Below, piece by piece: positions 1 through 64,000 of a stretch of DNA of 64,000 nt (positions are counted from its first letter, which is position 1; each line of letters begins with the position of its first letter). The notes beneath the pieces are model-generated. The model saw only the letters and a list, made by a program, of their open reading frames with translations. It had not been told where the DNA came from and searched no databases. The stretch comes from a virus. A program made the translations under genes and the position numbers. The stretch spans positions 64,001 through 128,000 of the IMG/VR virus record IMGVR_UViG_3300008954_000005; one strand, written 5' to 3'.

Positions 1-601
1 CTGCTTCTTTATCGAGCGAAGCCATCTTTGGTTGCATTTGGGCGGGCATTCCTTGAGGAGCGGCCTGGGCAGGTGCCGGGGGTTGTCCACCCTCACTGGG
101 CTGGAATAACTTGTCGGCGGGGGCACGGGCCTGAGCCTGTTCAGCTTGAGCTTGTGCCTGAGCAGCCTGCTGCTGTTGTTGCATCATCGCTGCAAGGGCT
201 TGGGCCTTCTCCTCTTTACGGACACCTTTCGTGCTCTGGACTTCTGCACGGAGAGACTTCAACTGCTTAGCAGCTTGGAGAGCCTTCTTACGAAGTCTAG
301 AACCAGCCGCTGAATTACCCGCATCAAACTTGACGGCATCGGGAGCGGAGTCAGCTAAGATCTCCATCAGGGTCTTCAGCTTCTCTTCGGCACCTTCAGG
401 ATCACCACCGGGCATATCTTCTGGTGCTTTGGGAACCATTCCCGGAGGAGGCCCTCCTTCTGGTGAAGGGGCAGCGGCTTCTGGTGGAGGTCCTGCCTGA
501 GCCGCCGCTTCGGGGGGAGGCCCCTGTGGGGGCATTCCTTGTGGGGGCATTGGTGGCTGAGCAAGCTTCTCAAGTAATCTTATTTTGGTTGTGATGTCCA
601 T
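1..601 (-). CDS. P/Q/A-rich protein with central histone H1-like (Hc1-type) domain; truncated at window edge; absent from ORF track
   Basis: Manual translation from ATG at 601: MDITTKIRLLEKLAQPPMPPQGMPPQGPPPEAAA...ILADSAPDAVKFDAGNSAAGSRLRKKALQAAKQLKSLRAEVQ...QQQQQAAQAQAQ...; open to position 1. The KFDAGNSAAGSRLRK segment resembles the Hc1-family KFxxGNxAAGxRxRK motif. Confidence 0.8.
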   Translation of the reverse strand, partial: MDITTKIRLLEKLAQPPMPPQGMPPQGPPPEAAAQAGPPPEAAAPSPEGGPPPGMVPKAPEDMPGGDPEGAEEKLKTLMEILADSAPDAVKFDAGNSAAGSRLRKKALQAAKQLKSLRAEVQSTKGVRKEEKAQALAAMMQQQQQAAQAQAQAEQAQARAPADKLFQPSEGGQPPAPAQAAPQGMPAQMQPKMASLDKEA

Positions 602-602
602 T

Positions 603-1322
603 TTAACCCCATGCCTGTTGCTGAAGAGCAGGCCTTGCTGATTGTTGTTGTTTTGGTGCCCACTCCCGCTGGAACTCTTCTGTGGGTCCTTTTGGACCCC
701 TGGGTACAAAGCCGCTAGCTACGCTACCAGCAGTCTGTCGAGCTTCTGGCTTCAAGAGCATGTATGCAGCAAGTGCCGCAAGGCCCATTTTGCCTGGGTT
801 TTTCATGCCCCAACCAACAACACCCTTCGGCCTAAACTTGGTTTTGTAGTAGACGGTTTTCCCGCCCACACTTCCTTTGGTTATTTGGCCCTTCGCTCTA
901 CCAGACAAAATCTCGTCAGCGACCTCTTTGGATACAGGTGTAATATTGCCAGCCGCTATGTCTTTAGCCGCATTACCCGTTGCTAAAGAGTGGAGACGTT
1001 TACCTGCATGGACGCCTTCCGTGGAGCGCTTTCCTAAAAGGATCTCTTTGGCTTTATCGGCCCCTCTCCTAAAAGGAGTAGCAGCTAGCTCAGAGGGGCC
1101 TGACCACAGACCTTGGTTAACCCCTTGGGTGACCGACCGAAGAGAGTGTCCTCCGATACTCCTATCGAGGATGTTTCTATTAACCCACCCCCCAGCCTGT
1201 TCACCGGGGCCAGCAACCTTTCGAAGTTCCATAGCAAGCTTGTGCTTGTTTTGCTGCTTCTCATGGGGACGTACGTTAAGTGTCGAACGCTTTGCCACGG
1301 GTAGTGTGTGCACTAAACTCAT
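603..1322 (-). CDS. basic hypothetical protein, putative head-internal protein
   Basis: 239-aa ORF coupled to its neighbours; K/R/G-rich; KLA/KVA motifs; short hydrophobic helix near the C-terminus. Confidence 0.65.
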   Translation of the reverse strand: MSLVHTLPVAKRSTLNVRPHEKQQNKHKLAMELRKVAGPGEQAGGWVNRNILDRSIGGHSLRSVTQGVNQGLWSGPSELAATPFRRGADKAKEILLGKRSTEGVHAGKRLHSLATGNAAKDIAAGNITPVSKEVADEILSGRAKGQITKGSVGGKTVYYKTKFRPKGVVGWGMKNPGKMGLAALAAYMLLKPEARQTAGSVASGFVPRGPKGPTEEFQREWAPKQQQSARPALQQQAWG

Positions 1323-1978
1323 ACGAAACCTCTGTTTCTAGCAGAAGCGGGGATTACTGTGCCACGGAGACTAGCGTCCAACTGCCGCTGAGTCTCTTCA
1401 GCAGCGCCCCCTCTTGCGGGGCCAGGGCTGGAACCAAAACCACCACGTGCGGGAGGGGTGCTGCCACCGGGCACGACTAATCTTCTTCTTTTGTCGTTTG
1501 CCGCCCTTCTTCTAGGCCTGCCCGAACCCTGGGTTCCTATCTGATCAGGGGCTGCGGAATCAAAAAGGCTTTTCTTTAGATCCGCCGAGGCGCGAGAAGC
1601 TGGGCTTGGCATCGCGCCCATAGAAGGTGGGGCAGGTTGACCCTTCGGGTCTACAAGAGCTAGTCCTCTACTACCATGCGCGGCTGCTCCGGGTGCGTGG
1701 GTCGCAACTTGCCTAGCTGCTGGAGCCACATGGGAGAGGCCCCGCATCGCCACCGGAGCCAACGCTACACCAGCGCCCGCTATTTGTGCGCCCCGTTGTA
1801 AGACAGGCCGAGCTACTTGACGCGCAACACCCGGAACCGCTCTTAATGCGCCCCTACCACGGCCAGCAAGACGGAGGCCACCACTGACGAGCCCGCCAAT
1901 GGCGAGCTTCTCCAGATCAACCGGTGGTCCCGCATTACTCCCTAATGTTGCCCACGCTTTGGCTAAACGATCTTCCAT
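1319..1978 (-). CDS. basic A/G/R-rich hypothetical protein
   Basis: 219 aa; start overlaps upstream stop; LEKLA motif followed by an amphipathic GGLVSGG segment. Confidence 0.65.
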   Translation of the reverse strand: MEDRLAKAWATLGSNAGPPVDLEKLAIGGLVSGGLRLAGRGRGALRAVPGVARQVARPVLQRGAQIAGAGVALAPVAMRGLSHVAPAARQVATHAPGAAAHGSRGLALVDPKGQPAPPSMGAMPSPASRASADLKKSLFDSAAPDQIGTQGSGRPRRRAANDKRRRLVVPGGSTPPARGGFGSSPGPARGGAAEETQRQLDASLRGTVIPASARNRGFV

Positions 1979-3072
1979 TACCGTTTACCCCCAAACAGTG
2001 CACCCAAGCCCTTGCCACCGGGAGCGCCTCCAGATACTGGTCCCTGGGAAGGGGGTGGCCCTCCCGCAGGTGCAGCAGCAGCCTCAGGGGGAGGAGAGGA
2101 GGGCATTCCTGCAGGAGGACCACCGGAGGGCGGCGCGGCAGGTGCTGCACCGGTAGGTGGAGGGGCGGGTTGTGAACCCATACCGCCTGGATTGAACAAT
2201 CCACTGGCCATTGTGTGGCCTGGGTCTGGCCCACGAAGAATCCCAAGAAGTTCTGTCATCGAAGTCTGTACGCGATGCATAGACTGCTGAGCAGTCACAA
2301 GCTTTCCAGAAACACCCTCTAAATCCTGGGTCAGCCCAGTAATTGGGTTCCCTGGCATAACTGCCATTCCCTGGAAGGCCAACTTCTCTTTGCATCCGAA
2401 CTCTACAAGCCTATCCCCAAAGTCAATCTCAATAACATCGAGTAGGCCCTCAGAGGGGTTGGCGTCTTCAATGGCAGCACCAATTGTGCTGGTGGAGTAC
2501 CCTTCGGCCTGCGCCTCTTTGCATAGGTCTTTTAGGGCTGAAAGTTTTACCGCAAAGGTGTCTGCCAAAATGTCCACGTCAGACGCGTGGTTTTCACGAG
2601 CCACCCTTAGGTCAAGAAACTTTACCCCTAAACGGTGTCGTTCAGAATCAGAAATACCAGAAGCCTCTGCGGCCTTCTCGAAATCCTTTGCGCCAAAGGC
2701 TTCATCTAAGTCTACGTACTCCTGCCCAGGGATATAGTGTCCCCGTGGAAGCACTTTTCTTGAAGCAACCTTAGACATGGTTTCTCCCTTCTTCTGCATA
2801 ACAATTGACGCGTCAGCCATTGGGAAGGTGATATTCTTCTCATGCCCAGCCTTGAACAAGTGTCCAAACGTGTCGTTGTTTGCGTATTCAACAATCCGCC
2901 TAACCTGCTCTAGGTTTAAGCTGCTGGTTTTAACCATCTCAAGGATGCTGTCATTCAGAGGCTTTTGTTCCTGAATGTACGCATGCGCAGCGGTCGCCCC
3001 CATTTTTCGCAACTCATGGGGCGTAACCCCTGCGTCTTCTTTTGTGGACAAGTACTGTTCAAATTCGCTCAT
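1978..3072 (-). CDS. hypothetical head-associated protein with coiled coil and P/G/A-rich tail
   Basis: 364 aa; LNLEQVRRIVEYAN motif; KVAS/KAA/KLA motifs; directly downstream of terminase. Confidence 0.75.
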   Translation of the reverse strand: MSEFEQYLSTKEDAGVTPHELRKMGATAAHAYIQEQKPLNDSILEMVKTSSLNLEQVRRIVEYANNDTFGHLFKAGHEKNITFPMADASIVMQKKGETMSKVASRKVLPRGHYIPGQEYVDLDEAFGAKDFEKAAEASGISDSERHRLGVKFLDLRVARENHASDVDILADTFAVKLSALKDLCKEAQAEGYSTSTIGAAIEDANPSEGLLDVIEIDFGDRLVEFGCKEKLAFQGMAVMPGNPITGLTQDLEGVSGKLVTAQQSMHRVQTSMTELLGILRGPDPGHTMASGLFNPGGMGSQPAPPPTGAAPAAPPSGGPPAGMPSSPPPEAAAAPAGGPPPSQGPVSGGAPGGKGLGALFGGKR

Positions 3073-3074
3073 GA

Positions 3075-4718
3075 CTAACCTCTATCATGCTTATCATCCC
3101 CTGACGGGCTAATAATATCAGGTCTTGGGTGTTCTATCATAGACGCCAGAAAACAGTAGGTAATTGCGTGCAAAGTATCATCTGTTGTACCCGGTGTCCT
3201 ATTAATAATAGTCGTTCTTCGCGCCTCGTTGTACTCTGTAAATACAGATAAGAGGTCGCTTCCAAAGGGTGTTTCAAAATCTTCCCATTTAGGGAAGGCT
3301 AATTCGTCCTCACGATTAATTGCGTTAATAACCGCCATCAACGCCTCCGTCCTATTAACCATAAACCTATGGAGGCTTTTGTCGAAGTAGATTCTCTTAG
3401 CATTTACGTACTGATACCTCGCAACACGGGCAATCCCAAACTGCCTTATCAGCCGGTCATTACGGTCAAATCCACCCCCGTAGTCAACCCCAGCTATGCG
3501 AACTTCGAATCTATCCATCAGCTTGGCAATGTCGTTCATAAGGTTTTCTGGACTGCCGTCTTCACCCTCATACCGTCTACAGTAGATGATAGTAAAGATG
3601 CGGCCGATATAACACCCAGCAACAAGTACGGAATAAGTATTCTCTCCTGTACCCCAATCAATCCCTAGATAGACTTTTCGATTACGGCCCTTAACGAATT
3701 TAGTCGCGAACTCCAGTGTGTTTGGTCGTTCTTGATTACAGCACTTTATCAGAGATTCCTTGTTGATAGGTTTCTCACCAGAATCGTAACCAACGCCCAA
3801 AACCTCATTAAAAAACTGAGCGCGACTGTACCGTTTCCTTTTATCGAGAATATCGTCCCAACGCACCCAAGGAGCAATTAACTGTGGGATTCTGTACCCC
3901 TCAAAAGGCGTCGTAACCGGTGGGTGCTTCAGCCATTGGGGTGACCGCATGGACGCCCATTGAGCCCTTGGATGATCCGCATGTATGGCCCTCCCGCATT
4001 TTTTACAGATCAACCCCTGGGCACCAATGTTGTCTTCTCCCAGAACATTCCAAGTGTTACAGCCCTCACATGGAACAACCCACTCATTTTGGGTGCTGAA
4101 TTGGTTCCAATAGTAGCTGATGGTGTTGTCCAAGCTCTTCGGCGTACCGGAGTAGCGAAGAATCTTGAACGGGGAGTGCGACAACGCCTCCTCAATAATT
4201 GGGATGATGTCTGTAAGGATGTCCTGAATCTCATCCAACAAAAGCATGTCAGCAGAGATACCGCGCACGCGATCTGCGTGTAAAAAGGCATACCGCATAG
4301 TGATGTCTGAGCCTGTCACATACTTCTTGTACAGAACGTTGTTCTTGGTATTCGCTCCCTCTGCAAAAGTTTGTAGTGTGGGGGAGAGTTCTATAGGTGT
4401 CTGTATCCTATCCCTTGAGAATGTTTCAGTCTGCTGCTGAGTGGGGCTTACGAACAGCGACCTAAAGTGCCTTCTCAAAGTCGAGTATGTTAGCGTAATA
4501 TTCCCTAGGGTTGTGCTCTTCTCTACCTGTCGGCCACACTGAAGAAGCAGTCTCTGGGAAGGTGTGTCATAGATAGGGATCAGGTAACGCCTGCCTTTAA
4601 ACGAAAAATGCTCCAACTCTCCCAAGCTGGGCATATTGAAGAAAGATGATACAAACTCGCTAGGAAAGAGATTATTATCCCTCTCAAAAGCTGCTGATTG
4701 TTCATCGAGTAAAGACAT
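3075..4718 (-). CDS. terL: terminase large subunit (GpA-like)
   Basis: Walker A variant CGRQVEKST, Walker B LLLDEIQD, coupling motif SGTP, Zn ribbon CEGC...CKKC, nuclease motifs LGIDWG and DDTLH. ATG at 4718 preferred over TTG at 4724. Confidence 0.92.
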   Translation of the reverse strand: MSLLDEQSAAFERDNNLFPSEFVSSFFNMPSLGELEHFSFKGRRYLIPIYDTPSQRLLLQCGRQVEKSTTLGNITLTYSTLRRHFRSLFVSPTQQQTETFSRDRIQTPIELSPTLQTFAEGANTKNNVLYKKYVTGSDITMRYAFLHADRVRGISADMLLLDEIQDILTDIIPIIEEALSHSPFKILRYSGTPKSLDNTISYYWNQFSTQNEWVVPCEGCNTWNVLGEDNIGAQGLICKKCGRAIHADHPRAQWASMRSPQWLKHPPVTTPFEGYRIPQLIAPWVRWDDILDKRKRYSRAQFFNEVLGVGYDSGEKPINKESLIKCCNQERPNTLEFATKFVKGRNRKVYLGIDWGTGENTYSVLVAGCYIGRIFTIIYCRRYEGEDGSPENLMNDIAKLMDRFEVRIAGVDYGGGFDRNDRLIRQFGIARVARYQYVNAKRIYFDKSLHRFMVNRTEALMAVINAINREDELAFPKWEDFETPFGSDLLSVFTEYNEARRTTIINRTPGTTDDTLHAITYCFLASMIEHPRPDIISPSGDDKHDRG

Positions 4719-4950
4719 GATCAAAGATACCGTAACTAGTTTAGTGGGTTCCTTATCTAGGGCACTTGGAAACGACCTTGTTTCCTATAAAGAAGATGCC
4801 GAGAACACATACGTTCTTAAGCTGTGGCCCCCAATATCACAACATAATAAAAAGCTCTTAAAAGAGTTCATTGGTGAATACATACCGAGAGCCAGGGTCT
4901 CCATAAATACAAAAAGAGGGCTTGTGAAAATCACTCTGCGTCCTCGTTAA
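4717..4950 (+). CDS. small hypothetical protein (77 aa), antisense within the late region
   Basis: MIKDTVTSLVG...KITLRPR fills the gap between terminase and the next minus-strand gene; the terminase frame is closed upstream. Confidence 0.55.
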   Translation: MIKDTVTSLVGSLSRALGNDLVSYKEDAENTYVLKLWPPISQHNKKLLKEFIGEYIPRARVSINTKRGLVKITLRPR

Positions 4951-5203
4951 TATAGCTATCACACACAAAGTCTGCTCGCACGAACGTGCGGTACTCTGTA
5001 CACTCCCCATCCCCAGAATGGGCTCTGCCAGCCGAGTAGATGAACTGTTTACAGGTTACGCAGCGTTCATCAGCTTGCGCTAACCGCAGCCTGGGTGGCT
5101 GAGTGCTGGCTAGTTTGGCTTGGAGTTGGTCTAGAAGGCGATTTACCTCCAAATAATTTACTGAAGAACCCTTGTTTTGGGGCCTTTTGTTTCGGGTAAA
5201 CAT
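4931..5203 (-). CDS. small Cys4 protein, HiPIP-like signature (start uncertain)
   Basis: CVTCKQF-x10-GECTEYRTFVRADFVCDSY; preceded by KLAS; overlaps the 3' end of the SNF2 gene in another frame. Confidence 0.55.
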   Translation of the reverse strand: MFTRNKRPQNKGSSVNYLEVNRLLDQLQAKLASTQPPRLRLAQADERCVTCKQFIYSAGRAHSGDGECTEYRTFVRADFVCDSYINEDAE

Positions 5204-6857
5204 AACGCATCTTCCCTGTTGTGTTGTCTCTATACTTATAGATAAATTTAGTAGGCTTTTTAAAGGCTGTGTAGAAGTCCTTCTGCTGCTTGAACTTTCG
5301 CCCAGCAACTCCGTACATCCATTCGTCTGTGGTTTGGGGGGTCTTCTTACCCATCGCTCGACCAATAAATCCTGGTCTAGCTGCCTTGGGCACAGTACTT
5401 CTGTACCGTCGAACATCTACCGCCCGGTTCTCAACGGCACGGTGTTGCTGCCCACCGAGTCTACGGGCACGGGCTTCCGCCTGAAGAATCCGTTGCGGGT
5501 TGAAGTGCCCGTCCAACGCGTAAAACGCAGTAGAGTTCTTCAGGTCGAGGCCTTCCGCACCAGCACCGCTTAGGATGATTACTTTCTTCTTGCCTGCTTG
5601 GTAGTCCTTCACTCCCTGTTGTCTTGTCAGGGCAGTGACCTTGTTCTCACCAACGGTTGTTCCTTTGCCAACAAACACGGCATGATCGATACCGCGAGCT
5701 TTTAGGCCAGCAGATAGGACGTCCACACCACCACGTACCAAGTTGCTGTACAGGACAACCTTGTTGTCGGGCTTCTCTGTGAGATGCTGCGCCGTGTCAT
5801 CCAGTACCTTTTTAGCCTTTGGTGTCTGCTGAGCGGATTGCGCTGCAGTCACGTCTGATCTTCCGGTGTGCACAGAGTTAGCAACCTGTCGAGCCGCCGC
5901 GATCTGGGCGAAGATGAACTTCGCATCCTTGACGGTGATGTTCTTGTCTCTACGCATAAGCATCTCTTTAATCGCTGGATGCTTATCCAGAGCTAGCTGG
6001 TATAGATCGTACTGTGCGGGGGACATCTCCACGTCCACATTCCGCACATCCTTCCGGGGCATCGTTTTGCCCTTAAGATCACCCGTCTCAATGTAGTCTA
6101 TTCTCGGTTGTGTCCGGGCCTTTAGCTCCTCAACCCGCTGGTAGCCGCGAATCTTCTTCTTCCCACCACCAAAACCCTTTGCTGTCCCAACAGTCTTGGT
6201 GAACCTTCGTCTGAATTGCTGGGGCGTCATCTCTCGGTTGTTCTCGGAGATGGTCATCAACGAGGCAATTTCAGAAGGGCGGTTGTTGATCAAAGAGGCT
6301 GTCAGCCCCATGAAGTTGACCGCGTACCTTCGAGCCTCTACTGCCGCTTTAAACGTTGATGCGGATTCATTTCTAGTCTTGTGGAACTCATCTAAAATCA
6401 GAGTGTCAGCCCCGGTTCGCTCCATGAACCCTTTTGGGTCCTTCCGAAACTGGGCGTAGCTTATGATTGTGTAATCAGCGTTGCCCTCGCTACCTGGGCG
6501 TACGTAGCCGTCCTTCTTCCGAACTTCAGCAGGCGAGCCAACAATCTGAACGCTGCTAGTGGTGAACTTTCGAACACCGCCATCCGCAAAGTTGGCCCGT
6601 AAGCCAGAGGGAACAACTACTAGCGCCTTCTTTGCTTTCCCATCGTGACGTAGCTTCTCAAATCCGTAAATGCTTGTAGCGGTTTTCCCCGTGCCCATCT
6701 CGTGGGCGAGAATCATTTTTCCCTTATTTGCGTACAGACGCTCTATCGCTTTTGCTTGGTGCTCATACGGTTTAAACCACTCTTTAAGCGCGGGAATACC
6801 CGTACCGTGTTGCACTTCCTGAGCGACCTCGGCGGCGCATTTAAGGAAAAACCTCAC
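5070..6857 (-). CDS. SNF2/SWI2-family helicase/translocase
   Basis: PYEHQ, LAHEMGTGKT, VVVPSGL, ILDEFH, GLTAS, GAEGLDL, FNPQRILQAEARARRLG. Confidence 0.92.
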   Translation of the reverse strand: MRFFLKCAAEVAQEVQHGTGIPALKEWFKPYEHQAKAIERLYANKGKMILAHEMGTGKTATSIYGFEKLRHDGKAKKALVVVPSGLRANFADGGVRKFTTSSVQIVGSPAEVRKKDGYVRPGSEGNADYTIISYAQFRKDPKGFMERTGADTLILDEFHKTRNESASTFKAAVEARRYAVNFMGLTASLINNRPSEIASLMTISENNREMTPQQFRRRFTKTVGTAKGFGGGKKKIRGYQRVEELKARTQPRIDYIETGDLKGKTMPRKDVRNVDVEMSPAQYDLYQLALDKHPAIKEMLMRRDKNITVKDAKFIFAQIAAARQVANSVHTGRSDVTAAQSAQQTPKAKKVLDDTAQHLTEKPDNKVVLYSNLVRGGVDVLSAGLKARGIDHAVFVGKGTTVGENKVTALTRQQGVKDYQAGKKKVIILSGAGAEGLDLKNSTAFYALDGHFNPQRILQAEARARRLGGQQHRAVENRAVDVRRYRSTVPKAARPGFIGRAMGKKTPQTTDEWMYGVAGRKFKQQKDFYTAFKKPTKFIYKYRDNTTGKMRYVYPKQKAPKQGFFSKLFGGKSPSRPTPSQTSQHSATQAAVSAS

Positions 6858-7645
6858 TTCTTCTTACCACCGGACAAGGACTTGTTCGCTGCAGAAATCG
6901 CTTTGGATAGGACTAGCCCACCGAGCGCCCCTGCTGCTGCACCGCCTACACCACCCGCCATCATCTTCTTGCCGAAGATGCCTGGGTTGAACTTGTACGC
7001 CTTGCTGGTTGACTTCGCGGTAAGTTCCTTAATGATGGTATCGCCCGCACGGCTAAGCGCACCAGCCCCAGCCCCGCCCAAGGCAGCGGACATAAGAGCT
7101 TTATTCTTCTTACCCTTGCCTTTGCCGCCACCGCTTGTGAGGCCCTTCGCCATAATCAAAGCGGAAGGGATCTTATAGGAGAGCCTGCCCACCCCAAGAC
7201 CGAGGGCCTTCTTCAAAGAAGTGCCAGAAGCTTTAGCAGGGAGGCGACTAACTCGGCGTCGAATAGCTTTCGAGATTCCACCCTGCTCACCGATGCTCTC
7301 AAGCATCCCCTTCTGTACTGTGAAAGTGCTCGTAACCCCTACTAGGAGGGCCAGCCCCTTCTTGCGGTCGCTCTTCTTCTTAGACTTTAAGAGGCTAAGA
7401 CTCTTTAGGTATAGGGGAGCAGTGACAATTCCGCTCATTGCCCCAATCGCACGGCCAGAGCCCCTACCAGAAATCCCCTTCATGAAGCCCTTCCGTAGGG
7501 GTACCTTCTTGGGACCTAGTTTCAACTCGATTGCTTTCTCAATCCCACCTTTTGGAAGATCTCCCAAAACGGACTTAGCAAGAAAAAAGGGAGCGGCTTT
7601 GCCTAAGGTTGTCAGATACCCAGGGGCCTCTTGTCGTTTAGCCAT
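6854..7645 (-). CDS. highly basic G/A/K-rich protein with hydrophobic helices
   Basis: Start MAKRQEAPG at 7645 has SD AAGGAGGT; GGAAAGALGG glycine-zipper-like segments. Confidence 0.7.
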   Translation of the reverse strand: MAKRQEAPGYLTTLGKAAPFFLAKSVLGDLPKGGIEKAIELKLGPKKVPLRKGFMKGISGRGSGRAIGAMSGIVTAPLYLKSLSLLKSKKKSDRKKGLALLVGVTSTFTVQKGMLESIGEQGGISKAIRRRVSRLPAKASGTSLKKALGLGVGRLSYKIPSALIMAKGLTSGGGKGKGKKNKALMSAALGGAGAGALSRAGDTIIKELTAKSTSKAYKFNPGIFGKKMMAGGVGGAAAGALGGLVLSKAISAANKSLSGGKKK

Positions 7646-7958
7646 GTTTGGATACCTCCTTAGCAACCTTAGCGATAAGGCTTTCTGCAAGCACGTCAGA
7701 TATGCCAACAGTAATATTCTTCAATTCCCCGTACCAGCTATCTACTTCTGGCACGTACTCTGCAATCACAGACTTTTCCGGGAATTTAGACCATGCTTCT
7801 TTTATACAGGACTCAAGACAGTCAGGGAACTCGGGGTCAGCCCAAATATGAAACTTTACCCCGCTCTCGTAGATGTAGTACTCCACCCGAACACCTGGAA
7901 CCTTGGTCTTGGATTCCGTGAAAATCACGGGTTCAATTATAACGTTACTTGGGATCAT
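7638..7958 (-). CDS. hypothetical protein
   Basis: MIPSNVII start with SD GAAGGTGG; overlaps both neighbours. Confidence 0.65.
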   Translation of the reverse strand: MIPSNVIIEPVIFTESKTKVPGVRVEYYIYESGVKFHIWADPEFPDCLESCIKEAWSKFPEKSVIAEYVPEVDSWYGELKNITVGISDVLAESLIAKVAKEVSKHG

Positions 7959-8757
7959 CAGTACCACCTTCGGTAACGTCGCCAAGCTCTTCTACGCTGG
8001 AGATTTCCCGCTTACCTAGTTTAATTGCAATGTCTCTTAGCCCGTCAATTACTTGACTGACTGCGTCACCTGTCCGGTTCATCTCCTCTGTAGCTCTAAA
8101 AATGTTCTCTGCCCACAGCTTTGCTGTCATGGCCGTTTCTTTACCGTTGGGCATTTCAGAGGTCTCGAAAAAGCGCATCGATGACTCATGGAATAGGTCA
8201 CGAATAACGTCCTGCTGAGATAGTTCTAACTTGTAGCCAAGCTTCCATAAAGCAAAAGCCTCACCACGGTTGTAGCAAGACCTGAGCATGCGCCCATTAT
8301 CATGGCCCCTCAAGTACTCATACCACTGGCTAGTGGACAGGAGCGACCGATTCCAAAAGTAATGCGCGTACATGTTCAGTACGCGCTTTGAAACAACCTG
8401 ACCGGTAAGACTCTTTATATACTCAGGGATCTGGGCAATTGGTGTATCCGCAGTAAGAAGGGCTTCGAGGACAGGGCGAACTTTTGTATTTCCAAGTATG
8501 TCCCTAGCTTGCACTGCGTACTTGTCTTCTTTAGCCAAAGACATGATGCGCTGCCTACGGACCCACTTTCGTGTGTCCGAAAAGTCCATGCGAAATGGGC
8601 TCGGCTTTGTCCGCTCTAGCTGGTTCCGTATTTCCAACAAATAATCAGAATCCGGTTCCTGCATTTCATATAGAACAGCCGCTTCGCATACCTGCTCTAT
8701 GGACAAATCCGAGAACACCAGCATGTATCTAAGCCAATACTCGTTCGGATGCTTCAT
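7945..8757 (-). CDS. hypothetical helical protein
   Basis: 270-aa ORF within the operon; no recognised motif. Confidence 0.75.
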   Translation of the reverse strand: MKHPNEYWLRYMLVFSDLSIEQVCEAAVLYEMQEPDSDYLLEIRNQLERTKPSPFRMDFSDTRKWVRRQRIMSLAKEDKYAVQARDILGNTKVRPVLEALLTADTPIAQIPEYIKSLTGQVVSKRVLNMYAHYFWNRSLLSTSQWYEYLRGHDNGRMLRSCYNRGEAFALWKLGYKLELSQQDVIRDLFHESSMRFFETSEMPNGKETAMTAKLWAENIFRATEEMNRTGDAVSQVIDGLRDIAIKLGKREISSVEELGDVTEGGTDDPK

Positions 8758-8762
8758 AATAA

Positions 8763-10733
8763 TTACATAGTATTAGACCTGATCTGCAGCTTCTTAAGCC
8801 CAGTAATCGCACGCTCCATGCCAGAAAGGGATGACGCTACCGCAGGCTCAGGAATATCTGACAAACCAAGTCGAACGCCAACAAGTAGCTCAGCCAGCTT
8901 AGAGGCAGATTCCTCAAAAACAGGTAGAGCATCCAAGTATCCTTGGACGTTTTCTGGCGTAATAAAGTTAAGTGATAATACGGAGTCAACTGTCTCCGAG
9001 TTGTTTAGAACCGCAGCCTCCTTGACCAAATCCATCCTAATCACCGACGCAATTTGCGCGGCTTCGTCATTCGAGCCCAACTCAATCGTTGGCGCTAGAA
9101 TCCTACGACTAGCGACGAAAACCTCTTCTCCCTTATCAGCCGCATGAGCTAACTTAGTCATAGCTCCTTCTGAAGAATCTCCGAGAACACCCAGTACCAG
9201 AAGCGCCTCATCCAACTTCAAGAAGGCCCTCTTCTCTAGATCTTTTACCGGGGCTCCCTCAAAGCTAAATTCTGTCCCATCGCTAATGATTTTAACTTTA
9301 TTGATATAGTCGGTTCTGGCCGAAATCTTCTCAATCTGCGTGGTGTCTGACCGGTAGCTCCCGTTAAAGGTCATAGGCACAAACACACTGTCTTCGGGAA
9401 TTAGGAAATCACGCCCACCAAGGCCGACAGGAATCCGCACCGACGCCAGCTTGAGCGTTCCCCGTCCCTGTAGGGGGGTTTCGTAGATGTACGAAGTCTC
9501 CCCGTTCGCATCCGTCACCGCGTGGTTTACGGTCAATGGTTCCGAAACCTTACCTGCCGTCTTAAACACAAAGACTCCCTCCCCTATTGGGGCCGAGCCT
9601 TCGAGAGCGTTTAGGTCAAGATCCCCACAACGAACACCAGCTACCTTAGCCTGAAAAGCGGCTCCGCTAGACCCAACAACCAGACGAAGGTCGGATTCCC
9701 GCCCGTCCAGGGTGAGAACATCGGTGATCACTGCGGCTCGTCGCGCACTGCCGTACTTATCTAGGACAGAGAACACACCGGTTTCATCAATAACCTCTAG
9801 ATCTTTGGTCACCTCGATTTTAGGTAGCGCTTCAGTATTATCAGCTAATAATACGGATCCTGTCTTCACCACACTATTTCGAACCTCCCTGGGAAGGGTC
9901 GCCGCGTCCTTGTTGCGGAGCTTGTGTGTAGAAACCTCAAACCCGTTAGAGCTTGCGGTTTTAATCAGGTAGCCGCCGCCAACTTTACAGACAACCGCTG
10001 CCTCAAAATCAGAGGTTGTGGGCGCACTCTCAACGGGCTGGTTTTCTACGGAGTGTGCCAACTTGGACAACACTGATGAAAACGCGGGATTTAGATCAGC
10101 CGCATCAACAAGACGCTCACTAGCCGCAATCTTGTTGAAGAACTTCTCAACCACCTCTTTGCCCAATGACACACCAGCAAATGCAGAAGCCTGCTTAACT
10201 GACTGGTTTGGGGAAAGGGGACCACCACCACTCATACCCTCGGGCTCAGCGGGGTTAACGTTCTGGTTAGCCGACGCCCCTAGTGCTTTGGGAACAGGAG
10301 CGATGGAGTACGGACCCGCATCAAACATCGCCGCTGCAACGCGCATCTCGTTTAGGGGCAAGAACCTACCATCGGGAGTGATGAAAACGTCGTAGGAGTA
10401 CGCCTTCTTATTCTCCACAATGATCGGGATACGAACACTATTGTTCGGATCTGGCTCTGGTTGACCCTGACTAATCATCTGTCCCATCTGCTGTGTTCCC
10501 TCTGGGGGTGGAACATCGCTGGGCTGGCTGACGAGGAATACACCATACATGTATCCTTGGCTCTCATCCTGCCCTTGGACAGAGATGTTCACCTGATACT
10601 TACCCAGGTAGGGGTGCTGCTTGTACAGATGAGCGATCAACTCACTGGGGTAAGTGGACGGGTTATCCCCGAGAAGGAACTTGGCAGCTACCTTCTCGAA
10701 GTGTGGTCCTTTTAATTTTCTGGTAAGTTCCAT
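8763..10733 (-). CDS. large putative head-associated protein, K-x-A-rich
   Basis: 656 aa; SD AGGAG; about 12 K-x-A motifs; C-terminal DLVKEAA...TVDSVLSLNFITPENV helical block. Confidence 0.8.
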   Translation of the reverse strand: MELTRKLKGPHFEKVAAKFLLGDNPSTYPSELIAHLYKQHPYLGKYQVNISVQGQDESQGYMYGVFLVSQPSDVPPPEGTQQMGQMISQGQPEPDPNNSVRIPIIVENKKAYSYDVFITPDGRFLPLNEMRVAAAMFDAGPYSIAPVPKALGASANQNVNPAEPEGMSGGGPLSPNQSVKQASAFAGVSLGKEVVEKFFNKIAASERLVDAADLNPAFSSVLSKLAHSVENQPVESAPTTSDFEAAVVCKVGGGYLIKTASSNGFEVSTHKLRNKDAATLPREVRNSVVKTGSVLLADNTEALPKIEVTKDLEVIDETGVFSVLDKYGSARRAAVITDVLTLDGRESDLRLVVGSSGAAFQAKVAGVRCGDLDLNALEGSAPIGEGVFVFKTAGKVSEPLTVNHAVTDANGETSYIYETPLQGRGTLKLASVRIPVGLGGRDFLIPEDSVFVPMTFNGSYRSDTTQIEKISARTDYINKVKIISDGTEFSFEGAPVKDLEKRAFLKLDEALLVLGVLGDSSEGAMTKLAHAADKGEEVFVASRRILAPTIELGSNDEAAQIASVIRMDLVKEAAVLNNSETVDSVLSLNFITPENVQGYLDALPVFEESASKLAELLVGVRLGLSDIPEPAVASSLSGMERAITGLKKLQIRSNTM

Positions 10734-10820
10734 GTTATATACTCCTACGACCTGTGCGATGAGCGTCGGCTTGGTCTAATAATACATTGTTAGTATCAAG
10801 TGTTGAAGGCATTAGCTACT

Positions 10821-11321
10821 CTAGCTCCAAGGGGTTGTGGGTACTGGACCACCGGGAGTGGTCACAGAAACCAACCCCGTCGCAGCCCATGTAAGTAGTT
10901 TCGGGTGTATTTCAGCTATTATCGGTGCGTGAGAATCACTAGCAGGGCTAGTTATCACAGTAATCACCGGTGGGGCGGGGGGAGGCGTGATGGGGATAAG
11001 CTGCCCAGCGATGCCCGGTGCAGCGTTTACTGGTATAGAGGCCAGCGCCCCAAAAGCTTGAAACCCGTTCTGCAGGGCAGTAGCGAGCGTCGCCCCGGCT
11101 GGGTCGGGGGCAACAGTGGCCCCGAACGCTGCTGCGAAAGCCGCCTTACCGGCCTCTAGCCCAACCGGTGTCCACGTCGGGTTCAAGCCGTTCTCAAAAA
11201 AGGCTTCGCCCACAACCGCCCACTCTTGTCCTGCGTGAGTACTTTCATCGCCTTCATTCATGGCGGAAACTACGCCTTCCAGGGCGTCGGTCATTGCTGA
11301 TAGGGCTGCTGCTAATGGCAT
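10821..11321 (-). CDS. A/P-rich hypothetical protein, possibly spike-associated
   Basis: 166 aa immediately downstream of the spike gene. Confidence 0.65.
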   Translation of the reverse strand: MPLAAALSAMTDALEGVVSAMNEGDESTHAGQEWAVVGEAFFENGLNPTWTPVGLEAGKAAFAAAFGATVAPDPAGATLATALQNGFQAFGALASIPVNAAPGIAGQLIPITPPPAPPVITVITSPASDSHAPIIAEIHPKLLTWAATGLVSVTTPGGPVPTTPWS

Positions 11322-11322
11322 T

Positions 11323-12780
11323 TTACTTTTTAGCCTTTACTGTCTTAGACGCTACATCATCTTCAAACGTAACTGTCGCGCTAGGGAGGACGGGTCCGCT
11401 AGGACCAGCCGGGGTAGCGCATGAGAACTTGCTCTCTAGCCAAGTCTTTAAATCCTGCCAACGAACCACCCCTTGTAGTTCGTCACTGTTGGTTCCCAAC
11501 TGAATATTTGCCTCTCCCTGAATAAGGACATCGCCCTTAACCTGGAAATCCATCTCTTCCAGCACCTTGAATAATACTGATTTTACTTGAGCTTCAAACT
11601 CATTAGTGTCTAATAATTCAAGGATACTCTGCTTATTTTCCTTGGTATCTTCGCTCCCACCGTCACCACCGTAAACAACCTTGATACCTTTATTAACACG
11701 CGCATATAGTGTCTGGTCTATCTCAGCGTGTATATGCCCCTTTGTGAAAACAAGTGCATCCCCTTCTCGATTTAGTTGGAAGGCGTAGCAAACGGAATCC
11801 TTGGTCTCGGTGTTCGTATCCTTCTCGGGGTCATGGTTGTAGATGGTAAGGCTGAGGATGCCCTTGGACTCTTTTCTAATACCTTTAGCTTTGTGGCTAC
11901 CCGTTAACCGTACTGGCTGATCAACTCGATCCTTGGTGGCTTTGTGCCCCAAATAACCAAACTCATGTTCAGCATCCTCCTCGGTATCTAAGACCTCTGG
12001 AGTTAAACGACCAATACGAAGCTCTACAGTGTACTTGCCTTCCTTAACGTCCTCTTGGCACAAATCTTTTATGTTGTACCGAACCATCACCGGCGTCTCT
12101 GCTGCCGCGCTCAGAGCCTTGCTCTTATCGGCCTCCTCCAACAAATCAGAAGACAAGTAGCCTAGAACCTCTGTGGGCGTTTCGCCCTCAACTAGTTGTG
12201 CGTGGCCCCATTCAATCTCTCCAACGGGGCTGTAGGCTTGGTATCTCTGGAAGTAGTCGCGTACTAAATTCTCGATGGGCAGGTAGACGCGCTGCGCTAA
12301 CCCAGTAGCGCCGATTTGTACCATCCCACCACGCCGAACAATGACATGATTACCGTCAATAGCACCCATGTAAATGTCGCCGGGTTCTAGGTTCTCCCGC
12401 ATTGCCCGGAAGTTCGGCCCAGCATCAGCGGACTCTTCAATCAATTCTGCGCTTGGGCCGTCCAACTCAGCCATGTGCTCCGGGACAACGGCTGGCTGTG
12501 CGTTTATGATGAACGAGAGGATAAAGGACGTCCCATCGGCACACTCACACACATAACAGTGTGAGTTCACTTCCGGCATCCAGTACAACCCACCAACATG
12601 ATCTTGATGACAATACCCAGCAGCAAAAGGAACATCCACCAATGCCTTATGCGTGTAAATCGTCATCAAGTCACAAGTAAACTCTTGCACGTTCACACTC
12701 TGTACCAGAGCTAGGTGCACCTTCGCGGGCCTGTCAGCAAACCCAGGAGTTTGCCCCATACCATCTTGAAATTCAGACAT
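11323..12780 (-). CDS. baseplate central spike (gpV/gp5/VgrG-like)
   Basis: N-terminal OB-fold-like segment (LALVQSVNVQEFTCDL...GGLYWMPEVNSHCYV), C-terminal beta-strand repeats, tip motif CATPAGPSGP. Confidence 0.7.
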   Translation of the reverse strand: MSEFQDGMGQTPGFADRPAKVHLALVQSVNVQEFTCDLMTIYTHKALVDVPFAAGYCHQDHVGGLYWMPEVNSHCYVCECADGTSFILSFIINAQPAVVPEHMAELDGPSAELIEESADAGPNFRAMRENLEPGDIYMGAIDGNHVIVRRGGMVQIGATGLAQRVYLPIENLVRDYFQRYQAYSPVGEIEWGHAQLVEGETPTEVLGYLSSDLLEEADKSKALSAAAETPVMVRYNIKDLCQEDVKEGKYTVELRIGRLTPEVLDTEEDAEHEFGYLGHKATKDRVDQPVRLTGSHKAKGIRKESKGILSLTIYNHDPEKDTNTETKDSVCYAFQLNREGDALVFTKGHIHAEIDQTLYARVNKGIKVVYGGDGGSEDTKENKQSILELLDTNEFEAQVKSVLFKVLEEMDFQVKGDVLIQGEANIQLGTNSDELQGVVRWQDLKTWLESKFSCATPAGPSGPVLPSATVTFEDDVASKTVKAKK

Positions 12781-15700
12781 TAATAAGGGCCTCCGCTATC
12801 TTTAGGCTTACCGAATTCAGCGGAATAAGCGATGCCTGGGGCGGGGTGTGTTCCGTGAAGATCAGACTCCCATCCCTCATTCGCAGCCCTAATAAAGGTT
12901 TCTTTAAGTTTTCGGTACTGAAGCCTAGCGATCCAGTCTGTACTCTGATCCAGAGGAAGTGTCTCGATACCACGGAGCATCGGCTGCACTCTGATCGGGG
13001 CTTTCATTTTGCCAGAACGATTGAGGGCAGCAGCGTGTGATAAAGAGATGTAGTCATTCTTGATAAACGAGGAGTCTCCAGGGTCAGTGACCCGCCCGAG
13101 GTTGGTTACCGCCTTGGTGACCACCTCAATGTTCCTTCGTTTAATCCCTTCGCTCTTATACACCTTGTTGATCTCGTCAGCGATGTACGCCTGGACTGTG
13201 TCTACGTTGGTCTTTGCCAATAGGTCTCGGGGCTCAATTACACCACTTGAAATCTGCTGGCCCTTCCTAACCTTGTCCCCAACACCGATACTGATCGTTC
13301 GCCCAGCCGGAACATAGATGTCCTCGTTACCAATAGAGATATCAAAACCACCGACAGGGCTCTTAGTCACCTTGCTTACCTCAGCGGTAGCTGGAGAAAG
13401 TACTGCTGCGTTAGGTAGCGTTGCGGGCATCTTCAGAAGTTGGCTAATCCGGTCAATGCCACCAACGACACCCGCAGAAGACCCGGCCACACCGCCCGTA
13501 TGGAATGTCTTCATAGACAACTGTGTGCCGCGTTCCCCCAATGCGGTTCCGGCAATAAGCCCGATATTGGTCCCCACCTCAACAGGCCTTCCACCATCCA
13601 TGAGCCCATAGCAGTGAGAACACAGCCCCTTCTTGGACTCACATTTCATAGGCGATCTAGCCACAACTTTAGAGACCTTTGAGGCCTTTAGCTTAGAAAG
13701 CAGCGCAGGGGTTATGGCCGTACCTGCGGGGACCGTGGATCCCCCAGCCTTAAAGGCTTTAGCAGTAAACCGATCAACTAAATCTGAGTCGCCAATATCT
13801 AGGGCAATCCCCCGCTTCGTACCACAATTATTCTGTGTAACTACGTAGCTAATAGCCGTGTTGGCTATTTGTTTATTCAGTGCCCCCGGAACAGATACAG
13901 ACTGTACCTTCTCAATGAGGCCCTTACGCGCACCAGATGAAGCGACCCAGTAATCAGAAGAACGCAGACCTTCGGAATATGACCTGTCTACAGGCACAGG
14001 AATAACCCGACCGCTCGCATTCTCTAGAAGCATGGGTCCGATAAGCATCTGCTGTAGCTGCGACCAAGCGGGTTTGACTCCTGCGTTGTTCATAGCTCTG
14101 AGTTTGTTTCCATCTTTGTCTAGAATCTTCTTAGCTTCTGACGACAGGTCTTCTGTCACCTTGGTATACAGGTCGATAATTTGAGCTTCGGCGGCGCTAG
14201 GAGAGATGAGCTTCATCTTCTCCTTTTTCCTGATGGCTGTTTCCTTAGCCCGCGCAACTTTCATCCTGCTATTGCGAAGCTCTGTGAGAGTGTTGAAGTC
14301 ATCCAAATCAAACGAGAACCCGGTGTCGTACGCATGACCAAAGCCAAGATTCTTTATCTTGTCTGCTGTGGCTTGGAACTCTGCGGGGCTTTTCACAGCT
14401 ACTTGGCGCAAGATGTTTTGGAGGACACCCTTCCCCATAATCAGCTTAGGGTCTGTGAGGATTTCTTCAGATTGAACCTTTTTCGGCAAGGCATTATTGA
14501 ATAATATTCTTCCCGCCGTTGTTCGTAATCCCCCAACAGACACAACATCAGTAGCTAGAATATCTCCAGCCTCTGCGGCGGCTAATGCTTCTTTAGCATC
14601 GGCAAACTTAGTTCTCGTCTTCTTCCCCATTTGGGTAAGCAGGTAGAGCCCTAACTGGCCCTCTAGGCTCGGCTGGTACATCACCCTCCCAGTAGCAGGG
14701 TTGAACAGGTTCTTTGAGGGCAGCATTTTATGCGCCTCATCGACGGCCTCTTGGGATACGGGCACAAAGATGGCCATTGTGTCCCCGTCAAAGTCAGCAT
14801 TGAACCCACCGGTCACCAGAGGGTGGATGTGGATGGACTTCTCATCGTGAAGTTTTGGCTTAAAGGCCATGATCCCAAACTTATGTAGAACTGGGTCACG
14901 CTTAAAAAGTACCGGGCGCTTGTTAACAGCAACCTCAAGGGCTCTATTCGCCAAAGAACTATTCTTCTCGATTTCTTCCCTAGCCTTGAGGGGCGTATAC
15001 CCCATGTTTACAAGCTCCTTCACCACAAAGGGCCTGTAGATCTTCATAGCCCCCTTCCTCGGAAGACCTAACTCGTCGAGGTGCAGATCCATATCGGGAA
15101 CAATGACCGACCGCATGGAGATGTCCTGCTTACGATCCAGAATTCGTTTGTGGAAAAAGCTCTGCTTTGGCGATTGACGGCCAGAGAGAATGGTGAGTAT
15201 TCCGGGGGGTCTTGCTTGACCATCCATAGTCATGGCCCCCTCTGTAGGGGTAGACACGCCCATCAAAGCATCCACAGCATTGTATAGGTCGCCCCGGAGC
15301 TTCGCGGTTGCGGACTCGGGCAAAACCCCATCGGCCTCCTTTAGCTTTTGGTTGAGCATGGCGATATCGCGGTACAACATGTTTGTACCATCGATGTTTA
15401 GATCCCCGCCCTCCATAGCGGTAATGGGCCTAAAGATAGGGGGCAGGACTGGCACATTGCTTATTCCGTACGCCTTGTCAGCGGAAAGGCCCTCCTTCTT
15501 GAGCATCAGCAGGTACTTAATCTTCTTGTTCAGCTTATCTAGCTCACCCCGTCTAGCGGTCTTTATCTGTTCCTTAGCCGAGGCAAGCTCTTCATCCACA
15601 TTTAGTGCAGCTAGGGCAGCAATGATTCCTTGAGGACCGACTATGTCTTTATGCGTTCCCGCAATAGCACTGTCGTACTCTTTCCCAGTCAGTCCCAGCA

Positions 15701-18700
15701 AAGACCGAACACCCTTTTCAAACATGGGGTTCGGCATAGAGGTTCCAAGAGCGATGTGCCCCCAATGATTACCGCCTGGGCCACCGGTCACGTCCTCATC
15801 AAATAGACCGCCCTTTTCTGGCTTTAGATCCTTGCCGCGAATTACGCGACTACCATCGGTAATCTCACCGTTAGAGGTCTCAAGAATTTGTTTATCCGTG
15901 AGAGGTGAGACAACAAGACCATTCCCCTCCTTCTCCACGTTAAGACCAAGAGCCCCCATGTACGCCAAGAATTTTTCATATGCGAACGATGGTTTTGGGT
16001 TGGGGAGGATCTGGCCTGTTTGGACTGCTGTCCAAATCTCATCCTGTTGCTTATCGCTTTTGTAGGTCAGTGCGTCCCGAATATTGGCTGTAGCTCCGTG
16101 GGCAAGCATGGCGTAAAGACCTAGTTCGCCAAACCGCTGTGCGCCTCCGGTTTCCCCACCGCCCTTGGGAACCAAGTTTGCGTCGTAGTCGTGTCCGTAA
16201 CCATGTGCCCTAGCACGGAGCTTCTTATCAATCTGATGTAGCAGCTTAAGCGTGTACTGCTTACCTACCAGTACTTGCCCCAGACTCTTCCCTGTGACCG
16301 GATCGAACAACTCCGTGGTTTCAGAGACGCCCTCTGCGGCAAGAACCTTCTTTACCTGCTCTTGGTAGCCGACTTCACGGTCGTGGGCCTTAATCGTTAT
16401 TTGCTTAGGGCCTTCTTTTGTCTGGATAGTGCGGGTGTGCTCCTTAACCCGGACAATCTTTTTCCCTCCGCTAGCCTGAAAGTTATCGACTGCGTAAGGC
16501 TCGCCCCGCTTGTCAGCAACCTTAGCCAAACTGGTCTCTAGGACCTGCCCTAGATTGATTCGGCCCGGAACACCAGAAGGATTCAGAATCAACTGGAGTG
16601 GGTTCCCTTCCGCATCTCTGGGCATCTCCTCATCAGGTATTACGGCAGTAATAACACCTTTATTGCCATGCCTACCTGTGAGTTTATCTCCTACGTCTGC
16701 GGGTTCTTCGGTCTTTACGTAGACCATTATCTCTCGACCATTACGAACAACATCCGTAACGACTCCGGCGTAAGGCTTCTCCCAGGTGACAGAGCGGTCC
16801 TTGAAGGGGCGTACCAGGGATTTATGGATTCCCTTCAACATCGCCTGCTCTTTTGAGGGCTCTGTCTTTTGGAGAACCGTCATCAAAGTGTCGCCTGGGT
16901 CAACCCGCTGGCCCTTCTTAATGACACCATCCTCATCCAGCTTGGCAGCGTTATCGTCCGTTACTGAGCCTGGGAAATTTGCCCGGAACTTGCGTAGCCC
17001 AACCTGCATATTTTTTTCAACGTACGCCCTATTTTTGTGCAGATGCTCGCTAGTCAGCTTCTTTGACGCCGTTTCAGAGATGACGATGCCGTCCTCAAAC
17101 ACCAAACCTTTGTAGGGGATGTAGCCAACCCTAAGGTTCGTGCCCATCGACAGCGTCCCGTCTTTTGTGAAGTTGGTGTCCGCGAGTGTCTGGCCAGCTT
17201 TGACGGTGTCCCCCTTCTTAACCAAGGGGGTGCTGCTGACAAAGGCCTTCTTGTCGTTCAGGGGAAAGTTGTCGTAGAGGGGCATCTCTACCTTGCTACC
17301 GTCCTTCGCCTGTAGAACGATTTTGGTGGCCCCAACAGACAGAACAGTCCCAGAGATTGGGCTGTTGTGACTAGTGAAGGAACCTACAATGTTTTCCCAC
17401 GTTTTAAACCGTTTGCTCGGGTTGCCGGAGACTACCTGCACAAGTGGTTGTTCTCGATCTTTTAGGGCTACCGCTTGTTCCATGTGGCGGGTAGCCATTC
17501 CAGCGCGATTAGCCTGATCCGTAGGGAGGAACGGGATCAGATTTGCTGTGATGGAGAACATGCCTTTGGGGGACCGAAGGATGTAATCGACCTCATTAGG
17601 CGCAACCTTCTCTGGATCCCCACCGTCTTTTCGGACAACCGTTACTAAGCTGTCAACGGCCTTAGGCTTCTTTCCAGAAAAGTCGTACTGGTCCGGGAAA
17701 GCGATGGCGGCATTAGCTAGGTCTGCTGGGCTTTTATCCACGTACGCCCCAGACTTGGTGTCGTACACAGTGATTAACGGCGTCGTCCCATCCTTCTTAA
17801 CACCCAAAGCAAGATGCCCGCTGATACCAGAACGCTTGCCCTCTGGTGTGTGCACCGGATCGATAAACCCTAGGAAGCTAGAGTCAATAAGCTTTGCATC
17901 ATCTGAAACAGCCTGCTCATTAGAAATACCACCCTGCCCCATAATGGTCGTTCGTAGGAACCCACCAATCATATCTACCGGGTTAACTTGGCTTGTTTGC
18001 TGGGACAGCGACGTTGACGTAAAGAAGGTTTTGATAGGGATGTTGAAGACATCCGGTGTAACGATGGCGCGAACGCTATCCTTCCTATCGATATTGTTCC
18101 CTAGCTTATACTGGATTCTTCTAGCTGAATTACCAATCCGCTCGGGAATGTGGTTGTCAATGGACCAAAGCTCCTTAAACCGAAGGGAGTCCCGATTATC
18201 AACCTCAGCCTCCCCCCTATTAATGGCTAATAACTTTCTAGAAGAGGCTAGCAGCGCACCACCGGAGACTTTATCGAAGCCTTCACCCAGGGTAATCGCT
18301 GTTGTATCTTTGAGTAACGCTGTTTTGTCGTACGCTTCTTTGACGATTGCCGCAGCCTCAGTATCGTTTGCTGGGGCGGCACCGCGTACAAGAGCCTTGG
18401 CGAGCTTAACGACCTCCCCCCGCTTTTTATCAGAGACGCTCCGTGCGTATAGCTCAGCCCCCCAAGCAGCACGGATGTCCTCATCCGGAATTCCCAAAGC
18501 TTGTAGAACGGGCAGTAGTTGAACGTTTGACGTTCCATACCCCATTAAGAATCTTCGTCTTGCGGGGTCGAATCCCAAACGGAAACCCCGCCCAGCCGCT
18601 AGGTTGAACTGGCTCTCAAGCTCTCCGTTGGCTTTACGTCTGGCGTACACCCCGGATTTTAGCCGCCACTGGTTGTCTACCTGATACTCCGTACCATCGA

Positions 18701-19013
18701 CAATGTAGCTATATCTTCTTGTGATTTTCGGGACAGCGGCAACTTTAACCTTAGCCACCTTATCTATGACTTTGCCGGTCTCGTTATCGACTAACTCAAA
18801 GTCACCATAGACTCCCTGAGCCCATGTTCGTCCACGTAATCTAGCTTTTTTCTGCGAAGGAATATCATCTAAATCAGTATCGCCCGTGGTGTAGATATTA
18901 CGAGCTACTAATGTTTGCTTCTTGCCTACTAGTGGAAAAAAACTATTTATTTTTTCTACGGTCCCGTCTTCGAGAGCTTTCATAACTCTCTGGGGATCTA
19001 GAACGTTTGCCAT
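12780..19013 (-). CDS. rpoBC: DNA-directed RNA polymerase, fused beta-beta' single polypeptide
   Basis: beta motifs DPVHTPEG, FEDGIVISE, GDKLTGRHGNKGVI, NPSGVPGRINLGQ, GGAQRFGE; then beta' motifs WGHI, VPVLPPIFRP, RDPVLH, catalytic NADFDGD (14781-14801), bridge helix GARKG, Zn site RSPMKC..LCSHCYG, trigger loop GERGTQLSMKTFHTGG. Confidence 0.97.
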   Translation of the reverse strand: MANVLDPQRVMKALEDGTVEKINSFFPLVGKKQTLVARNIYTTGDTDLDDIPSQKKARLRGRTWAQGVYGDFELVDNETGKVIDKVAKVKVAAVPKITRRYSYIVDGTEYQVDNQWRLKSGVYARRKANGELESQFNLAAGRGFRLGFDPARRRFLMGYGTSNVQLLPVLQALGIPDEDIRAAWGAELYARSVSDKKRGEVVKLAKALVRGAAPANDTEAAAIVKEAYDKTALLKDTTAITLGEGFDKVSGGALLASSRKLLAINRGEAEVDNRDSLRFKELWSIDNHIPERIGNSARRIQYKLGNNIDRKDSVRAIVTPDVFNIPIKTFFTSTSLSQQTSQVNPVDMIGGFLRTTIMGQGGISNEQAVSDDAKLIDSSFLGFIDPVHTPEGKRSGISGHLALGVKKDGTTPLITVYDTKSGAYVDKSPADLANAAIAFPDQYDFSGKKPKAVDSLVTVVRKDGGDPEKVAPNEVDYILRSPKGMFSITANLIPFLPTDQANRAGMATRHMEQAVALKDREQPLVQVVSGNPSKRFKTWENIVGSFTSHNSPISGTVLSVGATKIVLQAKDGSKVEMPLYDNFPLNDKKAFVSSTPLVKKGDTVKAGQTLADTNFTKDGTLSMGTNLRVGYIPYKGLVFEDGIVISETASKKLTSEHLHKNRAYVEKNMQVGLRKFRANFPGSVTDDNAAKLDEDGVIKKGQRVDPGDTLMTVLQKTEPSKEQAMLKGIHKSLVRPFKDRSVTWEKPYAGVVTDVVRNGREIMVYVKTEEPADVGDKLTGRHGNKGVITAVIPDEEMPRDAEGNPLQLILNPSGVPGRINLGQVLETSLAKVADKRGEPYAVDNFQASGGKKIVRVKEHTRTIQTKEGPKQITIKAHDREVGYQEQVKKVLAAEGVSETTELFDPVTGKSLGQVLVGKQYTLKLLHQIDKKLRARAHGYGHDYDANLVPKGGGETGGAQRFGELGLYAMLAHGATANIRDALTYKSDKQQDEIWTAVQTGQILPNPKPSFAYEKFLAYMGALGLNVEKEGNGLVVSPLTDKQILETSNGEITDGSRVIRGKDLKPEKGGLFDEDVTGGPGGNHWGHIALGTSMPNPMFEKGVRSLLGLTGKEYDSAIAGTHKDIVGPQGIIAALAALNVDEELASAKEQIKTARRGELDKLNKKIKYLLMLKKEGLSADKAYGISNVPVLPPIFRPITAMEGGDLNIDGTNMLYRDIAMLNQKLKEADGVLPESATAKLRGDLYNAVDALMGVSTPTEGAMTMDGQARPPGILTILSGRQSPKQSFFHKRILDRKQDISMRSVIVPDMDLHLDELGLPRKGAMKIYRPFVVKELVNMGYTPLKAREEIEKNSSLANRALEVAVNKRPVLFKRDPVLHKFGIMAFKPKLHDEKSIHIHPLVTGGFNADFDGDTMAIFVPVSQEAVDEAHKMLPSKNLFNPATGRVMYQPSLEGQLGLYLLTQMGKKTRTKFADAKEALAAAEAGDILATDVVSVGGLRTTAGRILFNNALPKKVQSEEILTDPKLIMGKGVLQNILRQVAVKSPAEFQATADKIKNLGFGHAYDTGFSFDLDDFNTLTELRNSRMKVARAKETAIRKKEKMKLISPSAAEAQIIDLYTKVTEDLSSEAKKILDKDGNKLRAMNNAGVKPAWSQLQQMLIGPMLLENASGRVIPVPVDRSYSEGLRSSDYWVASSGARKGLIEKVQSVSVPGALNKQIANTAISYVVTQNNCGTKRGIALDIGDSDLVDRFTAKAFKAGGSTVPAGTAITPALLSKLKASKVSKVVARSPMKCESKKGLCSHCYGLMDGGRPVEVGTNIGLIAGTALGERGTQLSMKTFHTGGVAGSSAGVVGGIDRISQLLKMPATLPNAAVLSPATAEVSKVTKSPVGGFDISIGNEDIYVPAGRTISIGVGDKVRKGQQISSGVIEPRDLLAKTNVDTVQAYIADEINKVYKSEGIKRRNIEVVTKAVTNLGRVTDPGDSSFIKNDYISLSHAAALNRSGKMKAPIRVQPMLRGIETLPLDQSTDWIARLQYRKLKETFIRAANEGWESDLHGTHPAPGIAYSAEFGKPKDSGGPY

Positions 19014-19042
19014 TGGGTGCCTCCGCGCTAACTACGCTCCCG

Positions 19043-19062
19043 TTTTAGGTATAAGAACTATG
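19043..19062 (+). promoter_or_regulatory. putative phage-RNAP promoter, copy 1 (TTTTAGGTATAAGAACTATG)
   Basis: 14 of 20 positions identical to the copies at 23119 and 42768; intergenic; upstream of a plus-strand gene. Confidence 0.7.
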
Positions 19063-19092
19063 GAGCAATGTAGCTCCCAACCAAATAAGAGG

Positions 19093-19120
19093 AGTATACC
19101 AGCGTGTATCTTTCTAACAA
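19093..19120 (-). promoter_or_regulatory. sigma70-like promoter for the RNAP gene (TTGTTA-N16-TATACT with extended -10 TG)
   Basis: Minus strand reads TTGTTAgaaagatacacgcTGgTATACT, about 80 nt upstream of the RNAP ATG, which has SD GGAGG. Confidence 0.45.
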
Positions 19121-19166
19121 TCATGGAACAATAGTCAAAGAGGTGCTTTATGTGGTGTCTTAACAC

Positions 19167-19445
19167 ATGCGAACTATTCGCGTCAGCCGTAGAATCATCG
19201 CTGATGATCGTCGGATAGCGATGTCTACTCGCGCCCCCAAACCTATTGCTTGTGACGTTGCCGGAATCTGGTGCTACGAACCCAAGAATTGCGGGGCGTG
19301 TGCTCATTTCATTGAGAACACTGGTTGCGTTAGATGGGTTTGCTCTGCATGTGTCGTTAAAGCTGATAAGGCCTCCCCGTACTATCAACGGGGCGTTTGC
19401 GACAGATGCGATAACCCCTCGGCAATACTAATTCTTGTCCATTAA
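19167..19445 (+). CDS. small Cys-rich putative zinc-binding protein
   Basis: 92 aa with 9 Cys including CGAC, CSAC and CDRC; fills the gap between RNAP and portal; its stop overlaps the portal stop (TTAA). Confidence 0.65.
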   Translation: MRTIRVSRRIIADDRRIAMSTRAPKPIACDVAGIWCYEPKNCGACAHFIENTGCVRWVCSACVVKADKASPYYQRGVCDRCDNPSAILILVH

Positions 19446-21445
19446 ACCTGCGCTCTATCTGGGTCTGCGCGTGAAGGTAGTTTCTCCGGTAGGGGATTCA
19501 TGGACTTCACGCCAGCCCCAGATAGGGCATTATTCACCAACATGTAGAGATCAGGGTTGCTTGCACGGATTTGGGACATGGCCCGATACCTGTCCACCTC
19601 ATTCATCTTTTTTAGCTCTGAGGTGAGTTGCTTGGCCTGTGCAAACATATCTACCATGCCGCCGTTTTGTTGAGCCTGAACCGGACTCTGCTCCACCCCT
19701 TGGACAGGCCCGCCTTCTTGTTGCGGCGGCTGTTGTTGCTGTTGCTCCATTCCGGGAGGCGGTGCCCCCTGTTGTTGAGCGGCGGCTGGATCACCGCCGC
19801 CTTGCTGTGGCGGAGCGCCTCCTTGTTGCGGAGCACCACCGCCCTGTTGAGCGGCTGCTTGTTGCTGGGCCATTTCCGGGAATGCCTGTTGCAACTCCTG
19901 CTGAGACTCTGCCTGTAGGAATTGAGCCTGTCCCTGATACCGAGTATTGATGAGCATTGCTTCGCCCTGAGCGCTCGCCTGTGCGATCATTTGCTCACGC
20001 TGCTGCTTATTCATCTTCGTCAGTTCAGTGCTGATAAGTTCCTGCTCGCTCTCAAAGTTAAAGTCTCGGGACTCCAAGAAGGTTCTGCGACTAATCATGT
20101 TTGAGCCAGCAAGCTGCATATCAAACTGTGCTCGCTGGATGTCGTCAGCCATCTTGAATGGCTTGAACTTCAGTTTGATTTTAGGAAGATCCAAGAAAGC
20201 GCACACACGATCACGGATAAACTCAACGAGACGAAGCATATCCTGCCGATTTCCCAAAAACTCATTCTCTAGCGCCCTAAGATTCACTGAGGCCCCTGAG
20301 TACTGCTGCTCTCCGTAAAAGAACCCAGTGGGAACACCCATTCCAGCGATTATTTGATCATTATAAATTCGGAGTTCTTGGTGGAGGAGTAGTGACCGCC
20401 CTTGCCCGCCAATCATCTGGTAGCCAACGGGGACAGGCATCACCGGGATATGGTTGTTGTCCTGCCGCCACTTCTTAATCTGACTAGAGACCTCTTCCTG
20501 CCAATCCTGAAGATTGATGTGTGCGTAAGGGTTGTTCCCGTCTGTAGTTACCTGTGGAAACATGACCCGCATGGGGACGATGTGCTCCATGGCGACAGCT
20601 TCCTGAGCTTTCCTCAAGACCTGTAGAAAGAAAATATCCTTAAGCACTGGGAGGATGAGTGGAGCACCCCAGCCACTATCGGAGGGGGCTCTTGAGATTG
20701 ATGCACGTTTCGCGTGAAACAGTTTAGAGCTTTCGAGAAGGATGCTCTTCTTCTTCCGCATTGCCTCGATAAAAGCCTGCGGCACCGTTTCGATGATTGA
20801 GGGTTTACCGAGGGTGATATCGTTTTTGATATAGCGAGGAACCTCGTAGTAATACTCGCTTTTCCCGGTAATTTCGTTGTAGTTGATTTTGATGTTCTTC
20901 GGATTCCAACGAATAAGCCGAATCTGTAGGCCAGCCTTTACTGGCTCATCCTTTACACCAGCAATCCCTTCGTGCCCGCACGAGTCGCAAGTGATGTGGA
21001 ATTGATAGCTCTTCCACTTGTACTTGATCTTCCTTGCCTCGTAGTCTGCCTTGCACTCCTTACAAGTAAGAACCTTTGTAAAGGGGAAGGATACGGAGAC
21101 AAAAGCATTGCCGTACGTGTACCTATCTAGATTCGTTTCTACGAGGAACTGCCGCAGCAAAAACTGCTTTTCGAAGATCTCTTTGTATCGCTCTGTGACG
21201 CCTTCGTTATCGTCCTCATAGATAAGGTCGGTAATGGCGTAAGTTGCGAGCTTCTGCGTAATGCTGCTGACCAGGGGATTAGTAAGCTGGTAGTACAAGC
21301 ACCAGTCAAAAGTATCTTTGATCGTTTTGGGTAGATAGTTTTGTGCAACGTCAAAAAAGGGACTCGGGTAGAACTTTTCTGGTCTGCCCACCGTGGATGC
21401 GCGGGCTCTACCGCCTGAAACGTAACGACCAATATTACTAGACAT
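19442..21445 (-). CDS. portal protein with Zn-ribbon insertion and Q/P/G-rich tail
   Basis: Portal-like pattern (YTYGNAFV, LIRWNP..I, GWGAPLILP, IIAGMGVP, GASVNLRALEN); CKEC...CDSC insertion; lies in the head module. Confidence 0.75.
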   Translation of the reverse strand: MSSNIGRYVSGGRARASTVGRPEKFYPSPFFDVAQNYLPKTIKDTFDWCLYYQLTNPLVSSITQKLATYAITDLIYEDDNEGVTERYKEIFEKQFLLRQFLVETNLDRYTYGNAFVSVSFPFTKVLTCKECKADYEARKIKYKWKSYQFHITCDSCGHEGIAGVKDEPVKAGLQIRLIRWNPKNIKINYNEITGKSEYYYEVPRYIKNDITLGKPSIIETVPQAFIEAMRKKKSILLESSKLFHAKRASISRAPSDSGWGAPLILPVLKDIFFLQVLRKAQEAVAMEHIVPMRVMFPQVTTDGNNPYAHINLQDWQEEVSSQIKKWRQDNNHIPVMPVPVGYQMIGGQGRSLLLHQELRIYNDQIIAGMGVPTGFFYGEQQYSGASVNLRALENEFLGNRQDMLRLVEFIRDRVCAFLDLPKIKLKFKPFKMADDIQRAQFDMQLAGSNMISRRTFLESRDFNFESEQELISTELTKMNKQQREQMIAQASAQGEAMLINTRYQGQAQFLQAESQQELQQAFPEMAQQQAAAQQGGGAPQQGGAPPQQGGGDPAAAQQQGAPPPGMEQQQQQPPQQEGGPVQGVEQSPVQAQQNGGMVDMFAQAKQLTSELKKMNEVDRYRAMSQIRASNPDLYMLVNNALSGAGVKSMNPLPEKLPSRADPDRAQV
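19606..19617 (+). terminator. putative sequence-specific termination signal TCTTTTTTAGCT, copy 1
   Basis: Exact 12-mer shared with the terminators at 41628 and 43548; 160 nt after the 19167-19445 gene; antisense within the portal CDS. Confidence 0.5.
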
Positions 21446-21454
21446 AATAATCCC

Positions 21455-22114
21455 CTACGGAAGAAGCCGTTTTAACTGAATAAGAAGCATTCTGGAAGAA
21501 CTCTCCAAGAAGTCTTGCACAGTAATGCACTTCATAATTTGTACGTCATCCTCGTTCACACCATCAAACGTGGGGACATATTTCCGGTCCAAAGCCGCCT
21601 TTACTCGCAACTGCTGCTCCCGAGAAACAAACTTAAGTAGGTGTTCGTTGCACGGACCCAGCGGACCCGGCCCGTAGGCCAAGCCGTAATCCATCATGCA
21701 CGCGGCGGTGTACTTGTACACCTCATCCGAAATCTTTGTGCCCTCTTTTACTTGGCTTAGCACATCTAATGCAAAGGCCGCTCTGTGTGGAGAGGGCTTC
21801 TGTATCAAGTCGAACTTGGGTGGTGTCCCTAAAAGCCCAGAGCAAACAAGATCGAATACTTCCCAACGCTCGTAGGGCTGGTCCGTTGTGTGGCAAGTCC
21901 GGATAGCCTGGATTTTATTTCTGTTTACTTCAGAAACGGTTGTTCCCCATGTACGGGAAATCTCAAGCCAACAAGTTTCCGGTTCCCAACCAAGGTACTC
22001 AGGACCAAACTCCTTAACCAAGAGAAGGTTCAGTACAAGTGGGTGCGCAGACTTATTCGTGAACGCGTGTTTGGGGGAGCCCAAACCACTATTAGCCTTA
22101 ATGGGCTTCATCAA
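21455..22114 (-). CDS. hypothetical protein upstream of portal
   Basis: 219-aa ORF coupled to its neighbours. Confidence 0.75.
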   Translation of the reverse strand: MMKPIKANSGLGSPKHAFTNKSAHPLVLNLLLVKEFGPEYLGWEPETCWLEISRTWGTTVSEVNRNKIQAIRTCHTTDQPYERWEVFDLVCSGLLGTPPKFDLIQKPSPHRAAFALDVLSQVKEGTKISDEVYKYTAACMMDYGLAYGPGPLGPCNEHLLKFVSREQQLRVKAALDRKYVPTFDGVNEDDVQIMKCITVQDFLESSSRMLLIQLKRLLP

Positions 22115-23093
22115 TCATCCGAGCGATTGCTTGCTTGTGGGTAGTCGGTAGGCTGGACAACACCGTGGCTGGGTCAGCCTGGAATTGCTCCTTGAAGTCC
22201 TCACCAAAAGCATCTTCTAGTTGTGAGGCTCCGCCACCTGTAACCCAAGAAGCGATCCTGTCGGATGTATATTCGTTTCCACCAATCTCTACCGGGCGCT
22301 CTACGTTTGCGGCCTTCTCAATAGTAGAGCCAAATACGGATGCGTACGGATCCAATATTACGTTGTTATAATGGTGGGTAATCTTGTACTTCTCATCAAA
22401 CTCTGTGAGGGCTTCGGCCAAAGGCTCCCCAACAAACCCAGCGGACGCCTTTTTCTGAAGCTCTTCTAATTCGATGATGGCGTCGGCCTCCATAAGAACG
22501 AGTCTTCTTGTATCGAGAGCAAGATTGAAGTCACTTCCGATATCATCAGCAGCATAATTAGCCAGCTTTTCGGAGAACTCTGCGCCTGCCTCTTTAACCT
22601 GAAGAGCCAAGCGACGTTTTCCTCTTGGGGAGAGGCCGCTGAATGCATCCTCAACCAACTCCATGTTGTCCTCGTCTGAGCCGGTAAACCCAAACAGGGT
22701 CTCAAGAGACATATCCTCGCCCTCACCACTGTAACCAACCTCAATTGCGGCAGTCTTAGTGAGTTCTTCAGGGGGCGTAAAGCCAAAAGAGACTAGGGCC
22801 TCATTCAGCTTCTTCGCAGCTTCCTTGCGGAGGTCTCCAGGCAGAGAATCCCCGTACTCAGCGAAGTAAATCGCTGATGCAACGGTGTTCCCAGCGTCAC
22901 ACACAGGATAACGGTATTCCGTACCATGCTCAGTTTCAGCAACTAGAGCGTAATCTTCAGCATGCTTAATCGTTGCTTCCGACAAGTTTGCGGCAACTTT
23001 AATAATTGCAGGAACGCCCTTGTCAGAAAGCTCCCTTCGAAGGAAGCGTCCTTCATCGTCATACTGGTCGTAAACATTTGAAAAGCTTGGCAT
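22098..23093 (-). CDS. acidic K-x-A-rich putative head/scaffold protein, first gene of the minus-strand block
   Basis: ATG at 23093 with SD GGAG; KVAA, KHA, KEAA, KTAA, KEAG, KLA, KKAS, KAA motifs; YRYPVCDAGNT..SAIYF motif. Confidence 0.75.
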   Translation of the reverse strand: MPSFSNVYDQYDDEGRFLRRELSDKGVPAIIKVAANLSEATIKHAEDYALVAETEHGTEYRYPVCDAGNTVASAIYFAEYGDSLPGDLRKEAAKKLNEALVSFGFTPPEELTKTAAIEVGYSGEGEDMSLETLFGFTGSDEDNMELVEDAFSGLSPRGKRRLALQVKEAGAEFSEKLANYAADDIGSDFNLALDTRRLVLMEADAIIELEELQKKASAGFVGEPLAEALTEFDEKYKITHHYNNVILDPYASVFGSTIEKAANVERPVEIGGNEYTSDRIASWVTGGGASQLEDAFGEDFKEQFQADPATVLSSLPTTHKQAIARMIDEAH

Positions 23094-23118
23094 TTCTATC
23101 TCCACAATGGTTGAGCCC

Positions 23119-23138
23119 TTTTTGGTATAAGCACTTTG
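23119..23138 (+). promoter_or_regulatory. putative phage-RNAP promoter, copy 2 (TTTTTGGTATAAGCACTTTG)
   Basis: At the strand switch heading the replication block; matches the motifs at 19043 and 42768. Confidence 0.7.
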
Positions 23139-23179
23139 TTAGCTACCTTACCTACACCCTAACTCGGAGGTTAGTGATC

Positions 23180-23452
23180 ATGTCAAATGATAAACCGTAT
23201 ACCATTAATGTAGAAGTGCCAACTGATTCTATAACAACAGATGAACCCAGAGAAGTTCCTGAAATTTTAGTAACTGGTTTGATGGACTTATTCAATAGGA
23301 TCTCCCGCAGTCTCCGCAAACCACCCTCTCAAGATACCACAGGGACTGCGCTTGAAACCGGTGGAACCATCATAGATATCGACTTTGACGAAGTATCTGC
23401 TTGTGACAAAGAAGATTCTGTCATATATCATGATAGCGATCAAGACAACTAG
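23180..23452 (+). CDS. small acidic hypothetical protein
   Basis: MSNDKPY start with SD GGAGG; 90 aa. Confidence 0.6.
   Translation: MSNDKPYTINVEVPTDSITTDEPREVPEILVTGLMDLFNRISRSLRKPPSQDTTGTALETGGTIIDIDFDEVSACDKEDSVIYHDSDQDN
23403..23435 (+). promoter_or_regulatory. sigma70-like promoter (GTGACA-N17-TATCAT) overlapped by inverted repeats, probable operator
   Basis: TGACA-N10-TGTCA (23404-23423) and palindrome TATCATGATA (23426-23435) lie just upstream of the XRE gene. Confidence 0.55.
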
Positions 23453-23463
23453 CAGAGGACTCT

Positions 23464-23901
23464 ATGAAAACAAAATCTCGTTTCGGCACGGTTTTGTCAA
23501 CCATGCGAACCAGCCGCAGACTGTCCTCTCGTAAATTTGCAGAATTGTGTGGATTAAATAGAGAGACGTACCGTCAGTACGAAACGGGCAAAGTTTTACC
23601 GCCAAACCAGAGTTTGGAGAAGATTCTTAAGGCACTCGACCTTGACCCCAGTAAAGACGAAGAGGCTAAACGGCTGATAGCGGCTCTATACGAAGAACGA
23701 AGTAAAAGAGAGCCCGCAGCTAAACGAGCTTTTGGTGCCGCCGCTAACGCGGAACTTCGGAAATATATTAAAAAGGACTCCATCTCAGAAGACAAGACCG
23801 CCCGAATAGTGGACTTGTTCTTTGAGCACCTCCCAACAGAACGAACGGAGAGTATGGAACATTTTATCTCGGGGGCAATAACCCGGATATTGGAGAAGTA
23901 A
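23464..23901 (+). CDS. XRE-family HTH transcriptional regulator
   Basis: FGTVLSTMR...LSSRKFAELCGLNRETYRQYETGKVLP...LEKILKAL. Confidence 0.88.
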   Translation: MKTKSRFGTVLSTMRTSRRLSSRKFAELCGLNRETYRQYETGKVLPPNQSLEKILKALDLDPSKDEEAKRLIAALYEERSKREPAAKRAFGAAANAELRKYIKKDSISEDKTARIVDLFFEHLPTERTESMEHFISGAITRILEK

Positions 23902-23902
23902 C

Positions 23903-25306
23903 TTGAAACCCTACCTACCAGAAAGTGACCAGGGTGCGTCGCTTGAAGGTCTAGTTTGTTGTTCTGCTTCCGTTTGGGTTCCCTCTGAGCGGTTGACCAA
24001 CAAGCAAGCCTTCATACGAGCAGCCACGATCAATGTGGTAAACGACCGGACTGGGGATGTAACCTCAGTACCGCTAGCCGCAGAAGTAGGGGATTACGTT
24101 GTAATAGCTAGACACTTTTTCACTAAAGAGGTCTGGTTAGAGAAGGTAGAGTCTTGGGAACAAGTCTCTCTTTCCTACGAATCTTTTGACTTCGGTGACA
24201 AGATCACACCTAGAGACGCTGACCAGCTTGCTGCTTGGGAAGCCTTCTCTGAAAGAAATCACGGCGTCTTGAACCTAGCCTGCGGAAAAGGCAAAACCGT
24301 CCTAGCACTAAAAAAGATTGCTCAGCGCGGACATCCCGCCGTCGTTGTGGTGAACAACAGTGGCCTTATGGATCAATGGAAAGAGCGTGCATTAGAGTTT
24401 TTGGACATCTCAGAAGATGACATCGGTATCGTGCAAGGCCCAAAGGCTGAGTGGGATAAACCTCTTGTCATCGCCATGATTCACACCCTCGCAAAACGAG
24501 CAGACTCTATCCCCTTGGATATCCGAACCCGTTTTGGAACTGTTGTGTTTGATGAAGTACACCACCTCTCGGCCACAACCTTTAGCCAGACAGCCCCATT
24601 ATTTTTCGGTAATAGGTTCGGCTTAACCGCTACACCTTGCCGGGAAGATGGCTTAGAAGATGTGTACTACTCTCATGTAGGGCGCATTTTCTATAGTGAT
24701 TTAGCTGGTGACATAGAGGCGGAGATATACTTCAAGAAGGTGTCCACCCCAATGCCAAAAGACACCTCGGTGATTAAAGACATCACCGGAGAGTTCTCGG
24801 CGGGGAAGATGTACAAATACTTTGCGGAGCACGACGCCCGCAACGTCGCCCTTTTAAAGACGGTCGAGTCCGCGTTGGACAGTGGAAGAAAAGTCCTTGT
24901 CCTCACGCACAGTAAGGATCATCCAGCCATCATGGTTGAGAAGTTTCTGGACAGCCCGTGTAAGGAAAGGTATACAGCAGGGGCGGTTTCAGGGGATACC
25001 CCCGGAGACCTCCGAACGAAAATAATTGAAGATAACAACGTGACTTTCGCCACTTTTGGGGTTGCCCGTGAGGGGCTGGATGTCGCAGCACTGGACACGC
25101 TTATTTTTGCTAGTCCATTTAAGGCTTGGGGGGCGTTTCAACAAGGGAAGGGGAGAATTGAACGCCGCCACAAAGACAAGAAACCCCCAGTGGTTATCGT
25201 TTTAGACGACTATAACTTTGGCCCAGCCAGGGCAATGTGTAAACACCTAAGGAAGAGTATTAGAGCCAATGGATTTAGACACAGTGACATCGGAAGAGAA
25301 GATTGA
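23903..25306 (+). CDS. superfamily 2 DNA helicase (UvsW/XPB-like)
   Basis: LACGKGKT, VFDEVHH, GLTATP.REDG, REGLDV, QQGKGRIER. Confidence 0.9.
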   Translation: MKPYLPESDQGASLEGLVCCSASVWVPSERLTNKQAFIRAATINVVNDRTGDVTSVPLAAEVGDYVVIARHFFTKEVWLEKVESWEQVSLSYESFDFGDKITPRDADQLAAWEAFSERNHGVLNLACGKGKTVLALKKIAQRGHPAVVVVNNSGLMDQWKERALEFLDISEDDIGIVQGPKAEWDKPLVIAMIHTLAKRADSIPLDIRTRFGTVVFDEVHHLSATTFSQTAPLFFGNRFGLTATPCREDGLEDVYYSHVGRIFYSDLAGDIEAEIYFKKVSTPMPKDTSVIKDITGEFSAGKMYKYFAEHDARNVALLKTVESALDSGRKVLVLTHSKDHPAIMVEKFLDSPCKERYTAGAVSGDTPGDLRTKIIEDNNVTFATFGVAREGLDVAALDTLIFASPFKAWGAFQQGKGRIERRHKDKKPPVVIVLDDYNFGPARAMCKHLRKSIRANGFRHSDIGRED

Positions 25307-25937
25307 GAACTTACTGTTCGAACAACGCTCTTGCACCTCATGTGGTCTCCACAGAAACCGCAAAGTTCTTCTTTGTGGAAAAGGCAGTCCTAGTACCCAC
25401 CTTGTAGCTGTAATTGATCGCGTCGGCCCAAGGGCCGCTGTGACAGGCGATATTCTCTCAAGCGGTGAAGGCCGGTTCCTGAACACTCTGTTCAAGAGAG
25501 CCGGAATGAGTCCAGCGGCTATTTGGGTTACCCCAGTAGTATCTTGCCCGACAGGGGGGCTTAGGCCACAACCACGTCGAATAGAGATGCTTCCGGCACC
25601 GAAAAAGTCAGAAGTAGAAGCATGTAATACACGGCTCCACCAAGAGATTCATCTAATTGAGCCTTGCCTTATATTTGCCTTCGGCTCCGCTTCAGTGAAC
25701 GCGCTTGTTCCAAACGTAAAGGTTCAAGAAGTACAAGGGCGGGTAGTAGAGGCCTTCATTCAGGGAGACCTAATTAAATACCCAGTGCCTACTATGGCAC
25801 TCCCATCTGTCAACCAACTGTATAGAAACCCGTCACAAAAAGTCGGGGGTATATGGAATAAGACACTAGATAACATACGCGTGGGTTTAGATATAGCCCA
25901 CAGAATCAAATCCTTAAGGAGGAATCAACATGGCTAG
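25269..25937 (+). CDS. uracil-DNA glycosylase family-4-like protein with degenerate active site
   Basis: CTSCGLHRNR, G.GSP, VVSCP, P...EVEAC..RLHQEI.LIEP, LYRNP follow the UDG-F4 fold; GEAPG and HP motifs are missing. Confidence 0.8.
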   Translation: MDLDTVTSEEKIENLLFEQRSCTSCGLHRNRKVLLCGKGSPSTHLVAVIDRVGPRAAVTGDILSSGEGRFLNTLFKRAGMSPAAIWVTPVVSCPTGGLRPQPRRIEMLPAPKKSEVEACNTRLHQEIHLIEPCLIFAFGSASVNALVPNVKVQEVQGRVVEAFIQGDLIKYPVPTMALPSVNQLYRNPSQKVGGIWNKTLDNIRVGLDIAHRIKSLRRNQHG

Positions 25938-26352
25938 TGAACGAGAAGTACGGAAGCTTGAGAAAGCTTTCGCAAACAAAAGAGATCAATTGTTGGAATT
26001 TATGGCTGACCACGAGCAAGTGTTTGACCAGTTCCATCAACTTGTACAGGAGTACAACGTTTCTCGCAGTAATGCGATTGACGCATTTAGAAGTCGTCCC
26101 GGAACGGACCCCATGTCTATCGGGATTATGGACCGCTCACGGGCACCAGAAACCTGGGCCTACGAGCCCCATGAACTTCCGTCTTCATATCTGAAGACCC
26201 CTGGCGTCGTTAAATCCGTTGATAACCGTGTAATCGAGCAAGGTATTGTTGCAGGTACCTTCGACGCCGACTTGATTAACGGTGCTAGAACCAAAAAGCA
26301 CGGCACCCCACGGGTCTCGGCCCCGAAGGAAGTCGTTATTAAGGTCGCATAA
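25930..26352 (+). CDS. hypothetical protein
   Basis: SD AAGGAGG; 140 aa; N-terminal coiled coil. Confidence 0.75.
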   Translation: MASEREVRKLEKAFANKRDQLLEFMADHEQVFDQFHQLVQEYNVSRSNAIDAFRSRPGTDPMSIGIMDRSRAPETWAYEPHELPSSYLKTPGVVKSVDNRVIEQGIVAGTFDADLINGARTKKHGTPRVSAPKEVVIKVA

Positions 26353-26786
26353 TGCGTGCTCGCATGCACGACGGGGAGGGTGCTTACGGCACCCTCTCCG
26401 TCTTTATACGAAAAACGTGGAAAGATGGACCATCTAAAAAAGATAAGGAGTACGAAATGGCCGAAAGACTTGAAGATCGAATCCCCGTTCGAGACTTAGT
26501 ATTTGAACGAGACGATGGATACGCTGCTGTTACAGCCAGCGTATCCACAAAAGTATCAGACTCAGTACATTACGCAGAAGGGACCTGGGATAAGATCCCA
26601 TACAGCGTTGAGGTTTTCTCAAGTGTCACGCTTCAGTGTGACCAGAACGCCGACACTATCCGTGCTGCGCACAACATGGCATATGACTTGGCTTGGGAGG
26701 CTTCTCGTGAGCATCTCGGTAAAGCCATGATGGGCCATGTTACAGACATTAGAACACGGTTGTATGAGGAACGATTCAATGATTGA
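26352..26786 (+). CDS. hypothetical protein
   Basis: TAATG coupling; 144 aa. Confidence 0.7.
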   Translation: MRARMHDGEGAYGTLSVFIRKTWKDGPSKKDKEYEMAERLEDRIPVRDLVFERDDGYAAVTASVSTKVSDSVHYAEGTWDKIPYSVEVFSSVTLQCDQNADTIRAAHNMAYDLAWEASREHLGKAMMGHVTDIRTRLYEERFND

Positions 26787-27081
26787 ATTTAACAGCAACC
26801 GAATAAACGGCCTCAAGTGTTTTGAGGTTACGGTGTCCTGGCACCACCATGGGACCAATGTGCGTCCTACGGTGGAGGCCAGTATCGCGTACTTAACGGA
26901 GGGAAAAGCCGCAGGTATGGCGACGTCTAATGAGTTCTCTGAAGAAGTTCTGACAAAAGCACAACAGCTTGTTGAGGCGATTGAGTCAGAATTTCTGAAG
27001 GGCGTTGGCGGTAGTGAGGATGACACCAGTGAAGAGGCAGTACGTACAACCATCAAAGGCTTAGTAGACAGGGAGTTCTAA
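26779..27081 (+). CDS. hypothetical protein
   Basis: MIEFNSN start with SD GAGGA; coupled to DnaB. Confidence 0.65.
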   Translation: MIEFNSNRINGLKCFEVTVSWHHHGTNVRPTVEASIAYLTEGKAAGMATSNEFSEEVLTKAQQLVEAIESEFLKGVGGSEDDTSEEAVRTTIKGLVDREF

Positions 27082-28505
27082 TGGCTAATTGGGAACTGCA
27101 AGTAATCTCTTCTGTGATTCGCGCAGAAGACCCCTCAACGGCTTGGGAGACTATCCTTAAAGAAGGATTGCAGTTCCGTACGTTTGGTAACATGGAGGCT
27201 AAGTCACTGTTTTCGGCAGTAGACGCGCATTACCGAAGACCAAACAATTTCGGGCATATCCCTAGTGAGGAATCTTTAACTGAACAATTTCCGGGTCTGG
27301 ACCTACCTAGGCCCCTAGAAAACCTTGTTGACCTTTGTGAAAAGGTTAAGCACCAACACGTAAAAAGAGAGTCCGAAAAACTCATCAATACCTTTATGGA
27401 GCAGACCGGCACTAACCCTATTGGGGCCATGACCGATCTGTACGACTCTCTAGGACAACTCCAAGAAAAGGTCCAAACATCAGATGATGTGGTCTTTACC
27501 CAAGTTGCCTTAGAGGAAACTATAGAGGAACTCAATCGTCATAGAGAGGCTGATGGGATTACCGGAATCCCTTGGCCCTGGGCACGATTAAACCGAGCAA
27601 CCAACGGTATTCAAGAAGGGGACTACATCATGGTGTGGGCGTTGCCCAAGTCCATGAAAACGTGGTTCGGTCTTGTTGTCGCTGCTCATGTCTTGTCCAC
27701 GGGAAGACGAGTACTTGTATATAGCAAGGAAATGACGTGGACCGCCGTTAGACGAAGAGTGAGTAGCATTATGAGTAAGGTGAACTACACCAGACTTAAG
27801 AATGCGTCGCTCTCTCGTGCCGAGATATCTCACCTACTGGAGACACAAGAGCAGCTTGCTTCTGATGATTTCCCCGGAGAGCTATTCTTCACTAACTGCG
27901 ACAGACCAGATGGGTCACCCGGTGGGCCTGCCGAAGTTCGGCGTAAAATCGAAATCTACAGGCCACACTTTGTGTTGCTTGATTCGTCATACATGTTGGA
28001 ACTTCCCGGTTCTGGGAATTCAAATGCTCTTGATTGGAAGGTCTTGTCCTCAATCAATAGACAGCTAAAGCAAATCGCAAAATCAACCGGAATACCGGTT
28101 CTTTCAATTCTGCAAGAAAATGAGCGGTCTGCATATAAATATTCAAAGTCTAGGGGCACAGCGTCATTAGCTATGAATACTGGTGCCGTAATGGACTGTG
28201 ACGTAGGTATTCGTCTTGTCTACCATCCACGAAAACAGGAACTAAGTATCCACCTAGCTGCCGCTAGGGAGACTACAGACCCTGGGTTCACGATTCATGC
28301 GCTTGCCTCGGAAAACTTCGGGTACGCGCACGATACGTTGTACTCGTTGACGGACACACAAGATGAAGAGGAAAGGATGCACGATCAGGAAGAAGTTCCT
28401 GAGGATGCCTTTGAGATCCAACCCGCTGTTACCAGCCCTTTAATGGATCAGGCTCGAAACCAACAAGAACCTGACGAGATAGATGAGGATACAGCAACGG
28501 GGTAA
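27081..28505 (+). CDS. dnaB: DnaB-like replicative helicase
   Basis: GIPWPW..LNRATNGIQEG, Walker A variant ALPKSMKT, YSKEM, LLDS, LKQIAK..GIPV. Confidence 0.88.
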   Translation: MANWELQVISSVIRAEDPSTAWETILKEGLQFRTFGNMEAKSLFSAVDAHYRRPNNFGHIPSEESLTEQFPGLDLPRPLENLVDLCEKVKHQHVKRESEKLINTFMEQTGTNPIGAMTDLYDSLGQLQEKVQTSDDVVFTQVALEETIEELNRHREADGITGIPWPWARLNRATNGIQEGDYIMVWALPKSMKTWFGLVVAAHVLSTGRRVLVYSKEMTWTAVRRRVSSIMSKVNYTRLKNASLSRAEISHLLETQEQLASDDFPGELFFTNCDRPDGSPGGPAEVRRKIEIYRPHFVLLDSSYMLELPGSGNSNALDWKVLSSINRQLKQIAKSTGIPVLSILQENERSAYKYSKSRGTASLAMNTGAVMDCDVGIRLVYHPRKQELSIHLAAARETTDPGFTIHALASENFGYAHDTLYSLTDTQDEEERMHDQEEVPEDAFEIQPAVTSPLMDQARNQQEPDEIDEDTATG

Positions 28506-28507
28506 GG

Positions 28508-29494
28508 ATGTTTTCAAAAGAAGAGGTAGTCGATTTATTATCGAATTATATAACGTTTGATAAACACGATACCCCTGGTGATAACCTCCCAGCTTTTTGC
28601 CCCTTCCATAAGGAGGGCAAAGAGAGCCGTCCATCCCTTTATGTTTACATAGGTAATCAGTCCATATCCCGACATGTAGGTATGGCTTTCTGCCACACAT
28701 GCAACAAGGGGTGGACCCTAACGGGATTGCTTAAAGACCTAAAGGTTGGTCCACAGATTGTGGATACCTTCAAAAAGGTTCTTGAGGAGCAGGCACCGAA
28801 AGTAAAGGTAGATCCGTTTCGGACCCTAGACTTTTCGGTGCCTATTCTTCCCGAAGCCATCTTGGGAGTCTTTGAGTACATGCCCAAAGCACTCATAGCT
28901 GAGGGATTCTCCCCTAAACTTCTTCGGGAGTACGACATAGGTTTCGACCGAGGACGTAAGCGGATAACCTTCGCTCTTAGGGATCATCAGGGAAATTTAG
29001 TGGGCATCTCAGGACGAACCGTCCGTGGAGAGATGCCAAGATACAAAATATACCGCTCAGAGTTCCACGAAGTTTCTCGTAACTATGAGTTTAAGAAGGG
29101 CCGCATTCTGTACGGACTAGACAAGTTTTATCCAAGGAGAATGTATACAAGTATTGACATGCCGGTTATACTGTGTGAAGGCTTTAAAGCCTGCCTATGG
29201 TGTGTTCAGTCTGGGTATACCGATTCGGTTGCCATGTTGGGTTCATTTCTCAGCAGGGAACAGAAGACGTTACTCCAAAGAGTCACCAACAAGGTGGTCA
29301 TTTTTCTAGACAACGATGAAGCAGGGAGGAGAGCAACGCACCAAGTTATTAAACAATTATGCGGTATTGAGGTGCGGGTCGCCAACTATGGAACCAACGA
29401 CCCTATATCACCAGACGATCTAACAAAAACACAGACACAATTATCAATCGAAACGGCGCTTAAGCCGTATGAATGGAGTAGTCAAAATGGCTAA
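28508..29494 (+). CDS. dnaG: DNA primase (CHC2 zinc finger plus TOPRIM)
   Basis: CPFHKE..PS...FCHTC, GISGR, PRYK, LYGLD, ILCEG, FLDNDEAG. Confidence 0.92.
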   Translation: MFSKEEVVDLLSNYITFDKHDTPGDNLPAFCPFHKEGKESRPSLYVYIGNQSISRHVGMAFCHTCNKGWTLTGLLKDLKVGPQIVDTFKKVLEEQAPKVKVDPFRTLDFSVPILPEAILGVFEYMPKALIAEGFSPKLLREYDIGFDRGRKRITFALRDHQGNLVGISGRTVRGEMPRYKIYRSEFHEVSRNYEFKKGRILYGLDKFYPRRMYTSIDMPVILCEGFKACLWCVQSGYTDSVAMLGSFLSREQKTLLQRVTNKVVIFLDNDEAGRRATHQVIKQLCGIEVRVANYGTNDPISPDDLTKTQTQLSIETALKPYEWSSQNG

Positions 29495-30665
29495 AGAAGA
29501 AGAAGCAGTAAACTGGAAATCCTTTCGCGACCAACAGCGAGGAGACTTCAGAAAGAAAATGCTTGCCGGTAAAAAGGGCAAGTTCTCGGCGGGTAGGAAA
29601 CCCCCCGCCAGCAACTCTTTTGCAGAAAAGAAGATGCCCCCTGCGTGGAAGCTTCGTCACCGGGACAGTAAGTTTAAGCCCGACGAGACCCCAACGCGGA
29701 TTCGCATCATCCCGACTACAGAAGAGAAGCCCTTCTATAAGTTCTATACGAAGTGGATTAAGACCCCAGAAGGACAAAACCGAAACCTCATTTCAAATGC
29801 TTGGAATGGTGAACGGGATGTCCCCTGTGTTCTTTACTACTACTGCGAGAAAGAAGAGAGCGAAAACTATTGGGCAGATGAAAAGCTCGCTGTGACCGTT
29901 CTCGTTCTTGAGGACTTCTATAAGATTCCCCATACCTCAAAGAATGGTTTTGAGTATTTCACTTACGAGCGGGTTCCCGCTGCCGACCGTCACGGTCGGA
30001 TTGTCCACCCATCTTCTGCTCACGAGGAATACGACATCGTATTCGGTCGCAAGCTTTGGTGGGAAATGTGGGACTCTCAGAAGAGAGACTTTGAGTCAAA
30101 GCTAGACGGAATCGGTGAAAGCTGTTCCAGTTGCGGTGAGGGCGAAATCAGTACTTATGCGTATGCGTGCGCTAAGTGTGACAATGAGTTCGCAAACCAT
30201 AGAGAAGACGCTATCGACGTTGACACCGAAGAGCAGCTTCGGACTATGGAAGTTGAGTGCGAAGAGTGCAAGCACTACGCTAAAGCTAAGCAGCTTATCG
30301 ACTGCGTGCACGTTAAAGGCGTCGGAAGCCGAAAGCAATACGTTGAGGGGTGCGGTAATCCTGCCCAGCTTGACTGGTCTGCCTGTGACGTAACCGTCTC
30401 AGCCATTTCAGTCGGCAACAGGACCGCTGTAAACATCGACGAGTTTTCCGTATCCGAGGAACTGGATGTTCCTAGCTGGATGACTGAACCCATGGACTTC
30501 GATTATTTTCTTGGTCGTCAGGACCTTGATGACCAAGCGAAGGCGATGGGCCGACGAAATCCGTTTGACGCGAGTGCCCAGCGAGCACTAGACAAGTACT
30601 TCGAAACTCCCCGCAACAGGGAAGACAACGATAGTACGCCTGTCTCCGACAACGACGTATTCTAA
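29487..30665 (+). CDS. single-stranded DNA-binding protein (gp32-like) with Zn-finger insertion
   Basis: RIRIIP..EKPFY, CVL, several CxxC pairs, acidic C-terminus ending DNDVF; lies between primase and polymerase. Confidence 0.6.
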   Translation: MAKEEEAVNWKSFRDQQRGDFRKKMLAGKKGKFSAGRKPPASNSFAEKKMPPAWKLRHRDSKFKPDETPTRIRIIPTTEEKPFYKFYTKWIKTPEGQNRNLISNAWNGERDVPCVLYYYCEKEESENYWADEKLAVTVLVLEDFYKIPHTSKNGFEYFTYERVPAADRHGRIVHPSSAHEEYDIVFGRKLWWEMWDSQKRDFESKLDGIGESCSSCGEGEISTYAYACAKCDNEFANHREDAIDVDTEEQLRTMEVECEECKHYAKAKQLIDCVHVKGVGSRKQYVEGCGNPAQLDWSACDVTVSAISVGNRTAVNIDEFSVSEELDVPSWMTEPMDFDYFLGRQDLDDQAKAMGRRNPFDASAQRALDKYFETPRNREDNDSTPVSDNDVF

Positions 30666-30688
30666 TAAATTCAACGTCATTTGGTACG

Positions 30689-30734
30689 GGGTGGGCCAGG
30701 GGAAATAACTCCTCTGGTCCACCCAACCTAGCTA
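30689..30734 (+). terminator. 15-bp stem-loop followed by TAGCTA (leaky terminator or stabilising hairpin)
   Basis: GGGTGGGCCAGGGGA-aataac-TCCTCTGGTCCACCC then aaccTAGCTA; no U-tract. Confidence 0.55.
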
Positions 30735-30747
30735 ACGGAGGTCAGCT

Positions 30748-32655
30748 ATGGGTATGTTTACCCTATTGCCGGATGCTATCCGGATTCAAGAGCCTGAACA
30801 GGCTATTGCCCTAGCAGAAACCCTGCAGGACAAAAAGATATTAGCCGTTGATACAGAGACTACAGGACTCTCCAGAATCCGTGACCGGACTATCATCCTC
30901 GCAATCAGCGATGGTGAAGAAAGGTTTGCTATCTGGCCTGAGGTGCTCCCGTACTTCAAAGGGCTGCTAGAAAATCCAGAGTTGAAGCTCATCATGCATA
31001 ACGCGAACTTTGACACTTGGATGCTTCGTAATGTGGGAATAGACATCTACAAGTATTGCAACCGAGACCACTACCGTGTCTATGACACGATGGTCATGCA
31101 CGCTCTCGTAGATGACACCCTTCCCCATGACCTAAAGTTCTTAACAAAGCACTACACGGGAATCGAAATGGTCCCGTTCAAATCCGTGTTTGGTACTCAG
31201 CTTCGAAAGCGCCCCCTGCACGAAGTTCTTCTAGACCCAGACAATGAAGACATCGTATCGAACTACGCCTCCCTGGATGCGTATGCAACATACAAGCTTT
31301 TCTTCAAAGTAAGGGACGAGATGCGAGATATCTGGGTCTTCCCAGAGAGGGCCAAAGCAGATGCTCCCTACCCAACCATGTGGGACTACTACCTGAAAAC
31401 AGAACTCCCCTTCACAAAGATTCTGTACATGCTTGAACGAGAGGGGATCACAATTGACAAAATTGCCCTTCTTGAACAGGCCCCTGTTATCGAAGAGCAG
31501 CTTCTGGCTATTCAGAAATGGTTTGGCCGAGAAACCGGTCGAATGTACATCAATCTGAAGTCGAACAAAGAGATGGGTGGGCTGTTCTTCGAAGGGTTGG
31601 ACAGAAAAGCAGTTAGCTACACGGACAAGGGACAACCACAACTAAACAAGGATGTTCTTACCATGTGGGCTCGTGCGGGGTGTGAGTTTGCAACGAAGCT
31701 TCTTCTCTACCGAGACTTAGATAAAAAGCTTGGAACCTACATCAGTAACCTTCTTGAGAAGATCCACATCGATGAAAAAATCCATGCGTCGTTCAACCAA
31801 ACCGGTGCCCGCACTGGTCGGTTGAGTTCTTCGGACCCAAACCTACAGAACCAGCCCCCATACATTCGCTCAGCGTATGTCCCATCACAGGGTAATAAGC
31901 TAATGGCGGCTGACTATGCTCAACTAGAGATGCGTATCTTGGCGCACTTCTCCAATGACGAAACACTCATTGACGCCATCCAAGCAGGCATGGACGTTCA
32001 CTCGTCTACGGCTGCTGAAATGTTTCGTGTTCCTTACGAAGACATTATGGCCGCTCGTACCAAAGACGATAACGGGGAGAGCCTAGACAAGTACGAGAGT
32101 AGTCTTCTCAAGTACAGAAAGAGCGCGAAGGCGATTAACTTTGGCCTCATGTACGGGCAGGGTGCTGGTAAGTTAGCGGGCACCTTGGACTGTACAATCG
32201 ATGAGGCACGCGGTCTTATCCGTCAGTACTTCAGTGCGTTCCCTAACGTCACAAAGTACTTCAGAAACGCAATCATTAAAGCTAAAGAAGATGGCTTCTG
32301 CTCTACCCTTCTGGGTAGGCGTCGGCAGGTTCCGGGCCTTAGGTCTAATGTTGGTGCTGACATTGCTCAAGCGGAACGAAAGGTAAAGAACTCTCCCATT
32401 CAAGGTACGGCTGCGGACATCACTAAGATGGCTATGGTGCGTATATGGGAAGATGATTTCATTGCCAACTCTGGTGCCAGAATGGTCATTCAGGTCCACG
32501 ATGAAATCGTGTTCGAAGTGCCTGAAGAATTTGTAAACGATAAAGAATTTAACGACCGCATCGAAGAACTAATGATGCATCCCTTTGACTTCGACTTGGC
32601 TGTTCCTTTGGAAACGTCAAGCAAGTACGGGGACAACTGGCTGGAGTGTAAGTGA
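30748..32655 (+). CDS. polA: family A DNA polymerase with 3'-5' exonuclease
   Basis: Exo motifs AVDTETTG, HNANFD, YASLDA; polymerase motifs TGRLSSSDPNLQN, ADYAQLEMR, RKSAKAINFGLMYG, QVHDE. Confidence 0.96.
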   Translation: MGMFTLLPDAIRIQEPEQAIALAETLQDKKILAVDTETTGLSRIRDRTIILAISDGEERFAIWPEVLPYFKGLLENPELKLIMHNANFDTWMLRNVGIDIYKYCNRDHYRVYDTMVMHALVDDTLPHDLKFLTKHYTGIEMVPFKSVFGTQLRKRPLHEVLLDPDNEDIVSNYASLDAYATYKLFFKVRDEMRDIWVFPERAKADAPYPTMWDYYLKTELPFTKILYMLEREGITIDKIALLEQAPVIEEQLLAIQKWFGRETGRMYINLKSNKEMGGLFFEGLDRKAVSYTDKGQPQLNKDVLTMWARAGCEFATKLLLYRDLDKKLGTYISNLLEKIHIDEKIHASFNQTGARTGRLSSSDPNLQNQPPYIRSAYVPSQGNKLMAADYAQLEMRILAHFSNDETLIDAIQAGMDVHSSTAAEMFRVPYEDIMAARTKDDNGESLDKYESSLLKYRKSAKAINFGLMYGQGAGKLAGTLDCTIDEARGLIRQYFSAFPNVTKYFRNAIIKAKEDGFCSTLLGRRRQVPGLRSNVGADIAQAERKVKNSPIQGTAADITKMAMVRIWEDDFIANSGARMVIQVHDEIVFEVPEEFVNDKEFNDRIEELMMHPFDFDLAVPLETSSKYGDNWLECK

Positions 32656-32900
32656 TGCAACTAACACAAGACGTAGATCGAGAAGAACAATACTTAAACG
32701 GCGGGGGGCTGCGATGCCCCTACTGCCGCACTAAAAATATCAGTGCAAGGCCTCCGAGCACAGACGCCATGGAAGCCTGGGCACAAGTGTCCTGCGAAGA
32801 GTGTTTTGCCGAGTGGAACGACGTGTACAAACTCGTCGGGATAGAAATAACCTTAGGACCTTCCCTGGAACAGGCAGCGGAGAAGAAACAAAATGACTGA
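32652..32900 (+). CDS. small Zn-ribbon protein
   Basis: CPYC...CEEC..W.DVY.L pattern. Confidence 0.7.
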   Translation: MMQLTQDVDREEQYLNGGGLRCPYCRTKNISARPPSTDAMEAWAQVSCEECFAEWNDVYKLVGIEITLGPSLEQAAEKKQND

Positions 32901-33141
32901 AGAAGCAAAGCTAAAGGTGACTAACTACTTCCCGGACTGCGACTCAATTACGCTCGAAGTCGGTGACTACCACATCGCTGTATATAGGGACGGTGAGGGA
33001 GAGTACGACAGGAAGACCCACGTAGACATCCACAATAAGAAAACAAGCTCAACAACGTATCTGGTTGTGGGAGCACCGTCAGAATTGAAGGAGTTACTGA
33101 ATGACGAGGAAGAGGAAGAAGAACCACCAATGTTCGTCTGA
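32893..33141 (+). CDS. small acidic hypothetical protein
   Basis: 82 aa; coupled to neighbours. Confidence 0.65.
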   Translation: MTEEAKLKVTNYFPDCDSITLEVGDYHIAVYRDGEGEYDRKTHVDIHNKKTSSTTYLVVGAPSELKELLNDEEEEEEPPMFV

Positions 33142-33388
33142 CCATCCGTACATAGAAAAAGCACTCGTCCTTTCAACAGCGCATATGCCCGGAGAGTCCC
33201 CAGAGTTTGGGGGCCTTCGGGCTTTGTCTTTTGAGTATGGCTACGTCGTATGGGTTTCAGAGCCTGGATACGGCGTTCCTGATTGGATCACTCCGATCAT
33301 GGAGATCGCGTACCGAGATGAGTGCACGCTTGTAGTCTTAGATAGAGATGGAAACACAGACAAAAACTTTCAAACATGGGATTGGTAA
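33101..33388 (+). CDS. DUF5983-like protein
   Basis: LVLSTAHM...YGYVVWV...VPDW...C..VVLDRDG pattern; start uncertain. Confidence 0.6.
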   Translation: MTRKRKKNHQCSSDHPYIEKALVLSTAHMPGESPEFGGLRALSFEYGYVVWVSEPGYGVPDWITPIMEIAYRDECTLVVLDRDGNTDKNFQTWDW

Positions 33389-34059
33389 TGAACCAAAAAG
33401 ACTACAAGCCTGCTCCCGATAATTATTGGGAACCTCTTTGGCCTGGGAAGCCACTAAACCACCCAATGGCAAAAACCGGGGAAACCTGGGTCAACGATAA
33501 GTGTCAAGTATTCGTATATGACTACCCTGTAATGTCCTACTTCCCCAAGGAAGTTTCGAGAGAAGAAGTTATCGCTGGGCTCGGATTGACGGGTTGGCCA
33601 CAAATCGTGGAGCTTTCATTAAAGCTTAATACGCGAGAGCCGTGGCAAGATTGGCGCGACTTCTACAGAATCAAGTCAGAGCTTTGCGGCACGGCTTGCT
33701 GGGGGATGCAGATGTACCCTCCCCAGGAGGAGCTTCTAGATACAGCGAACCAGTATCACATGTACGTACTGGACCCAAGCTGCGACGCTTTCCCTATCCG
33801 GCAATTGCAGCCCCCGTTCACTGATTACTCAGAGGGCTGGGAGAAGGTTGTGGAGGAGGGAAAGAAGCATTTTGGGATCGGAAATGACCAGCTTAGAAAT
33901 GCGAAGCAGCGGCCCTGGCAAGAGCACCATAAGTGTGACGACTTGCCACTCATAGGACCAGTGTGGCGCAGCCGAGGCTGGTCTCTTGATGAAGAAGGAA
34001 AACCTCTCTTTACGCCCTCTGGGGCAGGGACGCACGGTAATGGAACAAAAACATTATAG
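33388..34059 (+). CDS. conserved phage hypothetical protein (DUF7694-like)
   Basis: DWRDFYRIKSELCG...QMYPPQEELLDTANQYHMY motif. Confidence 0.65.
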   Translation: MNQKDYKPAPDNYWEPLWPGKPLNHPMAKTGETWVNDKCQVFVYDYPVMSYFPKEVSREEVIAGLGLTGWPQIVELSLKLNTREPWQDWRDFYRIKSELCGTACWGMQMYPPQEELLDTANQYHMYVLDPSCDAFPIRQLQPPFTDYSEGWEKVVEEGKKHFGIGNDQLRNAKQRPWQEHHKCDDLPLIGPVWRSRGWSLDEEGKPLFTPSGAGTHGNGTKTL

Positions 34060-34228
34060 AGTAATAATCGAGGATGAGCTTAAAGCCGACAGCTTCGAAA
34101 GGGCGCTCGTAGTAACCCTAGATCGTATTGAGACCGAAGAAACCGTAGCCTCCGTGGAGTGTCTCTCTACGGGGGAAGTACGGCACTACGAAATACAAAC
34201 AGGAGAAAGGTTAGATGACGAATCATGA
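34040..34228 (+). CDS. small hypothetical protein
   Basis: MEQKHY..., coupled ORF. Confidence 0.55.
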   Translation: MEQKHYRVIIEDELKADSFERALVVTLDRIETEETVASVECLSTGEVRHYEIQTGERLDDES

Positions 34229-34463
34229 CCACGAATTAGAACTATTCCAAGTAGACGATACGGTCTGGATTACGGTGAACAACATCTTGGTCCGAGTAAT
34301 GATGACCGATGAGGGTGCGCTGTGCGACATGTACAGCCAAGCCCTAATAAAAGACGACCATGATGAAGCCCATCTAGCTGCTTGCTACGCCTTCTTTAAT
34401 GAGGCCGGTACAGAAGACACAGATGACGCTGACGAAGACATGGATTACTTCAATGACGACTGA
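34215..34463 (+). CDS. small acidic hypothetical protein
   Basis: 82 aa; overlaps neighbours. Confidence 0.6.
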   Translation: MTNHDHELELFQVDDTVWITVNNILVRVMMTDEGALCDMYSQALIKDDHDEAHLAACYAFFNEAGTEDTDDADEDMDYFNDD

Positions 34464-34737
34464 GTATTCCGAGTGGTTGGATGTAGCTACCTGCTACTTC
34501 TGCGAACAAAAGTACACAGCGGATGAGTGGGAAGACCACCATAGCCCAGTAGAAAACCCACTATCTCATTGTCACGCTAGGTGTTGCGATCACCCAGACT
34601 GCAACGAAGAAGATGTGCCTGACCTTGAGCCCACACATTACAACTGCTGCCATGCGCCCAAAGACATGGGCCACATGTTCGGCTGTCCCAATAGCCCTGA
34701 AAATGAAGGAGGTGAGAGCCATGGGGTACAGGAGTAG
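34453..34737 (+). CDS. small Cys/His-rich protein
   Basis: CYFC...HCHARCCDHPDC...CCH..HMFGC. Confidence 0.6.
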   Translation: MTTEYSEWLDVATCYFCEQKYTADEWEDHHSPVENPLSHCHARCCDHPDCNEEDVPDLEPTHYNCCHAPKDMGHMFGCPNSPENEGGESHGVQE

Positions 34738-35146
34738 TTACCAAATACTTGTTGAGGCACCTAAGGATAAGATGGATGCCTTCTTCAAATGGCTGAAGAC
34801 CCAAGAAGAGATGTGCAAAGAACTAGAGAAAAAAGCACCCATCCCAAGTAGCTATGGGTTCACCGTTGGGGAAACCTACGAGAACATCCAAATGTCCCAA
34901 ATTGACCTAGACATTGTGAACGCAGACAATGGACTTGCCAGGGCTGCATTCGAACATGACTACTGGAAGTGCTACGATCCCTGGGATCTTGTGATAAACC
35001 AGATCGATGAATACTGCACAGATAATGATATCGCCTTCGCCTACGGAAGATTAGGCGAATCAATGGAAGATGCAGAATTCCAAGATAATGACTTAGGTCT
35101 TTACGTAGGCTTTGTCCGTAAGTTTGTTTCCCCGTTTGAGGGCTAG
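34721..35146 (+). CDS. hypothetical phage protein (MGYRS family)
   Basis: SD GGAGGT; MGYRSS...WKCY...YGRLGE..ED pattern. Confidence 0.7.
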   Translation: MGYRSSYQILVEAPKDKMDAFFKWLKTQEEMCKELEKKAPIPSSYGFTVGETYENIQMSQIDLDIVNADNGLARAAFEHDYWKCYDPWDLVINQIDEYCTDNDIAFAYGRLGESMEDAEFQDNDLGLYVGFVRKFVSPFEG

Positions 35147-35148
35147 TT

Positions 35149-35418
35149 GTGCCAAAAAAGAAGCTATGGTTTGTATACGTTGTTAGGTGTTCAGACGGTT
35201 CTCTCTACACAGGGATTACTACGGACCTGAAACGACGCGTGCACGAACATAACAGCACCAGGAGAGGGGCTAAGTATACGAGGTCTAGAAGACCCGTCTA
35301 CTTAGCCTACTCCCATAGGTGCCGGGACAAGGCGGAAGCCTTAGTCTCTGAGCATGGCTTCAAGCGTATGAGTAAGAAAGAAAAAGAAGAATTTATCACG
35401 GAGTTTGGCTATGGCTAA
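35149..35418 (+). CDS. GIY-YIG nuclease (YhbQ/UPF0213-like)
   Basis: WFVYVVRCSDGSLYTGITTDLKRRVHEHN...GAKYTRSRRPV. Confidence 0.92.
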   Translation: MPKKKLWFVYVVRCSDGSLYTGITTDLKRRVHEHNSTRRGAKYTRSRRPVYLAYSHRCRDKAEALVSEHGFKRMSKKEKEEFITEFGYG

Positions 35419-35896
35419 TTACCTGCCCGCAGTTAGATCATCCTATTTTAGGGTGAAGGACAAAGAGAAGTTTCAAGATTGGTTCGATACCCTCATCTCT
35501 AGCGATGATGGTTTAGAGCTTTGGACAAAGGCGGTAGATACCGCAGAGGTCCACCAAAAGTACGCGAGTGACCCGGAAGAAGAGCCGTTTGAACTCGTAG
35601 CCTTCGGGGGGTACACCAGTTGGCCCTGTGAGCGCATAATTGTAAAAAATGATGGTGACGGGGGCGAGGGGGACGACTTTGAAGACTGTGAAGAAATCGA
35701 CTTCACAACGGAACTACAGGAGCACGTCCACGAGGACTGGTCTGTAATCTTACAAGAAATCGGATATGAGAAGCTCCGATACCTTGTGGGCTTCTGCGCC
35801 ATCGTAGATAGTGAAAATATTGAATGGATCGATCTGACCAACTGGGCCGTAACAAAGATCCCAGATGGAAGTAAGTTTACATCACCGGAGTACTGA
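35411..35896 (+). CDS. hypothetical phage protein
   Basis: MANY...RSSYFRVKD...EIGYEKLRYLVG. Confidence 0.75.
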   Translation: MANYLPAVRSSYFRVKDKEKFQDWFDTLISSDDGLELWTKAVDTAEVHQKYASDPEEEPFELVAFGGYTSWPCERIIVKNDGDGGEGDDFEDCEEIDFTTELQEHVHEDWSVILQEIGYEKLRYLVGFCAIVDSENIEWIDLTNWAVTKIPDGSKFTSPEY

Positions 35897-35899
35897 TAG

Positions 35900-36448
35900 A
35901 TGAACCTGAGCGAGTACCAAAGGTTAGCAGCGAGAACCATCCCAGTAGAAGAAATAGATAGCCTTCTAACGAACTTTTGTTTAGGTCTTGCTGGGGAGGG
36001 TGGGGAGTTGATTGACCACGTTAAGAAAGCGGTCTTTCATAAGCACGCCCTTGATAAAGATTACTTGGCTAAAGAGCTTGGTGATCTCCTTTGGTACATC
36101 GCCGGGATTTCGAGCATATTAAAACTCGACCTGTCGGACATAGGTGATATAAATATAGACAAGCTGAAGCGCCGTTATCCGAACGGCTTCACAACCCATC
36201 ACAGTGTTCACCGGGAGGAAGAATTGGACATAAATGACATGATCAAGAAGCGGCAAGTAGCCTTACTAGAAATCATCGGATCAGTGAATACCACTGTCAC
36301 CGAGGGTGATGCCGTCGTTGGGGCCTTCCTCGACATAGACCAAGGCTACGTTGAGCTAGAAGATGGCTCTGGCTACCGAATGTCTATGGGACCAGTAACC
36401 AAGTCTGAGATGCGTTCCGTGAAGAAACGCCTAAACCTAGAAGAGTAA
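35900..36448 (+). CDS. MazG-like nucleoside triphosphate pyrophosphohydrolase
   Basis: YQRLAART, LGLAGEGGE..D.VKK, KELGDLLWY, NIDKLKRRYPNGF. Confidence 0.9.
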   Translation: MNLSEYQRLAARTIPVEEIDSLLTNFCLGLAGEGGELIDHVKKAVFHKHALDKDYLAKELGDLLWYIAGISSILKLDLSDIGDINIDKLKRRYPNGFTTHHSVHREEELDINDMIKKRQVALLEIIGSVNTTVTEGDAVVGAFLDIDQGYVELEDGSGYRMSMGPVTKSEMRSVKKRLNLEE

Positions 36449-36452
36449 TATT

Positions 36453-36698
36453 ATGGAAAAATACAGCGACGCCTCCCAACTTGTCGCAACACTTCTGAAG
36501 ATGAAGCTCTGCGATTCTGAAGAGGCTGCGATGGAAAAAATAGCTTCCGGGAGAGCCCCCCAAATGATTAAGGACTTCAAGATGAAGCTGCTTAACGACA
36601 TGGTCAGTCTGTACAGAGACCAGCTTGGGGATGACGGTATGGACCCAGAACTTATCGAAGAATTTGAAAAAATGAGAAAAGAACTAGAGGAGACCTGA
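36453..36698 (+). CDS. small hypothetical protein
   Basis: 81 aa; coupled to RecA. Confidence 0.65.
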   Translation: MEKYSDASQLVATLLKMKLCDSEEAAMEKIASGRAPQMIKDFKMKLLNDMVSLYRDQLGDDGMDPELIEEFEKMRKELEET

Positions 36699-37780
36699 TG
36701 GCCAAAAAAGATCTAAGCCACCTCATTAAATCGGTACAAAAGCGTCTCGGTGGAGCCGCGACAGTTACCCCCATTACAGAGGTAGAGACCCCGTTTGATA
36801 CGAGGCTCCCTACCGGAATATTATCGCTTGATATCGCGTTAAAAGGCGGGTTGCCCGGTGGCTCAATGATCCAACTTTTCGGGCCAGACGGCGTAGGTAA
36901 AGACTACCTTTCGAACCGAGTGATTGCTGAGGTACAGCGGACACACGGAGACGCAGCTAACATTGCCTGGATGAGCTTCGGATACAAACCGGACCCAGGG
37001 TTCATGGAACTGGCTGGTATTGATCTAGATTGCGGAAACCTACTCTTTGTCGATCTCGCTACCACCGACTCCGATGCACCAGCAGAGACAATGCTGGACG
37101 CCATGCTAGAGATGGTTAAATCCCAGGAGTTCCACTTGTTGATCATCAACGAACTCGGCTCCGGAGAAACGCGACACAATCTAGTTAAAGGCCTGGGCGA
37201 AGACGCAAAAATCGCTACGTGGGCTTCTTTACTTAGTTCCTTCTGTCAGAAGTTCTACTCTGCCATGCGCGTTCCTGGCGAGGACGGCAAGCCCAACCAG
37301 ACTTGTGTAGTCATGATTAACCCGGTTCGGGCAAACATGAACGCGCACAGCGCGAAGTACGTTCCTTACACCCAGCCTGGGGGATACGCCCTCAAGCACG
37401 CAAAAGCTGTAGATATTCACTTGAAGCCGGGTCAGACCCTAAAGAAGGGAACGACAAAAATCGGAAAAGAGATCAAGTGGAAAATCTCAAAAGGCAAGCA
37501 CGGGATTAGCGAGGGTGCTGAGGGGAGCTATAGCTTCATCTTCAACCAAGGCGTAGATTTAGTTCAAGACCTAGCGCGTGCAGCAAAGGCACACGGTGTG
37601 GTTAGGAATAGCGGTCCTGTTTACTATATCCTCGATTACGAGGATAAAATCAAAGGTGGCCTGGATGGGGTAGTCTCAATGTTGAGATCGTCCCCAGAAC
37701 TAGCCGCTGAAGTCCGAGCCGCAGTGCTGGGTAAAACACCCAATGAAGAGGAGCCTTCTGATGATGAAGTACTTACCTGA
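36698..37780 (+). CDS. recA: RecA/UvsX-like recombinase with non-canonical ATPase motifs
   Basis: LPTGILSLDIALKGGLPGG, FGPDGVGK, TQPGGYALKH, KGKHG, GVDLVQDL, G..Y. Confidence 0.88.
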   Translation: MAKKDLSHLIKSVQKRLGGAATVTPITEVETPFDTRLPTGILSLDIALKGGLPGGSMIQLFGPDGVGKDYLSNRVIAEVQRTHGDAANIAWMSFGYKPDPGFMELAGIDLDCGNLLFVDLATTDSDAPAETMLDAMLEMVKSQEFHLLIINELGSGETRHNLVKGLGEDAKIATWASLLSSFCQKFYSAMRVPGEDGKPNQTCVVMINPVRANMNAHSAKYVPYTQPGGYALKHAKAVDIHLKPGQTLKKGTTKIGKEIKWKISKGKHGISEGAEGSYSFIFNQGVDLVQDLARAAKAHGVVRNSGPVYYILDYEDKIKGGLDGVVSMLRSSPELAAEVRAAVLGKTPNEEEPSDDEVLT

Positions 37781-38039
37781 ACCAGCTATTTTCATAGTGT
37801 TAATCTCATTCCTCGTCGTCTCTACCGGTTGGTACCTGTTCTGGATCCAACCAAACGATGCGAAGTTAGCGAAAATACACGCCTGTATGGGCGAAAAATA
37901 CGCCGACCTACAACAAGCCGATGGCGATCTCTGGCGAGTTTACGCTCGCTCTGGAACACTCTCGGCTAGTGCGGCAGGTAATGAGCTAGACCACGCTATT
38001 TACACCTCGTGTGTGAGACAGCTAAATACCGGTAACTAG
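37761..38039 (+). CDS. small membrane protein
   Basis: N-terminal TM helix AIFIVLISFLVVSTGWYLFWI; two Cys. Confidence 0.65.
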   Translation: MMKYLPEPAIFIVLISFLVVSTGWYLFWIQPNDAKLAKIHACMGEKYADLQQADGDLWRVYARSGTLSASAAGNELDHAIYTSCVRQLNTGN

Positions 38040-38040
38040 C

Positions 38041-38808
38041 ATGGCAAGACTCTGTATTCGGATAGGGCCAAAAGCACAACCGCACTATGTAGATGGGTTC
38101 CCCTTCCTTCCTGGGCTGTACTTTCACAAGCCGCCCAAGAAGGCAAAGGGGGGCACAGAGTATTCCATCACGCATATAAAGAGCGGTCTTGCGGTCCTCC
38201 CGAATATAGATGAGCGTCACCTAGAGCTATGCCGAATGATTCTAGGGCGCGTAGACTGGGACAAGGGCGCGGAACAGATTTACAACGACACAACATATGA
38301 CATCGTAATAAAGGAGGCATTAGCTGTGACCACAAACCGCGATGCTAGTAAAAAACAAGAGAAGCGCATCGCGAAAGAACTTGAAGGAAAAACTCAAGCA
38401 GGCTCCGGGTCAGTTTGGGGGTTCAGACGGGATGTGGTGACACCAGAGCTTCTGGTGGAAGCGAAGACAACAACAACGGGGAAATACGCCCTAAGCTTAA
38501 AAGACCTAAAGCACTTGAAATTTCAAGCATATTCAGAAGGTAAAATACCTGCGTACATAATAGAGTTTGCGAGGAAAGGTGAGGTAGCCATAGTCCCATT
38601 TCAGGATCTAGGAGAAGATTTCCTAGAAGAGCTTTCTTCTACTAGGGATATCCCAAGCAAAAAGAAATCTTCAAAGATATTAACTATTTCTCTAGAGATG
38701 GCCGCAGACGTTTTCAATGACGTAGGCGTGCGATTTACCGTTGAGTCGGATGAGTATCTACTGATGAGCTACGAGAATTTCCTCACCTTTGCGAAAAGAG
38801 GTATATGA
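38041..38808 (+). CDS. PD-(D/E)XK nuclease, Holliday-junction-resolvase-like, with extra N-terminal domain
   Basis: KKQEKRIAKEL.G.TQAGSGS....RDV...LLVEAKTT. Confidence 0.75.
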   Translation: MARLCIRIGPKAQPHYVDGFPFLPGLYFHKPPKKAKGGTEYSITHIKSGLAVLPNIDERHLELCRMILGRVDWDKGAEQIYNDTTYDIVIKEALAVTTNRDASKKQEKRIAKELEGKTQAGSGSVWGFRRDVVTPELLVEAKTTTTGKYALSLKDLKHLKFQAYSEGKIPAYIIEFARKGEVAIVPFQDLGEDFLEELSSTRDIPSKKKSSKILTISLEMAADVFNDVGVRFTVESDEYLLMSYENFLTFAKRGI

Positions 38809-38809
38809 A

Positions 38810-39523
38810 ATGGCAAAGAAAAAAGGATTTAGGATTCCAGCACGCTGCCTAAACGAAAAGAAGATAAAAGAGGACGGAGAGTTCTCAGTATTAAAAGAAA
38901 TAGAGCGTATTGACTTCGAATCAAACCTAGAGCCTTGGTCTAGAAGAACCGGTGGGTATCACCCATCCTCTCTTACGCCAACGGCCTGTAAACGTGCTCT
39001 TTGGTACGACCGGACAGGGCAAGAGCCCGAAAGCCGAATCCCATCAGATCTCCGTATGCTGTTTGACATGGGGCACGCGCTTCACGACATGATCCAAGAG
39101 AAGCTTGAGAAGGAGTTCGACGGATTCAACGCCGAGATCCCAATCAGTAACGAAGACCTCCACATCGTGGGCCACTGCGACGGAATATTCCGTGATAGGG
39201 ACTGGCTACTTGAGATCAAAACAGTGGGCGAGAGTGTGTTTAAATCACTTGTTCGGCCCAAGAAAGAGCATATCTACCAAGTACACTGTTACATGTTCTG
39301 CGAGGACGTCCCAAGGACTCAGCTACTTTACGTGGCTAGGGCGACGGGACAGATGCGACTCTTCAAGATTGAGTTCGACAACGACATCTTCCAGGAAATT
39401 GTGAGCATAATAAAGACAGTTGAAGAATTTGTAGAGGCTGGAGAAGCCCCTCCAAAGGAACCAAACAAATGGGTATGTAGAACATGTAAGTTTCAGCATG
39501 TCTGCCAGCCCTTCAGCGAGTAG
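38810..39523 (+). CDS. Cas4-like PD-(D/E)XK exonuclease with Fe-S cluster
   Basis: HPSSL..AC.R.LWY, GHALH, GHCDG, LEIKT, QVHCY, CRTCKFQHVC. Confidence 0.85.
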   Translation: MAKKKGFRIPARCLNEKKIKEDGEFSVLKEIERIDFESNLEPWSRRTGGYHPSSLTPTACKRALWYDRTGQEPESRIPSDLRMLFDMGHALHDMIQEKLEKEFDGFNAEIPISNEDLHIVGHCDGIFRDRDWLLEIKTVGESVFKSLVRPKKEHIYQVHCYMFCEDVPRTQLLYVARATGQMRLFKIEFDNDIFQEIVSIIKTVEEFVEAGEAPPKEPNKWVCRTCKFQHVCQPFSE

Positions 39524-39532
39524 GAGGTGCCT

Positions 39533-40078
39533 ATGGCTGAGAAGGATTTATTCCTTGAATTACGTGAAACACTAGAAAAAGATCTGCGTGCCACGGGTTT
39601 TGCTCCTGATCGGGAGCCACCCAGTGAAGAACCTAGACTACCTGCTGGGTTGAAGGACTTACCGAACGAAGACCTCAAAGAACTCTACGATGATTTCTTG
39701 GCGTTCTTTGAGTATCTTTCTGATCAAGTTGCTAAAGCCAGTAGCTACATGTCCGTCAGTAAAGCGAGACTTGAGGCGGTAACCGCGACGGCAACTCTTG
39801 CATCTGCCAAAGATAAAAAGTTAACCAACGCAGACCTCCGAAAGGCGTACGTCGTAACTGCCTGTTTAGGGGCAAAGCGGGACTACGTTTACTTCAAGGC
39901 AAAGGTAGATGTCCACGATGCTAGGCTAAGAAAGATAAGCAAAAGCATGGACAGAATCGGAAGAGAGCTATGGTTTAGAACACAAGATGAGCCCGAGCGT
40001 AACTCTGAGTTTTCCTTGAGTAAATCAAAGCCAGCAAAGAAATTTGCCGGGGGTTATAAGCCGGTGTCTCGTGAATAA
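39533..40078 (+). CDS. coiled-coil protein, possibly UvsY-like recombination mediator
   Basis: SD AGGAGG; long helical protein within the recombination cluster; function inferred from context. Confidence 0.55.
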   Translation: MAEKDLFLELRETLEKDLRATGFAPDREPPSEEPRLPAGLKDLPNEDLKELYDDFLAFFEYLSDQVAKASSYMSVSKARLEAVTATATLASAKDKKLTNADLRKAYVVTACLGAKRDYVYFKAKVDVHDARLRKISKSMDRIGRELWFRTQDEPERNSEFSLSKSKPAKKFAGGYKPVSRE

Positions 40079-40505
40079 AAATAAGACGGTGTTCACTGCA
40101 GAGTTGACGTTGCTACCACCGTCAGTTAACAATATGTATATCTATACTGCTCGTGGGCCTAGGCCGTCTAGCAAGATGAAACAGTTTAAAGCGAAAGCGT
40201 CTATGGAGATAGCCCAACAACTGTCCTTTGACGGGAGCCCTCTAAACGGAGACAAGCCCCATCGACTAAGTATTTACTACTACCTACCAGCCTTGTTCAA
40301 CAAGGGGTGGCCAACAAAGGCCAAGACCCGATTCAAGCGGCGGGACGTATCAAACTTAGTAAAGGTGTTAGAGGACGTACTGGCCGACTGTTTAGGTATC
40401 GACGATTCTTGTTTCACGGAGGAGTTTATTCAGAAATTAGACGGACCCGCCCATGACTTCGTGGGCATCAAAATAAAAATAGAAGAGCTTAGCGATGAAT
40501 CCTAA
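40071..40505 (+). CDS. rusA: RusA-family Holliday junction resolvase
   Basis: PPSVNNMY, RDVSNLVKVLEDVL..GIDDS. Confidence 0.88.
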   Translation: MNKNKTVFTAELTLLPPSVNNMYIYTARGPRPSSKMKQFKAKASMEIAQQLSFDGSPLNGDKPHRLSIYYYLPALFNKGWPTKAKTRFKRRDVSNLVKVLEDVLADCLGIDDSCFTEEFIQKLDGPAHDFVGIKIKIEELSDES

Positions 40506-40779
40506 AACAGGTAAGGAGGAACTAAGGCACATAGTCCTAGAACAAACAGGAGTCCGTGTGTCTCCATCAACAAAGCTAGAAGACCTACACAGTTTTCTGC
40601 AATTCAACCTAGAGGAAATACCAGAAACGCCTATCAATCAAATGAGAAATAGTCTTATAGCTTTTATTGAAAACAACCGTAGCAGGCTTTCCCTCCCATG
40701 TAATGGTAACTGCTACGAGCATCATGATGGGGTTGTATTATTCTGCTATAAACAACTCCTGGAGGAAGAAAATGGGTAA
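40495..40779 (+). CDS. hypothetical protein
   Basis: 94 aa; LPC.GNC..H....V..CY motif. Confidence 0.65.
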   Translation: MNPKTGKEELRHIVLEQTGVRVSPSTKLEDLHSFLQFNLEEIPETPINQMRNSLIAFIENNRSRLSLPCNGNCYEHHDGVVLFCYKQLLEEENG

Positions 40780-41563
40780 AGTAACAAAGAAAATGTTGAC
40801 CCCGCTCGACCGAGCGGAAATTAGAAAAATCGTAATCGTGGGAATGGGGATGGAACCCCTTGAAGCGTACACCAAGAAAGAGGGCGAAACGATCTCTTGG
40901 ATTCAAGAGCGTGCTGAAGACTTTGCGTCTCTGGACCTAGAGACCATTGGCGCGGAACAGTTCCGACCAAATGTCGTAGCGTACCTACAGCAGTTGCAGC
41001 AATTCATTCTTGGTAACTCCAAGGCTCCCACCTTCCCTACTGGCGGGGCCACGGAAGAGGCAGTGGAAGCTGAAGAAGGCACTGCTGTCACTGTTGAACC
41101 TCCTAAGAAGAGGAAGCGTGGACGTCCCCGCAAAAACCCGGTAGTAGAAACTGCTGCTACTGAAGAAACTGTCGAAGCTGCCCCTGCTAAGCGAAAGCGC
41201 GGTAGGCCACGCAAGACCACTACAGACGCCAAAGCTGCTACTAAGACGGCTACCAAGAAGCAGGAAACCACCGCCAAGAAAAAGAAGGGCGGCTTCCGAG
41301 TAAAGAAGACTGCTGCTGAAGCTGTTGAGGTGGTGAAGGAAGAAATTCCAACCACTACGCCTGAGGTCACCCTTAGTGTGGGTACCGACCTTAATTCCTT
41401 CCTGACGGGGATTGATAGCCTCCGTGGGGAGGTTCAGGCGATGCGTGCTGAGCAAGCGGCGATGTACGCTGATTTGCATGACGCTTTGGTATACATCCTT
41501 AATACGGCGATCATTGAAGACGATGATGACCTTATTAAGGACTTGTCACAACTAAAGAAGTAG
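40772..41563 (+). CDS. AT-hook/histone H1-like DNA-binding protein
   Basis: Two KRKRGRPRK AT-hooks, K/A/T-rich tract, C-terminal coiled coil; SD GGAGG. Confidence 0.8.
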   Translation: MGKVTKKMLTPLDRAEIRKIVIVGMGMEPLEAYTKKEGETISWIQERAEDFASLDLETIGAEQFRPNVVAYLQQLQQFILGNSKAPTFPTGGATEEAVEAEEGTAVTVEPPKKRKRGRPRKNPVVETAATEETVEAAPAKRKRGRPRKTTTDAKAATKTATKKQETTAKKKKGGFRVKKTAAEAVEVVKEEIPTTTPEVTLSVGTDLNSFLTGIDSLRGEVQAMRAEQAAMYADLHDALVYILNTAIIEDDDDLIKDLSQLKK

Positions 41564-41594
41564 TTCTAGGCCCTACCTGATCAGGGCTTAGGTT

Positions 41595-41640
41595 GAAGGG
41601 GGGATCACCATCACGGTGGTCCCCCCTTCTTTTTTAGCTA
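41595..41640 (+). terminator. intrinsic terminator ending the replication block, with TCTTTTTTAGCT tail
   Basis: Stem GAAGGGGGGATCACC/GGTGGTCCCCCCTTC, U-tract, then AGCTA. Confidence 0.85.
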
Positions 41641-42629
41641 CTACCAGTATCGGCACCCGCGTCCAGTCCAGTATCCGGCTCATCAATCACATACCCAATC
41701 TCAACCAAAGAATTACTCGGGGGTATCACCGTAAACAAAACTTTGTTCTCTACCGCGTCATACGTCCAGTCTGAGTTCAATGCGCTATCGATAAATACAC
41801 GAACAGTGTCCACTATTGGGGTATGCGAAAGAGGCCATTCGCTGTGAGGCTCTACTTGTACGCCAGCATCAACAGACCCCTGTGACCAATCCTCTGAGCA
41901 AATATCCAAAACAACGCCAACGAAATGGTTCGTCACGTCAATATACTTGTCACCCGCATGCATCGCAGAGCTATTGCACATAGACTCGGCGGGGTCGAGG
42001 TTCACGATGCTGGCGGCAAACGGAGAGATAGACGTCGTTTGATACCAATAGATGAAGTCTTGGGCCGTCGCCATAGTTACGCTCTGGTCATCTTCGTCAG
42101 ACACAAACACAACTAGAAGCGCCGCATCATCTCGCATCCATGTGAGCGAGTATGGATTTGACATTACATAGTGGTACACAGCGTCAAGCCCAGCCTCAAG
42201 GTGCCCACTAGCCATATTATTCAGCATGTCTGTCGCATCCTGAACAGTGTCTCCAGGCACCAGAGGGAACTGGTTCTCAATAGAGGCAGCAGTCGGGTCC
42301 GCTGGAATTATTGCAAGACGCCATCCAGACGGTGGTAAGGCGTTCATCATGGCCCCTATACCCGCGAGTAGATTGGGCTCATCATTCTGCATGGATCCAG
42401 ACTGGTCAACCACCCACAGGATGTCTACGCCGTCAACCGACCCAGGCTGGGTAAAGGAATCTACCCATACATTCCCCCCTGGAACCTCCTCTTCAATATA
42501 GACGGGCACCTCCACGGGCACCTCGACTATATTTTCGTAGGTTAAGTAGTGGTCAGATCCACATCCGATCTGACTCGGTATTAATAGGCCGGTCGCTGTA
42601 AGCAATGTAGTAATAACCTGTCTTCCCAT
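41634..42629 (-). CDS. vWA-domain lipoprotein
   Basis: Signal peptide with lipobox-like QIGC; MIDAS DILWVVDQSGSM; E.GL.A; LLVVFVSDEDDQS; DICSEDW. Confidence 0.8.
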   Translation of the reverse strand: MGRQVITTLLTATGLLIPSQIGCGSDHYLTYENIVEVPVEVPVYIEEEVPGGNVWVDSFTQPGSVDGVDILWVVDQSGSMQNDEPNLLAGIGAMMNALPPSGWRLAIIPADPTAASIENQFPLVPGDTVQDATDMLNNMASGHLEAGLDAVYHYVMSNPYSLTWMRDDAALLVVFVSDEDDQSVTMATAQDFIYWYQTTSISPFAASIVNLDPAESMCNSSAMHAGDKYIDVTNHFVGVVLDICSEDWSQGSVDAGVQVEPHSEWPLSHTPIVDTVRVFIDSALNSDWTYDAVENKVLFTVIPPSNSLVEIGYVIDEPDTGLDAGADTGSS

Positions 42630-42635
42630 ATTTAG

Positions 42636-42641
42636 ATTATA
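42636..42641 (-). promoter_or_regulatory. TATAAT -10 box, 6 nt upstream of ATG (probable leaderless transcript)
   Basis: Minus strand ccaTATAATctaaatATG; no SD. Confidence 0.5.
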
Positions 42642-42675
42642 TGGAACGCGCTAATACTTGAAGAAGACCATTCCG

Positions 42676-42767
42676 ATAATAATTTTTATTATTTAATAAT
42701 TACAGCGTAATAAAATACCCATTATCACTACGTAATAAATGCCCAAAAAGTGCAAAAATAGGGGTGT
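42676..42767. repeat. AT-rich intergenic element with an inverted repeat and a direct repeat
   Basis: ATAATAA-TTT-TTATTAT (42676-42692); CGTAATAAA(A)TRCCC twice (42706-42720, 42731-42744). Confidence 0.55.
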
Positions 42768-42787
42768 TTTTAGGGATAAGAATAGTG
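42768..42787 (+). promoter_or_regulatory. putative phage-RNAP promoter, copy 3 (TTTTAGGGATAAGAATAGTG)
   Basis: Matches the motifs at 19043 and 23119; heads a two-gene plus-strand unit. Confidence 0.7.
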
Positions 42788-42847
42788 AAGGGAAGCAATA
42801 GGTGTTTCTCTCGTAAAACCCTTTTTGTCCTTTAGGAGGAATGTCTC

Positions 42848-43027
42848 GTGGGTAATACTTTTCGAATCATTGGTCAGGTGTTTTTGACCGTCGTCGCAGT
42901 CGACGTAGCTATCAAGGCCTATCGCGGTCTGGCTAGCGTCGGTACCGATGCTGCCAACATCATCGAGGCGAAGTATCGCAATCGTGCGAACCGTGCTCTC
43001 GAAGCTGTTGGTGCGGACCCCCGGTAG
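42848..43027 (+). CDS. 59-aa protein with N-terminal hydrophobic helix (below the ORF-track cutoff)
   Basis: SD AGGAGG then GTG; MGNTFRIIGQVFLTVVAVDVAIKAYRGLASVGTDAANIIEAKYRNRANRALEAVGADPR*. Confidence 0.7.
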   Translation: MGNTFRIIGQVFLTVVAVDVAIKAYRGLASVGTDAANIIEAKYRNRANRALEAVGADPR

Positions 43028-43085
43028 TCGTTGAATTCTCAACGGCTTTTCTTTCAACGCAACTCAACCCATTAAGGAGGGAAAT

Positions 43086-43496
43086 ATGTTGCAAGCAATC
43101 AGGCCTGCTGGTCAGGCCATCATTCAGAACCGAACTGTTCAACAGTTCGTCCTTGCCGTAGGATGCGGCGTCACCACGCTCTACACGATCCGTGCACTAG
43201 ATAATCTAGGCGCACGTCGTCGTCGGTGGGCGAGCAATCGTCAGGCCCTGAAGGCCCAACGACAGGCTGCGAAGCTGGCAAAGGCTGAAGAAGCGAAGGC
43301 TGTTGAAGCCTCCACTGCTACTCCCGAGCCGGTGACGGAGGCTGTTGTTTCCGACGCTGTTCAGACCGTCATGGAGGGTGCAAGCTTTAACGAGCTTCGC
43401 GCTGCTGCCAAGTCGCACGGTCTGGATGTTGGTCCTCACCCGACCAAGGAAGCGTTGGCTCGCGCCATCGTGGAGTTCCAAACCGCCTCAGCATAA
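43086..43496 (+). CDS. membrane-anchored protein with C-terminal Rho-N/HeH (SAP/LEM-like) domain
   Basis: SD AAGGAGG; hydrophobic FVLAVGCGVTTLYTI; basic coiled linker; SFNELRAAAKSHGLDVGPHPTKEALARAI. Confidence 0.75.
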   Translation: MLQAIRPAGQAIIQNRTVQQFVLAVGCGVTTLYTIRALDNLGARRRRWASNRQALKAQRQAAKLAKAEEAKAVEASTATPEPVTEAVVSDAVQTVMEGASFNELRAAAKSHGLDVGPHPTKEALARAIVEFQTASA

Positions 43497-43520
43497 TCTT
43501 ATTCTGAGGAAGACAGTCAG

Positions 43521-43560
43521 AAAGAGGAGGGGGGTAACACCCCCTTCTCTTTTTTAGCTA
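43521..43560 (+). terminator. intrinsic terminator with TCTTTTTTAGCT tail
   Basis: Stem AAAGAGGAGGGGG/CCCCCTTCTCTTT, U-tract, then AGCTA. Confidence 0.85.
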
Positions 43561-46500
43561 TCAGTCTTTATCCCAATAGTTCAGGGTCGGATTTCCGAAG
43601 TACTTAGACCCTGTACAACTCGGGATAGACGCATTTCCATGTTCGCCATTAGCCTGGAATGGTCCAGTGGTTGAGTCCATATTACCCCACCAATGGGTGT
43701 TCGACCCAACCCAGTCCTTTAATCCCCAATACGGATGCGTAAAGTCCTCAATAGTAAATCCGGCGAAGCTGCCGCCCTCGGTCCAAAGCTCTGTCATTAC
43801 GGTAAAGATATCATCAGTTAATCTATTACCAGTCCAATCACCGAAGGAACCACCAATACATGGGATGACGCGGTCTGACAGGTACCTAAGAGAGTTCCCA
43901 GAAGCATACGGACCCTTGTATTCACCATTATCGAAAAAATCGTCTGTATCATTGGTAAAGTTTTCTGTGTGGTGGTCCGGCTGGCGAACCCAGCCCATAA
44001 CCCCAGCGGCCTGATTAAAAGTAACAACCGTACCGTAGTTTTGTTTATGCGCTTGCATGTGGCTGGAGCCGTCATCCGAAGTTGAAATGATTTGCGCAAA
44101 AGGGTTTCCAAGACGATTTAGGTAGATTTCCCCCCATTCGACTCCATCCATCGTGTTATCCCACCACCTGTCCGGGTAGGGACCTCGTGCGGCATTCAAA
44201 ACGTTATGGTTGGCTGTTACCATCGTACAGTTATCGATGAGGATATTACCGCCGCCGCCGAATAGATACTTAGACGTCGCCCACTGCTCCTCCTCAGGTG
44301 TTGTGTCGTTGGAAAGGTTTATTTGGGAGGAACAGAACGAGGTACGATCAGTATGCCAACCACAGGTGTTCCCATTAACCATCAAGGAGACCTGTACAGA
44401 GCCCCAGTTATAGACGGTGTCATCCCCATCAGGGCCAGACGATACGTCCCCCCAATTGTAATTATCCGCAATCCAAATAGACCCCGAGCATTTGTTGTCA
44501 CTCACGACGAATTCTGTCACGTCGCCGTGAAGTAAGATGCTGTGGTTTTTCAGTGTGTAGTTCGGATTAAACCCGCCCCAGAAACACCGATTTCTCGTGA
44601 CTGAGCCCTTGGAGCAGTTATCGACCTCGATATGAGCTACTTTATTATTGTTAATATCGACCCCAAAAGAGTCATAAGCATAGATACGGCGTCCCCACGT
44701 TGTGTAGCTATCGGTACTACCCAGCATTATCTCCATTGAGGGGAACCCATCATCCGACCGACGCCTAGACTGCCAATTAAGGGGGCTGAACGGGCCTACG
44801 TTGTTGGTCCCGCCGCTACAAGAGTACAGCCCGCCTGAGTTGCTGTATACCAAGCCGATGCGATGTTTACTGTGATCTTCCGCTGGGAACCCAGATTCGC
44901 CGGGTTCTGGTTGCTGGCACCAGTAGTTATGGCCGGGACCACCGACGTGGTTGCTATTACCCGCTTCAGCAAAAGCCCTAGTATCCTGGTGTGCCGTTAC
45001 GTTGCCCTCTGTATCACCTCCCGCGTCGATGTACTGCATGACATAAACGCCATGATCAAAATCTACTTGGTAGCCGCTTTCTGGTCCGTACAACTCCCAG
45101 TTTCGGAAAGGTGCAACGTAATCGGCGTAGTACAAATGGTCGTTAGGATCGGTTCTTACCCCGAGAAGGTATTTGGGTCTTGCGGATATTTCTTCATAGC
45201 CCATAAGCGAAACATTCCCAGAAACCACAGCATTGTCAGAACTCTGCAATACGATATTTCCCTGGCCGTGTATATGCCTAGCCGGGTCATCGGTGGGGTT
45301 ATATCGAACCTTGCCCGAAACCGTGTCAAGGCTGAGCATCTGGGGCTCTATCACTGATAGGTTATTATTAATAATCTGGAGGGACTTGCCGCTGTAGGTA
45401 ACAATGTCACGACCCACACTATTCTCACTAATTATCCCGTTGTCATTCCAAGCACTATAAATAGTCCCAGGACAAGCGTTTCCAGAAATACGTGTGGCCC
45501 TACCGTAAGACTCGATGTTGGGCTGATAGAACGTTCCGACAAACAGCCAAAGGTCCAAAGCCTGTTGCAGTGGGCGTCCGTCACCTGGGGAATAACGTCG
45601 GAGGTCATTATCAACAATAGAGCCTCCCCACGAATACATATGGATTGAGCCGCCGTTCAGCTTGTTCCTAGAAACTGTAAAATTAGCGCCTGCCCTTTTT
45701 TCTGCGATTATCGTGTCTCCTTCCGCCAGGGCTACCTGACCCGACCCATACCAGTCTCCAAGATCCCAATTGTAGTTGCCAACAAAGATGTCATTATTCA
45801 GCAAGACGTTGTCTGCAATTAAGCCCCCACCGCCGTCCCAATAAACCAGCCCACCGTTATGGATGTCATCTCCATCCAGGTCGTAATCCCACAGGTCGAT
45901 TTCGCCCAAGTACCCCTGGTTGTGATCAATATCGGCGGTATAGAACCCACCGTAGTAGGCATAATTACTTTGGGTCTCTGCGCGGACGCCCCACTTGTTA
46001 CCTCTAATCGAGCAGTCGAAACAGTCACCCCCGGCACCGACGAAGATAAACCCATCACCAGGGATGTGGTTGTTGATGATATTTGCTTGGTGACAATCTT
46101 CTCGTAAAAAGATGCCTACCGGCTGGTTCACTGGATCAATAACGTACCTATCTCCATGCGGGTACAGGTTGTTCCCGTCAACCTTTGCGTTCATACAGGA
46201 ATCAAGAAAGACGTGCCCCATATGCATTTGGTTATTGGTGATAGAAATATTTTGCGTGTCATACGCAACGAGCATCGCCGCATTACCCTTATCGTTTGTG
46301 TTCATCACCCCGTTACTTTCTGGCAAGTATCCGCTTGGCGATGCCGCACAATCTCGAAGAGTATTATTCGAAAATATCGAGTTGTTTGTTCCAATACCGA
46401 AGTACACGGGTCCAACAAGATTGTTGTCTACGATCTTCACGGTTTGGTGACCCCAGCCAACGAAAATGCTGAACGGGTAATTTGTTCCCATAAGCTCAAA

Positions 46501-49500
46501 GCGTGCGTCGGCGGCATCGAAAACATCGTCCACGCCCCCCTCGTTGTTCTCGTAAGAGTAGTACCCTGTAGACCACGAGTATCCGGTGGTAATATCGTTG
46601 ATGATATTATTACCGTTTATATGGATTCCGTGCGTGTGGGAAGCTACGTACTCCCAAAAATCCGTCATTACAGCGTCAGCGAGAACAATCCCCTTAAGGG
46701 CCTTACCGACCAGATGGATGCTGTTCCCAGAAATTTCAGACGGAAGAGCCTTGTAGTAAAACGCCTGAGCCCCGGTGAAATAAATACCCCCACAGAAGTT
46801 ACTCTGAGATTTATCGAGCCCATCTCCGCCATACGCGTCTAGCGCGTAAACGGTGTGTCTAATAGTGTTTCCGGTAACTTGGAAGTTGGCCCCATCGACA
46901 ACAATGCCCCATGGGTCTTCACACGCGTATTGTGTACTGTAATTTTCCTTCTTCCAGTAGGGCATCCCTGGGTCGCGGATCGTATTGTTGACAATACGGA
47001 TGTCTGAAAATTCGTGCTGTGAGCAGGCGAAGATACCTACTTCTAAAGGACCACTAATCGTATTGTTTTCGATTGTTCCGGTGGCCCAATGCTGGCTCTC
47101 TGCAGACCCCCCGAAGTCATACCATTGCACATCCTCCCCAAAATAGACGCCGTAAGCGAACCCACCGTGGAAAGAGCAGTTAGTGACAGTCACTTCTTTT
47201 GAGTGAGTCGCAAACACACCCGCACGACGCTTACTGAACGCGGTGTGATCCTCTTCCCACATTTCATGCATGTGCCCGTGCTCTGACGGGACACACACAG
47301 CCTCGCAAGAATCAATCGTAATACCCTTGTGGTACTTCTTATGGTTACCCGCACCGTACGAGAACGCCGCACCGTATGGGGTCACATTGTCCCAATTCAC
47401 CATCTCGCCCACGTCACCGTCGTCCGCCCAAATAGTGCACCCGAAGGCCGCTAAACCGTGGGTAACATTGATAGCCCGACAATTCCGTAGGGTAATGTTG
47501 TCCAACGATGCGGTGGTTCTTGTGTACGTCGTGGGGTTGTAGAAATCACAAAGGATTCCACCATTGTGGAGGGTGACCCCCTCAAATAAGTAGTTCCCTG
47601 AGAAAGCGGCGTTGGGCCTCTGTAACCCGTAAATAGCCGTCCACATGCCTCCCCGATCCTGATCCATGGCTGGGATGGACAGGTCCCCATCCTTGCGGGT
47701 GCAGATGAAGGCGGCAACATTCGGCCGAGTGTTATGGCCGTCCTCGACACCGGTGTCCCAGCCGGTGTCCCAATAGTTCCCAGCAAACGCCTCTTCGTCT
47801 AGACCGTGGTCTACACCGATGAAGCGGAGATTGACATCTCTAACAGTGACACCTTGTCGGCTGTTTAGATCGAACAGCGGCTTACCCTCAGACCAATAAA
47901 TTACTGGTCCATGTCCTGGGTGGATTCTGAGCCATCCGTCGTCATTTACTGCGTCATCGGTCGGGGTTGCAGCACCATGCCACCAAGACATCCACACCCC
48001 TTCCGCTGATGCTGGTTCTGTCGGGTGGGTATATGCTGTCCTCATTTCCCGGTTATGCAGCCAGGACTGGTCTGCGCCTTTGTGCCCGATGAGATTGATA
48101 CCGTGCACAGGGAACCGCATGGGGAGCGTGATCCCTCTGGCCTCGTGATCGAACTCATGGCAAGAGCCAACTACCTCAATTGTCCACTTACGCCCTTTGT
48201 ACGCTTGGGTGTTATCCATGTGCTCGATGTAAACAAGGGCCTCACCTACGTTCTTAAAATGAAGCTGTGCCTGTGTGTGTGCGTCTACACCAAACTGGGA
48301 GTGGCCTTCGCCCGGAGCGCTATCCACCAACTTCATGTGTGAAGCTAGCTCTTCTGTAGAGGTGGTCCCCACCAATAGGTTGGTTCGTTCATCGACACGC
48401 GAAATCGGCTTTCTAAGGTTTATTACGGCCTCGATAAAACCGTCGTTATCCGTAACCACCTTTGCAAACGGGACAATATGCGCCTCATCGTACTGACTCC
48501 ACAACCAGGGGTCAGCAGCGGCTGGGGATGAGTGCATATCAGCAGCCGAGCCAATTGGCTTAATTAGAACTTTTCGGGCTCGTGCGTCAAACCAAACCAT
48601 GAACTCCCGGCTATCTAGGTCGTCCGAGTAATCCTCTAGATTGTACACGTCAGCAGGAATATGCCACTTCGCCCCACCAAGAAGAACGTAAGCTTCGCAA
48701 AACACAAGCCCACGCTTAGCGCCATCCGCGTCATCCGCAGTCCAATCACCAAAATCATGGTAACTTAGCCGGTCAAACAAAGTGTCCGAAGGGAAGATTT
48801 CCCCGGCATTCTCATTCACCAAAGAAAAACAATATCCACCGGTAATAACACCATTAGAAAGAACACCAAATTGGTGCTCTGTCTTCATGTAGGCTTCGCC
48901 AATAGTTACTGTCTCATGCCCGTATAGCTTCCTGGTTGCCTCATTTACAAGGTCGTGGTTGTAGTTACCGAGCACCGTGGCTTCGATAGATCCAAGAATA
49001 GACCTGTCTTGGCTCTCTTGCGGCGTCGTAGAGTGGTCGAAAGCTGCCTGCTTTAAAGATGGGTTTTTATCGCCACCATCATCTCTAGCTGCCGCACTGA
49101 CCATCCCTTCTAAAGGGATATCTCTTCGAACGAGGTCTGGGTCTATTCCCCCAACCTCAAGGGTGACGCCCTCGCTATCGTATACATTCCAACCAATATC
49201 TTCGTCGTACCATGGGGGTGTAGCGGTAATGGTTTCACTACCAAAAACAGTGCCATGCGCCCAGGCGTACCAATTATCCAATCCAAAGACGTTGTAGTGA
49301 TAACCTGTAGAACTAGCCCAGGTCAGGGAATCGTCCTGGGACTTGATCGTGTCGATCTCGCTATCCCCGTCATCATCCACCTGTTTCCGTGGAGCAATAG
49401 CGTTAAGCCTTCCGTACCCTATCCGTACCCGAGCCCCCTGTTCGCGCTCGGTGTTGGTAGACCAAACGTCGTCATAGTCATGGTGTTTGCTGTCCAAACG

Positions 49501-52212
49501 GACCAAGGTGACATGGTCAGCATCGGACCTAAGCCAGATAAAGCGTTCCCAGTCCTGCCAGTTTGGCAAAACAAGTGTGAACGGCCGCATCGGGTTTTCA
49601 TAGATGGTGTTACCGGTAGCAGACTGAACCGCTCGCCCGTCCACGGGGCTCACTAGCCCCGAATACCGCATATTCTCGTTAGCAGAGAAGTTGTTGTGGT
49701 AAGCAGCATTCAGTCCGTGTGACGGAACGAAACTAACACCCTCAGAATTAGTTACAACGGGGGCCTTGGTGATGTACTTAACCTGCCAAGTATCGCCACC
49801 ATCTGTGTAAAAAGTACTGCCGCCAGCGGCATCACCATGCGTACCATTCTGGTCAGTAGCCTGGAATGGGTATCCGCCTGGACCCACTAAAGTTAGGTGA
49901 TCGTGTTCGGGGCCATCGTCTTCAGGTTCTGCGTGAACGCTCCCGACAATGATTGTTCCGCATTGATCGTTGTTTGGATCAGCGACGGCTGAAATTATTT
50001 TCCCGGCATATCTGCGGAATTTATGAGTACCTACATTACTATCTGGGTGCTCAAACCGAACCCAGTCACCCCAGCAGCCCCACGTACTATCCTCCCAAGC
50101 TTCTGTGAGCGTAGGCTTACCGGCAACCGTGCACTCGACGTATAGCTCCCACAAACTACTCCCAAGTATCTGGGCGGTTGGGGAGTCCGTCGTGTTCAAC
50201 CCATCATTTCTTGGGTGTGGTATCCCAGGCCCAACGCCCAAAGGAAGCTCTACGGTAGTTTGCTTATCAATCTCGGCGTCTGTTCCTGTGCGTAGAAACG
50301 ACTGCCACCCTCGGAGCTTCATAGCGTCCGCAAAATCAAGCCCTGCGTCTAAGTTTAGACCCTCAGTAAAGAAGTCAGGCTTAATCGCTGACAGCAGGTT
50401 CTCTCGAACGGTGCTTAGGGTTTTGATGTGCGCTTGGTACGAACCACTATAAAAAGACTTCCCGTCTTGGAAGGTAAGGACAGGGTTCAGAATAAACCCA
50501 GACGGAGCGCAACCATAGATTAGGCCGGGAGCAGTTTCCAAAGAGAACAGGACTGGCTCACCAGCAGCAACAACGCCATTATGAACACCATCATCTGGAC
50601 CTAAAACATCGGAGCCAAACTTGATATCTCCGATAGCTGCGGCCATGCCCCACTCTCCTGCGGAGTGGTCTTCTGGCCAGATGTGTGCGTGTCCGTGGAA
50701 TAAGAAGGTGCCGGGAAGGAGGCCCCAGTTTTGTTCCGCGCCGTCCTCCTTATCGGGGAGGCCGACGCTGTTTCGTGAGCGTTGCCCGCCGTACCTGTTG
50801 TACGTCGTTACCCCACCGCTAGCATGAGCAACACCGCGAGACCAATCGTAAGAACCGTCAGCACCGTCGTAGTTTTTCGTTACGAATCTGGTGGTATCCG
50901 TACTTGCGGACAGGTACAGGTCTCCAGGTCGCTCATCGGGGCGATCATCTCTGAGGAGATCGGGGCGTGGGACGACAAACGCGATGTGCGCAAAGTTCGA
51001 TCTAAGCGCCGGGTTCAGCGCCGTACTTTCAGGATCTGTAGGATCACCCGAATCTTGGTGATACGGGGCGGTTCTCCAAGAGACAAACTCCCCCTCCATA
51101 AACTGCATGTAATCTCGAACAGTTACTTTATGGAGGCCCCCGCGTGTAAGGATGACCTTTGACCCGGTTCCGGTAGGCGGTTTCGCGTCAGCCGGTACAA
51201 TTTCGGCAATCTGAAAAAGTCCATTATTACCTGCCTGGGCTCCCTCAGCACCGTCACCGGTGATTTCAACGAAACACCCTGGCTTCAGATACAACTCATC
51301 AAAGGAGTAGTCTTTGATGTACAAGCCGTCTGTGTCCCATTCGGCAATACGTGCATATCGCTCGTTTCCACTATAGGGCGGAAGGTCTGTTTTAATGCGC
51401 TTAACTGGGGGGATATACAGCGGTATTCCTGACGCAGCTTGGCTGGTCAAAAAGCGCTGTTCTTGATTCTTGTACTTTGGTTGGTGGTACGAATACCCTG
51501 TACCGCTGTTGTACTCGGTATCGTTCTCAAATACGTCGCTAGGACAAACTGTGTGGTGCGTATCTTGGATAGGCTGGAGGCCACCAGTCTCATTGGGGTT
51601 CGCAACTACAGATAAGTCCGTGGCCCCTTCTGGGTGTACGGCACCTCCGCCACCGGGGACTCCCCCACCGTACTGTCCTTCTACCCTATGGAATTTGACG
51701 TGCCTTTGAAGTTCGTTGGGGGTCTGCCCAACGTATACCCACTGAGCGGGGACTCTTCCGCTTGCGTTAGTCCCACCAGAAAGGTGTAAATCCGTCTTAC
51801 CGGTTCTTACCAAATCATCGCTGGTGGTAAGTGCCGCATTCATCATGTCGGCTTGATCACCAACATCGTGATTATCGCTAAGTACGACTGAGCCCCGCAT
51901 CCACAGAATTTCGCCGGTCCAACCACCGGACATGAAATCGTCGTCGTTCCAGAGTTGCATGGGAGAGATCACGGCGCTCTTTAGCGTGATCGCATTTAGT
52001 ACCGAACTAATAGATTCGATATTAGTCGCTAATGCTGCAAGAGCCCGGTTAAACGCTAGACTAGTAGCGTCTTCCCCATAGGCCATAAACTTTGTGGCCG
52101 GTTGCTGTGGGTCGAACGGGGTAAGTGTATTTGCTGGGGCAGACTCGGTTAGTGCCTTCTCGCCCGTAGATACCTTCCCAACTAACCGCCCAAAATACTT
52201 ATAGGACATCAT
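43561..52212 (-). CDS. giant tail fibre/spike with parallel beta-helix (PbH1) repeats
   Basis: 2883 aa; N-terminal anchor-like AYGEDATSLAFNRALAALATN; dozens of I.NN.I / V.GN repeats in the C-terminal half. Confidence 0.8.
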   Translation of the reverse strand: MMSYKYFGRLVGKVSTGEKALTESAPANTLTPFDPQQPATKFMAYGEDATSLAFNRALAALATNIESISSVLNAITLKSAVISPMQLWNDDDFMSGGWTGEILWMRGSVVLSDNHDVGDQADMMNAALTTSDDLVRTGKTDLHLSGGTNASGRVPAQWVYVGQTPNELQRHVKFHRVEGQYGGGVPGGGGAVHPEGATDLSVVANPNETGGLQPIQDTHHTVCPSDVFENDTEYNSGTGYSYHQPKYKNQEQRFLTSQAASGIPLYIPPVKRIKTDLPPYSGNERYARIAEWDTDGLYIKDYSFDELYLKPGCFVEITGDGAEGAQAGNNGLFQIAEIVPADAKPPTGTGSKVILTRGGLHKVTVRDYMQFMEGEFVSWRTAPYHQDSGDPTDPESTALNPALRSNFAHIAFVVPRPDLLRDDRPDERPGDLYLSASTDTTRFVTKNYDGADGSYDWSRGVAHASGGVTTYNRYGGQRSRNSVGLPDKEDGAEQNWGLLPGTFLFHGHAHIWPEDHSAGEWGMAAAIGDIKFGSDVLGPDDGVHNGVVAAGEPVLFSLETAPGLIYGCAPSGFILNPVLTFQDGKSFYSGSYQAHIKTLSTVRENLLSAIKPDFFTEGLNLDAGLDFADAMKLRGWQSFLRTGTDAEIDKQTTVELPLGVGPGIPHPRNDGLNTTDSPTAQILGSSLWELYVECTVAGKPTLTEAWEDSTWGCWGDWVRFEHPDSNVGTHKFRRYAGKIISAVADPNNDQCGTIIVGSVHAEPEDDGPEHDHLTLVGPGGYPFQATDQNGTHGDAAGGSTFYTDGGDTWQVKYITKAPVVTNSEGVSFVPSHGLNAAYHNNFSANENMRYSGLVSPVDGRAVQSATGNTIYENPMRPFTLVLPNWQDWERFIWLRSDADHVTLVRLDSKHHDYDDVWSTNTEREQGARVRIGYGRLNAIAPRKQVDDDGDSEIDTIKSQDDSLTWASSTGYHYNVFGLDNWYAWAHGTVFGSETITATPPWYDEDIGWNVYDSEGVTLEVGGIDPDLVRRDIPLEGMVSAAARDDGGDKNPSLKQAAFDHSTTPQESQDRSILGSIEATVLGNYNHDLVNEATRKLYGHETVTIGEAYMKTEHQFGVLSNGVITGGYCFSLVNENAGEIFPSDTLFDRLSYHDFGDWTADDADGAKRGLVFCEAYVLLGGAKWHIPADVYNLEDYSDDLDSREFMVWFDARARKVLIKPIGSAADMHSSPAAADPWLWSQYDEAHIVPFAKVVTDNDGFIEAVINLRKPISRVDERTNLLVGTTSTEELASHMKLVDSAPGEGHSQFGVDAHTQAQLHFKNVGEALVYIEHMDNTQAYKGRKWTIEVVGSCHEFDHEARGITLPMRFPVHGINLIGHKGADQSWLHNREMRTAYTHPTEPASAEGVWMSWWHGAATPTDDAVNDDGWLRIHPGHGPVIYWSEGKPLFDLNSRQGVTVRDVNLRFIGVDHGLDEEAFAGNYWDTGWDTGVEDGHNTRPNVAAFICTRKDGDLSIPAMDQDRGGMWTAIYGLQRPNAAFSGNYLFEGVTLHNGGILCDFYNPTTYTRTTASLDNITLRNCRAINVTHGLAAFGCTIWADDGDVGEMVNWDNVTPYGAAFSYGAGNHKKYHKGITIDSCEAVCVPSEHGHMHEMWEEDHTAFSKRRAGVFATHSKEVTVTNCSFHGGFAYGVYFGEDVQWYDFGGSAESQHWATGTIENNTISGPLEVGIFACSQHEFSDIRIVNNTIRDPGMPYWKKENYSTQYACEDPWGIVVDGANFQVTGNTIRHTVYALDAYGGDGLDKSQSNFCGGIYFTGAQAFYYKALPSEISGNSIHLVGKALKGIVLADAVMTDFWEYVASHTHGIHINGNNIINDITTGYSWSTGYYSYENNEGGVDDVFDAADARFELMGTNYPFSIFVGWGHQTVKIVDNNLVGPVYFGIGTNNSIFSNNTLRDCAASPSGYLPESNGVMNTNDKGNAAMLVAYDTQNISITNNQMHMGHVFLDSCMNAKVDGNNLYPHGDRYVIDPVNQPVGIFLREDCHQANIINNHIPGDGFIFVGAGGDCFDCSIRGNKWGVRAETQSNYAYYGGFYTADIDHNQGYLGEIDLWDYDLDGDDIHNGGLVYWDGGGGLIADNVLLNNDIFVGNYNWDLGDWYGSGQVALAEGDTIIAEKRAGANFTVSRNKLNGGSIHMYSWGGSIVDNDLRRYSPGDGRPLQQALDLWLFVGTFYQPNIESYGRATRISGNACPGTIYSAWNDNGIISENSVGRDIVTYSGKSLQIINNNLSVIEPQMLSLDTVSGKVRYNPTDDPARHIHGQGNIVLQSSDNAVVSGNVSLMGYEEISARPKYLLGVRTDPNDHLYYADYVAPFRNWELYGPESGYQVDFDHGVYVMQYIDAGGDTEGNVTAHQDTRAFAEAGNSNHVGGPGHNYWCQQPEPGESGFPAEDHSKHRIGLVYSNSGGLYSCSGGTNNVGPFSPLNWQSRRRSDDGFPSMEIMLGSTDSYTTWGRRIYAYDSFGVDINNNKVAHIEVDNCSKGSVTRNRCFWGGFNPNYTLKNHSILLHGDVTEFVVSDNKCSGSIWIADNYNWGDVSSGPDGDDTVYNWGSVQVSLMVNGNTCGWHTDRTSFCSSQINLSNDTTPEEEQWATSKYLFGGGGNILIDNCTMVTANHNVLNAARGPYPDRWWDNTMDGVEWGEIYLNRLGNPFAQIISTSDDGSSHMQAHKQNYGTVVTFNQAAGVMGWVRQPDHHTENFTNDTDDFFDNGEYKGPYASGNSLRYLSDRVIPCIGGSFGDWTGNRLTDDIFTVMTELWTEGGSFAGFTIEDFTHPYWGLKDWVGSNTHWWGNMDSTTGPFQANGEHGNASIPSCTGSKYFGNPTLNYWDKD

Positions 52213-52218
52213 ATGCTC

Positions 52219-52875
52219 CTAGAAACGAATTTCCCACTCTACGCGAAGAATAACATTTGGCGTCACGTGAATAGGATCAAAGATATTGTACGCGACTAGG
52301 TAATTAGACGCTGCAGGATCTGCCTCTTCTGGGAGAGGCGGGTTGGCTTCATGCGTGTACCTCGGATTTGCGGAACTCAAATACAAGCCAGCCTCTGTGA
52401 TGGGAACGCTCGTTCCCACTTCCACATTAGACACCCTCGTAACGTTCCCAGCAAAAGATAGCTCATCCTCAGCAATATCACAGATAAACCTAGTACGAAA
52501 ATCACCCGGAAAATAGACACTATCATTCGATTGATTGTCTACCTGTTTCAGGTATAGCCTCTGGTCGAAATCAACGCTAATCGGGATTGGGTCTTGGATA
52601 GCCGTTACTGTAACTAATTCAGTCTGGCCTGTCGCAAAGTCGGTGTCTGTTTGTAGGGCTCCACCACAACCGAAACCGATGTACTTGATCTTGTCTGTGT
52701 TGTGTGGGCTCGGGGGGTCTTGGCTGTAATTATCGGAACCAATGATCTTGGCCAACCAACTGCGCCCGGTGTTTGTGAAGACGTTGTGCCCAAAACGCTC
52801 TTCAATTAGTTTCCCATCCTTAATAACAGCGATCGCTACGTTTATTGTCGGGTCGAGTTTATCGGATAACAGCAT
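52219..52875 (-). CDS. tail-collar fibre/baseplate-like protein
   Basis: HNVFTNTGRSWLA, IKYIGFG.GG, ITEAGLY, LVAY..FDPI, VEWEIRF. Confidence 0.7.
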   Translation of the reverse strand: MLLSDKLDPTINVAIAVIKDGKLIEERFGHNVFTNTGRSWLAKIIGSDNYSQDPPSPHNTDKIKYIGFGCGGALQTDTDFATGQTELVTVTAIQDPIPISVDFDQRLYLKQVDNQSNDSVYFPGDFRTRFICDIAEDELSFAGNVTRVSNVEVGTSVPITEAGLYLSSANPRYTHEANPPLPEEADPAASNYLVAYNIFDPIHVTPNVILRVEWEIRF

Positions 52876-53016
52876 AGTTGCGTCCTTGTAAATAACTTAG
52901 ATACTGCGCGTGAAGTACCTATTTCTCTAACAGCTTTTATCATATATCCCAAGACCTGGGTTGAAAAGCAGCAGTATAAAAATGGTCTCAGTCTTTCATT
53001 ACAAGATAATAAGGTT

Positions 53017-53050
53017 GGGGAGGGGGGAAAAATCCCCCCTCCCCGGTTTT
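53017..53050. terminator. GC stem-loop downstream of the 53069-56065 gene
   Basis: GGGGAGGGGGG-aaaaat-CCCCCCTCCCC flanked by A/T runs. Confidence 0.7.
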
Positions 53051-53068
53051 ATTAGATGGCTACATCAC

Positions 53069-56065
53069 TTACGCAATGTTGTCACCACCGCTGTTGGCAC
53101 CACCCGTACCATCGCAGAACATGACGATACGAATATCCTCAAGACCCTGCGGGTTGGTTTGGAAGGTGATGAGTTCACTACCGCCAGCATCCTCATGGAG
53201 AATGTGCTCTGACGTAAGGCCGGTGTACTCTGCCATTCCGTTGATAGCCGTCAGAAGCTCACCATCGGTGTAGCCCTCCGTGTCGACATCAAGGATCCAC
53301 ATCTTCACAACGTCGTCAAACTGATTTCCAGCCTCAGTCTCATAAGACGCAGCTTCTACGAAATCAATCTCGATACCACTAACGTGCGCAAAGAGATCAA
53401 CGACATCCGCAACGCCCGCGCTGACAGCACCGGTGAGATCTGAAACAGCAACATTTACGGGATCGCTGCCGTCACCGACAATCTTGGAAGGTGCTCCTCC
53501 AGAAAGACGCATATCAGTGTTTGCGAGTTCCGCAATCCGCAACACGTTGCCGTGTGCCGGGTAGAGGCCGCGTGCACTGACGATTTGAATGATCTCTTCA
53601 AGAGCGGCGCTCTCGTCGACCTCAAGCAAAGCATCAACCAAATCAGCGCCCTGGATAGCGGACGGGAAGGTGTAGAACGAGCGGTCTCCCGAAAAGAACA
53701 AAGCCTCATTGTCAGCGAACTGGTCGGAGTCGCAAGCACGAGTCATGATACGAACATCGTATCGAGAACCCTCTACCTCTTCACCGGCACCGTCAAGCGA
53801 AGACTCAATACCAGTACTGACGTTGGCCGCGTACTGGCCTACTTCGTGTACCGCTTGCACGGACAGGGTCAGTTGAGTCTTCAGACCCCGCTGCTCCCGA
53901 CCATCGACTTCCTTGTAGGTTGAGCCATCACTAGCAAACACCGAATTGATAAGGAAGAGCTTGTCTCCCGTACCGTGCGGTGCAACCAAGTCATCAGCCA
54001 CAGTACAGGACACCACTTCCGTGGTCCATCCGCCTGCACCATCGTCGACCTGCTTCGTGATCTCACAACCGACCTGGATAAGTTCAGCAACAGGGTCGTT
54101 ATCTACACCAGCCTCGTAAGCGGCTTCCGCCATGTTGACACCAACGTAGACGAAATCATGAGAAGCACCCAGTGCGGAATCAGTTCCCGCCTGAACCCAA
54201 CGGTCGGCCTCAGCAGTTCGAACACCAGCGTACTCTGCTGCAGCGCCACTCATAAGGGTGGTATCAGCAATATTAAGAGGAGCAGGCTTCTCACAAGTGA
54301 TGAACACCGAATCATACGATCCCGAAGACAGTGCGGTTGCGCCCTCATCAGGCTCGCCCCACAATTCTTCCGCAGCAGCGTCAGTGTCTTCGTGCTCATA
54401 CACATCAAGTACCAACGTAAAGACACCGGTGTGCTTCAGACGATCTAGGTCCGCGCCATTCAGATGGTTTGCATCGTTAGCGGCACGAAGGTCTACGTCA
54501 AAGGTCATGGAGTCATCATCAATGATGGCAACATTTTCCAGAGGTAGTGTGAACGTAGCTCCACCCGACTCCTTCTTGAGATAACCCCAAAGAGCGGTTC
54601 CCTCTCCAGCGCCGGGAAGGTTTGCCCCAGCAGCCAGTTCGAGTGCCCACGAAGCCATCTCGCCCCATTCTTGGGCTTGGTTATCAGCAGCGTCAAATGG
54701 ACCAGGGGCCACCGAAGCGATGTTGAGAGAAGTGACGTTAACGACAATATCCTGCGCCGACAGCGTTACCTGACCAACCGTTACCCCAATACCAGCACCG
54801 TTTTGGTCACCAAAGACCTTAACGTTCCAAGTTCCCTGAGGGGAATCGGCTGGGATGCTGTACTCACACGACAGGATCTTACCGGTCGCATCAATAGGGT
54901 CCACTGCTTTGTTACTGACGTTGAACGCCTTACTAGTGAACACATCGTGAGTGATGGTAACACCGTGACCCAATTGAGTCCCCAGACACGCACGGGAACC
55001 AGCGGCAGCACATGTGACCGTGAGGTCTCTAGTTCCACCTACGCCCGCAGTCAGATCAGCCGCCGCAAGGGCAACAGCACTACCAGTCGCGTCAACAATC
55101 GTTGCAGTAGCCGAAGCAATCGGCTCCAGAGCAATCTGAAACGCGAGTGCATCACCGGGATCACCCGCATTCTTCGAAACAGCCGTTCTTAACGCAGTAT
55201 TACCGTCCCAAGCGCGAAGACGGACAGAGTAGTCCTTCTTGCCCTCTGGAAGCAGTGAGTTGGCCATCGCGTCGGAAGCAGGGATGCTCAGCGCAGCAGA
55301 TGCCGCGAGGCGATCAGCCTGATCCCTACCAGCTACGGTCACACTAGAAACCTCAATGAGTGTATTTAGGTTACCAGTCGCGTGGTCCATAATATCGACC
55401 ATAAGCGGGATCTGAGCACCAGCGGCAAAGTCAAGGCTCCCGGCCGACAAGGCCCCGGATACCCAACCCTGGGCTTGGCCAGAAACCCCTGGCTGATGAA
55501 TACCCAAGCCAGCGGCAGAAAAGATGCCGTTGTTGAGGTGGTACATCCCGAAACCACTCAAAGAGAGAGTGGGGCTCCCACCGGGTTGGTATGGAAGAAC
55601 GCCATCACCACCGGGGGCACCATCCCGAGCGCCAGCTTCCGAAGGGAAAAAGGAACGAAGGTCATTGGGAATACAGATCGCTGCATGATCCTTGCTAAAC
55701 ACGCCTGATTGCGTGGTAATAACAAGCTTCTTCGTTCCGAGTTTGGTACTCGGATCGATCAAGCAGTGTACGTCTGCCGATTCTAAGCTGACTTCGTCGA
55801 TTGAGGCTACTGTAATGCCCCCAACCGCGTCGTCTAGCTGGTCTTTGATTTGGACTGAATAGTCCGCTAAATTAAAAGCCATGAGTTGTATCTCCTGTGT
55901 TATTGATTCAAGGCCGTTTACAAACAAGACAGCAGGAGAAAGACCTACTATCTCAACGAACCCTAATATTAGGGGGGTTTGGGCAACAAAAAACGGTCTC
56001 CCGTTCGTATAAAGTGCTCGGTCGTTACTCGAATAAAATTCTACGCTGTCTAGCTTTGGGGCCAT
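53069..56065 (-). CDS. large acidic beta-rich structural protein (Ig-like/adhesin-like)
   Basis: 998 aa, A/D/G/V-rich; followed by a hairpin; lies in the tail module. Confidence 0.7.
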   Translation of the reverse strand: MAPKLDSVEFYSSNDRALYTNGRPFFVAQTPLILGFVEIVGLSPAVLFVNGLESITQEIQLMAFNLADYSVQIKDQLDDAVGGITVASIDEVSLESADVHCLIDPSTKLGTKKLVITTQSGVFSKDHAAICIPNDLRSFFPSEAGARDGAPGGDGVLPYQPGGSPTLSLSGFGMYHLNNGIFSAAGLGIHQPGVSGQAQGWVSGALSAGSLDFAAGAQIPLMVDIMDHATGNLNTLIEVSSVTVAGRDQADRLAASAALSIPASDAMANSLLPEGKKDYSVRLRAWDGNTALRTAVSKNAGDPGDALAFQIALEPIASATATIVDATGSAVALAAADLTAGVGGTRDLTVTCAAAGSRACLGTQLGHGVTITHDVFTSKAFNVSNKAVDPIDATGKILSCEYSIPADSPQGTWNVKVFGDQNGAGIGVTVGQVTLSAQDIVVNVTSLNIASVAPGPFDAADNQAQEWGEMASWALELAAGANLPGAGEGTALWGYLKKESGGATFTLPLENVAIIDDDSMTFDVDLRAANDANHLNGADLDRLKHTGVFTLVLDVYEHEDTDAAAEELWGEPDEGATALSSGSYDSVFITCEKPAPLNIADTTLMSGAAAEYAGVRTAEADRWVQAGTDSALGASHDFVYVGVNMAEAAYEAGVDNDPVAELIQVGCEITKQVDDGAGGWTTEVVSCTVADDLVAPHGTGDKLFLINSVFASDGSTYKEVDGREQRGLKTQLTLSVQAVHEVGQYAANVSTGIESSLDGAGEEVEGSRYDVRIMTRACDSDQFADNEALFFSGDRSFYTFPSAIQGADLVDALLEVDESAALEEIIQIVSARGLYPAHGNVLRIAELANTDMRLSGGAPSKIVGDGSDPVNVAVSDLTGAVSAGVADVVDLFAHVSGIEIDFVEAASYETEAGNQFDDVVKMWILDVDTEGYTDGELLTAINGMAEYTGLTSEHILHEDAGGSELITFQTNPQGLEDIRIVMFCDGTGGANSGGDNIA

Positions 56066-56068
56066 ATA

Positions 56069-58561
56069 TTATTCCCAACCGTTCGTGATTGGATAACGCA
56101 CCCACGTATTAGGAGCTACGCACTCATACATATATGTGCCGTCATAACACCGTTGACCTTTTAACCCCGAACTATTCGGGAGAGGTACCGCATTTGCGAA
56201 AAAGGTTGGACTGACCCACTGCTCTACTGGTTCGATAGGAACGATATTACCGTCGCGATTAAAAACCGCTAAGTCGCCCTCTTCTACATTAGCTAAATGA
56301 CCCTCCTCAATTCGGAGGTCAGCTTGTGAAGACCCAAATAGATATGCAGTCCATACGGAGTAGGATATAACCGAGACCCAGCGCCCCGATTGCTCGGAAT
56401 CTCTGTCGTCTGGTCTTACTACTATAAAGCCATAGTCGGGTTCATTGGAATACTCCTCTGAAAAATCTTTTCGGTCTTTGTCGAAATAATAAGTTCCCCA
56501 GTTGTCGGGAACCGCCCTCGGAACAGGGAGAGTAGTCCCACTGTGTCCCTCAGAGACCACCAATGTTGTCGTATCAACGGTATCTACGCCCAAACCAAAC
56601 AGATCTAAACCAAAAGAGTCTGGGCCTTCGATGGTGTTCGGCGTGCCTGGGTACACACTGTTCTCTACACGATTTTCCGGCCCATATACCCCGTTGATAC
56701 CCAGAGAATCCTGGCCGGTGAACTTCCAGTGGCTAAGAAGATTTCCCGGCTCAAACGCTGTATCAGATTCAGAAAACAAAATGTTCGTTCCGTGCTCACT
56801 TGGGTCACCGTGCGCAGAAAGAATAACCTGATCAAGCTTCCCGTAGAAGGGGCTCTTATAGGTAATTGACCCATTATCCTCGGTAGGTATCGCGCCCAAA
56901 CAAATACGCTTAAACGTGGGTGCTGACGTGGTGATTCGCACGGACGTATCTGTAGAAGCGGAGTATCGGACATCCGCCACCTCTTTATTCAGGTACAAAG
57001 ACACCGCTTCAGGAATATCGTCCCTAGTAAAATCGAAGCTTAGAACACAGAAGTTCCACGCTAGATTCTCAATTTTATTCAGTGCGCTTAACGACCAAAC
57101 GGTTCCCCCTGTATCAACCAACTCAACATGGAGAGACAACCCACCAGCCGAAGTACCAGAAAGGTACACCCTGATCCCGTTTTCGTCGCTAGAGGTAGTC
57201 GCCTCATACCCAAAACTAAACAAACACGACTTTCCTGTGGGCTGATTACCCACAAGAGTAGAAGCATCCACATAAAAGGGGATAGCTATCGTCCCCTTGG
57301 TCCAATCCGTAAAGTTATCCCAATCAGATGAGGAACTATTAGAGACTAATACGCCGAACCCGCCATCAGACCCCAACGAAAACTCTGTTCCCTTAAAGCT
57401 GGCTGACAACGGGACGTAAGACTTGGTCTCCGCAAAACCATCAGCCGGTGTTTCTCCCAAAGTGCGTACAACAATTTGTGTCTCAAACGTCTCTTCCCTG
57501 TAAACCTTGGTCTCTTCTTGCGTTTCTAGAAATACCGATGAAGAGGTTAACCCCTCAAATCTGACCTTGTTCGTCTCTGTTGGTATAGGGAGTGTGTCGC
57601 CAATGGACCAATAATGTGCACACTGTGATAAATCCACCATGCCGATGGTAGGTGAGCCATTCGCCCAAAAAGACGTAGAGACCTCATCGGCGCTTACGTT
57701 TCTATTAAAATAGAAAAACTCATCAATGGAGCCAGGAAAAAACCCACCCTTGGTACCCTCCTCGTCTGTATGAGAGCCCAGATATAGATTATGCGTATTT
57801 ATTAAGTTCTCGCCGTTGAATTTAATCTGCTCAATATCTACCTGCGGAATTCCCAAAAGCTCATACACTGCCGATAACTCTGCGTCGTACGCTAAGTTAT
57901 TCGAATACACCTCATTACCATTAATAAATATGGTCAACGTCTTAGCTGCGTTGTCCATCTTTAGTACAACGTTGTACCATTTATCCGATAATAATTCATA
58001 TCCGGTCTGCCTGGAAAACTGGATGGCTGACGTTTGGTTGTTCGCGACAACCGAAAGACTCGCAGAAACGTAAAGGTTGAATACGTTCGTTGGGTTACCC
58101 GGCATGTCATAATTAGGGTTCAGGTCTACAGGGTTCCCAACATTTAGAGACAGCCCGCGAATACCGTATGGATTACTTGTGTTACCCGTTCCCGCCGATT
58201 CAAGGGTGGGTATATGCAACAGCGTAGAGTCAACCAACTCGTCTAACTTGAACCACACCGAAATTACGTTTCCAGCACCACCAACAAGGGAGACCTCATC
58301 CTTTGTCCAAGAGGCCGCTAAATCTTGGGAGCCCCCGTCTAAAGAGGCGTACCCAGAACTAGGCCCAGACCATACCGTGCTTTGTTCAGGAAGTGAGACG
58401 TAGTTCGTCGCCCCAACCATTGCTGAATACTCAACAGTGGAAACAATGACAAATTGCCCATCGGTTACGTCTGCGATTCCTTTTGTCGGGAGCTTTTTTA
58501 ACGCCTCAAGAGAGGCAACTCGTCGGTTCCCGACTGTCAGCGCTCTCTGTCTGAGTGTCAT
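56069..58561 (-). CDS. LamG/concanavalin-A-like tail protein (two lectin-like domains)
   Basis: ISVWFK...KWYNVVL...TIFINGNEV...LYLG...FFPGSIDEFFYFNR; second copy WNFCVLSFD...LYLN...FYGKLDQV; C-terminal fibre motif GLKGQRCYDGTYMYECVAPNTWVR. Confidence 0.82.
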   Translation of the reverse strand: MTLRQRALTVGNRRVASLEALKKLPTKGIADVTDGQFVIVSTVEYSAMVGATNYVSLPEQSTVWSGPSSGYASLDGGSQDLAASWTKDEVSLVGGAGNVISVWFKLDELVDSTLLHIPTLESAGTGNTSNPYGIRGLSLNVGNPVDLNPNYDMPGNPTNVFNLYVSASLSVVANNQTSAIQFSRQTGYELLSDKWYNVVLKMDNAAKTLTIFINGNEVYSNNLAYDAELSAVYELLGIPQVDIEQIKFNGENLINTHNLYLGSHTDEEGTKGGFFPGSIDEFFYFNRNVSADEVSTSFWANGSPTIGMVDLSQCAHYWSIGDTLPIPTETNKVRFEGLTSSSVFLETQEETKVYREETFETQIVVRTLGETPADGFAETKSYVPLSASFKGTEFSLGSDGGFGVLVSNSSSSDWDNFTDWTKGTIAIPFYVDASTLVGNQPTGKSCLFSFGYEATTSSDENGIRVYLSGTSAGGLSLHVELVDTGGTVWSLSALNKIENLAWNFCVLSFDFTRDDIPEAVSLYLNKEVADVRYSASTDTSVRITTSAPTFKRICLGAIPTEDNGSITYKSPFYGKLDQVILSAHGDPSEHGTNILFSESDTAFEPGNLLSHWKFTGQDSLGINGVYGPENRVENSVYPGTPNTIEGPDSFGLDLFGLGVDTVDTTTLVVSEGHSGTTLPVPRAVPDNWGTYYFDKDRKDFSEEYSNEPDYGFIVVRPDDRDSEQSGRWVSVISYSVWTAYLFGSSQADLRIEEGHLANVEEGDLAVFNRDGNIVPIEPVEQWVSPTFFANAVPLPNSSGLKGQRCYDGTYMYECVAPNTWVRYPITNGWE

Positions 58562-58600
58562 TCTTGGTGTCTCCCAATAAACAATAGAGTACAAATATTA

Positions 58601-61600
58601 TTAGATAATAAGCCATCGTTCCCCATCACAAACCAACGTCAAAGACGACCAAGGGTCAGGCAATAACGCTGCATCAGGAATATCACCGCTGGTCTGTACA
58701 GATCCAATATCATCAATGTACTCTCCGGTCCCATCATCTCCTACGGACGCTCTCACCACAACCATCGGATAGACCCCATCCTTATTGGAAAATCCTTGGG
58801 AATCCTTGATCACGATCTTTCGGCCGGTGTTCGTAACCGTATCAAAGCTGTCTGCTACTGGCGGAAGAACAAGCACAAGTCTCGCCCCCGAAGCTGGGAA
58901 ATTCCCCCACTCATCTGTGAAGGGATCAAAGTCTCCTCCACGTACAGCGTCGTCATTAATGACAGAAACTAGGTCTGCCTTAACAATGTTCTCTGACGCC
59001 CCAATATCACGAATGAAATCGACCCCAAGTAGATTCCCGTCATTGTCAAAACGGTCTACCTTCTGGTTGTTCGCGGAATCAAAGAAATGCATCGTAAGTG
59101 ACACCGAGGAGGAGCCACTAGTGATTACCCCGGTAAGCGTACCATTGGGGTCGGACAAGAATTTGATCTTAGGATCAGCAATTTTTGGGGCTTGAAGCGA
59201 CCCATCCGACGCTAAGTACGGAACCTCGTAATCAACTGCGTCGTCTGGATTATCCACCGTCGAGCCTGACGCGGTGAGCAGGTCGTCACCAAGCATCAAA
59301 GCCCCGTCAGGGTCTCGAAGCCAGACGACCGTATTCAGTAGGTCTGTCCAGTCTGCCGGATCTCCCCCGTTGGCAATAATAGCGGCCTTACCTGGATTAT
59401 CTGCAGTCTTCGTAAGTTGTAGGCCCGTTGGGTCTACGATCCCGGTGACTTTGAGGTCACCCTCCACCACCATTTGCGGCATAGTCGCAGCTAGACAGAG
59501 GTGAGCGGACTTGTCGAACGACATGGCCCCTACCATCAGGACACCGCGCTTATCCGGGTCTATAGATACCGTTCCTGGGGCTGGGCCAATTAGCTCGGGA
59601 GGTCCACCGCCTCCTGGGGCTAAGTCAACTGGCCACGGGATAGAAACCATCGCCCCAGCGGGGAGGTCCCACTCTTGGGCGTCGGGACCAGTCTGTACCA
59701 CCTCCGTGTCAGGATTCCCGTCAGGAGGGTCGCTAGTATCGACCATATGCCGGGGCCAATCAGGCTCACCAGGGATGATAGTGACATGACTGGGGTCTGC
59801 TGCTGTCCCTACACCAGCTACACCAGATTGGATGGTTACATTACCGCCGACAACCCCTGAGTTTACTCGTGCAATAGAGTCCGCACCTCTAATTAAGATG
59901 TCCCCTACGGGGCCATGCCCAGCAAGAGGATCATGGCCTAACCCGCCGTCATAGTCAGGAGCGCCTGATGCAGCATCCCAGCCCTCATTAGAGTGAAGCG
60001 TCTGGATGATGATTGAGCCCGAGCCGCCTGTATGATCACCAGCACCTCCTGTGATGAATACGCTTCCACCCCTCCCGTGGAACTGATGATTTCCCGCGTT
60101 CTTGTATAAGATATGCGACTCGTCAACAAACGCCCCCAGCGTGTGTTCACGGACAGTGCCGCCAGCCATTCCTCCGCCTGTTCCAACGCCTGCGCTACCA
60201 CCAGAAATGGTAACGTCACCACCACTAGGCCCTTGAACGGTCCAAGTCGGATCTCCAGGGTCGCCGTTGGGAGCTTGGTAAGTACTGCCGCCCGCAAGCG
60301 TGATGTCTCCACCACGAACAGCGATGTCTGTAATTCCCGCCTCTAAAGATGCCTTAGTCCCAGTCGTATCGAGGCCCGCTATACCGCCTGTGATGTCGAC
60401 GGAGCCGCCGAATCCGTGCCCATGCATAGAGCCAGTGAAGTCGTATGAATTTCCCCCACCAATGTAGACAGCGCCACCATCGTTACCGTCTCCACCATGC
60501 ATATCGGCGTTTCCGCCTCGGCCACGCCTCTCCCAATCGTTGGGGCTTGGGGTGGTTCCGGAGTGGTTCTGCCCACCAATTGCGTGGACGTACCCACCGG
60601 CGTGAGTAAAATCAGCAGCCGTTTTGCCCACAGCACCACCGACTAAATCAACAAACCCCCCGTTACTGCCATCAACTTCAGACTCGCCCCCAAAAACGTA
60701 CACATTTCCGGAATGCGCATGAGATGACGACCCCGGCTGAATTCGAATAGACCCCGCTGTGGTACCAGAAGCCGCAGGGGAAGAGCCTGTTGTAATTAAC
60801 AACGGAAAGCTTGTTGTAACAGGAACGCCCTCTATAGTTCGTGTAGTCGCGTCAACAACAGTTGAGAGTGAGGACATATCCGCAAATTCAACCGTAAACG
60901 GGCCAGACTCTGCGTCCACGAGAACCTTAGAATTTTCTAAGGTATCCCCATTAATATCTGCCCACTTAGCGATTGCATGAGCGTACGTGCTGTTAGCAAG
61001 AGGCCCTGGAATTGTCAGTCCTGCGCCCGTCGAGAGGCTTACAATCTTCTCGTCTACCCCATCGTGCCCATGCGCGTACTTGTAATACAACTCGTTGGCC
61101 ACCAAGGCGTCACCAAGGTGATCCTGCCCAGAACCAGAAGAAACAAAGAGGGCACCTTCATCAGCAGCTATTTCCGTCGTAGGTGCCGCCTCCATCATAT
61201 CCGCTGCGTCAGTGGTCAAGATGAGCGCAATCGGGTCAATGACCCCGTCTACCGTTAATTTCTCAGTAATATGGAGATCTCCGATAAACTTGGAATCCCC
61301 GGTTACTTGAAAAACCTCATCATCCGCATCCAGCGGGGCAGCGCCACCAACACCAACCTTCCCTGTGGTATTGGCCAGCAACACGTCTCCATCCAGGGAG
61401 CCTGGGCTTAGCTTCGCACCGCCGTCTATGAAGACAGTCCCGCCTGGATTCCCTGTTCCTGCGGCGATAGTTACATCGCCTCCCTTTGTCCCAGCACCAT
61501 CGGCGTCGGCAGAGTTTCCTGCTGTAACGGTTAAGTTGCCCGCGTCAGCGCGAGTAGCACCACCAGCCGTAAGATGTATATCTCCGCCAGGAATATCGTC

Positions 61601-63199
61601 TGACAAGCCTGCGTTGATGTTTATATCACCGGCTTGCATACAAGCTTGCGTACCTATGTTTACAGAACCAGAAGCCGTCGCGGGGCTTGTGGGGTCTACT
61701 GGCGCACCAGCGGATAGGTGAAGATCCCCACCAGCGCTTCCCCCAACACCACTAGTGATGTACACCTCCGCAGGGGAGCCTGTGGAGGACTCTCCGGGGA
61801 GGATGTGGATCCCACCAGCCTGTCTACCCTCCGATGGTTGAGTAGTGATTCGTAGGTCGGTGTCCGTGGCTTCGCCAGCGTCTCTGTGATCGACGGTGAC
61901 AAGCTCAACAGAACCAATATCGTCGTAGTCGTCAGTTGTTGTGGTGTTTGTTGTCGTTTGGTAGTGCAGAACCTGTACAGCACTATTTTGGATCAATTCC
62001 CCAGTGGTGCCATCCCACCGAACAAGGGCCTTATCCGTGCTCTCTAATGGGCCAGTAACCACCCCAGGCAACCATGAAGTGTGTCCATGGAAGTAAACGG
62101 CTCCAGGGGTCTCAACATCGTCCGAGGTCTGGCCCCGTAGTACGTGTCCGACATAACGGTCGTAATAGCCAAGGCCCATCGTACTGGGCTGCGTAGCCCC
62201 TAGAACAGCCGTAGGCTGAATAAACAGCCTAGTGTTATTACCTGTAATGGCGTCGATGGTAGGGATACCACTGGTGTCCATTGGGAGGGTTCCCTCTACC
62301 AACATGTACACCCGATCCCCAATCGAAGTCGTCGTCCCTAAACTAATGAAGATTGGGAGTTCCGCCAACGACGGGCTCTCTAAGTCAGCCGCGACAATGG
62401 GCCGAACCTGTACAGCATAGTTGTAGTAATAAACCTCTTCACCACCATCAACTAAGTCTGTCCCAACCAATGAGTCATGCCATTGCTTATATTCCTCCTC
62501 GTTAGTCACCGTAAGCAGGGTCCCAAAGGACACCGTACTCGTTGTGACCGCCCCGGAAGCAATCTTACGGAAACTCATCCCCTTTGAGAGCGTAGAAAAA
62601 TAACGCTCCGCGCTGCGAGACCAACCCTCGTCAGCGTCGTACTCAACCTCTTCGGTTGGGGCAACATACGAGGTTCCAATTGAACCGCTGCTCGTCTCTA
62701 GGTGCCCACCATCGATGTTCCCAATTACATGGGGGTCTTCGATTTCAAGAAGCGCAGTAAACGCCGTTACCTCTTCAGAGGCCACGTTGTACCCAGCGCC
62801 TGTATCGGTTTCCTGCTCAATCAGATGGCCGTGTACTCGAATAAGCCAACGACCGGGGGTGACGGCCTGAAACTGTTTAGGGTTCCACTCAACGCCATCG
62901 ATATCTGTCGGACCCGCGTCGGACAAAACTCTGGCAGGCCCATCTGGGCCGAAGAGCTTCCATGAGTCTGCGTCAAGGACGTATTTACCTAGAGCCGACT
63001 CCCCACCTACGTCCTCGTAAACCTCAATCGAGCCGATGTCGCCACCCGCATCTATTGTTGTAGAGGACCCTGTCCACTCCGCTTGGTTTCCTTCGTCGTC
63101 TTCGAAGGTGACGAGGCATTGGCTCGAAACGGTCGCGTTAACGTCGTAAAGTACGCGATCTTTCGAGCCCAGGGGGTGTTGGATATAAAGCTTAGCCAT
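58601..63199 (-). CDS. Gly-rich tail fibre-like protein with GGxIxIxxG repeats
   Basis: 1532 aa; many GGDVTIxAG-type repeats; STDKALVRWDGTTG motif; C-terminal SLTLVCDGERWLII. Confidence 0.78.
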   Translation of the reverse strand: MAKLYIQHPLGSKDRVLYDVNATVSSQCLVTFEDDEGNQAEWTGSSTTIDAGGDIGSIEVYEDVGGESALGKYVLDADSWKLFGPDGPARVLSDAGPTDIDGVEWNPKQFQAVTPGRWLIRVHGHLIEQETDTGAGYNVASEEVTAFTALLEIEDPHVIGNIDGGHLETSSGSIGTSYVAPTEEVEYDADEGWSRSAERYFSTLSKGMSFRKIASGAVTTSTVSFGTLLTVTNEEEYKQWHDSLVGTDLVDGGEEVYYYNYAVQVRPIVAADLESPSLAELPIFISLGTTTSIGDRVYMLVEGTLPMDTSGIPTIDAITGNNTRLFIQPTAVLGATQPSTMGLGYYDRYVGHVLRGQTSDDVETPGAVYFHGHTSWLPGVVTGPLESTDKALVRWDGTTGELIQNSAVQVLHYQTTTNTTTTDDYDDIGSVELVTVDHRDAGEATDTDLRITTQPSEGRQAGGIHILPGESSTGSPAEVYITSGVGGSAGGDLHLSAGAPVDPTSPATASGSVNIGTQACMQAGDININAGLSDDIPGGDIHLTAGGATRADAGNLTVTAGNSADADGAGTKGGDVTIAAGTGNPGGTVFIDGGAKLSPGSLDGDVLLANTTGKVGVGGAAPLDADDEVFQVTGDSKFIGDLHITEKLTVDGVIDPIALILTTDAADMMEAAPTTEIAADEGALFVSSGSGQDHLGDALVANELYYKYAHGHDGVDEKIVSLSTGAGLTIPGPLANSTYAHAIAKWADINGDTLENSKVLVDAESGPFTVEFADMSSLSTVVDATTRTIEGVPVTTSFPLLITTGSSPAASGTTAGSIRIQPGSSSHAHSGNVYVFGGESEVDGSNGGFVDLVGGAVGKTAADFTHAGGYVHAIGGQNHSGTTPSPNDWERRGRGGNADMHGGDGNDGGAVYIGGGNSYDFTGSMHGHGFGGSVDITGGIAGLDTTGTKASLEAGITDIAVRGGDITLAGGSTYQAPNGDPGDPTWTVQGPSGGDVTISGGSAGVGTGGGMAGGTVREHTLGAFVDESHILYKNAGNHQFHGRGGSVFITGGAGDHTGGSGSIIIQTLHSNEGWDAASGAPDYDGGLGHDPLAGHGPVGDILIRGADSIARVNSGVVGGNVTIQSGVAGVGTAADPSHVTIIPGEPDWPRHMVDTSDPPDGNPDTEVVQTGPDAQEWDLPAGAMVSIPWPVDLAPGGGGPPELIGPAPGTVSIDPDKRGVLMVGAMSFDKSAHLCLAATMPQMVVEGDLKVTGIVDPTGLQLTKTADNPGKAAIIANGGDPADWTDLLNTVVWLRDPDGALMLGDDLLTASGSTVDNPDDAVDYEVPYLASDGSLQAPKIADPKIKFLSDPNGTLTGVITSGSSSVSLTMHFFDSANNQKVDRFDNDGNLLGVDFIRDIGASENIVKADLVSVINDDAVRGGDFDPFTDEWGNFPASGARLVLVLPPVADSFDTVTNTGRKIVIKDSQGFSNKDGVYPMVVVRASVGDDGTGEYIDDIGSVQTSGDIPDAALLPDPWSSLTLVCDGERWLII

Positions 63200-63213
63200 A
63201 GTTAGAAACTCCT

Positions 63214-64000
63214 CTATTCCGTGCTACCCCAAGGCGAAGTACCCCACGAGGCTCCTCCGAATCCTTCAGTTGAATAGTAATATGCACGTTCTGCAATAAC
63301 TGTATCGATGTGGACATTACGCTTTTCCTCGGAAACATCAGACCCCATGTACCAAGGCCTATAATTTCGCACGATGACATCATAATATCCTTCTTCACTC
63401 AGTGTTGGAATGTTGAACTCAATGATGTGACCATCACTTCTTTGTCCGGGATCGCTCGCATCTGCTGGGTCTGGCTCTCTGCCAAGTACCCACGTCGATA
63501 GACCGTCCCGTAAAGGGCCTTTTGGGACGATATGTCTACCCTCGTGTACACCTGTCTCAAAGCTCCAGTCCGTAACTAAAAATTCATCTTTGGTTACTGA
63601 ATTACGCATAAATACCCAACTACCCCCGATACTGCCATCGTGTGTAGTTTCTGTCGGTAGTTCAACCCTGGTTGGGTCGTCATTGCAGAAATAGAAGCCA
63701 CAGACACGAAGGTCGTAACCAGAGGACGCCGGTACAATCATCTTAATCGTTGGGGCAGGGATGTAAAACTCTGTGAACCCGTGCGTAAGGTGCTTTGTTT
63801 TACGGGCTTTTACCTTCATCCCGATATGAACATTCTGCAATGCGGTCGCTTCAGCGGGGGGCTCCCAGCCTGTATGCGCTACAGGATTAGCCGCAGATAG
63901 TTTCCCTTGGTCTGCGTACCCCCAAACTAACAGAGGAAGGACCTCTGAAGCGGGCACAATCCCGGAGCCAACACCATCTACCGTAGTCGGTACAGGAACA
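63214..64000 (-). CDS. structural protein with IPT/TIG-like domain (5'-truncated by window)
   Basis: Frame is open to the window end; PAPTIKMIVPASSG...V.G..F...IP....G.YDVIVRN; C-terminal GFGGASWGTSPWG. Confidence 0.7.
   Translation of the reverse strand, partial: VPVPTTVDGVGSGIVPASEVLPLLVWGYADQGKLSAANPVAHTGWEPPAEATALQNVHIGMKVKARKTKHLTHGFTEFYIPAPTIKMIVPASSGYDLRVCGFYFCNDDPTRVELPTETTHDGSIGGSWVFMRNSVTKDEFLVTDWSFETGVHEGRHIVPKGPLRDGLSTWVLGREPDPADASDPGQRSDGHIIEFNIPTLSEEGYYDVIVRNYRPWYMGSDVSEEKRNVHIDTVIAERAYYYSTEGFGGASWGTSPWGSTE

What the first reader, a model, noticed from the sequence alone, without database searches (positions are those of the whole stretch)
19606..43559. Identical 12-mer TCTTTTTTAGCT follows all three motif-led units, once without a strong hairpin
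Exact copies at 19606-19617, 41628-41639 and 43548-43559. A given 12-mer is expected about 0.004 times per strand in 64 kb at uniform composition. Two copies follow classical hairpins. The third lies antisense within portal coding sequence, 160 nt after the Cys-rich gene, with no strong hairpin. Conservation of AGCT beyond the U-tract suggests sequence-specific termination, analogous to T7 class II or poxvirus signals, possibly assisted by the SNF2 ATPase (inference).
Basis: partly seen in the sequence, partly recalled or inferred. Interest (0 to 1): 0.72.

Follow-up and report, generated by a model that had tools for sequence, protein, structure and literature searches.

The report
Conserved tail of phage transcription terminators
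The repeated 12-mer is the U-tract plus a conserved "AGCT" tail of this phage group's own transcription terminators. One copy is hidden antisense inside the portal gene and is kept there by selection on silent codon positions, which makes it a testable case of a stop signal embedded in coding sequence.

Summary
TCTTTTTTAGCT occurs exactly three times, on the + strand only, and shuffles never reach this.

Two copies (41628, 43548) are the tails of strong canonical hairpin terminators at convergent gene junctions. A third hairpin terminator with TTTTTTAGCT lies outside the window, at genome position 27251.

In this 155.7-kb phage, which encodes a fused beta-beta' RNA polymerase, and in four relatives, strong terminators sit almost only on the early/replication (+) strand. 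After the T-run they show A in 74% of cases and A-N-C-T in 25%, against 4% at other T-runs (p=4e-7). Relatives with 35-38% portal identity have canonical terminators ending TTCTTTTT(T)AGC(T/C) at the same junction.

The hairpin-less copy (19606) is not chance:
- Across 18 portal genes, its xTA codon is the only one of 560 degenerate codon columns with an invariant third base.
- Where the motif decays, a new T-run+AGC(T/C) appears nearby in another reading frame.
- One lineage embeds a canonical hairpin+U-tract in the portal codons instead.

It most likely marks the 3' end (termination or pause) of a small convergent + strand unit. Hairpin-independent termination, a role for the SNF2 ATPase, and a strict need for AGCT are not supported. 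A -1 frameshift site (A_AAA_AAG) remains a minor rival.

The parts
19043..19062 (+). Promoter-like motif TTTTAGGTATAAGAAC.. heading the small convergent + unit
   Evidence: the motif occurs on the + strand only. It is conserved upstream of the same unit in all close relatives and in distant L038 and L075.
19150..19218 (+). Micro-ORF (22 aa) with RBS GAGGTG. It carries the motif C-E-L-x-x-A-V-E-x-x-L, which is conserved in relatives.
   Evidence: Sequence read. Homologous small ORFs are seen.
19221..19445 (+). Cys-rich ORF (the longest frame starts at 19167). Its stop overlaps the portal stop, so there is no intergenic room for a terminator.
   Evidence: (tblastn homologues in 23 loci).
19452..19528 (+). 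Long hairpin in the + strand RNA just after the Cys-rich ORF, antisense to portal codons
   Evidence: region 19446-19620 folds at -63.6 kcal/mol, z -3.35, 0 of 200 shuffles as good.
19606..19617 (+). 12-mer copy 1: T-run plus AGCT tail embedded antisense in portal codons E-L-K-K-M. Candidate 3'-end or pause signal of the small + unit.
   Evidence: the only invariant silent position of 560 columns, and the top 2-3-codon window for silent-site conservation.
19442..21445 (-). Portal gene that hosts copy 1 on its antisense strand
   Evidence: 34% to an annotated portal, E 7e-79.
23119..23138 (+). Promoter-like motif heading the replication module (helicase, DnaB, primase, PolA, RecA)
41595..41629 (+). 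Terminator hairpin closing the replication module
   Evidence: An orthologous terminator is present in 13 relatives.
41628..41639 (+). 12-mer copy 2 (U-tract plus AGCT). It overlaps the TAA stop of the convergent 331-aa gene.
42767..42787 (+). Promoter-like motif TTTTTAGGGATAAGAAT heading the third small + unit
43526..43548 (+). Terminator hairpin of the third + unit
43548..43559 (+). 12-mer copy 3 (U-tract plus AGCT). It abuts the TGA-TAG tandem stops of the convergent 2883-aa gene.
53015..53055 (+). A further + strand hairpin terminator (tail TTTTATTAG) in the gap between two - strand genes
12780..19013 (-). Fused beta-beta' RNA polymerase gene (context: the phage has its own multisubunit-type polymerase)
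   Evidence: Rpb2 domains followed by Rpb1 domains in one ORF.
5070..6857 (-).
   Evidence: SNF2-rel_dom, 64.6 bits.

Best explanation
The 12-mer is the 3' end of this phage group's intrinsic terminators for its + strand (early/replication) transcription programme. The terminator form is a G/C-run hairpin whose base often reads ..CCTTC, then a T-run of 5-7, then a preferred tail A-(G/C/T)-C-(T). Copies 2 and 3, and a fourth copy outside the window, are canonical terminators at junctions where a + unit meets the 3' end of a - strand gene.

Copy 1 is the same U-tract plus tail written into the antisense strand of the portal gene. The stop of the small convergent + unit (promoter, micro-ORF, Cys-rich ORF) overlaps the portal stop, so its transcript can only end inside portal codons. 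There the signal is kept by selection on silent positions. It lies at the 3' side of a ~160-nt conserved, structured + strand RNA.

Shown here: the sequences, their strand bias, the tail enrichment, the silent-site constraint, the covarying structure, and the relocations of the signal in relatives.

Inferred, not shown: that RNA 3' ends form here; that copy 1 acts as a terminator or pause site although its hairpin is about 13-27 nt away; and which polymerase (host or phage) reads the signals.
For: 1. Strong hairpin+T-run sites are almost all on the + strand in this genome and four whole relatives (14:4, 14:4, 10:7, 13:1, 12:3).
2. After the T-run, A follows in 39 of 53 terminators, against 38% at other T6 runs. 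A-N-C-T follows in 13 of 53, against 82 of 1980 (odds ratio 7.5, p=4e-7).
3. The orthologous terminator after the 298-aa gene keeps T-run+A in all 13 relatives while the hairpin sequences differ completely. AGCT recurs in relatives at 33-35% identity.
4. Distant relatives (35-38% portal identity) end the same convergent unit with canonical intergenic hairpins plus TTCTTTTTAGCTGG (L038), TTCTTTTTTAGCTAC (L224, the same 15-mer as window 41626-41640) and TTCTTTTTAGCCC (L187).
5. Copy 1: in 18 non-redundant portals the xTA codon (CTA 12, ATA 4, TTA 1, GTA 1) is the only one of 560 degenerate columns with an invariant third base. The preceding E/Q codon ends in G in 16 of 16. AAA is used in 12 of 14 Lys codons although the genome prefers AAG (65%). 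The 2- and 3-codon windows rank first in the gene.
6. Relocation: L023, L025 and L029 have a degraded primary T-run and carry a new T5-6+AGC(T/C) 20-30 nt further on. It is built from GCT-AAA-AAx codons in a different frame. The L075 lineage lacks the primary motif and embeds a 14-bp hairpin directly followed by UUUUUAGG in other portal codons. That stem uses G.U pairs possible only on the + strand.
7. A + strand hairpin upstream of copy 1 covaries (AU/GC/UA/UG at one pair; 0 of 500 shuffles reach the score) and has U.G pairs in 9 of 12 sequences. The 160-nt + strand RNA folds at mean z -3.9 against -2.8 for the sense strand, and is better in 14 of 18 (p=0.008).
Against: There are no RNA data, so no 3' end has been observed.

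At copy 1 the nearest conserved stem ends about 13 nt (extended) to 27 nt (core) before the T-run, and the window's own local hairpin is no better than shuffles. Canonical intrinsic termination needs the stem to abut the U-tract: lengthening that distance by 2 nt turned a terminator into a pause site (bioRxiv 10.1101/2020.08.07.241513, read).

The tail is a preference, not a rule: 40 of 53 terminators lack A-N-C-T. At orthologous terminators AGCT is replaced by ATCT, ATGT or ACCC.

At three of four AGCTA junctions the tail overlaps the stop codon of the convergent gene, which could partly explain it there.

The sense strand of copy 1 is a perfect in-frame A_AAA_AAG heptamer, and the silent T of the following N/D codon (13 of 13) fits a -1 frame stop rather than a terminator.

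I did not test whether T-run+A is also typical of the unknown host's terminators.
Confidence: 0.58

Rival explanations
1. One reading: T-run+AGCT is a self-sufficient, sequence-specific termination signal read without a hairpin by the phage's own polymerase or a phage factor such as the SNF2 ATPase, in the manner of T7 class II or poxvirus early termination.
For: Copy 1 has no adjacent hairpin yet is under selection. The tail is conserved over large evolutionary distance while hairpin sequences change. The phage encodes a fused beta-beta' polymerase and an SNF2-family ATPase.
Against: All other instances in five genomes carry strong adjacent hairpins. T5+A[GC]C is as frequent in sense orientation inside + strand genes (9 per 247 kb) as inside - strand genes (19 per 540 kb), so it is not avoided as a stand-alone terminator should be. 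The lineage that moved the signal rebuilt a hairpin next to it. Nothing links SNF2 to these sites.
Confidence: 0.12
2. Copy 1 is constrained on the sense strand. CTA-AAA-AAG places the dnaX-type slippery heptamer A_AAA_AAG in the portal reading frame, so a programmed -1 frameshift would make a portal lacking its last ~55 residues.
For: The perfect in-frame heptamer is present in 8 of 18 lineages. The Lys pairs are AAA-AAG in 8 lineages and AAG-AAA in 2, and never AAA-AAA. A -1 frame TGA lies 3 codons later in 7 of those 8. The N/D codon supplying its T ends in T in 13 of 13.
Against: Ten of 18 lineages break the heptamer yet keep the invariant xTA base. The constrained G of the preceding E/Q codon lies outside the heptamer but inside the terminator tail. 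There is no stimulatory structure at 5-9 nt: the distance is 11-12 nt in the window and 27 nt in relatives. The relocated motifs in L029 and L075 are not slippery heptamers. The structures favour the + strand.
Confidence: 0.1
3. Copy 1 serves another nucleotide-level function on the + strand RNA or on the DNA. Candidates are an RNase processing site at the end of a structured antisense RNA that regulates portal mRNA, or a protein-binding or nick site. Its likeness to terminator tails would then be secondary.
For: The constrained block spans about 17 nt (19601-19617), longer than a U-tract. The upstream 160 nt form a conserved structured RNA fully complementary to the portal 3' coding region. 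All copies are on one strand.
Against: The same tail ends bona fide hairpin terminators at the same junction in distant relatives, which is most simply explained by one shared function. No Rfam family matches.
Confidence: 0.15
4. Copy 1 is a coincidence. The conserved peptide E-L-K-K-M happens to be encoded so that its antisense strand equals the terminator tail.
For: The peptide is conserved, and K-K codons always give a T-rich antisense strand. Antisense T6 runs are common in genes of both orientations.
Against: Neighbouring silent sites are saturated, while this codon is the only invariant one of 560. CTA, ATA, TTA and GTA are minority codons at 11-25%. The motif reappears in other frames and positions when lost. 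The chance expectation of a third exact copy is about 0.01-0.02 per genome.
Confidence: 0.05

Closest known systems
Canonical intrinsic (Rho-independent) terminators of bacteria and phages
   Same: A GC-rich hairpin is immediately followed by a 6-9 nt U-tract at the ends of transcription units. Copies 2 and 3, the genome-27251 copy and the L038, L187, L224 and L075 sites fit fully.
   Different: A preferred tail A-(G/C/T)-C-T after the U-tract is conserved across a virus clade. The terminators are confined to one strand or programme. One copy lies inside a coding region without an abutting hairpin.
Terminator-distal sequence effects at the early terminators of T3 and T7 (Telesnitsky and Chamberlin 1989; recalled from memory, not read here)
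   Same: Bases just downstream of the release point modulate the efficiency of hairpin terminators.
   Different: That was an in vitro effect at single terminators. Here it is a comparative signature across many terminators, with no functional test.
NusG-dependent pausing and termination at TTNTTT in the non-template strand (Bacillus subtilis; bioRxiv 10.1101/2020.08.07.241513)
   Same: A T-rich DNA motif causes sequence-specific pausing, with the RNA 3' end several nt downstream of the T's. It helps weak terminators, and a T-run too far from its hairpin pauses rather than terminates. This is the best known mechanistic analogue for copy 1.
   Different: The host and its NusG type are unknown. 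No pausing data exist. The tail preference A-N-C-T is not part of the NusG motif.
T7 RNA polymerase class II termination signal (ATCTGTT followed by a U-run)
   Same: It is a hairpin-free, sequence-specific stop with a U-run.
   Different: It needs a single-subunit T7-type polymerase, and none was detected (control uninformative). The conserved element lies upstream of the U-run, not downstream.
Poxvirus early termination (U5NU in the RNA, capping enzyme/VTF and the SNF2-family ATPase NPH-I)
   Same: It is a U-rich signal read by a virus-encoded multisubunit polymerase, with an SNF2-family ATPase in the virus.
   Different: The 12-mer does not contain TTTTTNT. The signal here is not avoided inside early genes. 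Strong hairpins accompany nearly all sites.
dnaX-type -1 programmed frameshift heptamer A_AAA_AAG
   Same: The sense strand of copy 1 carries the exact heptamer in the correct frame in 8 of 18 lineages.
   Different: There are no correctly spaced stimulators, it is not conserved in 10 of 18 lineages, and the constraint extends beyond the heptamer.

Membership tests
Intrinsic (Rho-independent) terminator | Stable GC-rich RNA hairpin | tested here: met
   Copies 2 and 3: -31.8 and -25.6 kcal/mol, z about -5, and the top hits of the independent scan. For copy 1 see the next row.
Intrinsic (Rho-independent) terminator | U-tract directly abutting the hairpin (release 7-9 nt after the stem) | tested here: not met
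   This row refers to copy 1 only. No terminator-like site was found at 19606. The local fold is z -0.4. The conserved stem ends 13-27 nt upstream in relatives. The feature is met for copies 2 and 3 and for the embedded L075 site.
Intrinsic (Rho-independent) terminator | Position at the 3' end of a transcription unit, in the sense orientation of that unit | tested here: met
   All three copies follow + strand units headed by the GGTATAAG motif and precede - strand genes.
Intrinsic (Rho-independent) terminator | RNA 3' ends map in or just after the U-tract | not testable with these tools
   No transcript data are available for this uncultured phage.
Poxvirus-type early termination signal | TTTTTNT motif in the coding strand | tested here: not met
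   TCTTTTTTAGCT has A, not T, at the seventh position of every TTTTTN window (read).
Poxvirus-type early termination signal | Signal avoided inside early ORFs | tested here: not met
   T5+A[GC]C in sense orientation: 9 per 247 kb in + genes against 19 per 540 kb in - genes.
T7 class II termination signal | Single-subunit T7-type RNA polymerase present | tested here: inconclusive
   PF00940 gives no hit in the genome, but the control genomes could not ring either. The record is 87% complete.
T7 class II termination signal | Conserved ATCTGTT element upstream of the U-run | tested here: not met
   It is absent upstream of copies 2 and 3. Near copy 1 only ACCTGTC is present, set by D-R-Y codons and variable in relatives.
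dnaX-type -1 frameshift site | X_XXY_YYZ heptamer in the zero frame, conserved among homologues | tested here: inconclusive
   It is present in 8 of 18 lineages and broken in 10 of 18.
dnaX-type -1 frameshift site | Stimulatory structure 5-9 nt downstream and/or an SD-like element upstream | tested here: not met
   The downstream stem starts 11-12 nt away in the window and 27 nt away in relatives. No SD-like element lies 10-14 nt upstream.

The most novel reading that the evidence does not exclude
T-run+A-N-C-T is a polymerase-specific stop or pause code of a clade of marine phages that carry a fused beta-beta' RNA polymerase. The tail would be read on the DNA or the nascent RNA by the phage enzyme or a phage factor. 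This would let the signal work with a distant or weak hairpin, so it can be written into the antisense strand of essential genes such as the portal gene.
Probability: 0.2. Interest if true: 0.75.

Novelty: new variant of a known kind. Interest (0 to 1): 0.55.

Why it matters
Nothing is known about how phage-encoded multisubunit-type RNA polymerases of this uncultured clade start and stop. This locus offers a defined promoter motif and a defined terminator consensus with an unusual conserved post-U-tract tail. It also offers a natural series of variants: intergenic canonical, coding-embedded canonical, and coding-embedded with a distant hairpin. That series could be put straight into in vitro transcription assays. 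The locus is also a clean example of a regulatory signal on one strand constraining silent sites of an essential gene on the other strand. This matters for annotation, for codon-based selection tests, and for recoding or synthetic redesign of phage genomes.

Tried and rejected
- DNA similarity to deposited phages: no match.
- Relatives of the 331-aa and 153-aa neighbour proteins from single sequences: none found. An alignment query was needed instead.
- Rfam on 18900-19800: only a sub-threshold miRNA hit.
- Overlapping sense-strand ORF ending at the TAA formed by xTA-A: rejected, because the frames are 2-166 codons long and not conserved.
- + strand ORF ending at TAG 19613-19615: rejected, because relatives have TAT, TAC or TAA there.
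- A second U-rich stretch (TTRTTNAC after the first hairpin) as the real terminator: rejected, because its silent sites vary freely (columns 702-704).
- K-mer search for a - strand (late) promoter that might explain the sense-strand motif: it returned only the reverse complement of the + promoter and a weak AACTAAA signal.
- Sigma-70-type promoter scan: not above chance.
- Depletion of the motif inside + genes: not found.
- The mReC paper (PMC7481178) describes RNAP-encoding Caudovirales but says nothing on promoters or terminators. I did not test whether this phage belongs to that clade.

Full report
**Observation**

TCTTTTTTAGCT occurs exactly at 19606, 41628 and 43548, on the + strand only. 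With one mismatch allowed there are 5 hits against 0.34 expected, and no shuffle reaches that.

The window is bases 64001-128000 of a single 155,722-bp virus record. In the whole record the 12-mer has the same three copies. TTTTTTAGCT has a fourth copy at genome position 27251, and TTTTAGCT is 9:1 in favour of the + strand.

**Context**

The + strand block 23181-41563 encodes an SF2 helicase, DnaB, primase, family-A DNA polymerase and RecA. The - strand carries a 2077-aa fusion of Rpb2-type and Rpb1-type domains (beta-beta' RNA polymerase), a portal, very large structural proteins and an SNF2-family ATPase.

The motif GG(T/G)ATAAG(A/C)A, preceded by a T-run, heads the three + units of the window. 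It occurs only on the + strand. No deposited phage is similar at the DNA level. More than 170 portal relatives exist in viral and marine metagenome contigs.

**Copies 2 and 3**

Both follow very stable hairpins and are the two best terminator-like sites in 36-56 kb in the independent scan. Both sit where a + unit meets the 3' end of a - strand gene, as does the copy at genome position 27251.

My genome-wide scan found 14 strong hairpin+T-run sites on the + strand and 4 weaker ones on the - strand. Four complete or near-complete relatives show the same bias.

The T-run is followed by A in 39 of 53 + strand terminators, against 38% at other T6 runs. It is followed by A-N-C-T in 13 of 53, against 82 of 1980 other T-runs (odds ratio 7.5, p=4e-7).

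The terminator that closes the replication module is orthologous in 13 relatives. The hairpin sequences are unrelated, yet every one has T-run+A, and AGCT(A/T) recurs even at 33-35% protein identity of the neighbouring gene. So the 12-mer is the generic tail of this clade's terminators, not a private repeat. AGCT is one favoured version beside ACC(T/C) and ATCT.

At three of the four AGCTA junctions, the tail read on the other strand (TAGCTAA) supplies the stop codon of the convergent gene, in two different frames. This may add to its persistence there but cannot explain the other cases.

**Copy 1**

It lies antisense in portal codons GAG-CTA-AAA-AAG-ATG (E-L-K-K-M). Its left neighbour is a small convergent + unit:
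- the promoter motif at 19043;
- a 22-aa micro-ORF (19150-19218);
- a Cys-rich ORF that ends at 19445, overlapping the portal stop.

This unit, with or without the Cys-rich ORF, is present in every close relative. No canonical hairpin abuts the T-run.

The peptide is conserved, so I tested the silent sites. In a codon alignment of 18 non-redundant portals (52-78% identity) there are 560 degenerate columns, with a mean majority share at the third base of 0.52.
- Exactly one column is invariant: the xTA codon (CTA 12, ATA 4, TTA 1, GTA 1). These codons make up only 11-25% of their families in this genome.
- The preceding E/Q codon ends in G in 16 of 16 cases.
- The next Lys codon is AAA in 12 of 14, against a genome preference of 65% AAG.
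- The 2- and 3-codon windows here rank first in the gene.

The exact 15-mer CATCTTTTTTAGCTC is shared by six separate lineages. Chance is therefore rejected.

**Which strand is selected?**

Several results point to the + strand.

(a) The constrained G of the E/Q codon is the C of the A-N-C-T tail. It lies outside the sense-strand slippery heptamer.

(b) L023, L025 and L029 have a degraded primary T-run. Each carries a second T5-6+AGC(T/C) 20-30 nt further on, built from GCT-AAA-AAx (A-K-K) in a different codon phase. Only these three lineages have K-K there.

(c) The L075 lineage (61% portal identity) has no T-run at the usual place. Instead it has a 14-bp stem directly followed by UUUUUAGG, written into other portal codons about 55 nt after its Cys-rich ORF. 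The stem base uses G.U pairs that exist only in the + strand RNA.

(d) In relatives at 35-38% portal identity, the same convergent unit ends in the intergenic space with canonical hairpins plus a similar tail: TTCTTTTTAGCTGG (L038), TTCTTTTTTAGCTAC (L224) and TTCTTTTTAGCCC (L187).

(e) Upstream of copy 1, relatives share a hairpin with compensatory changes. One pair is AU 5, UG 5, GC 3, UA 2, and 0 of 500 shuffles reach the covariation score. RNAalifold extends it with a U.G pair present in 9 of 12 sequences.

(f) The 160 nt between the portal stop and the T-run fold better than shuffles in nearly all relatives. The + strand does better than the sense strand: mean z -3.9 against -2.8, better in 14 of 18, p=0.008. 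In the window the core hairpin is lost, but a 25-bp stem (19452-19528) is present.

**What is not supported**

The motif does not behave as a stand-alone terminator.
- It is not depleted in sense orientation inside + strand genes.
- All other instances have strong adjacent hairpins.
- The lineage that relocated the signal rebuilt a hairpin beside it.

At copy 1 the conserved stem ends 13-27 nt before the T-run. For bacterial polymerase that spacing would give a pause rather than release (paper read). The step "RNA ends here" is therefore an inference, and the mechanism at this copy is open: a pause, factor-assisted termination, or a polymerase with looser geometry. Which polymerase reads the + strand signals is also unknown.

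Sigma-70-type promoters are not above chance. A Sigma70_r2 search found nothing. No T7-type polymerase was found, but that control was uninformative. The SNF2 gene exists, with no link to termination.

**Rival: -1 frameshift**

The sense strand carries A_AAA_AAG in frame in 8 of 18 lineages. A -1 TGA lies three codons on in 7 of those 8, and the T that makes it is silent-site constrained (13 of 13). This keeps a frameshift alive as a minor rival.

It fails on four counts: conservation of the heptamer, spacing of stimulators, the constraint outside the heptamer, and the relocated motifs.

**Verdict**

The thing itself is a clade-specific variant of ordinary intrinsic terminators. One member is embedded in the antisense strand of the portal gene and held there by selection. 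It is a good, testable comparative finding, but not a new kind of termination system on present evidence.

Noticed in passing
19150-19218 (+): A 22-aa micro-ORF with a good RBS and the motif C-E-L-x-x-A-V-E-x-x-L-x-G. Homologous small ORFs follow the same promoter in relatives L007, L009, L016, L017, L024, L029, L038 and L075, sometimes without any Cys-rich gene. The Cys-rich ORF probably starts at ATG 19221, not 19167.
   Followed up: partly
19050-19070 and relatives' loci: The promoter motif GGTATAAGAAC is followed within 2-5 nt by ATG or TTG in most relatives. This may mean leaderless transcripts or a conserved start region.
   Followed up: no
19452-19528 (+): A 25-bp inverted repeat inside portal codons (A-L-S-G-A-G-V-K paired with P-S-R-A-D-P-D-R-A). 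It gives a very stable + strand hairpin right after the Cys-rich ORF. Equivalent long stems occur in some relatives (L001, L005, L016) but are not conserved column by column.
   Followed up: partly
19607-19613 (-): An in-frame A_AAA_AAG heptamer in the portal gene, with a -1 frame TGA three codons later. This is a possible programmed frameshift and is treated as a rival explanation.
   Followed up: partly
genome 61021, 59080, 56468, 21248, 10406 (outside the window, - strand): AACTAAA lies 18-34 nt upstream of several - strand gene starts: 10 upstream regions in five genomes against 0.9 expected. It is a weak candidate late-promoter element, or merely stop-codon context.
   Followed up: partly
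52876-53068: A 190-nt gap between two - strand genes holds a very stable hairpin (53015-53046). It is followed by TTTTATTAG on the + strand and by CCTTATTATC on the - strand. This is a possible bidirectional terminator or an unannotated small + unit.
   Followed up: no
genome 4405 and 4976 (outside the window): Two paralogous terminator-promoter cassettes: hairpin, TTTTTTTACCTGCAA, then GG(C/A)ATAAGAATTATG about 25 nt later.
   Followed up: no
43558-43563 (-): The 2883-aa gene ends with tandem in-frame stops TGA-TAG, and the TAG lies inside the terminator tail.
   Followed up: no
19628-19918 (+): A 96-aa antisense ORF starts just after copy 1, behind a GAGGTGA. It lies opposite the Q/P/G-rich low-complexity part of the portal and is most likely an artefact of that composition.
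   Followed up: no
   Followed up: partly
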